A stretch of DNA of 64,000 nucleotides from Haplodiscus bocki (lineage: Eukaryota), in NCBI GenBank assembly GCA_965655095.1, contig OZ296650.1, positions 134,106,001 through 134,170,000 of the forward strand. The letters are read 5' to 3'. The notes under the pieces were generated by a model. That model worked only from the letters and a program-made list of their open reading frames with translations. It was not told where the DNA came from and ran no database searches. Position numbers and translations under genes: made by a program. Below, piece after piece: positions 1 through 64,000 of this stretch (the first letter of the stretch is position 1; the number at the start of each line of letters is the position of its first letter).

Positions 1-3000
1 AGCATTTTAACGAAAACTCCATTTCTGAACGAACCTCTTGTGTCCGATCATAAGTTCTATAAGAAATTGAATTTGTTAGAAGTCATCATGTGTGTACTAT
101 TTGAAGCATTGGTTGTTATAACTTTAAATTGATATTGGCCGCACGTTGGTACCCACCGAAATAAATTTCAACAAGTTTTTAATGCTTCTTTGTGTTAACT
201 GTAAAACAACGCAAACTTTGTGTTGCTGTGCTGAATTTGACTGAAACCGCTTGGAGCTTCGTAAATAGGCACTGTCCAATTAACGACTGGAATTTACTCG
301 TTTTTGCGTCGAACCATTTTTTAATAGTCAAATGCCTAAAGAATCAGTCCTAATGATTCGTGGCTGTTGGATTTCGTGCCTTAACATTGTGTACTTTTGA
401 GAGTTAAAAGAGGAGTTTTGAGATAACCCGTCAACAAAATGATGATTAATCGGTTGATCATGTGTAGCTGCCTTCTATGTGACTGCTAGATTTTTGAGAT
501 CATTTCCATTTCGGATAACTGTCAATCAGGCGGCTGCGAGCAACCAACCAAGACTGCAAACTCTGCAATATGTTTGATGTTTTTGCAGCATTAAAAAGTG
601 TCGCCCTCCGGCAATTCGCAATGAAACGAATCATAATTTTTACTGTGTGAAAGTCCTTTGTCTTGCATTTGTTGCATTGAATCGAATTTTTGCTGGTGCT
701 TCCCCCCTTGCAATCGTAATCGTGTCCCAAAACTCGCACTTCTCACGTCAGAAACCATTTTTGTTTAATTTTTTCTTCCATGAGAAAATGACTATTTCAG
801 CAACAGTCACTCCAAATGCAACTGATTGTTTTCCAATTTCCATCAAACGCTTGGCTTTTTCAATGCGCTACGAATCAATTATCTCAGGGAAAAACTGATG
901 ATATTTCTTAGCCACATGCAGTTCATCGATTCTTCATCTTTTGAGTGAATTCAGATTTTTGCAGTACATTTGTCAGAAAAGTACGTGTGCAATCTTGCTG
1001 AATTTTTTTAATGATGACACGTTTTGTACTTTCATAGTTAATCGTTTTCGACTACTTTGCGTAAAGTTTCTTTTTTGGAAAACAGAAACAACTCATCAAA
1101 GATCCTTGTCTGAGCCATTTCACAAACTGAAACGTCATACATAAGAGTCAAATAAGTTGCAATCACAATATTTTCCTTGTATTTACAATTTGAAATGTAC
1201 TACTTTTGAACTGATTGCTTGTCCTTTCTCTAAAATGCGGTTCATTACAAAAACGATCATGGTTGCGATCATAACTTTTTGATAACAATTGTAAGCTTTT
1301 AGCTTGTTCTGGGTGTCCTGGAAGATTTTAATATCCAAGAAAAAGTTTCTTTTGAGGAAATTTTGACTTTGCAATTGCGCGGTCAAACTGGAACAAATGA
1401 TAAGTGTGCAAACAGGAACTACAGTTTGTTATCATATTACTCTCTTGATTGACACTGTTTAAGGCCACTGTGCTTTTCTTCGCATAACTTGGTTTGAATC
1501 AAATTTTCACGATGTCAATGCCCACGCCTCATAAAAGTTGAGTCCCAACAAGCTGTTTCAATTTTTGACTATTGCTCTCTTTCCACAATTTGCCTCAATT
1601 CCTATTTCTTAAGTAAATATATATCCATTGTGGCTCTAGTTTCACATTTGGCTTTTCCTCATTGTATTGCTTGTTGCACTGTACAATAGCACGGCCTCTT
1701 GAATACGTCGTATCTCAGTTGTATTACAGCGCAGACTTTCTAAATGAAATACTTGTAGAAAACTTTTGTCGATATTAAACGGTGATATGAAGTTCTGCCG
1801 CGGAATGTCCACCAGTCGAATTTTTTTGGTAGCTTATGAGTTCTCCTTCGTTTTATATGGATTATCAAATTGTGATTCACCGAATAACTGATTGAAAGTT
1901 AGTGGCAATGAAAGATAGTGGCTTTTATCCGAAAGCATCTTTTTGATTATGTACCAGCGTTTTTCTTCCGTTTCGTCTTCTTTGACCTCCATTGTGTAAT
2001 GTAGTTCTAACGGTGCTCATTAACACTTTGACCAAAATGTGCATGTTCTTTCGTCCGTATCGGAAGCCAAGTTTTCATTAACCATTTCTTCTTGGTTGAA
2101 ATTACCCTTCCAAAAAAGTTCCAGTAAACTTGGTTACAGCGTTACTTTCGTTTCGCAACCATAAGGTTCTGTATGGCGTTGATAACTTTGCAACAAGTTT
2201 CTTCAATCTTCAACAAAATGCTTTTTATGCAAATGATGTGACAATGTTTCTACAAATGTATACCGAAAGGCCAACACCTTTCGATTAACGTGGTTTTTGT
2301 TTTCGTAGAAGTGGTATAAAGGTTGCGAGATTGTTTCATTTTTGTAGACATTATGGATTTTACAACGTAGTATGTATAATTTCGACTGTCGGCTACACTA
2401 ATAAGTTTCATACTGCCTGTACAATCACCCTCTAACAATTTCCCGTACTAATACAATGCCTCCAGTTCTTTGCTGAATACTTGCGTAACAATCGGAACGA
2501 GAACACTTCCAGTATTTAGAAGGAGTCAACAGAACCCATCGCTTTCTGCATGTTATCCATCGCCAATGAATATTGCGACCGGCGCAGGATGTGAAATAGT
2601 TGACCCTCTTATTCTTGACCTAATGCAGACTTTAGCCAAGGTGAAATTGAAACTCTTCATTAACCGAATTTTTACATTGCTATTTGTTTATGTAAACACG
2701 CAAAAAATGACCTGTTCACTCGATGAATACGAGCACACATTCATGAGATTTGAGTTTGTCAGGCTTAGAACTGTTGACTTTTATTTTGAGATGTCGACAA
2801 ACAACATCGCCCATAAGTAAAGTTGTACTCGTTTTGATTTCCACGCTCCAGATGAAACATATTGTCTTGCTTCTGATGGTATTGACAAGATTCAGGAGCT
2901 ACAGTTTCAGAATGCTAACAAAAGCTCTCTTTGTATCAACAGTTGAAGCAAGTGGCGATTAAGAAATTGATTACATAGATGCAACTAAATGTGACTTCTT

Positions 3001-4421
3001 CGAGTCTTAGCAAGTTTACCACACTTACATAATGTTAACTTGATTGAAGTCGGAGCATAACCCTCAAAAATTAGTTTTTGCTCAACCAAATAGCGTGGAA
3101 TACCTGAAAAATGTGTTTGAATCAACTTTTTGCCTTAGGTTTGTTGTGTCCCCAAAAAATTGTTTACATTCAATCAAAAAATTTGTCTCGGCTGCTCAGT
3201 TTTTCAATTCTCAGAATTTTCAAGTTAAGCGCATGATGTACAGTGCCTTTAAAACCACTTGCATACTGTAATTTTGATGCATCCCAAGTTGCCGTATTTC
3301 TTTTGGAACACATTAATGTTGGTTTGAAGAGACATGCAGGGCATAAAGAAGTTTTCCTTTTGCATTATCCATAACTGAAACTACAAAAACCCTCAATTAT
3401 TTTTTTTGGAAATTCGTGACACCAATCTGAAATGCTGTAGTAACACAGTAAACAGGATCGTTTTGTCATTCGTACCTTTTGTAGGTAGGAAAAACACGTA
3501 ACCAAAACAGCACGCGTAAAAGTTCCTGTTTTCCTGCCAAAAATTTTTTTTTGTAGGTTAAGAATCATATCGCATACTATCGCGTTATCTGCTAAGCGTC
3601 TACTTGATGCGCTGAAACTTTAGATGAATCACCAATTAGATGCACAACATATTGTTTTGGGCCTGTGTCTCAACCGATACGTACGTTATGGAACCATTAT
3701 CTCTTGAATTTGACTCTCACCTATTTTGCTCTTTCGTATAATTTTCGAAATATTTAGGCTACCTTTTCAATTGGCTGCTTAAGCCTAACACACATTTGTG
3801 GGCCAGTGTCTCAGCTAATTGCTGCGTTAGGGAACAATTACTTTGTTAAAACTGACTGTGAATTATTCTGCATGTTCTTTTTTTTTTAGATTTAAAAGCT
3901 GCTTTTGACATTGATAAAATTACAAACGTTTAGCTTGAAAGCAACACCACAATCGGTATGTACAACGAAAACCCTGAGATTTCTCGTTTTTCATTGGGGA
4001 TTCGGAGGAAGATCTCCGGTTTTCAGAATATTTTCCTGAAAATAGCCGAACTTTTTTCGCTCGAAAATTTCCTTGCATTATCGAAGGGAAAAACAGAGAA
4101 GACATATACCATACAAACTGCGCTGCTCGGTTCAATTCGTTTTTTTCTCATGGAAATGTTTCTTGCCTCCAGAAACCTTGCGAACTGATCCTCGTAAAAG
4201 TACCAGATAACACTTTTACAAAAATAACAAAACATCATTTGATATCTTCCCAAAAATTGATTTTTTTCGCAAAATGAGTTTTACCCCAAAATTTACCCCA
4301 AGTTGAAGAATGTTTAGCAGTAAAGCCATTTCCGAAAAAAATCCGACCACAAAAGTATCAGAAACGAATTCTACAAGGAAAATTTAGTTTTTTGGTAAAA
4401 AATGTTTTTTTTCGGAAAATT

Positions 4422-5005
4422 CGTCATAACCGTCATTTTTTTCGGCAAAGTGGCCAAAAATTTTTTATCGTCGAAAAATTATTTTTCAAGTTATGGAGTC
4501 AATTTCATACTGGAGACACTCCAGAGCGCAAACTAGGTAGTTCAATGTGGGAGCTATGACAAAATGATCGATTTTCGGCATTTTTTTCGAAATTTGATGC
4601 GTCATATCTCCACACCTATGACGAGTTGGTGGAAAATTTTTTGCATGTGTGCAGCCAACAGTTATTATGCTTTACACAAAAAGTTTCGGCCAAATGCATG
4701 TGGTTACTTGCAGGGCGGTTGGTAAAAAACTGCCAAAAGGGGCCAAAAAACAGAATCATCCCGTCATAATTCGCCAATCATTTTTGCTAGAGTGATCTAA
4801 CTTGCACCATTGTTCTTAGAATTGTAAACTGTGCCTGCATGCAAAGTTTGAATCAAATCGTATGGGTAGGAGCTGAAATCGCGTGTACGCAGCACATGTC
4901 TGCATAGGGTCTTTCTCTATATATTACACCTCGGCAAAGGGGCCCCTCCCCCGCCTCGGAAAGGCCCAATGACGGGCGCAATCCCCTGACCCCCCAGTGG
5001 AGGCA
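4422..5005 (+). mobile_element. Right-terminal block of array unit S1 (left boundary not located)
   Basis: Starts with CGTCATAACCGTCATT and ends with GGGCCCCTCCCCCGCCTCG...CCAGTGGAGGCA, like all other units. Sequence upstream of ~4380 does not match the 5' half of S2-S4. Confidence 0.8.
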
Positions 5006-6049
5006 CCGGTGAAAATCACCAGGTGGCGGTCACTGTAGAGGCACCTCTGAAATATGAAATATTACTGATAGTCTTTTCTTCGAACACATTAATGAGTTTT
5101 GCAAATGCCTGTTTAATACATTGAAATTGAGCCTGTGAAATCTTCATTGAAAACGACAGGACATTGAAAGCGAAGCTTCCAAACAGTTGGGCCCCGTTGT
5201 TTCTCCGTGGCGCTTCGCTAATCTACGAAACAACGTGGCGGGGCATTTAACAATTTGAATTTCGAATTTTTTTTTTCAATTTTGGGCCAAATTATGATTG
5301 TTTTTCCAGAAAATTTCAATACTTCAACCCACGAAAGATGCTAAATTTCAAAAAGCTATAAAGTGAGACAATTCTGAAAAAAAAACAATAGAAAAAAATG
5401 CCAGATTTGAATTGTTGAATGAAAACTGGGTTTTTGGAAATTTTCAATTTTTTTCTGAATTGTTCGTCATAACCGTCATTTCTTTCGATATACTGGCCGA
5501 AAATTTTTCATCTTCGGAAAATTGCCTTGCAAGTTATGGAGTTGATTTCATACTGGAGCCACTGCAGAGGGCAAACTATGCACTTCAATGTGGGAGCTAT
5601 GACGAAATGGTCGATTTTCGGCATTTTTTTCCAAATTTGATCCGTCATATCTCAACACCTATGACGAGTTGGTAAAAAATTTTTTGCATGTGTGTAGCCC
5701 TTAGTTATTCTGCTTCACACGAAAAGTTTCGGCCAAATGCATGTGGTTACTTGCAGGGCTGTCGGTAAAAAACTGGAAAATGAGGCCAAAAAACAGAATC
5801 ATCCCGTCATAATTCCCCAACCATTTTTGCTAGAATGATCTAACTTGTGCCATTGTTCTTAGAATTAAAAGTTATGCCCGCATGCAAAGTTTGATCCAAA
5901 TCGTATGGGTGGGAGCTGAGATCGTTAATTCCCTATACCGTTTGTGCATATTTGTTTTTTCTTATATTTGAACGCGAGGCAAAGGGGCCCCTCCCCCGCC
6001 TCGCGAGGACCTATGTGGGGCGCAATCCCCTGACCACCCAGTGGAGGCA
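5006..6049 (+). mobile_element. Non-autonomous ~1.04-kb rolling-circle-type element S2
   Basis: Begins CCGGTGAAAATCACCAGGTGGCGG and ends CCAGTGGAGGCA. Homologous to S3 and S4, and shares the 3' block with the Rep-helicase elements A1/A2. No credible ORF. Confidence 0.85.
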
Positions 6050-7094
6050 CCGGTGAAAATCACCAGGTGGCGGTCACTGGTTATGACATTCTGAAACTTT
6101 AACAAAATTGCAAGTCTTCTCTTTCAACACAGTAATGATTTTTGCAAATGCAACTTTTATATATTGAAACTTAGCATGTGAAATCTTCACCGATATGGAT
6201 GAGACATCGAGGATGGAGCTCGCAAACATTTTGGCCCCGTTGTTTCTCCGAGTCGCTTCGCTAATCTACGAAACAACGGGGCGGGGCACTTAACATTTTC
6301 TTTTTCGAAAAATTTTTCCTCAAGTTTTTGCCAAACTTTGATTGTTTTCCCGAAACACTTCAGAACCTCAAACCACAAAAGGTGCTACAACTCAAAAAAG
6401 CTTTGCAGTATGACAATTTTGGAGGAAAATTTGACCAAAAAATGCCAGAATCGAATTGTAGAATTAAAACTGATTTTTTGTGTGAAAATTATTTTTTTTT
6501 CGAAAAATTCGTCATAACCGTCATTTTTTTCGGCAAACTGGCCGAAACTTTTTCATCGTCGAAAAATGTTCTTTCAAGTTATGGAGTTGATTTCATACTG
6601 GAGCCACTCCAGAGGGCAAACTATGCACTTGGATGTGGGAGCTATGACGAAATGGTCGATTTTCGGCATTTTTTTACAACTTTGATCCGTCATATCTCAA
6701 CACCTATGACGAGTTGGCAGAAAATTTTTTGCATGCGTGTAGCCCTTAGTTATTCTGCTTCACACAAAAAGTTTCGGCCAAATGCATCCGGTTACTTGCA
6801 GGGCTGTCGGTAAAAAACTGCAAAATGAGGCCAAAAAACAGAATCATCCCGTCATAACTCCCCAACCATTTTTGCTAGAATGATCTAACTTGCACCATTG
6901 TTCATAGAATTGTAAACTATGCCTGCATGCAAAGTTTGATCAAAATCGTATGGGTGGGAGCTGAGATCGCAAATTCCCTATACCGTATGTGCGTATTTGT
7001 TATTTCCTATATTTTAACGCGAGGCAAAGGGGCCCCTCCCCCGCCTCGCAAGGACTAATGTGGGGCGCAATCCCCTGACCACCCAGTGGAGGCA
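6050..7094 (+). mobile_element. Non-autonomous ~1.04-kb element S3 (diverged subfamily)
   Basis: Same termini as S2 and 1045 bp long. The 5' half is visibly diverged from S2; the 3' block is close. Confidence 0.85.
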
Positions 7095-10000
7095 ACGGTG
7101 AAATTTACTAGATGGCGGGTTTTTTTGCTTTCAATTTTTTTCCGGTATCAATTCTGGTGATTGGTTCGAAGTTCTAAATTTTTGTTTATATAATTGAAAA
7201 CTGTTGTTTGTTCTTTTTTTACGATACTTTTCTCCAGGCTGAAGATTAACTCGCACAGTGCAGATGCAACTGATACGCACAGAGTTCATCTCACACCGTA
7301 AATGTGGGGTTGTTCCTCAAAACCTAGTAAATTTCCTGTTTTTTTAAAGTTCATGACAGCAGCAATGAAGTATGGCAAACGTACTTTCCGGTCGATTTTT
7401 TCCCGAAGTCAGCTCAGAACAGTAAAGTAACAATTTTTCCACTTTATCAGCTGCTGAATTAAAATATAACTCCACAGACCTACCCGTTACCGGCTTCCAT
7501 AACAATGGAAGTTTTCAGTTCTGTTCCGTTCCATTTCTTGAATCCACTTTTTTCAAAGAAATCTTTTGGTTGCGTAATGAGTCATGTACTTGAAGCATTT
7601 CTTGCTGGTTCTCGTTGCCTTCTTTTGTGCTTCAGAGGAACAATATAGGTGTTGTGTGCTATTTCACATCAGTTGATTTTTTCAAAAAATGAAAATGTAC
7701 AGTTAGGTGTTCTGTACTAGACAAATTTATGAAAAAGAAGTTCTGCGCCATGACATTTCATCCACTATGTAACAATATTGTTCATGCGTCGTCCAAAACA
7801 TATATAGAATGCTGGATGCTTCCGGAAAATAAAAACATGAGAAAAAGTTACTGGTCATAATCATCATTGAATTGAGACAGTTGTGTTCATAAAATAATCG
7901 TCAACCATAAATTATGACAAGATGAAGGCCAATTTGATGGCGGATCAGTACTGATGTCGATTAAATATCTGCCTTCCATTTATGAAGTCGTGAAAGCAGT
8001 ACTTCGATTCTCTACATTTTGAGCTTTTGTCAACATGAAATGTGGTTAGTGGAAGCAACTTTAACAATATGTGGAGGTAACGTGTAGAGTTAAAACGATG
8101 CTTCTCTACTGTTGATGTCGGTTTTGAGTGTTTCCGATTTTGAAGATTTTACTGCTCTACAGACCGTTCAAAAATTGTTTGCGTTTCACAAATTCTTATA
8201 TCTGAGTTTTTCGGAAGAATATATCTGGTTGGTTTTGAAGCCTACTTATCGGAGTTTTGAACTTCTTTCAAAATAAGTTTTGATTTTTCTGTGAAAAAAT
8301 GCTTCTCGTTGTCAAAATAAAATATCCGCCGTTGAGCGAAATATGGCAACGTGTTATTCCTCTGAACTCATGCCGAAGTTAGTTTTTGGATAAAGTGTTT
8401 TGATATGGAATCATTATTTCTTTAGCGTCAACTCGACATTGCCAATTTCCCATCCCTCATTTGAACCCTCTGAAATAGATACTTTTCTCATGTCATTCGA
8501 TCGTTTGAACTTTTCATATTGTGAATCGTGACTCACTGAAGTCTCAACTGACTATGGTCAACATCGTATGGCTTCTGTCGACAAATTGAGCCAATTGTTT
8601 TGGGTAATTTTTTTAAATGACGTTTTCGTACACGAAGAATGCTGGATATTGTTTGTAACAATCGTTGCCTGAGTACTAGGTGTTCTTCCACAATTTCTGA
8701 ATTGCAAAGGGGAACTCCGCTGTTATCATCGTACATGAATTGCTAATGTTACTCATGAAGCATGAGAAACGTAAGAAAAATTGAAAAGTGTACAACATAA
8801 TCGTAACTTTAAATTTATACCGATGGATCCCAAAGATGATTGGCATTGAACGAACAGGGTCAACGGGCTCCTCAAATTTGAGCATGTTAATGGTTTTGCT
8901 ACGGAGGAGAAATTGTTTTCATTAATTTTTTACCCATCTACCGCCTAAAAGCTACAGAGTGTTAACGTGCATGTTCGCAGAACTACATTACCTATAGGTT
9001 TCTGACAAACTTGTTATTGTGTGCGCTATTTCATCGTGTTTTTGCTGGCATTGAAAGTTCTTCATGTTTGTGTTTCCTGTGAGGTTCGTTTCATTTTCTA
9101 TGTGAACAAACCAATCAATCGTTTTTACCATTGTTGGAACGAAATTCAAGATCGAATAACCATAATTCATATCATATTTTCAATAGTTTTGACCGCAAAA
9201 AATTGCCTTCTCCGACGACATTGTTTGGATTCGGACGCGCTTTGTGCAGATATTACCGAAAAAGCTGCGGAAAATACTTATTGATGAAAAGTACTGCCTC
9301 AACATTTATAGCAAACTGTGTGTTATCTTTGGCATGGAAGTACCACGCATCTGACTGTGGATCAACTTTGGGACGCACTTATCAGAAAACGATTTCTCTT
9401 TGACGGCAATTTCAATAACTTTCGGTAAATACTGAATGTTTACATTCTTCAGTTGTTCAAATGAAACTTTGACAAGGTTTAATTGTTAACATGTTTTTTT
9501 GCGGGGGAAAAAGACGGCCTCTTGCTGTTTCTTGTTTCAAACTTTCAAAAATCCCATCTGTTTTGTACAATAATCAATTTGAATGTTTTATTTTTAGCAT
9601 ATACATAATCGCTGTCGACATTATTGACTGATATTTTATTGATCAACCGCTGCTCTGAGCAATTGTTTTCTCAACTAAATCACCCGGTTTTTTCAGATTT
9701 CATAATTTCCTTATAATGCAATGATTTTGGAAGCCAAGATTTCCCCAAGAGAAAAACAAGATGGTGAGAATCTTTCAAACATAGTTCTCTAATTTGTTAG
9801 GCTTTCCGGTTTTCTACATGATGACGTTTTTTTGTGGTATCATTTTTCACGTCATGTCAGACTTCAGTCATAAACAAAAGGGCATAATTTCAGTTTGCCT
9901 GAATTAGTAGTAAGATCTCAGAAAAACTTTATTTTTTCTCCATTTCTTGCCTCCACATTTTTCATGATTACTCTTTTCGTGTTAACTTGCAGCCCTGCTA

Positions 10001-10570
10001 AAGTGCACACTTTTCCGAAACACCTTTGGAAATTCGTATGAGTTCGCTCAACACTCATGCGTTCTCAGTTGGTTTTTCCAACTGAACCTTGTTGGCTTCT
10101 AAGAACAATTGTGATGTGCATTGTAGTCTCTTTCACTGAGGATTGGGGAAAAAACTTTCGAATTCAACGAACTCGCCGTGTACACTACTAATTGACGGGA
10201 GTCCGTAACATCGGGATGCGTTCCACTTGTATGGGTGAACGGAAAATAAATTCTTATATACGATTTTCAAACAACACAAGATTCGCAATTAACACTCATT
10301 ACATCGCCGCCTCTACGAGTAAATACCTGTTTGTTTTCTTTCTCTGATGAATGCCTTGGTTTTGCTTCGTTAACTGCGCAAAACCAAGGCCCACATTGCA
10401 TATATTTTTCTGGATACTGCTTTTTTCGAATTCATTAGATGCTACCGTTAATTGAACAGTTTGAAAGTTTTGTACGTTGGTCCTATAGTGGCGCCCACTC
10501 TTTACAATGTATTCACTATTGAAGATGAGTTATTGATAAACTTTTGCGCGAAGTTTCTTGTGAAAGAGTA

Positions 10571-11587
10571 ATGCCATCTGGCAAGAATGATTTGAAAAGA
10601 CGTCGCTGTGCAAAATGTGGACGCTTCAGTGAACGTAATCACTCCTGTCCAAATAACACCGACAATGTTTCTTCAACTAGCGAACCATTAGGAATTTTGT
10701 ACAGTATACCTGACAGTAATTTGCTGGTCTCCTCTGTTGATGCCCTGCACTTAGAATCAACGTTGGAAGCGATGGGACTATCCTGTTCCCCAACAAGCGG
10801 CATAATTGGGAATAAAACTAACATTCGCCTCAGTTCTGTTCAACCCTCGCACAGTCTTTCTATAACGGGTGATGGTAATTGTCTTTTCACTGCCCTGGGC
10901 GTTGCCCTCGGTTTTTCTCATGAAAGTGGTCATGATTTGAGGAAACTTATTGTGAGTAACATGGACTCGGTGACTTTTCCGGAAAACAGTTTGCAAACCT
11001 CAATCTATTCCGCTGAGTTCCCCAACCAGAACAAACTTCTCACGAGCCCAACTGTCAACCACTACCTGCAGACATCGCGAATGGCAGAAAATGGAGTTTT
11101 TGGCACTTGTGTGGAAATTTATACCTTTTGTCAAATTTTTAATTTGGACGTTTATGTATACCACAATATTTTGAAAAGTTGGTTCGTTTACAAATGCGAC
11201 TGCTCAAATGACAGACAAGGAGTTTTCATTCAACAAACGCGAACTGGAGATCACTTTGAGGTAATTAGTGGCTTGACCGAAACATGCCACACTTCATTAC
11301 TCCTATCAGAAGATTTAGCTGGTTCGAGTAGTCAATGTGGAAATTCAGCAATGAATACTGACTGCCACGTAATCCAGACAGCACTTGAAGCACTTGATGA
11401 AACTGAGCCCTTGCAGAAGCGCAGACGGACTTCAGATTATCCAGTCGGCACACATTTGATCGACATTGGAGAAACTAATACAGCTGTGACATCTTTTTGT
11501 TTGGCGGAAGCTCTTTGTGGTGCAGAAAATACTACAAGGCAAAATGGAGGCCGTCCTCCAACTGCTGTGGAACATCGACAACATTAA
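10571..11587 (+). CDS. N-terminal CxxC knuckle plus OTU-family cysteine protease/deubiquitinase segment (A1)
   Basis: ITGDGNCLFTAL (catalytic D/C), GVFGTCVEI and GDHFE (catalytic H) are the OTU motif set. First ATG is at 10571. Confidence 0.85.
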   Translation: MPSGKNDLKRRRCAKCGRFSERNHSCPNNTDNVSSTSEPLGILYSIPDSNLLVSSVDALHLESTLEAMGLSCSPTSGIIGNKTNIRLSSVQPSHSLSITGDGNCLFTALGVALGFSHESGHDLRKLIVSNMDSVTFPENSLQTSIYSAEFPNQNKLLTSPTVNHYLQTSRMAENGVFGTCVEIYTFCQIFNLDVYVYHNILKSWFVYKCDCSNDRQGVFIQQTRTGDHFEVISGLTETCHTSLLLSEDLAGSSSQCGNSAMNTDCHVIQTALEALDETEPLQKRRRTSDYPVGTHLIDIGETNTAVTSFCLAEALCGAENTTRQNGGRPPTAVEHRQH

Positions 11588-14500
11588 TTTCACAGATTGC
11601 CTGGAGGTGAGTTGACTGATGAGATTTTCCTGAAATTAACTGAAAACTTTGTACCACCACCGAAATCGACTGAAGAATCAACCGTTGAAATCGAGTCAAA
11701 ATTGGTTGTGACAGATACTGTCGATGCTGCCAACATTTGTTGCAAGTGCATGCGTCAAGCCACGGTATATTTTCCGTTCGACATTAAGGCCTACAGCAAA
11801 GTTGGATTGGTTAATAGAAAGTTCGGCAAAAAGCTGAAAAACGAAAATGTACATCTGTGTTGTTTCTGTTATAACTATTGTACTGCACCAAAGGTTAACT
11901 GGCAAATGGCTTGGCCAGCTGTTTTTTTCACGCTCCTTTCTGATACTTCCAGACCCGAAGCTTCTTTAGTCGCTATTTGCTCGCTGTTACCCCTGGAAAT
12001 AAGGCAACATTGGCTAGGGGTAATTACCCTTTTCCCTATCTGCATCCAGCGTGTTTTAAATCGGCCGCGTATTCTTGGCACTTGTACTGTTGATGGAACA
12101 CAGAGATTGAAACGTTTCGAGCAACTAATGAGAACAATGAGACAAAAAGAAATGGCTGAAGCTTTGGACTTGGAACCGTATCCAAACATACGTTGCCCTT
12201 CTGGTTGTTGGACGTTTATCGAAGATCCTGGGTACATACCAGCGCAGCATTTTATAAACTTGATCGACAGAACTTTCACATCATTCCAAGCGTCTGCATT
12301 CAAAAAACTCAGAGGCGCCAGACTCGACTTTTTGCGCCCTTTGATGTGTTTAAAAACGTTTCTAGTGGCTGCCACAGTGCGGTTACATGAGAAAGAAGGT
12401 TTGGTTGTGCAAACTTGTTGTGCGCATGACAGGGGATGTGCGTTACAGTTCTTGCATCCCCCCAGGCATCCGGAGCTGGGACGAATTCCAACTTTGTTTG
12501 AGGAACGATTAGCCATTGCATCACCTTCATTGTCGTTTGTGAGTAGCTTAAAGGCTAATTATGCTAGCCACAACTATCAACTGTTTCGGAGCGTTGGGTC
12601 TTATAGTGGTATGAGTACTGTTTCATTGAGACGTAAACGGCGTTGGAACATCACTAGCAACCGTTTGTTCCAAGCTGAAGGAACTGTCATGTTTTTCAGG
12701 TCAGATATTCCCATTTTAATTAGACAATGGGTTGTTGAAGGTAAATTGATTGAAGATGTCGCCACTGATCTCTCTCAATATCAGCCGGAAAATGAAAAAA
12801 TGGCGGAGCATGTCGGCGTAGATCTTGACACCTGCATTCGATTGACGAAGGTGATGGACAAAAACGAACAAGAACTTTTGAGTAATGTGAAATTTCTTCA
12901 GTGCTACGCTTTGGCTCAACCAAACAATGAACATGGTTGCTCACCTCCTCCTCTGATCAATGATACTGGCGATACACTCTGGTTTCTTCAAGCAGCATGC
13001 TGCATATCTCCATTTTTATGTTCATCCATGGTGTCTGGCGTTAATCACGTTTTCGCAACAAATTTGTTTTCACTGTTGCGTCATACATTTGCTGGGTTTG
13101 GAAAAGAAAGCAAGTTGCAGCGTACTTCACAAGCTCAAGCTGACATTGACAGTATATTGAATAACGCGGCGAATAACAATGACAAGCCAAACATGATTTC
13201 AAACTTTTTTCAGGAGGGTGGCGTGGTGTTGCACGCATTATGTGCTGACTTATGCCATCTGCAGTTGAGCCAAAGAAAAGAATTAACTGAGAAAATTCTG
13301 CGCGACGTAACCGTGGATACGAAACACGTGATCGCTACAACAACTGATGTAAACAATCTGAGGAACAAGGTCAACCCACCTCTCAACGTCGTCCTATTTG
13401 ATGTCCCATTTGAGCTTGTGGGATGTGGTTGTGGTTCTCGGGGTACAGATGCTGTAATTTTGCTTCGGCACGGTGGTCGCTTCTGCAATTTTTGGCGTAT
13501 AGTGAAAGCTAACAAGTTTGCTGAACCTTTGTTGGACTCACCTGAGACCTTACTAGAAAAAATTCTACGAGGCTACTGGACTTTTTTAATCTACCGAGGA
13601 ACTAACTCTAAAAAGGTGTCGACTGTAAAGTGGCACTATCTTAGTAATTTAACCGGTCAAGGAATTTTCATTTGTGACAAACATGATGTTCCGTTAACGA
13701 GGGACTTCCGACGTAGCAACTACTTCTGTCGATGTGGAAGGTCATCATTCCTCAGATGTGCCTACTCAAAATGCAACAGTTGTGTGTGTAAGAAACACTT
13801 CGACGAGGGAATGAAACATCCAAACTTACGAGTTTTAGTTCGACCTACAGCAGAACAAAAATTAACGCCTGAAAAACCGACCGCTGAAGCTGCAATCATT
13901 GCTACACAGTGTGAACTGAATTCCAACTTAGGTAGTTTATGTGAGCAGGACAAAAGCGTTGTTGAACCAGATCTATCCATCAACTGTTCCAGTCAAAACT
14001 CAAGTTCATCATCAATAGCTTCTTTTTTGTGCAACAACATGAACGCAAACTCGATCAGCGAAAGTGAATTGGCGATGAATAAATTGAACGTGTGTTCCGG
14101 TGAAAGGGCCATTGTTGCTGTACAAGAGGCTTTCAGAGAAGAAGACTACAATATTCCTCTCCACATACTGTTGAATTCTCGATGCAACTTACTGTACAGG
14201 AAAAAAAGTCATCCCATTTCCCTGACCGTTAAGGAGAAACGTTTCATGGAAAACATTACAGCTTCTTCAACATCATCAACGCCTTTGCTTCAACCGGAAG
14301 GGCTGCTTTTTCCTTCTATTTTCTGGTGCCAAAGTTCCGATGGCAGCATTGAAGGAGCAATTCCAATATCCCTTTTCCAATCCGAGAAATACAACAAACA
14401 AGTGGGGTTTGCAGGGTTAGAGAACATGCTACGAACTCGCATCACTGATGGGTCGCTTTTAACCTCCAGTCACACATCATATCTTCAGTTCGTTTTTGAC

Positions 14501-14599
14501 TGTCTTTTAAACTTACAACTGAGTAAAACTGATATTCGAATTGTGTTGAACAGAGGCTGGCAAGAATTGGGCAGTACGCCTACTAATTACCAGTACTTT

Positions 14600-15730
14600 T
14601 CCAATGAAACGTTCAAGTTTGATTGTGCAGAATCCCGGAAAAATGTGTGCGAAGTAGCAGCACTCATTAGAGATAAAAACCCCACTTATTTTGTAACATA
14701 CACATGTGGGCAATCTACTCACCCTGGCTTGCGGAAAATTTTTCAGGCTATTGACAAACTTTACCCGCCCGATATGACATCCAAAGAACTGAGATTATCT
14801 GTAATACAAAGTGAATTAATGCCTATGCTTAGATGTTGGCATCGCGCCTCACAGTATGTAATGCAATGGTTGAAATGTTCGGCCGAGCAACCTTTGGGAC
14901 CAATCTCTCACTTATGGATGAGATACGAGTGGCAAGACGAAACTTCGGCCTTTCCACACATCCATGCACTAGTGTGTACCGGAGAAAACAAGTTTGGTCC
15001 GGAAGTTCAATCCCGAGTCTGCTGTTCAAAAGAAACATTCATGGGCGCCTTAAGCAAATGCTGTCCAGCGTTATCGGATAGCGAACGGTTCCGGTTGGGA
15101 GAACTTTTCCAAAAATACCAACGGCACGATTGTGGCAAGGGAAAAAATAGATGTAAAAAAAACTGATTGGTTAGGAAAACCAGTGTGTAGAGTGCCCAAA
15201 TATCCTGCATCAGTTGGGTTCTCTTTTAAAGAAATACAACCTAATTACTCGAAAGAAACTTGGGACTTGTTGAGAAGCATGAAATTGTCCTATATTGACC
15301 CTAACTCTTCAACAGACAAAGTTGAAGAAGAACTTAAAGCTGGAAAACATCACTACCCTGCTGCTTACAAGGAACACATGTCACCAACAAATGCTGCGTT
15401 GTTTGCTTTCACGGAAAGCAGTACGAACGTCCAAATTTGTGACGACGAAATGTGTTCACGATACGTTGCAAAGTATGCTGCCGGTGTGGAAGGTCGGGCG
15501 TTCACAAAGATATTAGCCTCTGCTGGTGAGAATGAAGTGAAAGTCCAAACAGAACATATTGTGAACGAAAAAATCGCCGGAGTCCAAACCAGCGTTACCA
15601 AAAAACGTCAGGATGATGAGAAACGCAAATATGTAACGGGCAGAATTGTTAGCATAACTGAATGCTTGTGGTGGGCTTTGCAGTTGCCGTACGTTTGCAC
15701 AAACATAGATTTCATTCATGTACCAACAGT
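14600..15730 (+). CDS. HUH rolling-circle Rep domain of Helitron/Helentron type (A1; spans a frameshift)
   Basis: Motif 1 PTYFVTYTC, motif 2 RYEWQDETSAFPHIHALV (HUH, ~14921-14968), QRHDC...CRVPKYP, motif 3 SRYVAKY (Tyr codons at 15462 and 15474), and RIVSITECLWWALQLP. Confidence 0.85.
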
Positions 15731-16341
15731 TCCCAAAGAGTTCAGATCAGGAATAGTGATTGAAAAAAAAATTGCGAGCACCATGAACTTCAGTGTTGTT
15801 TTTGCCGAAGCTGTTCGAATTCGGAAAAACTTTCTGAAGCTTCCAAAACATCGACAATTAACAAAAAATCAAGAACTGTTGTTGGCAGATGTGGAAGCGA
15901 GTTCAATTACGCCTGACAAAGTGACCATTTTTGGCCTGAGACCACCGGAGCTTCTGTTTGTCAGCAGTTTGAAAAGTTATTTCAGTTGGTTCGTTAGATT
16001 CAAATACAACATTTCGAAAGGGAAAAGTAGTCATGAGATTTTGTTGAGCCGTGCATCGTGTAATGATTTTTGGGTTGATTGCCTTGGATACGTAATCAAG
16101 ATACGCCCACCCGCTATCTTTGATTTTCTTGATTTTTGTGCAACAAGAAGTGGTAACCCGAGGGACGAATTTTTGAAAGAGGAGTGCCGCAAACACATTG
16201 TCCCCAAATTGCAAGGAGCCAACAGTTGCCCCAGACTAGTGGCGTACAATCTTTGTTTCTCAGATCAAAAAGCCATAGTGGTTTTCACAAATACTCTGCC
16301 CAGTAGTCCAACAAAGTTCTTGTTGCACTTTGTGCTAACAT

Positions 16342-18666
16342 TTGGTTCGTTTGACACCGAACTGGACATTCTCTGTTTCATCTCTCGGGGAATCTTTTGT
16401 AGCTGCCAAACTGGTGGAGCGTAACAACATTACTGTATCAGTCGTCCGTCTACTAGCTCGCCGGTACCTTTTGCAACAGCTCCGCTTTGTGCCAGGATCC
16501 TCTAAACTCATAGACAAGTTTTTGTTGATGGCAAACAGCGTTCTAGGAGAAGCACTGTTAGAAAACAATTTGTATTTTGCATCCGGGGTACCAGCTGTCT
16601 TAGATCGCACTTTTTCTGCCGACTCCGAAGAAAATATTGCTGTAGATTTGACAATGAACAAGAGTAGATTGGTGGAGTTCTTACACACATGTCAAATGGG
16701 ACTTCCAAGCGAAGAAAGTATGATAGATGCTTCTGTAACTGCACCCGTTGCATGGAAACCCGACTTTGGTAGACATCCTAGCCAGACAGTGAAGTCGTAC
16801 TGTGAACAGACTAAGATTTTGAAACATTTAGTTGAAATCGTGGACTTGTACAGAGGAGGAACACAAAATTTCGTCAGACATCAAATCATTGCAGGGGCAC
16901 CAGGAACGGGAAAAACGTTCATCATGTTGAGAGCTCTGAGTTATGCAATAAGTCAAGGACTCAATTGCATGGTAACTTCGCTGGCGGCCGAAAGGTCGGC
17001 TGCTTTAGCTGGCAAGCATCTGAACGCTCTCATTCCTTTCCCGGTGGAAAAAAATGGAACTGTTAATTCTTTGTCTCGAGTAGCTTTGTCCAGCTTGCAG
17101 AAATCACCGGACAAAAGTCGGTTACTCCAGAATTTGGATGTATTGTTCGTTGAAGAGATTTCGATGATCTCTAGTGAACTTTGGGCGGTCACGGACCACG
17201 TTTTCCAAATCATCTGCTCGAACTACGTGCCATTTGCTGGGAAACTAATCATTGCCACAGGAGATTTTTTTCAACTTCCTCCACCAAAAGGAAGTTGTCT
17301 GATCAGTTCTTCATTCCCCTTAACAACTTTTCATTTTAGTTTCCTCCAACACTTTGTGCGTATGCAAAATGAAACAGGTCAGAAAGTTTTGTCACTCATG
17401 TCAACTTTTCCCAGAACAACTGCCATGGGAAAGCAAATTTGGAATTTGATCGAGCGAAATTGCAATTTCGTAGAATGTTGGGATGACGTACCAAATGATG
17501 CAATTCGAATTTTTGCTACTCGCAAAGCAGAAAGATATGCGACGTTGAAAAAAATTAATCAAGTGAAAGACAGTGGTTCCCAGTTCCATGAAAGTTCATC
17601 GACAGATGAAATGTGCGTGTCAAGTACGGACAACTGGATAGAAGCTTCTGGAGCGGTAACAAAGTTTCTAAACAAGAAATGTTTGGAGCCACAATCGTTG
17701 TTTCTGTTCCCCGGAGCAATTCTCCGACTCACCGTGAACAAGCCAAATGTGATGGCTTTCCAAGGACAACTCTGTGTTTTGGTCTCCCTGGACTCATTGG
17801 CTGACAACGGAACAGTAACTGTTGCCTTGGCACCTGCTGGTTGCCGATCTATTCCACCAGTCTCTGTAATACGAAGTACCTGGAGATGTATTGTCCTTGC
17901 AAAAGAAATTGGAGTGAACATTCGTCTAAACCACAGGACTATTTGTCGCAGAATCCAATTCCCCCTCAAATTGTACGTGGCGTCAACTATTCATAAAACT
18001 ATAGGCGAAACACTCCCAACAGTTGCTACGCAGATTGTTGGAGCTCAAGAGTTTTCGCTTTGGTTGCCAGAGCAACTATACGTAGTAATGAGTCGTGTTC
18101 GATCACTGGTGGACATCACTTTCGTGCGATCGAAGCAGTCCAACGAAGGAGCCATCCTGAGTTTGCTGAGTAAAAAGTCACAGTGGTCGGAGCTGAGTAC
18201 CGAAATCCTCCAGAAGTGTTCTTCCCGTGACCCAACGATCTTCCATGGTGCTACAAACCCTTTTCCATCAACCATCAGTATACCGCAGGAGAATGTTGGC
18301 TACTGTTACCTTATTCAGAGCGTCCCCCAAAACAACTTGTTATATATTGGTTCAACAATGTGCCTCAATCGACGAATTCGTGAACATAATGTTGGCTTGG
18401 GAGCATCATTCACACAGGATCCCTCTCGAAGACCTTGGGTTTTGTGTGCTTATGTGACCGGCTTTCTTGCAAGCAGCTCAACGGATCGAATAAGGTTTTT
18501 TGAAAAACAGTGGCTTGAGGCAGTTACTAAAGTGCTTAACTTGAGGAAGAAGAACGTCTCCCTCCCGAATGCATTGTCAACAGCAGAAAACTTAATCATA
18601 AATTGGCCTCATAAAGAAGATGTCTTGAAATTGGTAGCTTGCTGTAATCAGCCCATATTACCTTAG
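16342..18666 (+). CDS. Pif1-family SF1B helicase fused to C-terminal GIY-YIG endonuclease (A1)
   Basis: Helicase motifs GAPGTGKT, LFVEEISM, GDFFQLPP, FPLKLYVASTIHKT and QLYVVMSRV. Then GYCYLI...LYIGST...RRIREHN...RPW...VTGF...FEKQW from ~18298. Confidence 0.9.
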   Translation: MVRLTPNWTFSVSSLGESFVAAKLVERNNITVSVVRLLARRYLLQQLRFVPGSSKLIDKFLLMANSVLGEALLENNLYFASGVPAVLDRTFSADSEENIAVDLTMNKSRLVEFLHTCQMGLPSEESMIDASVTAPVAWKPDFGRHPSQTVKSYCEQTKILKHLVEIVDLYRGGTQNFVRHQIIAGAPGTGKTFIMLRALSYAISQGLNCMVTSLAAERSAALAGKHLNALIPFPVEKNGTVNSLSRVALSSLQKSPDKSRLLQNLDVLFVEEISMISSELWAVTDHVFQIICSNYVPFAGKLIIATGDFFQLPPPKGSCLISSSFPLTTFHFSFLQHFVRMQNETGQKVLSLMSTFPRTTAMGKQIWNLIERNCNFVECWDDVPNDAIRIFATRKAERYATLKKINQVKDSGSQFHESSSTDEMCVSSTDNWIEASGAVTKFLNKKCLEPQSLFLFPGAILRLTVNKPNVMAFQGQLCVLVSLDSLADNGTVTVALAPAGCRSIPPVSVIRSTWRCIVLAKEIGVNIRLNHRTICRRIQFPLKLYVASTIHKTIGETLPTVATQIVGAQEFSLWLPEQLYVVMSRVRSLVDITFVRSKQSNEGAILSLLSKKSQWSELSTEILQKCSSRDPTIFHGATNPFPSTISIPQENVGYCYLIQSVPQNNLLYIGSTMCLNRRIREHNVGLGASFTQDPSRRPWVLCAYVTGFLASSSTDRIRFFEKQWLEAVTKVLNLRKKNVSLPNALSTAENLIINWPHKEDVLKLVACCNQPILP

Positions 18667-19593
18667 TACCTTAGAGAAACACTCACAAACTACTTATCAA
18701 ATGATTCGTCGACTGTGAAATGTGACCAAGTGAATGCCTTCTCACAAAAAAACTTGAAGTTCATTATTTAATCAACACCTGAAGTGAATATTTAAACGTC
18801 CAACGTATATCTTCAATTTGTCCGGTGGTTTCGAGAGGTGCACGTATGAAGTTTTTCGTATGTGTGTTTTTGCTTTTTGTTGCGTTTAAAGAACGCTGAA
18901 TTTGTTAATTCTAAATGTTGTTTCTCTTGCTAATTACAACAATTCAATTGTTCGATTTGTGATGTCTTTGAGAGTAGTCTGCAGAATATTTAGCCAACGT
19001 ACTCTTTTCCATTGAGCTTAACGTTTAAGTAAGTTTAATACAAAACTTTCTCGACATTATTCATTTGCGGAAAAGAATTTGCTGCACTTTTCCATGCTGC
19101 ACTTTGCTGCACAACATGCTTTTTGGAACCTTAAAATAGGTACATTAGGTTTTCATAAACTGCACCTTAACAATGAACGTTCCTGATTGCCCACTGTATT
19201 TAAAGTTGATTGATTAGTAAATTTAACTTTTTGCACTGCATTTTTAGCGTATGCTTGTCGAACACTTTCTTTTTTGTTTGTCCTAATAACGATATACTCC
19301 CAGATAATGTATGATAAAAGCCCTGTACTTCTTCTTGTTTCGACCGCAAGGTGAAACACTTGGTAAAACGTTAATTCTATACCAAAAAGCAGACATACTC
19401 AAATGAGCAAATAAATATTTAGAGCTTCTGGAACAAAGTTATTTTCAGCTCTTGCGTTTTATACTCCAACATAATGCTAATGACAGTTGTTTTGTGTGTT
19501 CCATCATAGTGTACCTATGCTGTTGGAATCATTATTTGTCGTTTTTTTTGTCTTCGCCCCTTGTCGTTGCTTTTCAATGTTCTGCAGATCGAA

Positions 19594-20359
19594 ATGAAAC
19601 ATCTTATCATAGCTGATTCTCTTGGAAGAAGACTTGCCAGGAAGCACGAAAACCTGGAAGTGAAGTTCTTCCCTGGTGCCACGGCATCTTGCCGTGGGGT
19701 AATTGACTGTTTAAGAAACCTAACAACGTTTTATGAATCAATCATTCTGTTCATCGGGGGAAATGGACTTACAAGCCGGGGCAGACAACGGGGAAAGAGT
19801 CCTGAGCAAGTGAGTAATTTATTCAACACAATGTCAAATTGCTTGCGACTGAAAACGTTTTAGAAAAATACTGGTTGCAACATCAGGGTGCATTGTGTAT
19901 GAGTCGATACGCGGGCAATATTTCCCTGCGAAAACATTTTCCAATTAATGACCAGAGCTTCAAATGCAACTGAAAGTATTTTCTTTTTATTTTCTCCAAA
20001 ATTTGAAGAAAGTTGAACAAAATCAGACGAAGTGCATCTTCAGCTAAAAAAAATTTGTTAACTCTTAGGTGGTTCGAGACATTATGTACCTCGTGCGTCT
20101 GGCCACTCCAATGTGTTACAGAGTATACTGTCTGGCTCTAGTCATGAGATCCGAACCTTGCTTCCTAGATATCAAAAGGGTGAACGATGGACTCAGAAAC
20201 TCTTCGAGTCAATACAATTTTGTGTCGGTTGCTAGCAAAATGAGCTCCGAGAGGAATTTGATGGATGGTTTGCATTTATCTCGTCACGGTGTTTCCAACT
20301 TGATGTACATTCTAAGGAAAAGAGTTTTGGGTACTGTACTACGTTTTTCTGACCTGTGA
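19594..20359 (+). CDS. SGNH/GDSL-hydrolase-like protein, 2 exons (19594-19809, 20069-20359), ~168 aa
   Basis: Blocks IIADS, FPGA and FIGGN lie in exon 1 and DGLHL in exon 2. Phase-0 intron CAA|GTGAGT ... CTCTTAG|GTG (19810-20068) joins them in frame. Confidence 0.82.
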
Positions 20360-21682
20360 TAAGTACAAGTAACAAAACCTTCGTGAAGTAGTTGTTGATT
20401 AATGAACGCAGTCTCTAACATGGTACCCTGTGTTTGATTTTTTGGTAATGGCGTGTTTGTTCCCTTTCCTCGTTCTTTTATTTCAAATTATGAAAGTTGA
20501 CTGGAAAATTGTCATAATGTGGCCGACAAAATTCTGATCAATTGTAACTGTTTAATGCCCACTGTTTTAACAGAGCGTCGCAGAATACGTACACCTGCTC
20601 ATTGTCGACTGGGGTTCTGAAAGCAATCACATCCTTTTGCAGCTGAAAGAGAGAAAAAAGTGTAGTGGTAAACTTGGACGACCAATGTTATGAAGGCTTC
20701 TTTCAGTAAATTCGATTAAACAGATATTCCTATTTTATCATGCAGCAAACAAATGGGACTTATTGGTTGTTTTACTGTGCATACAATTGGAATCGACTTT
20801 AAAGTGATCTGAGTTTTTAGTTTTTGTAACTTCTTAACAAAGTTAAATGATTTTCTTGAATAAATGTCGGTGTATTTCGTGAAAACTTTGAATTTGGCAT
20901 GTTGTGTTGTTTTTTTCTGTATGTTAGTTTCTTTCAGTTACGTTTTTCCATAAACTTTGAATACTGCTAAACCTATGATTGTTGCTCTTTGCTCAGCATT
21001 GACTTTATGCCTGTTGTTTTTTTGTAGCTAATTGAACTTCTCATTGAAATGAAACATTCCACAGATTACTTGCCTTGAAATATTGTTTTACGTAGCTTCA
21101 AGTTAACTTCATTTGTTTAAGTCAAAAAATGCCGATTGTTTCATTTCTTTTGAATTGCTCTCATTGTCTGTGCAATGAATTGTTTTTTTAAAAAAAAACT
21201 TTTTCTTTCATGTTAGACTGGTTGTCATATAAAAGAACATTTTTATCCTGAATTAACACGTTTTCAATCCGTATACTCTTTTCATTTGCATTTACAGCCA
21301 TTAATATTCAGTGAAAGTTCATTGAAGATTGTAATTGTGACCAAACATACTCCTCATTCACTAAAGACTGAACTTTCAGACCGTTGAAACGTGAAAAAAT
21401 GTTGAAAGAAGTCAGTTGCACCATTTGCGTGGCATCACTTAAAGGAACATGTAAATTTTTTCAATAGAAAAATAGCAAGAACTTTTCTATCAAACATTTT
21501 AATGTATACTAACGATACTCACTGTGACGTGGAATTTTAATGAAATTGTATTTGATCATGTTGAACTTCATCTTGTTTGTTTTAAATTTTGAGAAAAATT
21601 AGTTCTGCGTCCTGGATAGGTTGACAAAATGTCACTGTGTAAACCGCGTTGTATAAGATGATGCTTGAAGAGATTGTTCCAG

Positions 21683-22704
21683 ATGATGACCACCCGTGTA
21701 AAAACGGCCCAAATAACTGCTCCCAATTTCTTGCGCAACAGTGAGAACACATTTATCCGAGGTGTTGTTTTGGTTTTTAAAAAATTTGATCGTCCCCTAC
21801 AGTTATTTCGACCGCAAGCTGTAAAGCTGTAAAAGCTAAAAGAATGACCCCTGACACAAACTATGATCGCCTAATCATCATCGGCGAAATCCAGACGCGA
21901 GAATGCTTTGCAATAATAGCAGATTCTGCGCAGAAAAGTTCACTCCTTTTTGTTGACCGAAAATTAACTATTGGTGCCATCGTTGATGTGAAAGAAGCTA
22001 TTTTTTCCAACTCCTGCCTTGGTAACGATCGAACCAATCCAATTTTCAACGTGTCTCTTCCGTTAGAGGTAGTTATCGACGACCTGCCAATGGAGCCTAT
22101 TCCTATCGATTTGAATCCCTCGACGGGTGCAATGTTCCACTTCTGTCTCCCACACCGACCCCTTTCGTTTTTGCACGCTATTCCTGTGTTTCCGACTTGT
22201 TCCGGTTTTTTGTGCGACAGAAGAAATAGAAAAAACGAAAGCATTTGTGCATGTTTGCAAAAATCAACTTTGTCAGCATGGGTCATGTCAGCATGGGTAG
22301 TTAGTCAGGACATACTGAATGAAGACGATGATCCTCTAACAGGTGATATTCTGCAAAGTTTGTCATTGACCAAACTTTTTTGTGAGGAAGCTATCATTAG
22401 ATCGGCATACACATCAATTGACAGGGGACTTTTGAGAGAAGCTGTCATGCGTGTTGCTAACCATGTTAATAACAATGGTGGGTGGAGAGTGTCAGGCTTC
22501 TACAAAACTGCTTTAACAGAAGAAAACATTGCGCAAAATGTTCAAAGGGTGAGAATTTGTCGAATCACTCCAGCGATTGAGATCCCTGTGAACTTGAAGT
22601 ACAATGTGATTCCTTGGAATGGAGATGATACAAACCAGCCACCACGCCTTTTTCACGCTAACGCAAATTTGCCGGCAAGTAACAATGCAAACAACATGAG
22701 ATGA
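21683..22704 (+). pseudogene. Conserved ~330-aa Cys-cluster accessory gene (A1), frameshifted by an 8-nt duplication
   Basis: Aligns end to end with B ORF 43192-44184 (FLRNSxNTxIRG, DRPLQLFRPQA, CLGNDRxNPI, CSGxxCDRR, CACLQK, NxNGGWRxSG). Extra GCTGTAAA at ~21818-21825 relative to A2. Confidence 0.8.
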
Positions 22705-23450
22705 ACACTTAATTGAACCAACAAAACTCAAACAAATCTTATGTCAATCACTGTTGTGATAATTTTTACTACAGTTACAAATACTTGATTACCGGTTCAA
22801 CACAGGTATTAGAGACATTTAAAACAAGGTGCAATGAATCATTCAGCAAGCTACCGAAAGTTGTTTGCATGCAACATCGACTGTCACAAGGCATTCGACC
22901 GTAAGGTGTTTGCCCAAAACTAATAGATCAATTGTCGTTAAAGAAAATGAGAGTTGTCATGAAGTGGATTTGTTTTATGTGCATCCAATTGAACTTACAA
23001 GGGTTGCTACCATTCAAGATACTGAGATTTCACTTTGTATTACTGGTCAACTTTATTTAGCACAGTTTAAGTTGTTTTCTGTAGTTGATACGTATAATGT
23101 TCATTAAAAATTAGGGTCATTCAGGAAAAGTTTGTGTGCAGTTCTTTATAACTAATCACCTCAAATCTAATTCAATGTCCACTGAGACAGAAAATTTGCT
23201 ACAGTTTTTTATAATTTTAACATAATTTTGAAAATTTCTGTTACAAATAATTCGGAATTGAAAGAAAAAACTGCAACGAGTTTTTATGAATTGGCCCAAG
23301 TAAAAATTTTGCGTCACCGACATTTTCCCAGCCCAGTAGTTCAGTACAAACTTTCAGCAATGCTTGATTGCCGCCTTCAGAATGTTGACGGATTTCAGAT
23401 GAAGTAGAGAAACTGACCTTTTACCTGGTTTTTCTTCTTCCACGAAAAAT

Positions 23451-24032
23451 CGTCATAACCGTCATTATTTTCGGCAATTTGACCAAAACTGTTTTTTTGT
23501 CGAAAAATTATCTTTCATTTGACACAGGTCCCGTCACGTTGTGACGAGAGCTTACATCACTTTTTTAACATCAAATTGGAAGAAATGACAAAATGATCGA
23601 TTTTGGCCTATTTTTGACAAATTTGAAAGGTCATATCTCCTAGGGTAAAAGGCCCAGGCCAAAAATTTTTGGCATGTAGGTAGTTCACAACAATTGTGCT
23701 TCACACAAAAAAATTGGGTCCGATGCTATGGTTAAAGTGTGGAGATATTGCGAAAAAAACATCGAAACCTGCCAAAAAACAGGATCATTGCGTCATATCT
23801 CCCCAACCAAAAGAAAACAAATGATGTAAGTGCCAAAAAACTTCATACATCGGCGGACTCAATCCACATGCATAGTTTGATCAAAATCGTATGGTTAGGT
23901 TTCGAGATCGTGTTTTCTGCGGGTGGGTGCGGGTAAGTGTAAACTTGATTTTTGAAGCTCGGCACAGGGCCCCTCCCCCGCCTCGCAATACTGTTTTGTG
24001 GGGCTTAAGAGCGTGACGACCCAGTGGAGGCA
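23451..24032 (+). repeat. Subterminal block of A1
   Basis: Collinear diverged homolog of the S-unit 3' block (CGTCATAACCGTCATT ... GGGCCCCTCCCCCGCCTCG ... CCAGTGGAGGCA). Confidence 0.85.
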
Positions 24033-27000
24033 ACGGTGCAATTTACTAGATGGCGGGTTTTTTTGCTTTCAATTTTTTTCCGGTATCAATTCTGGTGATT
24101 GGTTCGAAGTTCTAAATTTTTGTTTATATAATTGAAAACTGTTGTTTGTTCTTTTTTTACGATACTTTTCTCCAGGCTGAAGATTAACTCGCACAGTGCA
24201 GATGCAACTGATACGCACAGAGTTCATCTCACACCGTAAATGTGGGGTTGTTCCTCAAAACCTAGTAAATTTCCTGTTTTTTTAAAGTTCATGACAGCAG
24301 CAATGAAGTATGGCAAACGTACTTTCCGGTCGATTTTTTCCCGAAGTCAGCTCAGAACAGTAAAGTAACAATTTTTCCACTTTATCAGCTGCTGAATTAA
24401 AATATAACTCCACAGACCTACCCGTTACCGGCTTCCATAACAATGGAAGTTTTCAGTTCTGTTCCGTTCCATTTCTTGAATCCACTTTTTTCAAAGAAAT
24501 CTTTTGGTTGCGTAATGAGTCATGTACTTGAAGCATTTCTTGCTGGTTCTCGTTGCCTTCTTTTGTGCTTCAGAGGAACAATATAGGTGTTGTGTGCTAT
24601 TTCACATCAGTTGATTTTTTCAAAAAATGAAAATGTACAGTTAGGTGTTCTGTACTAGACAAATTTATGAAAAAGAAGTTCTGCGCCATGACATTTCATC
24701 CACTATGTAACAATATTGTTCATGCGTCGTCCAAAACATATATAGAATGTTTGATGCTTCCGGAAAATAAAAACATGAGAAAAAGTTACTGGTCATAATC
24801 ATCATTGAATTGAGACAGTTGTGTTCATAAAATAATCGTCAACCATAAATTATGACAAGATGAAGGCCAATTTGATGGCGGATCAGTATTGATGTCGATT
24901 AAATATCTGCCTCCCATTTATGAAGTCGTGAAAGCAGTTCTTCGATTCTCTACATTTTGAGCTTTTGTCAACATGAAATGTGGTTAGTGGAAGCAACTTT
25001 AACAATATGTGGAGGTAACGTGTAGAGTTAAAACGATGCTTCTCTACTGTTGATGTCGGTTTTGAGTGTTTCCGATTTTGAAGATTTTACTGCTCTACAG
25101 ACCGTTCAAAAATTGTTTGCGTTTCACAAATTCTTATATCTGAGTTTTTCGGAAGAATATATCTGGTTGGTTTTGAAGCCTACTTATCGGAGTTTTGAAC
25201 TTCTTTCAAAATAAGTTTTGATTTTTCTGTGAAAAAATGCTTCTCGTTGTCAAAATAAAATATCCGCCGTTGAGCGAAATATGGCAACGTGTTATTCCTC
25301 TGAACTCATGCCGAAGTTAGTTTTTGGATAAAGTGTTTTGATATGGAATCATTATTTCTTTAGCGTCAACTCGACATTGCCAATTTCCCATCCCTCATTT
25401 GAACCCTCTGAAATAGATACTTTTCTCATGTCATTCGATCGTTTGAACTTTTCATATTGTGAATCGTGACTCACTGAAGTCTCAACTGACTATGGTCAAC
25501 ATCGTATGGCTTCTGTCGACAAATTGAGCCAATTGTTTTGGGTAATTTTTTTAAATGACGTTTTCGTAGACGAAGAATGCTGGATATTGTTTGTAACAAT
25601 CGTTGCCTGAGTACTAGGTGTTCTTCCACAATTTCTGAATTGCAAAGGGGAACTCCGCTGTTATCATCGTACATGAATTGCTAATGTTACTCATGAAGCA
25701 TGAGAAACGTAAGAAAAATTGAAAAGTGTACAACATAATCGTAACTTTAAATTTATACCGATGGATCCCAAAGATGATTGGCATTGAACGAACAGGGTCA
25801 ACGGGCTCCTCAAATTTGAGCATGTTAATGGTTTTGCTACGGAGGAGAAATTGTTTTCATTAATTTTTTACCCATCTACCGCCTAAAAGCTACAGAGTGT
25901 TAACGTGCATGTTCGCAGAACTACATTACCTATAGGTTTCTGACAAACTTGTTATTGTGTGCGCTATTTCATCGTGTTTTTGCTGGCATTGAAAGTTCTT
26001 CATGTTTGTGTTTCCTGTGAGGTTCGTTTCATTTTCTATGTGAACAAACCAATCAATCGTTTTTACCATTGTTGGAACGAAATTCAAGATCGAATAACCA
26101 TAATTCATATCATATTTTCAATAGTTTTGACCGCAAAAAATTGCCTTCTCCGACGACATTGTTTGGATTCGGACGCGCTTTGTGCAGATATTACCGAAAA
26201 AGCTGCGGAAAATACTTATTGATGAAAAGTACTGCCTCAACATTTATAGCAAACTGTGTGTTATCATTGGCATGGAAGTACCACGCATCTGACTGTGGAT
26301 CAACTTTGGGACGCACTTATCAGAAAACGATTTCTCTTTGACGGCAATTTCAATAACTTTCGGTAAATACTGAATGTTTACATTCTTCAGTTGTTCAAAT
26401 GAAACTTTGACAAGGTTTAATTGTTAACATGTTTTTTTGCGGGGGAAAAAGACGGCCTCTTGCTGTTTCTTGTTTCAAACTTTCAAAAATCCCATCTGTT
26501 TTGTACAATAATCAATTTGAATGTTTTATTTTTAGCATATACATAATCGCTGTCGACATTATTGACTGATATTTTATTGATCAACCGCTGCTCTGAGCAA
26601 TTGTTTTCTCAACTAAATCACCCGGTTTTTTCAGATTTCATAATTTCCTTATAATGCAATAATTTTGGAAGCCAAGATTTTCCCAAGAGAAAAACAAGAT
26701 GGTGAGAATCTTTCAAACATAGTTCTCTAATTTGTTAGGCTTTCCGGTTTTCTACATGATGACGTTTTTTTGTGGTATCATTTTTCACGTCATGTCAGAC
26801 TTCAGTCATAAACAAAAGGGCATAATTTCAGTTTGCCTGAATTAGTAGTAAGATCTCAGAAAAACTTTATTTTTTCTCCATTTCTTGCCTCCACATTTTT
26901 CATGATTACTCTTTTCGTGTTAACTTGCAGCCCTGCTTCAGTGCACACTTTTCCGAAACACCTTTGGAAATTCGTATGAGTTCGCTCAACACTCATGCGT

Positions 27001-27508
27001 TCTCAGTTGGTTTTTCCAACTGAACCTTGTTGGCTTCTAAGAACGATTGTGATGTGCATTGTAGTCTCTTTCACTGAGGATTGGGGAAAAAACTTTCGAA
27101 TTCAACGAACTCGCCGTGTACACTACTAATTGACGGGAGTCCGTAACATCGGGATGCGTTCCACTTGTATGGGTGAACGGAAAATAAATTCTTATATACG
27201 ATTTTCAAACAACACAAGATTCGCAATTAACACTCATTACATCGCCGCCTCTACGAGTAAATACCTGTTTGTTTTCTTTCTCTGATGAATGCCTTGGTTT
27301 TGCTTCGTTAACTGCGCAAAACCAAGGCCCACATTGCATATATTTTTCTGGATACTGCTTTTTTCGAATTCATTAGATGCTACCGTTAATTGAACAGTTT
27401 GAAAGTTTTGTACGTTGGTCCTATAATGGCGCCCACTCTTTACAATGTATTCACTATTGAAGATGAGTTATTGATAAACTTTTGCGCGAAGTTTCTTGTG
27501 AAAGAGTA

Positions 27509-30500
27509 ATGCCATCTGGCAAGAATGATTTGAAAAGACGTCGCTGTGCAAAATGTGGACGCTTCAGTGAACGTAATCACTCCTGTCCAAATAACACCGA
27601 CAATGTTTTTTCAACTAGCGAACCATTAGGAATTTTGTACAGTATACCTGACAGTAATTTGCTGGTCTCCTCTGTTGATGCCCTGCACTTAGAATCAACG
27701 TTGGAAGCGATGGGACTATCCTGTTCCCCAACAAGCGGCATAATTGGGAATAAAACTAACATTCGCCTCAGTTCTGTTCAACCCTCGCACAGTCTTTCTA
27801 TAACGGGTGATGGTAATTGTCTTTTCACTGCCCTGGGCGTTGCCCTCGGTTTTTCTCATGAAAGTGGTCATGATTTGAGGAAACTTATTGTGAGTAACAT
27901 GGACTCGGTGACTTTTCCGGAAAACAGTTTGCAAACCTCAATCTATTCCGCTGAGTTCCCCAACCAGAACAAACTTCTCACGAGCCCAACTGTCAACCAC
28001 TACCTGCAGATATCGCGAATGGCAGAAAATGGAGTTTTTGGCACTTGTGTGGAAATTTATACCTTTTGTCAAATTTTTAAATTGGACGTTTATGTATACC
28101 ACAATATTTTGAAAAGTTGGTTCGTTTACAAATGCGACTGCTCAAATGACAGACAAGGAGTTTTCATTCAACAAACGCGAACTGGAGATCACTTTGAGGT
28201 AATTAGTGGCTTGACCGAAACATGCCACACTTCATTACTCCTATCAGAAGATTTAGCTGGTTCGAGTAGTCAATGTGGAAATTCAGCAATGAATACTGAC
28301 TGCCACGTAATCCAGACAGCACTTGAAGCACTTGATGAAACTGAGTCCTTGCAGAAGCGCAGACGGACTTCAGATTATCCAGTCGGCACACATTTGATCG
28401 ACATTGGAGAAACTAATACAGCTGTGACATCTTTTTGTTTGGCGGAAGCTCTTTGTGGTGCAGAAAATACTACAAGGCAAAATGGAGGCCGTCCTCCAAC
28501 TGCTGTGGAACATCGACAACATTAATTTCACAGATTGCCTGGAGGTGAGTTGACTGATGAGATTTTCCTGAAATTAACTGAAAACTTTGTACCACCACCG
28601 AAATCGACTGAAGAATCAACCGTTGAAATCGAGTCAAAATTGGTTGTGACAGATACTGTCGATGCTGCCAACATTTGTTGCAAGTGCATGCGTCAAGCCA
28701 CGGTATATTTTCCGTTCGACATTAAGGCCTACAGCAAAGTTGGATTGGTTAATAGAAAGTTCGGCAAAAAGCTGAAAAACGAAAATGTACATCTGTGTTG
28801 TTTCTGTTATAACTATTGTACTGCACCAAAGGTTAACTGGCAAATGGCTTGGCCAGCTGTTTTTTTCACGCTCCTTTCTGATACTTCCAGACCCGAAGCT
28901 TCTTTAGTCGCTATTTGCTCGCTGTTACCCCTGGAAATAAGGCAACATTGGCTAGGGGTAATTACCCTTTTCCCTATCTGCATCCAGCGTGTTTTAAATC
29001 GGCCGCGTATTCTTGGCACTTGTACTGTTGATGGAACACAGAGATTGAAACGTTTCGAGCAACTAATGAGAACAATGAGACAAAAAGAAATGGCTGAAGT
29101 TTTGGACTTGGAACCGTATCCAAATATACGTTGCCCTTTTGGTTGTTGGACGTTTATCGAAGATCCTGGGTACATACCAGCGCAGCATTTTATAAACTTG
29201 ATCGACAGAACTTTCACATCATTCCAAGCGTCTGCATTCAAAAAACTCAGAGGCGCCAGACTCGACTTTTTGCGCCCTTTGATGTGTTTAAAAACGTTTC
29301 TAGTGGCTGCCACAGTGCGGTTACATGAGAAAGAAGGTTTGGTTGTGCAAACTTGTTCTGCGCATGACAGGGGATGTGCGTTACAGTTCTTGCATCCCCC
29401 CAGGCATCCGGAGCTGGGACGAATTCCAACTTTGTTTGAGGAACGATTAGCCATTGCATCACCTTCATTGTCGTTTGTGAGTAGCTTAAAGGCTAATTAT
29501 GCTAGCCACACCTATCAACTGTTTCGGAGCGTTGGGTCTTATAGTGGTATGAGTACTGTTTCATTGAGACGTAAACGGCGTTGGAACATCACTAGCAACC
29601 GTTTGTTCCAAGCTGAAGGAACTGTCATGTTTTTCAGGTCAGATATTCCCATTTTAATTAGACAATGGGTTGTTGAAGGTAAATTGATTGAAGATGTCGC
29701 CACTGATCTCTCTCAATATCAGCCGGAAAATGAAAAAATGGCGGAGCATGTCGGCGTAGATCTTGACACCTGCATTCGATTGACGAAGGTGATGGACAAA
29801 AACGAACAAGAACTTTTGAGTAATGTGAAATTTCTTCAGTGCTACGCTTTGGCTCAACCAAACAATGAACATGGTTGCTCACCTCCTCCTCTGATCAATG
29901 ATACTGGCGATACACTCTGGTTTCTTCAAGCAGCATGCTGCATATCTCCATTTTTATGTTCATCCATGGTGTCTGGCGTTAATCACGTTTGCGCAACAAA
30001 TTTGTTTTCACTGTTGCGTCATACATTTGCTGGGTTTGGAAAAGAAAGCAAGTTGCAGCGTATTTCACAAGCTCAAGCTGACATTGACAGTATATTGAAT
30101 AACGCGGCGAATAACAATGACAAGCCAAACATGATTTCAAACTTTTTTCAGGAGGGTGGCGTGGTGTTGCACGCATTATGTGCTGACTTATGCCATCTGC
30201 AGTTGAGCCAAAGAAAAGAATTAACTGAGAAAATTCTGCGCGACGTAACCGTGGATACGAAACACGTGATCGCTACAACAACTGATGTAAACAATCTGAG
30301 GAACAAGGTCAACCCACCTCTCAACGTCGTCCTATTTGATGTCCCATTTGAGCTTGTGGGATGTGGTTGTGGTTCTCGGGGTACAGATGCTGTAATTTTG
30401 CTTCGGCACGGTGGTCGCTTCTGCAATTTTTGGCGTGTAGTGAAAGCTAACAAGTTTGCTGAACCTTTGTTGGACTCACCTGAGACCTTACTAGAAAAAA

Positions 30501-33500
30501 TTCTACGAGGCTACTGGACTTTTTTAATCTACCGAGGAACTAACTCTAAAAAGGTGTCGACTGTAAAGTGGCACTATCTTAGTAATTTAACCGGTCAAGG
30601 AATTTTCATTTGTGACAAACATGATGTTCCGTTAACGAGGGACTTCCGACGTAGCAACTACTTCTGTCGATGTGGAAGGTCATCATTCCTCAGACGTGCC
30701 TACTCAAAATGCAACAGTTGTGTGTGTAAGAAACACTTCGACGAGGGAATGAAACATCCAAACTTACGAGTTTTAGTTCGACCTACAGCAGAACAAAAAT
30801 TAACGCCTGAAAAACCGACCGCTGAAGCTGCAATCATTGCTACACAGTGTGAACTGAATTCCAACTTAGGTAGTTTATGTGAGCAGGACAAAAGCGTTGT
30901 TGAACCAGATCTATCCATCAACTGTTCCAGTCAAAACTCAAGTTCATCATCAATAGCTTCTTTTTTGTGCAACAACATGAACGCAAACTCGATCAGCGAA
31001 AGTGAATTGGCGATGAATAAATTGAACGTGTGTTCCGGTGAAAGGGCCATTGTTGCTGTACAAGAGGCTTTCAGAGAAGAAGACTACAATATTCCTCTCC
31101 ACATACTGTTGAATTCTCGATGCAACTTACTGTACAGGAAAAAAAGTCATCCCATTTCCCTGACCGTTAAGGAGAAACGTTTCATGGAAAACATTACAGC
31201 TTCTTCAACATCATCAACGCCTTTGCTTCAACCGGAAGGGCTGCTTTTTCCTTCTATTTTCTGGTCCCAAAGTTACGATGGCAGCATTGATGGAGCAATT
31301 CCAATATCCCTGTTCCAATCCGAAAGATACAACAAACAAGTGGGGTTTGCAGGGTTAGAGAACATGCTACGAACTCGCATCACTGATGGGTCGCTTTTAA
31401 CCTCCAGTCACACATCATATCTTCAGTTCGTTTTTGACTGTCTTTTAAACTTACAACTGAGTAAAACTGATATTCGAATTGTGTTGAACAGAGGCTGGCA
31501 AGAATTGGGCAGTACGCCTACTAATTACCAGTACTTTTCCGATGAAACGTTCAAGTTTGATTGTGCAGAATCCCGGAAAAATGTGTGCGAAGTAGCAGCA
31601 CTCATTAGAGATAAAAACCCCACTTATTTTGTAACATACACATGTGGGCAATCTACTCACCCTGGCTTGCGGAAAATTTTTCAGGCTATTGACAAACTTT
31701 ACCCGCCCGATATGACATCCAAAGAACTGAGATTATCTGTAATACAAAGTGAATTAATGCCTATGCTTAGATGTTGGCATCGCGCCTCACAGTATGTAAT
31801 GCAATGGTTGAAATGTTCGGCCGAGCAACCTTTGGGACCAATCTCTCACTTATGGATGAGATACGAGTGGCAAGACGAAACTTCGGCCTTTCCACACATC
31901 CATGCACTAGTGTGTACCGGAGAAAACAAGTTTGGTCCGGAAGTTCAATCCCGAGTCTGCTGTTCAAAAGAAACATTCATGGGCCCCTTAAGCAAATGCT
32001 GTCCAGCGTTATCGGATAGCGAACGGTTCCGGTTGGGAGAACTTTTCCAAAAATACCAACGGCACGATTGTGGCAAGGGAAAAAATAGATGTAAAAAGAA
32101 AACTGATTGGTTGGGAAAGCCAGTGTGTAGGGTACCTAAATATCCTGCATCAGTTGGGTTCTCTTTTAAAGAAATACAACCTAATTACTCGAAAGAAACT
32201 TGGGACTTGTTGAGAAGCATGAAATTGTCCTATATTGACCCTAACTCTTCAACAGACAAAGTTGAAGAAGAACTTAAAGCTGGAAAACATCACTACCCTG
32301 CTGCTTACAAGGAACACATGTCACCAACAAATGCTGCGTTGTTTGCTTTCACGGAAAGCAGTACGAACGTCCAAATTTGTGACGACGAAATGTGTTCACG
32401 ATACGTTGCAAAGTATGCTGCCGGTGTGGAAGGTCGGGCGTTCACAAAGATATTAGCCTCTGCTGGTGAGAATGAAGTGAAAGTCCAAACAGAACCTATT
32501 GTGAACGAAAAAATCGCCGGAGTCCAAACCAGCATTACCAAAAAACGTCAGGATGATGATAAACGCAAATCTGTAACGGGCAGAATTGTTAGCATAACTG
32601 TATGCTTGTGGTGGGCTTTGCAGTTGCCGTACGTTTGCACAAACATAGATTTCATTCATGTACCAACAGTTCCCAAAGAGTTCAGATCAGGAATAGTGAT
32701 TGAAAAAAAAATTGCGAGCACCATGAACTTCAGTGCTGTTTTTGCCGAAGCTGTTCGAATTCGGAAAAACTTTCTGAAGCTTCCAAAACATCGACAATTA
32801 ACAAAAAATCAAGAATTGTTGTTGGCAGATGTGGAAGCGAGTTCAATTACGCCTGACAAAGTGACCATTTTTGGCCTGAGACCACCGGAGCTTCTGTTTG
32901 TCAGCAGTTTGAAAAGTTATTTCAGTTGGTTCGTTAGATTCAAATACAACATTTCGAAAGGGAAAAGTAGTCATGAGATTTTGTTGAGCCGTGCATCGTG
33001 TAATGAGTTTTGGGTTGATTGCCTTGGATACGTAATCAAGATACGCCCACCCGCTATCTTTGATTTTCTTGATTTTTGTGCAACAAGAAGTGGTAACCCG
33101 AGGGACGAATTTTTGAAAGAGGAGTGCCGCAAACACATTGTCCCCAAATTGCAAGGAGCCAACAGTTGCCCCAGACTAGTGGCGTACAATCTTTGTTTCT
33201 CAGATCAAAAAGCCATAGTGGTTTTCACAAATACTCTGCCCAGTAGTCCAACAAAGTTCTTGTTGCACTTTGTGCTAACATTTGGTTCGTTTGACACCGA
33301 ACTGGACATTCTCTGTTTCATCTCTCGGGGAATCTTTTGTAGCTGCCAAACTGGTGGAGCGTAACAACATTACTGTATCAGTCGTCCGTCTACTAGCTCG
33401 CCGGTACCTTTTGCAACAGCTCCGCTTTGTGCCAGGATCCTCTAAACTCATAGACAAGTTTTTGTTGATGGCAAACAGCGTTCTAGGAGAAGCACTGTTA

Positions 33501-35606
33501 GAAAACAATTTGTATTTTGCATCCGGGGTACCAGCTGTCTTAGATCGCACTTTTTCTGCCGACTCCGAAGAAAATATTGCTGTAGATTTGACAATGAACA
33601 AGAGTAGATTGGTGGAGTTCTTACACACATGTCAAATGGGACTTCCAAGCGAAGAAAGTATGATAGATGCTTCTGTAACTGCACCCGTTGCATGGAAACC
33701 CGACTTTGGTAGACATCCTAGCCAGACAGTGAAGTCGTACTGTGAACAGACTAAGATTTTGAAACATTTAGTTGAAATCGTGGACTTGTACAGAGGAGGA
33801 ACACAAAATTTCGTCAGACATCAAATCATTGCAGGGGCACCAGGAACGGGAAAAACGTTCATCATGTTGAGAGCTCTGAGTTATGCAATAAGTCAAGGAC
33901 TCAATTGCATGGTAACTTCGCTGGCGGCCGAAAGGTCGGCTGCTTTAGCTGGCAAGCATCTGAACGCTCTCATTCCTTTCCCGGTGGAAAAAAATGGAAC
34001 TGTTAATTCTTTGTCTCGAGTAGCTTTGTCCAGCTTGCAGAAATCACCGGACAAAAGTCGGTTACTCCAGAATTTGGATGTATTGTTCGTTGAAGAGATT
34101 TCGATGATCTCTAGTGAACTTTGGGCGGTCACGGACCACGTTTTCCAAATCATCTGCTCGAACTACGTGCCATTTGCTGGGAAACTAATCATTGCCACAG
34201 GAGATTTTTTTCAACTTCCTCCACCAAAAGGAAGTTGTCTGATCAGTTCTTCATTCCCCTTAACAACTTTTCATTTTAGTTTCCTCCAACACTTTGTGCG
34301 TATGCAAAATGAAACAGGTCAGAAAGTTTTGTCACTCATGTCAACTTTTCCCAGAACAACTGCCATGGGAAAGCAAATTTGGAATTTGATCGAGCGAAAT
34401 TGCAATTTCGTAGAATGTTGGGATGACGTACCAAATGATGCAATTCGAATTTTTGCTACTCGCAAAGCAGAAAGATATGCGACGTTGAAAAAAATTAATC
34501 AAGTGAAAGACAGTGGTTCCCAGTTCCATGAAAGTTCATCGACAGATGAAATGTGCGTGTCAAGTACGGACAACTGGATAGAAGCTTCTGGAGCGGTAAC
34601 AAAGTTTCTAAACAAGAAATGTTTGGAGCCACAATCGTTGTTTCTGTTCCCCGGAGCAATTCTCCGACTCACCGTGAACAAGCCAAATGTGATGGCTTTC
34701 CAAGGACAACTCTGTGTTTTGGTCTCCCTGGACTCATTGGCTGACAACGGAACAGTAACTGTTGCCTTGGCACCTGCTGGTTGCCGATCTATTCCACCAG
34801 TCTCTGTAATACGAAGTACCTGGAGATGTATTGTCCTTGCAAAAGAAATTGGAGTGAACATTCGTCTAAACCACAGGACTATTTGTCGCAGAATCCAATT
34901 CCCCCTCAAATTGTACGTGGCGTCAACTATTCATAAAACTATGGGCGAAACACTCCCAACAGTTGCTACGCAGATTGTTGGAGCTCAAGAGTTTTCGCTT
35001 TGGTTGCCAGAGCAACTATACGTAGTAATGAGTCGTGTTCGATCACTGGTGGACATCACTTTCGTGGGATCGAAGCAGTCCAACGAAGGAGCCATCCTGA
35101 GTTTGCTGAGTAAAAAGTCACAGTGGTCGGAGCTGAGTACCGAAATCCTCGAGAAGTGTTCTTCCCGTGACCCAACGATCTTCCATGGTGCTACAAACCC
35201 TTTTCCATCAACCATCAGTATACCGCAGGAGAATGTTGGCTACTGTTACCTTATTCAGAGCGTCCCCCAAAACAACTTGTTATATATTGGTTCAACAATG
35301 TGCCTCAATCGACGAATTCGTGAACATAATGTTGGCTTGGGAGCATCATTCACACAGGATCCCTCTCGAAGACCTTGGGTTTTGTGTGCTTATGTGACCG
35401 GCTTTCTTGCAAGCAGCTCAACGGATCGAATAAGGTTTTTTGAAAAACAGTGGCTTGAGGCAGTTACTAAAGTGCTTAACTTGAGGAAGAAGAACGTCTC
35501 CCTCCCGAATGCATTGTCAACAGCAGAAAACTTAATCATAAATTGGCCTCATAAAGAAGATGTCTTGAAATTGGTAGCTTGCTGTAATCAGCCCATATTA
35601 CCTTAG
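27509..35606 (+). pseudogene. A2 polyprotein OTU-Rep-Pif1-GIY-YIG, interrupted
   Basis: ORFs 27482-28525, 28535-33364 (1609 aa, Rep intact) and 33282-35606. Shares the in-frame TAA (28523-28525) and the ~33309 frameshift with A1. Confidence 0.88.
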
Positions 35607-36547
35607 TACCTTAGAGAAACACTCACAAACTACTTATCAAATGATTCGTCGACTGTGAAATGTGACCAAGTGAATGCCTTCTCACAAAAAAACTTGAAGT
35701 TCATTATTTAATCAACACCTGAAGTGAATATTTAAACGTCCAACGTATATCTTCAATTTGTCCGGTGGTTTCGAGAGGTGCACGTATGAAGTTTTTCGTA
35801 TGTGTGTTTTTGCTTTTTGTTGCGTTTAAAGAACGCTGAATTTGTTAATTCTAAATGTTGTTTCTCTTGCTAATTACAACAATTCAATTGTTCGATTTGT
35901 GATGTCTTTGAGAGTAGTCTGCAGAATTTTTAGCCAACGTACTCTTTTCCATTGAGTTTAACGTTTAAGTAAGTTTAATACAAAACTTTCTCGACATTAT
36001 TCATTTGCGGAAAAGAATTTGCTGCACTTTTCCATGCTGCACTTTTCCATGCTGCACTTTGCTGCACAACATGCTTTTTGGAACCTTAAAATAGGTACAT
36101 TAGGTTTTCATAAACTGCACCTTAACAATGAACGTTCCTGATTGCCCACTGTATTTAAAGTTGATTGATTAGTAAATTTAACTTTTTGCACTGCATTTTT
36201 AGCGTATGCTTGTCGAACACTTTCTTTTTTGTTTGTCCTAATAACGATATACTCCCAGATAATGTATGATAAAAGCCCTGTACTTCTTCCTGTTTCGACC
36301 GCAAGGTGAAACACTTGGTAAAACGTTAATTCTATACCAAAAAGCAGACATACTCGAATGAGCAAATAAATATTTAGAGCTTTTTGAACAAAGTTATTTT
36401 CAGCTCTTGCGTTTTATACTCCAACATAATGCTAATGACAGTTGTTTTGTGTGTTCCATCATAGTGTACCTATGCTGTTGGAATCATTATTTGTCGTTTT
36501 TTTGTCTTCGCCCCTTGTCGTTGCTTTTCAATGTTCTGCAGATCGAA

Positions 36548-37313
36548 ATGAAACATCTTATCATAGCTGATTCTCTTGGAAGAAGACTTGCCAGGAAGCA
36601 CGAAAACCTGGAAGTGAAGTTCTTCCCTGGTGCCACGGCATCTTGCCGTGGGGTAATTGACTGTTTAAGAAACCTAACAACGTTTTATGAATCAATCATT
36701 CTGTTCATCGGGGTAAATGGACTTACAAGCCGGGGCAGACAACGGGGAAAGAGTCCTGAGCAAGTGAGTAATTTATTCAACACAATGTCAAATTGCTTGC
36801 GACTGAAAACGTTTTAGAAAAATACTGGTTGCAACATCAGGGTGCATTGTGTATGAGTCGATACGCGGGCAATATTTCCCTGCGAAAACATTTTCCAATT
36901 AATGACCAGAGCTTCAAATGCAACTGAAAGTATTTTCTTTTTATTTTCTCCAAAATTTGAAGAAAGTTGAACAAAATCAGACGAAGTGCATCTTCAGCTA
37001 AAAAAAATTTGTTAACTCTTAGGTGGTTCGAGACATTATGTACCTCGTGCGTCTGGCCACTCCAATGTGTTACAGAGTATACTGTCTGGCTCTAGTCATG
37101 AGATCCGAACCTTGCTTCCTAGATATCAAAAGGGTGAACGATGGACTCAGAAACTCTTCGGGTCAATACAATTTTGTGTCGGTTGCTAGCAAAATGAGCT
37201 CCGAGAGGAATTTGATGGATGGCTTGCATTTATCTCGTCACGGTGTTTCCAACTTGATGTACATTCTAAGGAAAAGAGTTTTGGGTACTGTACTACGTTT
37301 TTCTGACCTGTGA
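36548..37313 (+). CDS. SGNH-hydrolase-like protein, 2 exons (36548-36763, 37023-37313), A2 copy
   Basis: Same structure as the A1 copy; block III reads FIGVN instead of FIGGN. Confidence 0.8.
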
Positions 37314-38636
37314 TAAGTACAAGTAACAAAACCTTCGTGAAGTAGTTGTTGATTAATGAGCGCAGTCTCTAACATGGTACCCTGTGTTTGATTTTTTGGT
37401 AATGGCGTGTTTGTTCCCTTTCCTCGTTCTTTTATTTCAAATTATGAAAGTTGACTGGAAAATTGTCATAATGTGGCCGACAAAATTCTGATCAATTGTA
37501 ACTGTTTAATGCCCACTGTTTTAACAGAGCGTCGCAGAATACGTACACCTGCTCATTGTCGACTGGGGTTCTGAAAGCAATCACATCCTTTTGCAGCTGA
37601 AAGAGAGAAAAAAGTGTAGTGGTAAACTTGGACGACCAATGTTATGAAGGCTTCTTTCGGTAAATTCGATTAAACAGATATTCCTATTTTATCATGCAGC
37701 AAACAAATGGGACTTATTGGTTGTTTTACTGTGCATACAATTGGAATCGACTTTAAAGTGATCTGAGTTTTTAGTTTTTGTAACTTCTTAACAAAGTTAA
37801 ATGATTTTCTTGAATAAATGTCGGTGTATTTCGTGAAAACTTTGAATTTGGCATGTTGTGTTGTTTTTTTCTGTATGTTAGTTTCTTTCAGTTACGTTTT
37901 TCCATAAACTTTGAATACTGCTAAACCTATGATTGTTGCTCTTTGCTCAGCATTGACTTTATGCCTGTTGTTTTTTTGTAGCTAATTGAACTTCTCATTG
38001 AAATGAAACATTCCACAGATTACTTGCCTTGAAATATTGTTTTACGTAGCTTCAAGCTAACTTCATTTGTTTAAGTCAAAAAATGCCGATTGTTTCATTT
38101 CTTTTGAATTGCTCTCATTGTCTGTGCAATGAATTGTTTTTTTTAAAAAAAACTTTTTCTTTCATGTTAGACTGGTTGTCATATAAAAGAACATTTTTAT
38201 CCTGAATTAACACGTTTTCAATCCGTATACTCTTTTCATTTGCATTTACAGCCATTAATATTCAGTGAAAGTTCATTGAAGATTGTAATTGTGACCAAAC
38301 ATACTCCTCATTCACTAAAGACTGAACTTTCAGACCGTTGAAACGTGAAAAAATGTTGAAAGAAGTCAGTTGCACCATTTGCGTGGCATCACTTAAAGGA
38401 ACATGTAAATTTTTTCAATAGAAAAATAGCAAGAACTTTTCTATCAAACATTTTAATGTATACTAACGATACTCACTGTGACGTGGAATTTTAATGAAAT
38501 TGTATTTGATCATGTTGAACTTCATCTTGTTTGTTTTAAATTTTGAGAAAAATTAGTTCTGCGTCCTGGATAGGTTGACAAAATGTCACTGTGTAAACCG
38601 CGTTGTATAAGATGATGCTTGAAGAGATTGTTCCAG

Positions 38637-39649
38637 ATGATGACCACCCGTGTAAATACGGCCCAAATAACTGCTCCCAATTTCTTGCGCAACAGTGAGA
38701 ACACATATATCCGAGGTGTTGTTTTGGTTTTTAAAAAATTTGATCGTCCCCTACAGTTATTTCGACCGCAAGCTGTAAAAGCTAAAAGAATGACCCCTGA
38801 CACAAACTATGATCGCCTAATCATCATCGGCGAAATCCAGACGCGAGAATGCTTTGCAATAATAGCAGATTCTGCGCAGAAAAGTTCACTCCTTTTTGCT
38901 GACCGAAAATTAACTATTGGTGCCATCGTTGATGTGAAAGAAGCTATTTTTTCCAACTCCTGCCTTGGTAACGATCGAACCAATCAATTTTCAACGTGTC
39001 TCTTCCGTTAGAGGTAGTTACCGACGACCTGCCAATGGAGCCTATTCCTATCGATTTGAATCCCTCGACGGGTGCAATGTTCCACTTCTGTCTCCCACAC
39101 CGACCCCTTTCGTTTTTGCACGCTATTCCTGTGTTTCCGACTTGTTCCGGTTTTTTGTGCGACAGAAGAAATAGAAAAAACGAAAGCATTTGTGCATGTT
39201 TGCAAAAATCAACTTTGTCAGCATGGGTCATGTCAGCAAGGGTAGTTAGTCAGGACATACTGAACGAAGACGATGATCCTCTAACAGGTGATATTCTGCA
39301 AAGTTTGTCATTGACCAAACTTTTTTGTGAGGAAGCTATCATTAGATCGGCATACACATCAATTGACAGGGGACTTTTGAGAGAAGCTGTCATGCGTGTT
39401 GCTAACCATGTTAATAACAATGGTGGGTGGAGAGTGTCAGGCTTCTACAAAACTGCTTTAACAGAAGAAAACATTGCGCAAAATGTTCAAAGGGTGAGAA
39501 TTTGTCGAATCACTCCAGCGATTGAGATCCCTGTGAACTTGAAGTACAATGTGATTCCTTGGAATGGAGATGATACAAACCAGCCACCACAACTTTTTCA
39601 CGCTAACGCAAATTTGCCGGCAAGTAACAATGCAAACAACATGAGATGA
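38637..39649 (+). pseudogene. ~330-aa Cys-cluster accessory gene (A2), 1-nt deletion frameshift
   Basis: ORFs 38619-39011 and 38996-39649. ACCAATCAATT versus ACCAATCCAATT in A1 at ~38985. Confidence 0.8.
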
Positions 39650-40981
39650 ACACTTAATTGAACCAACAAAACTCAAACAAATCTTATGTCAATCACTGTT
39701 GTGATAATTTTTACTACAGTTACAAATACTTGATTACCAGTTCAACACAGGTATTAGAGACATTTAAAACAAGGTGCAATGAATCATTCAGCAAGCTACC
39801 GAAAGTTGTTTGCATGCAACATCGACTGTCACAAGGCATTCGACCGTAAGGTGTTTGCCCAAAACTAATAGATCAATTGTCGTTAAAGAAAATGAGAGTT
39901 GTCATGAAGTGGATTTGTTTTATGTGCATCCAATTGAACTTACAAGGGTTGCTACCATTCAAGATACTTAGATTTCACTTTGTATTACTGGTCAACTTTA
40001 TTTAGCACAGTTTATGTTGTTTTCTGTAGTTGATACGTATAATGTTCATTAAAAATTAAATGGGTCATTCAGGAAAAGTTTGTGTGCAGCTCTTTATAAC
40101 TAATCACCTCAAATCTAATTCAATGTCCACTGAGACAGAAAATTTGCTACAGTTTTGTATAATTTTAACATAATTTTGAAAATTTCTGTTACAAATAATT
40201 CGGAATTGAAAGAAAAAACTGCAACGAGTTTTTATGAATTGGCCCAAGTAAAAATTTTGCGTCACCGACATTTTCCCAGCCCAATAGTTCAGTACAAACT
40301 TTCAGCAATGCTTGATTCCCGCCTTCAGAATGTTGACGGATTTCAGATGAAGTAGAGAAACTGACCTTTTACCTGGTTTTTCTTCTTCCACGAAAAATCG
40401 TCATAACCGTCATTATTTTCGGCAATTTGACCAAAACTGTTTTTTTTGTCGAAAAATTATCTTTCATTTGACACAGGTCCCGTCACGTTTTGACGAAAGC
40501 TTACATCACTTTTTTAACATCAAATTGGGAGAAATGACAAAATGATCGATTTTGGCCTATTTTTGACAAATTTGAAAGGTCATATCTCCTAGGGTAAAAG
40601 GCCCAGGCCAAAAATTTTTGGCATGTAGGTAGTTCACAACAATTGTGCTTCACACAAAAAAATTGGGTCCGATGCTATGGTTAAAGTGTGGAGATATTGC
40701 GAAAAAAACATCGAAACCTGCCAAAAAACAGGATCATTGCGTCATATCTCCCCAACCAAAAGAAAACAAATGATGTAAGTGCCAAAAAACTTCATACATC
40801 GGCGGACTCAATCCACATGCATAGTTTGATCAAAATCGTATGGTTAGGTTTCGAGATCGTGTTTTCTGCGGGTGGGTGCGGGTAAGTGTAAACTTGATTT
40901 TTGAAGCTCGGCACAGGGCCCCTCCCCCGCCTCGCAATACTGTTTTGTGGAGCTTAAGAGCGTGACCACCCAGTGGAGGCA

Positions 40982-42026
40982 CCGGTGAAAATCACCAGGT
41001 GGCGGTCACTGGAGAAGCACCTCTAAAATATGAAATATTACTGATAGTCTTTTCTTCGAACACATTAATGAGTTTTGCAAATGCCTGTTTAATACATTGA
41101 AATTGAGCCTGTGAAATCTTCATTGAAAACGACAGGACATTGAAGGCGAAGCTTCCAAACAGTTGGGCCCCGTTGTTTCTCCGTGGCGCTTCGCTAATCT
41201 CCGAAACAACGGGGCGGGGCAATTAACAAATTGAATTTCGAATTTTTTTTTCAATTTTGGGCCAAATTATGATTGTTTTTCCAGAAAATTTCAATACTTC
41301 AACCCACAAAAAAGGTTAAAATTCAAAAAAACTATGCAGTAAGAAAATTTTGGGGGAAAATTGGACAAAACAATTGCCATATATGAATTCTACAATCAAA
41401 ACTGAGTTCTTGGAAATTTTTAATTTTTTTTTCGAAAATTTCGTCATAACCGTCATTTCTTTCGGCAAAGTGGCCGAAAATTTGTCATCTTCGGAAAATT
41501 GCCTTTCAAGTTATGGAGTTGATTTCATACTGGAGCCACTGCAGAGGGCAAACTATGCACTTCAATGTGGGAGCTATGACGAAATGGTCGATTTTCGGCA
41601 TTTTTTTCCAAATTTGATCCGTCATATCTCAACACCTATGACGAGTTGGTAAAAAATTTTTTGCATGTGTGTAGCCCTTAGTTATTCTGCTTCACACGAA
41701 AACTTTCGGCCAAATGCATGTGGTTACTTGCAGGGCTGTCGGTAAAGAACTGGAAAATGAGGCCAAAAAACAGAATCATCCCGTCATAATTCCCCAACCA
41801 TTTTTGCTAGAATGATCTAACTTGTGCCATTGTTCTTAGAATTAAAAGTTATGCCCGCATGCAAAGTTTGATCCAAATCGTATGGGTGGGAGCTGAGATC
41901 GTTAATTCCCTATACCGTTTGTGCATATTTGTTTTTTCTTATATTTTAACGCGAGGCAAAGGGGCCCCTCCCCCGCCTCGCGAGGACCTATGTGGGGCGC
42001 AATCCCCTGACCACCCAGTGGAGGCA
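40982..42026 (+). mobile_element. Non-autonomous element S4 (1045 bp)
   Basis: Same termini as S2 and nearly identical to it except for a central segment. Confidence 0.87.
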
Positions 42027-43191
42027 AAGGTACCGTTCGCTAGAAAGGCCCAGTGATTGTTGGATAGAAAGCTGTGAACACCAATTGTAATGGATTTTTG
42101 TCATAAAAGTAAAAAAAAAAGGACAACTCTCATTCTGGACACAACAGAAGCTAAAACCGTTCAAGAAATGAACAACAAAAGCCAAAACTGACAATAAGAC
42201 CCTACTTTATCAAAGAAAAACCATTGAGTAAAAGTATGCTTTCCAACTCGTATTGAAAAAAACCAGGTCCGAAAACAACAATTAAATTTTCAGAAGAAAC
42301 ATAAAAGACAAAACAGCTGTATATGAAAAGTTTCAAAGCTCCTACACGTTTTCCCATTTGTAAATGTTTCTAAAAGATCGATATGTGTACATAGCAAAAC
42401 GAGGCTCATACACTGACGAATTTTTTCAACCTACTTCACTGTCCCATTTGAAACATGAAGTTCATCTCCGTTTAATCACTGCGACATTTTGAACAACAAA
42501 AACATACACTTCTGTGAGCGTACCACTGACTAGGGACGTCGAAAAGACTTCACGGGTCATCCAAACTATGAATCGGTCCAATTCAGAGTAAATCTCACTT
42601 TTAAAACTTTGAACACTTTCAAAGTTTTTTCATTTGTTTCTCCAACTTCATGAGTAAACTATTTCAACACAAGTGAAATCGCGAAACAAAAGTTCTAGCT
42701 AATTTGAGTAAAATGACAAAAAAACGTTGAACTTAACATTATCTTGACGAATTGGAGCATACATATGTCCCAATGCTAATGATAGCATCATTGATGAGAG
42801 ACCACTGACTTGAGAAAATTACTTCCAAAGTGCATTACTAACATTGAAAAGCGTAGTGAAAATTTCACAAAACCTTCAACGTGGATTTTTGAAGTAAATC
42901 GAAGTACTAAACAGACTACGATGCAGGTTACTGCCATAACGAAAAAAGATTTAATTAGGTGACAAAACAACAGTTGTTTGCGTCTTTGTAATGTATAACG
43001 AAAGAAAGTTTAAATGTAAAAGAGAGCATGTAAAATTGAGTTACTAAGGCAAATGTATTGAATTTATCGACGGCACTACAGAAGGACAATTGATGTAAGA
43101 CTTTCAAAAAGGAACATCTTTCTATGTGTTCATTGTCATTCGACTTCACAAAGCACATATCCGTAGGGGATTTTAAAAAATCCATAACAAA

Positions 43192-44184
43192 TCAATCACT
43201 CTGAACATTTGGGTTCGCATGTTGTAGTGGAGGTGGCCGATTGGGCGGTTGCCGAGCATTACCAATAGTATACTTCAAGTTGTTCGGGATTACCGAAGCT
43301 GGCATAAGACGACAAATTCTCACATGATGAACAGCCTGAGTAATTGACTCATCACTGACACTGGATTTGCTGTAGCCAGATATTCTCCAACCACCATTAT
43401 CGTTGACATATGCTGTCACCCTAGTCATTGATTCACGCAACAGATTCAATTCAACCGAGCTCGCTGGCAATCGCAGAACATCATTGCTGCAAAAAAACGA
43501 TGCCAATTGATGACTTTGGGTCATGTCTCCGCTCAGGGGATCGTCCGCTTCTTCTTCCACGTCCCTCGAAATGATGCGTGCGGCGACAGTCCACGACGAA
43601 ACTGAATTCTTCTGTAAGCAAGCGCACACCGTTTCACTTCTGAGAATACGGCGGTCGCACATAGTTCCAGAACACGTAGGTGATATAATGTTTCCATGCA
43701 AAAACAACAAATATCTACTGTTCAGAGTGTAATGGAACATTGCGGGTGTGCTGGGTAAGGAAATAATTGGAATTGGCGGAAAATCCTCATTGGTTACGGT
43801 ATTGATGACAACGATCGCCTGATGAGTTTCAATAATTGGATTATTTCGGTCATTCCCTAGACACGTGTTCGAATATATAGGCTCTGTAACCTCTACAACA
43901 GAACCAACAGTCAGATGACGATCCGAAAAAAGTTTAGCAGACTTCTGCGCGGAAGCTGAGATGACAACAAAACAATCTTTACTATTCCATTGACCAATAA
44001 TAGCCATTCTGTCATATGTCCCTTCAGGAAGTGGCCGTTTCAATTTTGTAGCTTGAGGTCTAAACAACTGAAGTGGCCGATCACTCTTTTTCAGGACCAA
44101 AACTATCCCCCTTATTACAGTGTTTTGGCTGTTGCGCAGGAAACCCTCGCCTGTAACTTCAGCAACAGTTACTTGTCTATTCAT
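43192..44184 (-). CDS. Conserved 330-aa Cys-cluster accessory protein (intact); possibly an OB-fold/Zn ssDNA-binding protein
   Basis: Uninterrupted ORF homologous to the A gene at 21683-22704. The function is inference only. Confidence 0.8.
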   Translation of the reverse strand: MNRQVTVAEVTGEGFLRNSQNTVIRGIVLVLKKSDRPLQLFRPQATKLKRPLPEGTYDRMAIIGQWNSKDCFVVISASAQKSAKLFSDRHLTVGSVVEVTEPIYSNTCLGNDRNNPIIETHQAIVVINTVTNEDFPPIPIISLPSTPAMFHYTLNSRYLLFLHGNIISPTCSGTMCDRRILRSETVCACLQKNSVSSWTVAARIISRDVEEEADDPLSGDMTQSHQLASFFCSNDVLRLPASSVELNLLRESMTRVTAYVNDNGGWRISGYSKSSVSDESITQAVHHVRICRLMPASVIPNNLKYTIGNARQPPNRPPPLQHANPNVQSD

Positions 44185-44850
44185 TTCTTAAAGAATGCAA
44201 ATTGATATATTCCAAACAAGAAAGTACACGATAAAAAAGACATGTCAAGTTTTGCAGTCTGATTTATTTTAAACGAAAAAACTCCCTATGAAGAAAGAAA
44301 AATTTTTGAAGAAAGAAAACTTGAGAAAATCCGTTTCTTTTATCAAAGCCTAGCAACTCTTCACTGCCGTCTATGGTACACTTTATGTGGAACGAACTGA
44401 ATCTGCAGCCATTTACCGGGTGTGTCCTCAAAACAGTTTTCCACTCCAAGGCAAAAAATAGTCGCACACTGAAAACCATATAAATTGAAACACAGATAGT
44501 ACATTAAACTCGACTTCCTCTCAACTAATTCTATTTCCAAAAACAAAACAGTTTACAACAGATTCCAGTAATAAAAAGTGCATGCGAAAAAGTTGTAAAC
44601 AAAATGCCAAAAAAGCGTTCAGCATCAAATAACTTCATCAAAAGTAGAAACATACTTCAACTAAATCAAAGGAAGATCGCCAATTCATTATTCACATTCA
44701 TAAACCATATGGCAGCACAAATAGTGCAATTAAACAATAAAACCAAGTCAAGATAGAAATGACCGCATTACAAATGTTCACGTGGTGTTAAAACACCGAC
44801 GGACTTCCTAATCATCAAGTTATCTTCATGGAGCTCGCGGTAATTGATGC

Positions 44851-45778
44851 CTATGCCGATTCGTGCAACCCACATCTGTTTCTTTTGACCTGCAAAAAAC
44901 ACATACTCTCAAAAAAGTTTGGAAAGGACTTGCTTGTTTTCACGATAAATCGTGGAAACAAGCAATTGCTTTTATTGAAACATAACAAACTCTCCAGTCA
45001 CACACTTCCAACTGCGGATTGGGTCCCCAGAAACTTTAAAATATTGATACTGAGTAAAGTGATAGTGTTATGCACGAAGTCTGTATGTACTCAGTTGGTT
45101 CGGATGTTCAATGTATCAACGGAGTAACCGCTGACGTTCATCTTTTCTTTCAAAACATCATCGGAAGTAAATATTCCTGCTTGTCTTCTGAAATATCAAT
45201 AAAACAAAAACCAAAACACTAACTTTGTTTCGAAGATTATTGCGTCTATTCCGGGACCGACGCAAAGTCAAGTCCTGCAAGCCATTGTTCAACAGTGTTC
45301 TGGATACCATATGATTCTCTAACAAGCTATTCAAGTGCAGATCTTTACTTTCATCTAATAAAATTTTGTACCGTTTTGACAGAATCGATTTCATTTTCAA
45401 GAAAATAATTCCTGCTGGACAATTTTGTAAGAGGTCGTTTAAATTATGTGCTCCTGATCGTGGCAAATTGGAAAAAGCCACGACATTGAATTTTCTCAAG
45501 TAGGCCAGCTTACTGAAAAAAGCCTCAGGACTCATTGCCGGACTCTTCTTGCTTGACAAAGAGTTATTGGCAGCATCATGCCAAATGATAACCTTTTTTC
45601 CATTCGTGTTGTAGAAATTCGATTCAAGAAGATAACATATGTTTTTTCCTGGCTGGTAGTTATTCAGTGAAGCATCCGAAATTGCACAAAATTGTGATTC
45701 GAACGGATCAAATAGGTGAGGTTTCTCCTGTGCTGCCCAATAAAGGGACGAGGCCGCCAAAACAAAATATTCAGACAT
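44851..45778 (-). CDS. Divergent SGNH-fold-like protein (B1); probable exons 45778-45224 and 44889-44851
   Basis: VLAASS, AIS(D/G)ASL, IIWHDAxNNS, PR and DLHL appear in SGNH block order. Donor AAA|GTTAGT and acceptor TTTTTGCAG|GTC are conserved in B1 and B2, adding VKRNRCGLHESA-stop in frame. Confidence 0.5.
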
Positions 45779-47098
45779 AAGAACCGAAAACAGAAGGACA
45801 ATGTATTATCGAAGCAGACAAACGAACGAAACATACTTTATAGTGTTTACTTAGCAATTCGAAAAACCGACGAATTCTCCATAACCTACTTTCCTTAATG
45901 TCATCTGCTTATTAGACAAAACAGTAAGTGAGCCAAAATTTCGCATCTGTTCCACACCTACAGACCCGTCATTACGGTCCAAAATCAAAATTGTACTCTG
46001 AGGAAAGGAAACTTTAGGTGAAATTCAAATGCCATATACCCGAATAATGAAAAAATTACTCAAGCAACCCGAGATGCACGAAAAAAGGGCCCGTCTTCAA
46101 TCGCTGCAAAAAAGTACATGGTGGTGAAAAACTTCAACTCACAAAAAGTAACCATAATGAAATTGCTTCTCATTCAATAACTGTTAGAGCGTTTGATGAC
46201 TGGAAAGAACAAGTGTTTACAGAGTCCGTAACAAGGAATATGGAATTGGTTTGAAAGGTGCCGCGCAACCAAAGAACTCCACTGCTATGTCATGTTTAAA
46301 GGCCAGTTTGTAGAACAGGGTTGCTGGAAAACCAACTCATATGAGTTAATCTAGCAAACAACATTCTAATTGAGAAATCGCAACCAGCCGATCAAAACAT
46401 ACAACATAAACTGCCACCGTCGGGTAAAAAACATTAAATCATTATATGAGTCAGAATTGTCATCTGAAACAGCTCACAATCAGTGAGATACTCAGAAAAC
46501 ATAAACAACACTGTCACACTGTACAAAACTCTTCAAATTGTCTTCCACTTAACATTTATTCACTAATTTTTTGCATTGGTCACCGAACGAAAAATTGAAC
46601 CCCTATACTGACTGAAATATTGAAATAATCTCTCGAAAACACCAAAAGAGCTCCTTCAGTGTTAATTTTAGACACACGTGGAAACAAATCGTTGCAGCAA
46701 AAGATTGTATGAAATTTTCAATTACCGTGTGATATAATTATATACGTTTTCCCACAAAGTATCATAGCATAAAAGTTCAATCAGGAGTCTAAAAAAGTTA
46801 CGCTGTGAGTCCAATGAAAAAGTTAATGAAAAATGAAAAAGAAATCCCGTTACAAAATTAATCTGATAACAATTACAACACGTCCACTTTTTCAAAGGTT
46901 GGCTCAAAAGTAGCAACAAACAATAGGAAACATTAAAATCAATCAACATGATTGGCTACAAAAAATATCTGCTGAAAAGTTGCTTTCACACAAACCAATG
47001 GTTCACGAATACATTGAAATACAAACGGTTTTTTCGATGGCAGCTTTACAAAACTTTAAACCCTTGAAGACAATTACATATCAGCAATCGAATAAACA

Positions 47099-50000
47099 CT
47101 AAAAGTTTTGCATGCATTCACAGTCCAGGGCTGTCTCGATGCCAGTAACTTTATACAAATCCATACGAACATGACATTCTGACAAGTAATCTGCAAGCGT
47201 TAGCATCACATTCGAATAATTCCGATTAAGCATTGCTCTTTGCCAATCCTGTTCAAAAGAGTAACGGCTTCGTGAAACGGCGTTGGAAAAGCCCGTCACG
47301 TAGGCAACTAGAGCCCAGGGTCTTCTTTCAACAGGCTTTGTCAATGCACTCCCAATTCCCGAATTATGCTCCTGCAATCGCCGCCGCAACTTCTTACAGC
47401 TTCCGATATAAAAAATTCCCTGTGTTTAACAGTCACCAACAAATAACAGAAACCAATTGCCGAAAGGAGTACATCAAAAAAACGTAAGGGAAACGGATAA
47501 AATGTTTGGGTCGTTGAAACACTGGAATTACGCCTGCCACGAGACGACAAAAAGTTATCTATCAAAGGTACCAAATGGCTATCTTTGCGGCAAAGAAGAT
47601 TAATTGCATCAAGTGTCCGCTGCTTGTCACCGACATACGTTATGTGGGAAAGATCAGTGACCCGACTAACAACTACATAAAGCTGCTCTTTCAGCCAGTA
47701 GGAGAATTTTTTACAACCAACAATCTGTGTTGCCAAGTTTGGAACAGTGTCACCCATTACTTTGTGAACTGTTGAAGCCACATACATTTTCAAAGGAAAT
47801 TGAACACGTCTGCAAACGGTGGAATTGCTATACTTATGGAGAACGCCAATTCTTTTACGAACAACTACAAGCCTCCAGGAATTAACGTCCGGGTTATTAG
47901 ATGACACAGACCTTACTCCGGCTGGTGCAACTCTAACAACAATATGAGGATCAAATTCATCGATCGACTCTACTAAACACAATTGTCCCTGGAACAGTTT
48001 CACCGATGGCAAATTGCAAGTTAAGCGCAATACACACCCAACATGAATAAACAAAGACTCTGGCTCTAGGCAACTTCTGTTGCGAAACTTCGTCATGGGT
48101 GCTGATGCGGTAACCCAATTCTGAGTTCCTGTATTTGACATTTCATCCTTACATTGGAAAGACACACTCTGTATGTTTTGATGTGTTGTTACAAAAGATA
48201 TTCTTTCTTCCACGGCCTCTTTTTCCGCAACTCTAGTACTGAACACTCTCAAACTATCCAGAGGGACTACAGACCAAGTGCTTACAAAATTACAGAATTT
48301 CTCAATTATTTCACAACACTCTTTAGCCATGCTTCTGTCACAGGATATTGAGACAGCAAGTCCAGAACTCTCTTTCCTTGTTGGTTCTGCATCCTCACAT
48401 AGTGCTTCAAATACCGAACCTCGAAATTAGCTAACACCGAGTTGCTCAGCAAAAGGAATGTTCCCGTAGGAGGCGGAAGTTGACGAAAATCACCTGTGCA
48501 AATAACAATCTTTCCTCCAAAAGGAACATTGTTTTCAGACACGGCTTGCAACACATTGTCCATTGCGGACCAAAGTTCAGCTGAAATCAATGAGACTTCC
48601 TCGACAAAAAAAACATCCAAACTCTCCAAAAAAGTAAATTTTACAGGATCACGAGCAAGACTGTTCAATGCATGCGAAACTAGATGACTCACCGTTTCAT
48701 TTTGAACGACGGGAAAAGGGATTAAAGCGTTTATGTGTCTTCCGCCGAAAACTGAAGCTCTCTCCGCAGCGACACTGGTTATGACGCATCTCAATCCTCT
48801 AGCTAGAGCCGCAATCACACAATGAATTAGCACATGGCTTTTTCCTGTGCCTGGTGGACCAACTATGAACTGATGTTTAATAAAAGCGGTCGTACAAGAA
48901 GAATAATTATCGTACAAAGAACAAACGTAATCCAAAATCTTCTGTTGATCATGCAATGATTCGTCAGTCTGATTGCGCGCTTTATGTATCTTCTGGCTCC
49001 AAGTGAAAGGACGTGCTAAGGTAGCGTTCATCAATTGTGCATACGTTGGTAAACCAACATAACCCCCATTGACAACTGCACACAAAAGACTCTCTTTTTG
49101 CGCACTTAATTCGTCTGAAATGTTGCTGTCACTCTGCTCCACAATACTCTGTTCTAAAACGCGCGGTTTTGAGCACGGGAAAACGACTGAAATATTTTGT
49201 GCTGCTTCCTGGATGCACAAATAGGCACTGGTAACAACTCGATCTAGTAAAGTTGATGATCCTGGGTAAAAGCGTAGTTGTTCAAGCACAAAGCGCCGAA
49301 CAACATCACTAATCTCGGAATCTTCGCATCCCAAAGGAGACCTCGCCAAAGAAGCCTCAAAGAACGCAGATTTCAAATCCGATTGCGAAAAAATGTCAAG
49401 TTCGGTTACGTATTCTCCAAGAGACAACAGAATGTGGGTCAAAAAATTGGTTGTGTTCCTCGGAACAACGTTCGACAAAACAACTTGAGTTTGACAAGCC
49501 TTTTTCTCATAAATGAACTTGTGACTTGAACTGCTCGTTGTACATGCAATGGCTTCACGACATTGCGTGGAAAAACGAGGGACCCCACTAGAAAAGTTGT
49601 TACAGTAGCTGAAAAAAGCCTCTTTGTACAAGGAATTAAGGTTATGCAATAGCCGAGGCCATCCACCCAACAGGATTTAGTTACATTTTTCTTTAGTAAA
49701 CTTTCTGGTGTCACTTTTAAGGGCTTTCGGAAGCGGCAGAACCAAGTGAAAAACTTTTCCACTTTGAGCACAGAAGTTAGTTCGGGGGGACGTACACCAA
49801 AAACTGTTATCTTGTCTGGAGAAAGAGAACTTTTTTCTGCATCAATTATCAGCAGCTTCTGATTATCCGTGAAGCAACGGTGAGGAGGAAAGCCCTTGCT
49901 GTGTCTAATAGCACTCTGCCGCCCAAAAAGAGGACCTTGATTGCTATTAGAAAGTCTGCATTTCGGTTCAATAACTATTCCAGCCCGTTTCTCTCGCGGG

Positions 50001-53000
50001 CCAGTGACAACGTGAATGAATTGAATATTGGTCACTACGTAAGGAATTTGCAATGACCACCATACAGATTCCGTTAAACACAAAATGCGAGAGTTAAAAC
50101 ACTTTTTATTCGGTTCTCTTTCCTTGTTCATATTGGTGAAGTACACCCCGGCAATTTTGTTGTTCACTTGTTGATGAACATGGAAATCATACAAATGTGT
50201 TCCACTTGACGTAGAAATAGAAACTTCGGTGCGTTCCTCCACGCCTGCAACATATTTTGACAAATAACGGCTACTCATGTAAATGTCGCAAATTTGTAGA
50301 TTGGTGCTAGATCGGACGAGGGCAAAAATTTTGGCGTTTGTTGGAGAAGTGTGCGTGTTACTTTCTGTTGGATAATGATGCTTGCCATCACAAAGACGCT
50401 GATCAAGGGTGACAGAACAATCAACATCACTCGACTCAGCTAATCCGATCTTCTTCAAAACTGCGATCGTTTCCTCAGACAATTCCTTGTGAATACATTT
50501 GTAGGTAAAACTAGCACAAGGAGGGTATTTGGGCACTCGGCAAGTTTTTTTTTCAATTTGTCAGTTTTTTTCTGACAACGAAATTTAGCTTTAAAACGGC
50601 TGTGTGATTGGTAACCGTTAAACAAATCTCGTAACTCGGTCAAGTCATCCAAACTATAATGGTGCAAACCAACTTCAGTCACTAAGTTCCCCAGAAAAGT
50701 TGTTGCCGAGCAACAAACTCTAGACCTTACTGCTTCACTAAAGCAATCTTCTGCCGTCCAAATCAAGGCATGTACATGAGGGAACCCACTGGCTTCATCT
50801 TGAAACTCATATCGATACCAAATCTTACAAACTTTTCCCAGTGGCTGCTCGGGTGACGTTTCAATGTATTTCATGACAAGACGAGAAGTTCGCTCCCATG
50901 CTCTGAACATTGTGACCATTTCAGATTGTATCGCTGATTTTCGGTCTTCCTCTTTACATCCAGCGCCTCAAAGTCTTTCGGAAACTTTGCATCCAGCGCA
51001 CTGAAAATTTTTCTCAAGCCAGGATGCGTCGACTGCCCACAACTGTAACTGAAAAAATATGTAGCTGGCCGATCTTTCAAAGCTGCTCCCAGTTCGTTAA
51101 CATTTTTCCGAGAATCACATTTATCGAAAAAAATTGCACCTTCTCGCATGGCATGAACATTCTTTCTTTGCCGAGCCGCTTCACTCCAACCTCTGTTCAA
51201 AACAATTCTGGTGTCATTGACACGCAGCTGTAGGTTAAATATTGTGTCAAATACGTATTGGACGTAACCAGGATCTGATGACGTCAACAGAGACGAATCT
51301 TTCAAGCGCGTTTGTAAATGTTGTTCTAAACTTGCGAAACCGAGCAATTCGTTTTGCTTCTGATCATTATACAAAGGAGAAGGTATTGCACCAGAATAAC
51401 TGCCGTCTGCGTTTTGGTGCCAAAAGATGGACGGAAACAACATGGCTTCCGGCTGAAGCAAAGGGACAGAGTTAGGGGGCGACGTCGCGGTGATATTCTC
51501 CAAAAATCTTTTGTGTCTAGCTGCAACATACAACGGAGACCCTTTACTCCTTTTCAGTAAACCGCATTGGCCATTCAATAAAACATGTAGTGGGAGCTGA
51601 AAATCAGTGCTGTCTATTCGGAAATCACGTTCCAAAACAACAGTTGAATCTCCAGCTGCAGTTGTAACAGGCAGCGAAACATGCGATCCCTCAGACTCTT
51701 CCTCTAAAATCCCAGGGTTGGTAACAAATTCCGAGGATGCGACCGTGTTGGTAGGCGATGTGGACCGGTTTTGTGAAGAGACAGAAACACGACTATGGCC
51801 ACAATCATCTAATTGACTTGAATCGCACGCTGAGCTTTTTGTGGACTCACCAAAGATCCTTTTCTTACCATCAAATACAAACTTCTTTTCCTGACTTTCA
51901 TCTTTAGAATGCATTCTGCAAACACTTGCCGAACAACCAGACACTAGGCAACGTAAAAAAGAACTTCTGCCACATGAGCATTTGAAACCACTGGAAGGAA
52001 AGTCACGGTAAGTAACAGAGAATGGTTCTTACAAAAGAATTTTCCTTGACCTGCCAGTGTTTCAAAATACTTTGACCGCATCTCACTAACATCGGCAGAC
52101 GTCTGCCGATAGTAAACACAGATATTCCAATAGTCATTTATAAAGTGATCAACCGCTGTATCACAAGGCAGCCTCACCTGTTCAGGGAAAATACTTTTGC
52201 TTTTATACACCCAAAAACTTTGAAAAACACCAACATGCCTCAAAAGAATGTTACTACGAGTCGCTAAACCTTCAGTAGCAATAAACTTCAACTCGAAAAC
52301 GGAATGATTAGTTTGAAAATTAAGAGGAGCTTTGAATTTAGAACGCAAAGTATTTACTCCAGCGTATGAAAAAAGTATGACATTTACTCCATCAAAATCC
52401 TGAGTTTCCAAAAAATGCATAATATCTTGACGGCTTGCTACGTTTTCATGAATGACATTGTCACAAAATTGTGAGACACCGAAACTGAGGCAACGAGATG
52501 GACTTTCCGGAAATCTTGTAAACAACTGCGATAGTTCATCACTCATGGAAGCATCGACAGTTTTTCTTTTGCAGCGACTGAAACTCGGAAAAACTACAGG
52601 GTCCAAAAAATGCAGCAAAGGAAACATCGCATTATCAACAGCAGCTGCATCAGATATACATCGACACAGTTGAGGAGAAATGCAGAATAAAGTTTGCAGC
52701 AACGACAAAAAGTAAGTCTTGGAGCTCAAAATGTTTGGAGGAGAGGAACCAAAAGAATTCGGAGGCTGAGCGAACGTCACAGACTTGAATTTTGAGCACA
52801 AGCGTTGTCCGTCAGTCAACCCAGGAAAAATGAATAAACGATACGTATCCGTTATAGACACACTTGTTGATGCGGAAAGACAAACAGCCGATTGTTCAAT
52901 GTTGGGTTTACTTTGAATGCCTTGTCGGATTTCATCAGTTATTTCGCCAGAGGACACTAAGTTATTCAAAAAATACTGAATATCCCTTCGGTAAAAACTA

Positions 53001-55441
53001 CATTGAGATTCCACCTTCACTAACAGATCCGAAGTAACATCCCAACGGCGTTTAGAGCTCAAGCGAATGCTGCTAATTCCTGAAAAATTACCCACAGCTT
53101 TCAACAACTGGAAAGTGTGGCTAGCGTAATTCGCTTTGGCATTCTTCAAAGTACGCAAATTTGGAGCAACAAATGCTAATCTGTCGTTGGTAGGAACACT
53201 GAGCCGTCCTAGAGACGGGTGCGCAGGCGGGTGAAGATATTGCAGCTGAGACCCATTGTTATGACTGACACAAGTTCCTACAACAAGGCCATATGCCTCA
53301 TGCACACTGACAAAGCCGGAAACATCAAACGCATCCAAGACTTTCATTGGTTTCAAGCAATCGTCTCTTGCACCTCGCAAATGGTTCAAGTAATCAGAGT
53401 TGAACGATGTGAAAGAAGGCAAAAATCCATTTAGAAGGTGGTTGAAACCGATTTGACCGGTTTCTTCAACAAATGTGAAACAACCGAAGGGACATCTACA
53501 ATTTGGATAACATTCACTATCTAAGGCTTCCTCCAAATCAGTGAAAACACCCGAATTTATTTTGTTCAGAAAAACTTGCTTCCGTTTTGTTATATCAACT
53601 AGAACAGCTCGATCAGCCATAGAAACAGCAGGATGCAAATGTTGACACATAGCCCAGCTGTCGCGTATTTCGGGAGGTAAAAAAGAAACAAGTTTTTTCA
53701 TAGTACAATCTCGAATGCTGAGATCTTTCAGTAACGAATGAATAACGGAAGGCCAAGCATACCGCCAAAAATTTCCGTCGTTATTGTAATTGAAACAATT
53801 CTGGCAGACAAAACAGGTACCAGTAGGTCGCAAACCAAATCTCCTTCGTTTCATTGCTTTCTTTTCAAGAATTTGCCATTGCAAAGGATACGCAGCAGTT
53901 GAAATTCGACAACATTTACCGCACATTTCTCTACTTTGTGCTTTGTCGCTTGAAAAAGAGGACTTGAAAACACAATAGTTACTCGAGGCATCCACCTGAC
54001 GACATGCCTTATCTTTCTCCACTATCATTGTGGCTGTTTCATTGTGTGCGGATTGCGTGGATTGAATCTCCTGAGGCAGGGAATTGAAGCAAACGCCTGA
54101 AATGAAAGGATCATAATTAGTACCAATTTTTTCACAATCAAATTTCGCTCCACTGAAAGAATTGTTGCCGGGCAACAAAAGGTCGTTGTGCATACCGCCG
54201 AATCCAACAGAGGATGATGTGAGGCCTTCATCGCTCAAAAGAGGCAAAACCTTAACCTCACAACACGCAGTACATTTTGACGAACAAGTGTTCTTTTGAA
54301 ATGATGTGGAAACCAGATTTTTTTGTAAGGTCGTTTCTCTCAATGAACTCTGGAGGCAACCATCAGGCAATATTTGCTGAGAAATTGGAATTTCTGCAGA
54401 CAACACTGCTACCGTTTCAAAATGATTACCTGCGTGAGTATGTACCAAGAACACAGATGAAACGTCCATTGAAGCACGATCTCCGGCATAGCTATAGACT
54501 ATCCACAATTTTGTCATGCAATGGTAAACGTAAACATCAACCACCGCAATTTGGGCGAAGCCATAGATCTCTAAACAAGTGCCATACACACCACTCGATC
54601 GCATTCCGGAACGATTCAAATATTCGTTCACGTTTGAAGCTGTCTGTACCACAACATTTCCATCAATGGTTGTGTAAATTTCCAAAAAATGCGGAGCAAT
54701 ATCTAGCAAAGGTAAGGCCGAACAAATACGCTGGCGTAACTTTGAATGATACCAAGTTTGTGAACCAATTGACACAGCTAAAGCAGAGAACAAACAATTA
54801 CCGTCACCTGGAACAGGATGAAATTGTGATGGAAGCAAACTGTTCAAAGAATTGGCACCCAACAAATGCGTGTTCAATGGTTTCCCCACAAACGGTACTC
54901 CAAGCTCAATGCAAACTCTCGTCAAATTAGCGTTTGTGCGAGAAAAAGCTGTTGAATTCGGCACGTTTGAGAAAAGACTCATAGTATTGAATGGTGCAGA
55001 AGACAGCGACCGATCAAAAAAGTCTTCACCAACTGATGCTCTCTCCATTGATGATTGGAAACAGGAGCAGTCTTTGCTGCCATAAAAACGCCCACACGTT
55101 ACGCACTTCCTGGGCTCTCTGCAGAATTTCTTTTTTTTTGGCGGGCCAGGGTTGGTTTCTATACCACTTCTCAACAGAAACAAAAGTAACATTCTGCGAG
55201 TCATGGAAACCTCACGAGAATTGCCGACCCTCAAAAACTGCAACTGATCCTGAATTAACACAGAAACATAAAACTCCCCAAAGGTGACATCTGAGCTGAA
55301 CACTTCCACAACATTGTTCACATAAACAGGTCCATCTTTTTCCGAAATTGTCAATAAAGAAGACCAAATCATAAACAAAGTTAAAAAAATTGAGTACACC
55401 ATTTTCTGAAAAAGAGATTTTTCAAGACTCTGTACAGACAC
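47099..55441 (-). pseudogene. B1 polyprotein: leader/2A-like, OTU, Cys-rich region, HUH Rep, Pif1, GIY-YIG; about six frameshifts
   Basis: Seven consecutive ORF fragments carry VPGDGNCLFSAL and GNHFE (OTU), RYEFQDEASGFPHVHAL and SRYLSKY (Rep), GPPGTGKS, GDFRQLPP and QLYVVVSRV (helicase), RRLQEHN and RPWALV (GIY-YIG). Confidence 0.88.
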
Positions 55442-56405
55442 TCAGTGGCGGCGCCTACATCAATGAAACTCATTCAAAGAAGAATTTGATAAAGCCACAT
55501 GCGTTACACAAAAATATTCTGTACAGAGTAAAATAATGTTAGAGCAATTGAATTGAAAAAAGATTCACGGTGTTGAATAATTCAAGTTCAGCAATTAAAC
55601 TACTAATTTTCTCCTAATCGCCGTTTCGTTTTTAATGGCGAAGGTACCATGCATGAATAATTTCAGCAACACTTTGAGTTCTTGAAAAATTGATTACTTA
55701 AATACGGTTCAAATCCAAAACAGAATGAGGACTGTTGGTGTTGTACACCAAACAAAGGAAACTCCTGAGTAAATGTAGTCTCAAGATAATCCTTGCAAAA
55801 TGCAAAAGTGGTGCTTGTTGAACGCCAACCATAAATTGTCCAAACATTTAGCAATTACAAAACACACTCCAACGTACAACGCCCAAAAGAGGTTGAAATC
55901 ATGCAATGGAGACCTGAAAAGTTCGAACACTGGAGATTTCTACGAACAAACATAAAAACGAAAACGAAGGAACGTCAAATTTGGTCAGAACAATAATACG
56001 ATAAAAGCAAAATTTCTGGCAAACAATTCAAATTGAATGCACATATTCGTCAGAACTTTCATTTATTTTTCAAAATGCATGACACGCAATGGAAGTATTC
56101 ATTGCATTCTACAACCAACAAAGAGCCCTAATCCATGATTTAAATTATGTATGACAATTTACTTGATGAGATGTAAAGGTAAGTTTAAAAAATGTAAGTT
56201 ACATAAAAAACGCCTAACTAGTTTAAATTTGTGGTTAGCAGAAAAAACTATCTCATATGGGGTAGAATACGGTCAAAGTGTCAACATCCATCTGTGTGGG
56301 AGCTGTGTAACGTTGTTCGGCGCCTTTTACGCGCAAAAACGATCATTTCCTGAAAAATTATTTTTTATAGAAAAAAATTATCTGTCATTTCCGTCATTTT
56401 TTTCC

Positions 56406-56754
56406 CGTCATATCCGTCATTTTTTTTCTCGTCATTTTGACCGAAAATTTTTGGCCAATCAAAGTCAATTGCCGGTTCAGTTTTGGCATCCTTAGCGAAG
56501 GATAGCTTACGGGAAAAAGTTGGTTTTGGCGATCAAAAATGACGGATTGACGCATTTTTAGCAAAAATCCGAAAATTCATCAGCGCCTATCTCCCATACG
56601 AAAACAGCTGGGCCAAAAAGTTTTGGCATGCAAATTGTTCAAATCATTTGTGCCTCACACACAAAATTTGGGCCAATTGTATCGGGTAGATGTGGAAATA
56701 GAGCGATGAGAAGTCAAAATCGGGGCAGAAAACACGATCATTCCGTCATAACTC
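56406..56754 (+). repeat. Truncated, diverged copy of the subterminal block
   Basis: CGTCATATCCGTCATT ... GGCCAAAAAGTTTTGGCATG ... TTGTGCCTCACAC ... GATCATTCCGTCATAACTC aligns with 23451-23800. First-to-last CGTCAT spacing is 338 nt versus 340 in S2. Confidence 0.75.
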
Positions 56755-56755
56755 A

Positions 56756-57424
56756 TCACGTTGTGAATGGAAAAAGTGGATCGTCCGCTTCTTCTTCCAC
56801 GTCCCTGGAAATGATGCGTGCGGCGACAGTCCACGACGAAACTGAATTCTTTTGTAAGCAAGCGCACACCGTGTCATTTCTGAGAACACGACGGTCGCAC
56901 ATAATTCCAGAACACGTAGGTGATATAATGTTTCCATGCAAAAACAACAAGTTTCTACTGTTCAGAGTGTAATGGAACATTGCTGGTGTGCTGGGTAAGG
57001 AACTAATTGGAATTGGCGGGAAATCTGCATTGGTTACGTTGTTGATAACAACGATCGCCCGATGAGTTTCAATAATCGGATTGTTTCGGTCATTCCCTAA
57101 ACACGTGTTCGAATATATAGGCTCTGTAACCTCTACAACAGAACCAACAGTAAGATGACGATCCGAGAAAAGTTTAGCAGACTTCTGGGCGGAAGCTGAG
57201 ATGACGACAAAACAATCTTTACTATTCCATTGACCAATAATAGCCATTCTGTCATATGTCCCTTCAGGAAGTGGGCGTTTCAATTTTGTAGCTTGAGGTC
57301 TAAACAACTGAAGTGGCCGATCACTCTTTTTCAGGACCAAAACTATCCCCCTTATTACAGTGTTTTGGCTGTTGCGCAGGAAACCCTCGCCTGTAACTTC
57401 AGCAACAGTTACTTGTCTATTCAT
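56756..57424 (-). pseudogene. 3'-truncated copy of the 330-aa accessory gene (B2)
   Basis: Matches the B1 protein up to EEADDPL, then runs into unrelated sequence. Confidence 0.85.
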
Positions 57425-58383
57425 TTCTTAAAGAATGCAAATTGATATATTCCAAACAAGAAAGTACACGATAAAAAAGACATGTCAAGTTTTGCAGTCT
57501 GATTTATTTTAAACGAAAAAACTCCCTATGAAGAAAGAAAAATTTTTGAAGAAAGAAAACTTGAGAAAATCCGTTTCTTTTATCAAAGCCTAGCAACTCT
57601 TCACTGCCGTCTATGGTACACTTTATGTGGAACGAACTGAATCTGCAGCCATTTACCGGGTGTGTCCTCAAAACAGTTTTCCACTCCAAGGCAAAAAATA
57701 GTCGCACACTGAAAACATATAAATTGAAACACAGATAGTACATTAAACTCGACTTCCTCTGAACTATTTCTATTTCCAGAAACAAAACAATTTTCAACAG
57801 ATTCCAGTAAAAAAATCTGGATGCCAAAAGGCTATTAAAATTTGCTAAAAAAGCGTTCAGCTTCAAATAACATCATCAAAATTAGAATCGTACTTCAACT
57901 AAATCAAGGCAAGATCGCCAAATCATTTTTTAAAATCAAAAACCATATGGCAGCACAAGTGCAATTAAACAATAAAACCAAGTCACGACAGAAATGACTG
58001 CAATACAAATGTTCACGCGGTGTTAAAACACCGACGGTCTTCCCAATCATCAAGTTATCTTCATCGAGTTCGCGGTAATTGATGCCTATGCCGATTCGTG
58101 CAACCCACATCTGTTTCTTTTGACCTGCAAAAAACAGATACTCTTGAAAAATTTTGCAAAGGACTTGCTTGTTTTCACGATAAATCGTGAAAACAAGCAA
58201 GTGCTGTTATTGAAGCATGTCAAACTCTCCAGTTAACACTTCCAACTGCGGATTTGGTCTCCAAAAACTTTAAAATATTAACACTGAGTAAAGTGAAGAT
58301 GTTATGCACGAAATTTGTATCTACTCAGTTGCTTCAGATGTTAAATGCATCAACGGAGTAATCACTAACGTTCCGCTTTGCTT

Positions 58384-59019
58384 TCAAAAAATTATGGGAA
58401 AAATATATTGCTGCTTATCCTCCAAATTGTCAATAAAACAAAAACCAAAAGTCAAAACACTAACTTTATTTCGAAGATTATTGCGTCTATTCCGGCAGCG
58501 ACGCAAGGTCAAGTCCTGCAAGCCATTGTTCAACAGCGCTCTAGATAGCATATGATTCTCTAGCACGCTATTCAGGTGCAGATCTTTACTTTCATCTCGT
58601 AAAATTTTGTACCGTTTTGATAAAATTGTTTTCATTTTCAAGAAAATAAATCCTGTTGGACAATTTTCCAAGAGCTCGTTTAAATTATGTGCTCCTGATC
58701 GTGGCAAATAGGAAAAGGCCACGACATTGAAGTTTCACAAGTAGGCCAGTTTACTGAAAAAAGCCTCAGGACTCATTGCCGGATTCTTCTTGCTTGACAA
58801 AGAGTTATTGACAGCATCATGCCAAATGATAACCTTTCTTCCATTCGTGATGCAGAAATTCGATTCAAGGAGATAACATATGTTTTTTTCTGGCTGGCAG
58901 CTATTCAACGAAGCACCCGAAATTGCATAAAATTGTGACTTGAAAGGATCAAAGAGGTGAGGTTTCTCCTGTGCTGCCCAATAAAGGGACGAGGCCGCCA
59001 AAACAAAATATTCAGACAT
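58384..59019 (-). pseudogene. SGNH-fold-like gene (B2) with nonsense mutation
   Basis: AGA in B1 is TGA at 58735-58737; the two ORFs are in the same frame. Confidence 0.6.
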
Positions 59020-60356
59020 AACAACCGGAAACCGAAGGACAATGTATTATCAGAACAAATAAGCGAACAAATCATACTTTATTTTGTTTACTTAGCAATT
59101 GGAAAAACTTACGAAAACTCCAGAATCTCATTTCGTTCATGTCATTTGCTTATTAGACAAAAGACTAAGTCAAACAAAAATTCACATCTGTCACACAGAT
59201 ACAGAGCCGTCAATACAATCATAAATCAGAATTGTTCTTTGAAGAAAGGAAATTTTATGAAAAATACAAATTCCATATACCCGAAGAGTGAAAATTTCAC
59301 CCAAGCAACTCAATATGCACGAAATAAGAGCCCCTCTTCTATCGCTGCCAAAAAGTACATAGTGGTGAAACACTTCAATTCACAAAAGTAACGATCATAA
59401 AAAGGATTCTCAAAAAATAATTGATAGATCGTTCAATGACTTGAAAGAACAAGTGTTTACAGCTTCCGTAACAAGAAATATGGAATGGGTTTGAAGGGTG
59501 CCGCGCTACAAATGAACGCCGCTCCTATCTTCTTCTGTTTAGAGGCCAGTTTGTAGAACATGGGTTGCTGGACAACCCACTCATATACGTTCATCTAGCA
59601 AACAACATTCTCATTCAGAACCCGCGTCGGTGGTTGCTGAGCAACCAGCAGAACAAAACATAAAACCTAAATTGCCTCCGTCAGGTATAAAACAATAAAT
59701 CATTAAATGAGTCACAATTAACATCTAAAACAGCTCACAGTCAATGAGACAATCACAAAATATAAACAACAACATCGCATCGTAGAAACCCCTTCATATT
59801 GTCTTCCAGTTAACATTTTTTCAATAATTTTGTGCACTGATTACCGAACAAAAAGTTAAATCCCTATAGCGTCTGAAATATTGGAGATAATCGCGCGAAA
59901 ACATCAAAACAGCTCCTTCAGTGTAATTTTAGACACACGTCAAAACAAATTGTTGCGGGAAAGGATTGTATGAAACTTTCAATTAACGTGTCATAAAATT
60001 ATGTACGTTATTCCATAAACTATCATAGCATAAAAGTTCGATCACGAATCTAAACAAAGTTAATCTGTGAGTCCAACGAAAATGTGATAAAAAATGAAAA
60101 GAAAATCCCGTTACAAATTATTGTTTTAACAGTTACAACACGTCCTCTTTTTCAAAGGTTGGCTCAAAACTAACAACAAACAATGGCAAACATTCAAATC
60201 AATCAACATGATTCGCTACAAAAACATTTGCTGAAAAGTGGGTTTCGGACAAACCATTGTTCATGAATACTTTGAAATACAATCGGTTTTCTGGATGGCA
60301 ATTTTACAAAAGTCCAAACCCTTGTAGACAATTACATATCAACAATCAAATAAACA

Positions 60357-63300
60357 CTAAAAAATTTGCATGCAATCACATTGCAGGGCTGTTTCGATGC
60401 CCGTAACTTTATACGAATCCATTAAAACATGGCATTCTGATAAGTAATCTGCAAGCGTTAGGTTCACATTCGAATAATTGTGATTAACCATTGCTCTTTG
60501 CCAATCCTGTTCGAAAGAATAACGGCTTCGCGAAACAGCGTTGGAAAACCCCGTCACGTAAGCAACTAAAGCCCAGGGTCTTCTTTCAACAGGCTTTGTG
60601 AATGCGCTCCCATTTCCCGAATTATGCTCCTGCAACCGTCGCCGCAACCTCCTACAGCTTCCAATGTAAAATAGTTCCCGGTGTTTAACACTCACCAACA
60701 AATAACAGTAACCAATTGCCGAAAGGGGTACATCGAAAACACGTAAAGGAAAGGGATAAAATGTCTGGGTCGTTGAAACACCGGAATTACAACTGCCACG
60801 AGACGACAGAAAGTTATTTATCAAAGGTACCAAATGGCTATCTTTGCGGCAAAGAAGATTAATTGCATCAAGTGTCCGCTGCTTGTCGCCGACAAACGTT
60901 ATGTGGGAAAGATCAGCGACCCGACTAACGACTACATAAAGCTGCTCTTTCAGCCAGTAGGAGAATTTTTTACCACCAACAATCTGTGTGGCCAAGCTTG
61001 GAACAGTGTCACCCATTATTTTGTGAACTGTTGACGCTACATACATTTTCAAAGGAAATTGAACACGTCTGCAAACAGTGGAATTGTTATACTTATGGAG
61101 AATGCTAATTCTTTTACGAACAACTACAAGCCTCCAGAAATTAACGTCCGGGTTGTTAGATGACACAGACCTTACTCCGGCTGGTGCAACTCTAACAACA
61201 ATGTGAGGATCAATTTCGTCGAACGATTCAACTAAACACAATTGTCCCTGAAACAGTTTCAGCGATGGCAAATTGCAAGTTAAGCGCAATACACACCCAA
61301 CATGTATAAAGAAAGACTCCGGCTCAAGGCAACTTCTGTTGAGAAACTTGCTGACGGGTGTTGTTGCAGTAACCCAATTTTGAGTTCCTGTATTAGACAT
61401 TTCATCCTTGCATTGGAAAGACACACTCTGTATGTTTTGATGTGTTGTCACAAAAGCTATTCTCTCTTCCACAGCCTCTTTTTCCGCAACTCTAGTACTG
61501 AACACTCTCAAACTATCCAGAGGGACTACAGACCAAGTGCTTACAAAATTACAGAATTTCTCAATTATTTCACAACACTCTTTAGCCATGCTTCTGTCAC
61601 AGGATATTGAGACAGCAAGTCCAGAACTCTCTTTCCTTGTTGGTTCTGCATCCTCACATAGTGCTTCAAATACCGAAGCTCGAAATTAGCTAACATTGAG
61701 TTGCTCAGCAAAAGGAATGTTCCCGTAGGAGGCGGAAGTTGACGAAAATCCCCTGTGGAAATAACAATCTTTCCTCCAAAAGGAAGATTGTTTTCAGATA
61801 CGGCTTGTAACACATTGTCCATCGCGGACCAAAGTTCAGCTGAAATCATTGAAACTTCCTCGACAAATAAAACATCCAACCTCTCCAAAAAAGTAAATTT
61901 AACAGGATCTCGGGCAAGAGTGTTCAATGCATGCGAAACTAAATGACTGACCGTCTCATTTTGAACGATGGGGAAAGGGATTAAAGCGTTTATGTGTCTT
62001 CCGCCGAAAACTGAAGCTCTCTCCGCAGCGACACTAGTTATGACGCATCTCAATCCCCTAGCTAAAGCCGCAATAACACAATGAATCAGCACATGGCTCT
62101 TTCCTGTACCTGGTGGACCAACTATGAACTGATGTTTAATAAAGGCAGTCGTACAAGAACAATAATTGTCGTACAAAGAACAAACCTTATCCAAAATATT
62201 CTGTTGATCATGCAATGATTCGTCAGTCTGGTTGCGCGCTTTATGTATCTTCTGGCTCCAAGTCAAAGGACGTGCTAAGGTGGTGTTCATCAATTCTGCA
62301 TAAGTTGGTAAACCAACATAACCCCCATTGACAATTGCACACAGAAGACTCTCTTTCTGCGCATTTAATTCGTCTGAAATGTTGCTGTCACTCTGCTCCA
62401 CAATACTCTATTCTAAAACGCGCGGTGTTGAGCAGGGAAAAACGACTGAATTATTTTGTGCTGCTTGCTGGATGCACAAATACGCACTTGTAACAAATCG
62501 ATCCAGTAAAGTAGATGATCCTGGATAATAGCGTAATTGTTCAAGCACAAAGCGCCGAACAACATCAATAATTTCGGAATCTTCGCATCCCAAAGGAGAC
62601 CTTGCTAAAGAAGCCTCGAAAAAAGCAGATTTCATATTCGATTGGGAAAAAATGTCAAGTTCGGTTACGTATTCTCCAAGAGACAACAGAATGTGGGTCA
62701 AAAAATTGGTTGTGTTCCTCGGAACAACGTTCGATAAAACTACTTGAGTTTGACAAGCCTTTTTCTCATAAATGAACTTGTGACTTGAACTGCTCGTTGT
62801 ACATGCAATGGCTTCACGACATTGCGTGGAGAAACGAGGGACCCCACTAGAAAAGTTGCGACAGTAGTTGAAAAAAGCTTCTTTGTACAAATAATTAAGG
62901 TATATGCAATAGCCGAGGCCATCCACCCAACAAGATTTAGTTACATTTTTCTTTAGTAAACCTTCTGGTGTCACCTTTAAGGGCTTTCGGAACCGGCTGA
63001 ACCAAGTGAAATAGTTTTCCACTTTGAGCACAAAAGTTAGTTCAGGGGGTCGTACACCAAAAACTGTTATCTTGTCAGGACAAAGAGAACTTTTTTCTGC
63101 ATCAATTATCAGCAGCTTCTGATTTAACGTGAAGCAACGGTGAGGAGGAAAGCCCTTGCTATGTCTAATGGAAATCTGTCGCCCGAAAGGAGGACCTTGA
63201 TTGCTATTAGAGAGTCTGCCCTTCGGTTCAATGACTATTCCAGCCCGTTTCTCTCGCGGGGCAGTGACAACGTGAATGAATTGTATATTGGTCACCACGT

Positions 63301-64000
63301 AAGGAAATCGCAATGACCACCACACGGATTCCGTTAAACTCAAAATGCGAGAGTTCACACACTTTTTCTTCGGCTTTCCCTCCTTGTTCATATTGGTCAA
63401 GTATACCCCAGCAATTTTGTTGTTCACTTGTTGATCAACCTGGAAGTCATACAAATCTGTCCCACTTGACGTAGAAATAGAAACTTCGGTGCGTTCCTCC
63501 ACGCCTGCAACATATTTTGACAGATAACGGCTACTCATGTAAATGTCGCAAATTTGTAGATTGGTGCTAGATCGGACGAGGGCAAAAATTTTGGCGTTTG
63601 TTGGGGAAATGTGCGTGTTAATTTCTGTTGGATAATGATGCTTGCCACCACAAAGACGCTGATCAATGGTGACGGAACAATCAAAATCACTCGACTCAGC
63701 TAATCCGATCTTCTTCAAAACTGCTATCGTTTCCTCCGACAAATCCTTGTGAATACATTTGTAGGTAAAACTAGCACAAGGAGGGTATTTGGGCACTCGG
63801 CAGATTTTTTCTTTCAATTTGTCTGTTTTTTTCTGACAACGAAATTTAGCTTTAAAACAGCTGTGTGATTGGTAACGGTTGAACAGATCTCGTAACTCGT
63901 TCAAATCGTCCAAACTATATTTGTGCGAACCAACTTCAGTCAATAAGTTCCCCAGAAAAGTTGTTGCTGAGCAACAAACTCTAGACCTTACTGCTTCACT
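60357..64000 (-). pseudogene. B2 polyprotein C-terminal part: Rep end, Pif1, GIY-YIG
   Basis: ORFs 62408-63943, 61565-62401 and 60357-61589. CAG to TAG at 62408-62410 and a frameshift at ~61590. GIY-YIG is intact (GYCYLL...FYIGS...RRLQEHN). Confidence 0.88.

Follow-up and report, generated by a model that had tools for sequence, protein, structure and literature searches.

The window (the whole stretch of DNA analyzed, 64,000 nucleotides of contig OZ296650.1 from the Haplodiscus bocki assembly GCA_965655095.1) contains units of types S, A, and B joined head to tail (Table 1). The S units are ~1044 bp long and mutually 85-95% alike, A1 and A2 are 99.2% identical across 16.9 kb, and B1 and B2 are 90.9% identical. 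S and A units are only ~62% alike in the ~583-bp subterminal block that they share. At the left side of the window, homology of S1 to the other S units begins near 4306, with no left-end (LTS) motif upstream, and the flank from 1 to 4305 matched none of the sequences fetched and contains no ORF longer than 116 aa. At the other side, the first base of B2 is equivalent to B1 position 43535, and no right-end (RTS) block that could end B1 was found downstream of 42015 in the window. The preliminary description of this DNA had included the B-B pair in the train; the B1|B2 joint at 56774/56775 lacks the core found at the other junctions and is a deletion-type joint.

Table 1. Units, genes, and example termini in the window
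Feature	Position	Strand	Description
S1	4306..4994	+	5'-truncated S-type unit; subterminal block and RTS only; RTS end mutated to CCCC
S2	4995..6038	+	Non-autonomous, 1044 bp; sister to S4
S3	6039..7083	+	Non-autonomous, 1045 bp; young subfamily, ~99% identical copies in two other arrays
A1	7084..24021	+	Autonomous-type, 16.9 kb; Rep ORF split near 15150; RTS end mutated to GACC
A2	24022..40970	+	Autonomous-type, 16.9 kb; ORFs longer, intact
A2 ORF, 347 aa	27482..28525	+	Equivalent of A1 ORF 10544-11587 at 16.9-kb offset
A2 ORF, 1609 aa	28535..33364	+	HUH Rep domain, two tyrosines
A2 ORF, 774 aa	33282..35606	+	Pif1-type helicase, then C-terminal SLX1-like GIY-YIG nuclease
RTS example (A2)	40916..40970	+	GC-rich block, small hairpin ending 9 nt before end, terminal CACC
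S4	40971..42015	+	Non-autonomous, 1045 bp; sister to S2
LTS example (S4)	40971..41012	+	Begins CAGTGGAGGCA; S-type units with CAGTG...CACTG terminal hairpin
B1	42016..56774	+	Autonomous-type; decayed; left end in array direction, genes on - strand
B1 Pif1	48306..49670	-
B1 Rep fragment	50455..50919	-
B1 OTU-like	51944..55441	-
B2	56775..64000	+	Second B copy without first ~1.5 kb; leaves window at its edge

Proteins encoded by the A and B units

The 1609-aa ORF of A2 retains intact Rep motifs (FVTYTC, PHIHALV, and the two-tyrosine YVAKY), and its Rep domain occupies approximately residues 1000-1300. Its match to Pfam Helitron_like_N (E 4.7e-6, 27.4 bits) was slightly below the cutoff of 28.9 bits; all of its Atlas neighbors were Helitron_like_N clusters, and a PDB sequence search with the Rep ORF gave no match. 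The 774-aa ORF matched PIF1 (1.8e-12) and GIY-YIG (1.6e-9) in Pfam, and Pif1 (1e-12), SLX1 (4xlg; 2.8e-6) and, weakly, the Helraiser helicase (1.2e-5) in the PDB. An OTU match (Pfam PF02338, E 1.9e-5) was obtained on the A1 ORF at 10544-11587, but not on its A2 copy. For B, Pfam detected PIF1 at 2e-13 and a weak OTU match (0.0054) under the cutoff. Pfam gave no match to Exo_endo_phos (AP endonuclease) in A or B, no match of any kind for the accessory ORFs of A and B, and no integrase domain in any large ORF of the window. The elements belong to a lineage with autonomous members of 15-17 kb, which encode OTU, a two-tyrosine HUH Rep, Pif1, and an SLX1-like GIY-YIG nuclease, and with many non-autonomous members of 1-1.4 kb.

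Junctions and termini in the window and beyond

The sequence CCCAGTGGAGGCA occurs six times in the window, always on the + strand, ending at 5005, 6049, 7094, 24032, 40981, and 42026, compared with 0.03 occurrences expected by chance (no shuffled sequence reached six). Each copy is flanked by TGAC(C/G)(A/C)CC on the upstream side and by CCGGT, ACGGT, or AAGGT on the downstream side. Comparison of the flanks revealed no spacer, filler, or target duplication at any of these junctions; bases left of TGAC follow the type of the upstream unit, and bases right of GAGGCA follow that of the downstream unit. Both the six filler-free and duplication-free junctions and the tracking of each neighboring unit by the bases outside the core had been pointed out in the preliminary description, and both were borne out. 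That description had also put the crossover within a core of ~19 nt. Tracts of identity do end inside the core, but the cut it implied lies 11 nt too far right. A second class of left ends begins TAG... and lacks GTGGAGGCA; CAG-class and TAG-class left ends have only YAG in common, yet both are joined to the same right ends. Because the TAG-class left ends fix it there, we placed the cut at CACC|YAG, and the element boundary in the window is CACC|CAG at 4994, 6038, 7083, 24021, 40970, and 42015.

Right ends consist of a GC-rich block, a small hairpin, 8-9 nt, and the terminal CACC, and left ends begin with YAG. A hairpin of at least 3 bp that ends 8-9 nt from the end was present in 11 of 12 RTS classes, compared with 0-3 classes at other offsets, and the stems covary among classes (GGGG/CCCC, GACC/GGTC, TCTC/GAGA, AACA/TGTT, GCT/AGC, and GAA/TTC). 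A second invariant block of 19 nt (GGGCCCC...CCTCG) precedes the core by ~35 nt. In nine elements, no asymmetric terminal inverted repeats were detected: the longest complementary stretch linking the first 30 nt with the last 100 nt measured 5-6 nt, no more than in shuffled sequences; this test scored exact runs, and imperfect repeats may escape it. At loci L003 and L012, a search for left ends of the elements with inverted cassettes found none. A stem-loop spanning the junction was present only for S-type left ends (z = -3.75), and the A|A junction gave z = +1.5. An IS608-like guide tetranucleotide (GGTG) was considered and dropped, as it is absent from some left-end classes. Internal TGACCACC sites in A and B were unused in the few copies seen.

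Beyond the window, we catalogued ~43 junctions on 11 contigs, in which 12 or more RTS classes are joined to at least 10 LTS classes; the first 33 junctions alone contain 18 distinct RTS-LTS pairings. All catalogued junctions read CACC|YAG, apart from two with single substitutions, and lie on one strand at each locus. The helicases of families that share junctions are 32-67% identical, with the lowest values at 32-40%. The solitary copies with random flanks that the preliminary description had named as evidence against its reading were not found: every intact right end examined (~43 on 11 contigs) adjoins a left end, in a sample drawn from a single assembly, except for one 1-kb JGI contig, and biased toward arrays because most loci were reached through proteins of autonomous elements. 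None of the loci showed an array bordering on clear host DNA; neither positions 1-4305 of the window nor L004:1-1000 is clearly host. The latter segment ends in CACC without a right-end hairpin, and the left end at L004:1000 is the only one without a recognizable RTS upstream. A scan for the 19-nt core in JGI metagenomes and in IMG/VR returned one genuine S|A-type junction, on the 1-kb contig, and two chance bacterial matches, with no viral match in IMG/VR. A search for additional S arrays with a spurious ORF inside an S unit yielded no new contig. Logan contigs of the four runs that hold the stretch were 80-330 nt long and broken at every repeat, and word depth in Logan contigs was ~100 times greater for termini and S units than for B.

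Evidence for insertion at junctions and competing explanations

The S3-type units of the window, L001, and L014 share ~99% identity but not their neighbors, and the tracts of identity terminate inside the 19-nt core on both sides. Gene conversion was rejected as the source of this pattern, since the chance that both tract ends fall in a core of ~20 nt within a 1045-bp period is ~4e-4. Two whole units distinguish contigs L013 and L014, which are 99.2-99.8% identical, and both differences fall exactly at junctions. The empty counterpart of each difference is a seamless junction with no duplication or filler; one inserted unit has only 68% identity to its neighbors and the other 86-87%. In place of one S3 copy, a sister contig of 99.5% identity has a seamless empty joint. 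The L013/L014 pair may represent paralogues and not alleles, and its filled and empty sites could alternatively reflect precise excisions or deletions between repeated junctions.

A1, A2, and the L002 copy differ from each other by 0.5-0.9% and occupy three junction contexts, whereas the surrounding S units differ by 5-15%, such that a young A family (~1% divergence) is placed between older S units. S2 and S4 are sisters that flank S3-A1-A2, and L001_a and L001_c are sisters that flank L001_b. A1 and A2 carry 50 and 33 private substitutions, respectively, compared with 92 in the L002 copy, and may themselves be sister copies; read-through or concatemer formation is a further possible source of homotypic dimers such as A1-A2.

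We propose that these elements form a Helitron-like rolling-circle lineage for which the 3' terminus of a resident relative is probably the preferred integration site, an interpretation drawn from comparing sequences. Integration at the termini of resident relatives, as the preliminary description had suggested, is supported by the filled and empty sites between 99.5%-identical contigs and by the young units (~1% divergence) between older sister units. In this model, Rep would act first at the left end of its own element, nicking the top strand where CACC meets YAG, the helicase would unwind up to the right end, and the second tyrosine would cut 3' of CACC. The freed strand would probably be circularized, as in Helraiser and IS608, and inserted at the RTS-CACC|N site of a resident element, a site that the same enzyme would recognize and nick. 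A new unit would thereby be intercalated at any existing junction or array end, two identical junctions would be recreated, and later deletions would blur some joints. We infer this enzymology (nicking, strand transfer, and circles) from other HUH systems. The target may require the RTS only, the RTS plus YAG, or just CACC. A stronger form of the proposal, to which we give an even chance, is true site-specific integration: the HUH transposase, perhaps aided by the fused SLX1-like GIY-YIG nuclease, would recognize the hairpin and CACC of any relative and seamlessly insert single-stranded circles of up to 17 kb, the lineage would live almost only in its own arrays, and the system would be a functional analogue of an integron.

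Host recombination, either homologous or by single-strand annealing, could instead act through the ~19-nt core and its partly conserved flanks to integrate excised circles or to remove units, in which case the transposase would not choose the site. Flanking each unit are identical repeats of 19 nt and a right-end block of ~75 nt that is partly conserved, and any filled/empty difference is formally equivalent to a crossover or deletion between those repeats. However, perfect identity at the junctions spans only 19-20 nt, which is far under that needed for efficient homologous recombination in animals, and the upstream invariant 19-nt block is never the crossover point. Moreover, no chimeric right ends were seen at the S|A, A|S, X'|A, and A|D junctions, and the same right ends are used by both left-end classes despite their scant similarity. 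We regard host recombination as improbable.

Junction-to-junction strand exchange mediated by Rep between arrays or sister chromatids, comparable to origin recombination by pT181-type or geminivirus Reps, would swap array segments, with no insertion of free circles, using the same chemistry and cut site, and would also be expected to give precise, polar, heterotypic junctions. By contrast, single intercalated units with both flanks kept, as in L013/L014 and for S3 in L001, would require two coordinated exchanges one unit apart, whereas circle integration yields such intercalation in one step. Exchange of this kind is an unlikely source of the arrays.

There is only a slight chance that the arrays arose as concatemers through rolling-circle read-through or bypass of the element end, were reshuffled by unequal exchange between sister chromatids, and moved as composites, without resident termini serving as targets. 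Tandem Helitron arrays derived from concatemers are documented (PMC5148889; PMC11934779), the private substitutions of A1 and A2 would fit such an origin if these units are sisters, and pairs of Sc and S units, which recur in both L004 and L011, suggest higher-order repeat units. This explanation does not account for 99%-identical S3 units among different, older neighbors in three arrays, with tracts that end in the core. A single-unit indel by unequal exchange, for a unit 68% identical to its neighbors, would leave chimeras, and the 18 pairings among 33 junctions would require many independent joinings. These pairings, together with the young units between older ones, support the view in the preliminary description that read-through alone cannot give the mixed order. 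The low S/A similarity in the subterminal block and the absence of chimeric blocks also exclude unequal crossover within the 583-bp block, an outcome that would have spoken against the earlier reading.

Last, an assembler that mis-joined repeats at the common core, to which the broken Logan contigs might point, is a negligible concern: a second assembly record (ENA contig ctg85902) has A2|S4|B1 in the same order, 99.957% identical over 20,993 bp, which disposes of the assembly-artefact order that the preliminary description had allowed for, the 11 array contigs have 35-94x coverage, an S|A-type junction is present in the unrelated JGI metagenome contig, and units differ from each other by many private differences.

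Relation to Helitrons and other known systems

Helitrons are usually described as entering AT or TT dinucleotides almost anywhere, and their tandem copies are put down to read-through. In the present arrays, an entire radiation of families with one 7-nt joint and a fixed-spacing hairpin appears to land on each other's ends, and this radiation includes helicases down to about one third identity, some inverted gene cassettes, and several left-end classes. Tandem Helitrons are already known; systematic targeting of the joint, backed by filled and empty sites, is not known from earlier cases. How eukaryotic HUH transposases choose their targets could be tested directly on the basis of the model proposed above, which also suggests what the GIY-YIG nuclease, present in place of the AP endonuclease of Helentrons, may do. 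Should the specificity be genuine, the enzyme would be a candidate tool with which to insert long DNA seamlessly at a specific sequence; if site-specific integration is true, it would be a natural sequence-specific integrase for large cargo and part of a eukaryotic cassette system.

HUH one-strand chemistry, subterminal hairpins, and a fixed left-flank motif as target (TTAC for IS608; GTTC or CTTG for IS91) also characterize the IS200/IS605 and IS91/ISCR elements, which excise and integrate seamlessly through a circular intermediate. Those elements differ in being bacterial, in using a Y1 or Y2 enzyme without helicase fusion, and in having a right end that does not recreate the target, so that arrays do not build up. 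Integrons resemble the present arrays in their one-directional order of unrelated cassettes, their hairpin-forming end site, and their short conserved core joint, and integron cassettes are thought to enter as circles at the recombination site. In contrast, integrons depend on the IntI tyrosine recombinase, an attI platform with a promoter, and cargo genes that serve the host, whereas here some of the cassettes carry an HUH-type enzyme, the transposon is its own cargo, and neither a platform nor a promoter was found. The integron-like array proposed in the preliminary description stands as an analogy of layout but not of enzyme; no large ORF of the window gave an integrase domain.

An HUH Rep with two tyrosines, a downstream Pif1, a hairpin near the 3' end (about 10 nt from the end in this superfamily), and no target duplication place the elements in the Helitron-like superfamily. 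Their ends (YAG... and ...CACC) are not those of Helitron1 (5'-TC and CTRR-3', with A/T insertion), and the asymmetric terminal inverted repeats of 8-15 bp typical of Helitron2, which pair the 5' end with sequence upstream of the 3' hairpin, were not seen in the exact-run test of nine elements. With Helentron/HLE2 elements they share a Rep-Pif1 transposase, an upstream OTU cysteine protease (by the match in A), a nuclease fused C-terminally to the helicase, many short non-autonomous partners with common termini, a hairpin in the 3' subterminal region, and the absence of target duplication. The gene cassette is inverted relative to the termini in some elements here (B1), as in some HLE2-type families, namely Helitron-2_CRe, FoHeli, and the Paramecium elements (PMC3627910, PMC5148889, PMC13085455). 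Unlike Helentrons, the present elements carry an SLX1-like GIY-YIG domain where the AP endonuclease is found at the C-terminus of RepHel, and one HLE2 family bearing GIY-YIG has been reported, in Sphagnum (PMC11417382). Their ends are YAG...CACC rather than T..., and CACC precedes left ends and YAG follows right ends in place of the T/T or T/C insertion in T-rich DNA of Helitron2 and Helentrons, whose junction is T|T. Moreover, Helentron copies are dispersed, whereas the copies here lie in multi-family arrays.

Precise, filler-free RTS-LTS joints are likewise formed by tandem canonical Helitrons of bat, maize, rice, Drosophila, and Metarhizium, and in subtelomeric arrays of Hydractinia. In maize, two different Helitrons form a precise head-to-tail pair through consecutive insertion (PMC2267711), Helitron derivatives of cnidarians make long local arrays (PMC11934779), and Helraiser produces circles with a precise RTS-LTS joint (PMC4778049). 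These tandem canonical Helitrons are isolated pairs or homogeneous amplifications, whereas the present arrays unite at least 10 families at one conserved 7-nt site, with filled/empty evidence. A DNA transposon that targets its own terminus would gain a safe haven, much as R2 does in rDNA and the telomere-specific Helitrons do in Paramecium. The latter, which cap germline chromosomes, form a divergent clade in which orientation is strictly biased, integration has an inferred specificity for telomeric repeats, non-autonomous derivatives are numerous, and ORFs vary in orientation (PMC13085455); their target is the telomeric repeat of the host, whereas the target here would be the element's own right end.

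Units and junctions of the array

The 13-nt sequence CCCAGTGGAGGCA was confirmed six times in the window, all on the + strand and where the preliminary description had placed it, compared to 0.03 expected from shuffles of the window. In the aligned junctions, ~19 nt were unchanged, the left flank tracked the upstream unit and the right flank the unit downstream. These window junctions were free of filler and duplication, in agreement with the earlier claim of clean joints with unit-specific flanks. Self-comparison of the window gave four short, non-autonomous S units (~1044 bp; 85-95% alike) and, of the autonomous type, two A units (16.9 kb; 99.2% identical) and two B copies (90.9% identical). 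S1 lacks a left end, and the sequence upstream of its homology is unlike the rest of the window and every fetched locus. Neither the core nor a terminal motif is present at the B1|B2 joint. Because the first base of B2 corresponds to B1 position 43535 and B1 has no right end, this joint is of the deletion type, and a former B|B junction seems to have been removed by the deletion.

Coordinates of features in the window and in related loci
Feature	Coordinates	Remark
Sequence upstream of S1	1-4305	no ORF >116 aa
S1	from near 4306	start of homology
S3	6039-7083
S4	40971-42015
A1	7084-24021
A2	24022-40970
B1	42016-56774
B1|B2 joint	56774/56775
Ends of CCCAGTGGAGGCA copies	5005, 6049, 7094, 24032, 40981, 42026
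Element cuts	after 4994, 6038, 7083, 24021, 40970, 42015
Blocks bearing CGTCAT	5465-6038, 23450-24021	and equivalents
Rep ORF, A1	11597-16424	split near 15150
Rep ORF, A2	28535-33364	one ORF of 1609 aa
Overlap of Rep and helicase-nuclease ORFs	16342-16424 (A1), 33282-33364 (A2)	different frames
Internal TGACCACC octamers	21687-21694, 38641-38648, 50054-50061, 63314-63321	in A and B
S3-like copy with deletion	L001:15552-15575
Sequence upstream of first S unit	L004:1-1000
Left end without recognisable right end	L004:1000
S-type right-end fusion	L010:4408-4470
Non-LTR retrotransposon region	L012:19896-22529

On their + strand, the A units carry genes for an OTU protease, for a Rep (Helitron_like_N), and for a Pif1 helicase with a fused GIY-YIG nuclease, whose closest match is SLX1. 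The three rolling-circle motifs are present in Rep, HUH and two tyrosines among them. Because the Rep ORF is undivided in A2 and split in A1, A2 is the better candidate for an active copy. The overlap of the Rep and helicase-nuclease ORFs of A could be due to an intron, a programmed frameshift, or the production of two proteins; in the L001, L004, and L010 elements, these are likewise called as separate genes. The B genes specify the same kinds of protein on the - strand and are decayed. In two more autonomous families (L003 and L012), the genes are inverted relative to the termini, as in B, an arrangement known in Helitron2 (PMC3627910), FoHeli (PMC5148889), and Paramecium Helitrons (PMC13085455).

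Element boundary and right-end structure

Related loci, all in ENA assembly ERZ26859043, were fetched through the helicase-nuclease protein and proved to be arrays of the same kind as the window. Right ends of the A or S type in L002 and L003 terminate in ...TGACCACC, and the left end that comes next is a different one, which starts TAGA... and has no GTGGAGGCA; further TAG-class left ends are present in L009, L010, and L012. Since these left ends without GTGGAGGCA follow the same right ends, the boundary between elements is CACC|YAG, which is 11 nt to the left of the cut previously placed after CCCAGTGGAGGCA, where assignment of the exact phosphodiester in CACCYAG needs host-flanked ends. The proposal of a shared junction point stands for the invariance of the core and is corrected for the position of the cut. 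Left ends of S, A, and B open with the 11 nt CAGTGGAGGCA. An L001 copy that is 99% identical to window S3 has an 11-nt deletion in its left end, where CCGGTGAAAAT is absent.

In every right end, a GC-rich block precedes a small hairpin, whose 3' arm ends 8-9 nt before the terminus in 11 of 12 right-end classes, compared to 0-3 classes for any other offset. The stems vary with pairing kept (GGGG/CCCC, GACC/GGTC, TCTC/GAGA, AACA/TGTT, GCT/AGC, GAA/TTC), and this predicted structure is the 3' hairpin typical of Helitrons, set at a constant distance from the cut. A stem-loop spanning the junction is formed by S-type left ends only. In S as in A, CGTCAT motifs occur ~570, 561-564, and ~230 nt before the right end, at positions that agree within 3 nt in blocks that are only ~62% identical, and may be protein-binding iterons.

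We catalogued ~43 junctions on 11 contigs: 33 from the window and eight other loci, three more from L012, and seven from L013/L014. The first 33 comprise nine right-end classes, ten left-end classes, and 18 distinct pairings, and L012 added three right-end classes. CACC|YAG is present at all junctions but two, each with a single CACC substitution (window 4994 and 24021). Within any locus, all junctions share one direction, and no intact right end in the catalogue abuts anything but a left end. The helicases of families sharing the junction are 32-67% identical to that of A. Only one left end, in L004, has no recognisable right end upstream; CACC still precedes it, a hint that the left flank requires no more than CACC. 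The sequence upstream ends in GAGACACC, has no GC block or hairpin at the 8-9 nt offset, and may represent the edge of an array or a type of element that escaped recognition. At the internal TGACCACC octamers, YAG is never next and no insertion was found in the copies seen, and the octamer by itself does not seem to be enough for targeting.

Two other arrangements were noted. In L010, an S-type right end without the terminal CCACC (5 nt) abuts the region just before the first ORF of an autonomous element; the resulting chimera begins with the left end of an S unit and finishes with the right end of the autonomous element. L012 contains an inverted-cassette Helitron-like element, for which no left end could be located, and next to it an ORF with a PHD finger and a non-LTR retrotransposon (endonuclease and reverse transcriptase).

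Probable insertion at junctions and its alternatives

Four lines of evidence argue that the mixed unit order was made by insertion at junctions, and support the earlier suggestion that it goes beyond read-through and arose by integration at resident termini. First, L013 and L014, two contigs of one assembly, are 99.2-99.8% identical over shared sequence, and the only differences in unit content are two whole units, seen as filled and empty sites. L013 alone has Sc (1057 bp), which lies between Sb and Sd, and L014 alone has Se (1045 bp), which lies between Sd and Sc2; in the other contig, the neighbours meet seamlessly at CACC|CAG. Unequal crossover is not an option for Sc, because it is only 68% identical to its neighbours. 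Second, members of the S3 subfamily (window, L001, and L014 copies) are ~99% identical and have different neighbours; Se is 98.7-98.9% identical to window S3, and the high-identity tract of the window-L001 pair stops within the 19-nt core at both ends. Gene conversion was considered for S3 and rejected, as both tract ends would fall in the core by chance with a probability of ~4e-4.

Third, among 15 S units compared, those flanking intercalated units are mutual closest relatives: S2 and S4 around S3-A1-A2, L001_a and L001_c around L001_b, and L011_a and L011_d around two units. These sister flanks are as would be expected for older tandem pairs split by later arrivals. Fourth, the A family is young by sequence divergence (A1, A2, and the L002 copy are 0.5-0.9% apart, with 50, 33, and 92 private substitutions, respectively), and its copies occupy three contexts (S3|A1, A2|S4, and X'|A|D) in which the surrounding S units differ by 5-15%. 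The A1|A2 junction alone is uninformative on insertion, and this pair may be a dimer formed by read-through or from a concatemer.

We infer a mechanism by analogy to Helraiser and to IS608 and IS91. The two-tyrosine Rep would cut at the left end, between CACC and YAG, and the helicase would unwind as far as the element's own right end, where a second cut would release a strand to be circularised. The circle would be joined into a resident right end (hairpin plus CACC) recognised by the same enzyme. Because the incoming element too ends in hairpin-CACC, each insertion would recreate the target, and arrays would grow by intercalation in a single orientation. Speculatively, the SLX1-like nuclease might cleave the opposite strand, or the GC-rich palindromic block when this is folded into a structure. 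Helraiser circles contain a precise joint of right and left ends (PMC4778049).

Rep-mediated exchange between junctions, a close variant of this insertion model, is improbable. Host recombination via the 19-nt core is disfavoured to a like degree: the identical stretch is too short, and no crossover falls at another invariant 19-nt block, ~35 nt upstream of the core. Read-through plus unequal crossover accounts for A-A and some higher-order repeats but fails for single-unit intercalations, and is the least probable of the three.

Known systems and the assembly

Tandem Helitrons (PMC5148889), one heterotypic head-to-tail Helitron pair (PMC2267711), arrays derived from Helitrons in cnidarians (PMC11934779), target-specific Paramecium Helitrons with orientation bias (PMC13085455), and an HLE2 family with GIY-YIG (PMC11417382) are documented. 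Our literature search found no description of arrays in which several families share a single conserved joint, backed by filled and empty sites. The domain architecture is like that of Helentrons, whereas the nuclease, termini, and target differ. Unlike those of Helitron1, the ends are not TC...CTRR; they are also not T-rich. Asymmetric terminal inverted repeats of the Helitron2 type were looked for as exact runs in nine elements and not found.

The unit order is very unlikely to be an assembly artefact. A2|S4|B1 recurs in L015 (ctg85902; 94x coverage), a contig that equals window 33192-54182 (99.957% over 20,993 bp) and possibly derives from the same reads. An S|A-type junction is also present on a JGI metagenome contig. 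Of the words of the window, 5-7% were found in coral metagenomes, the one clue to the host. In Logan contigs of four runs, which fragment at repeats and are informative for word depth only, depth across window 39800-43800 was ~10^4 over termini and S units compared to ~10^2 over B. Among the Logan loose ends are joints of G-type right ends with S-type left ends from other places in the genome, and several loose ends are GATCGATC, which suggests Hi-C libraries.
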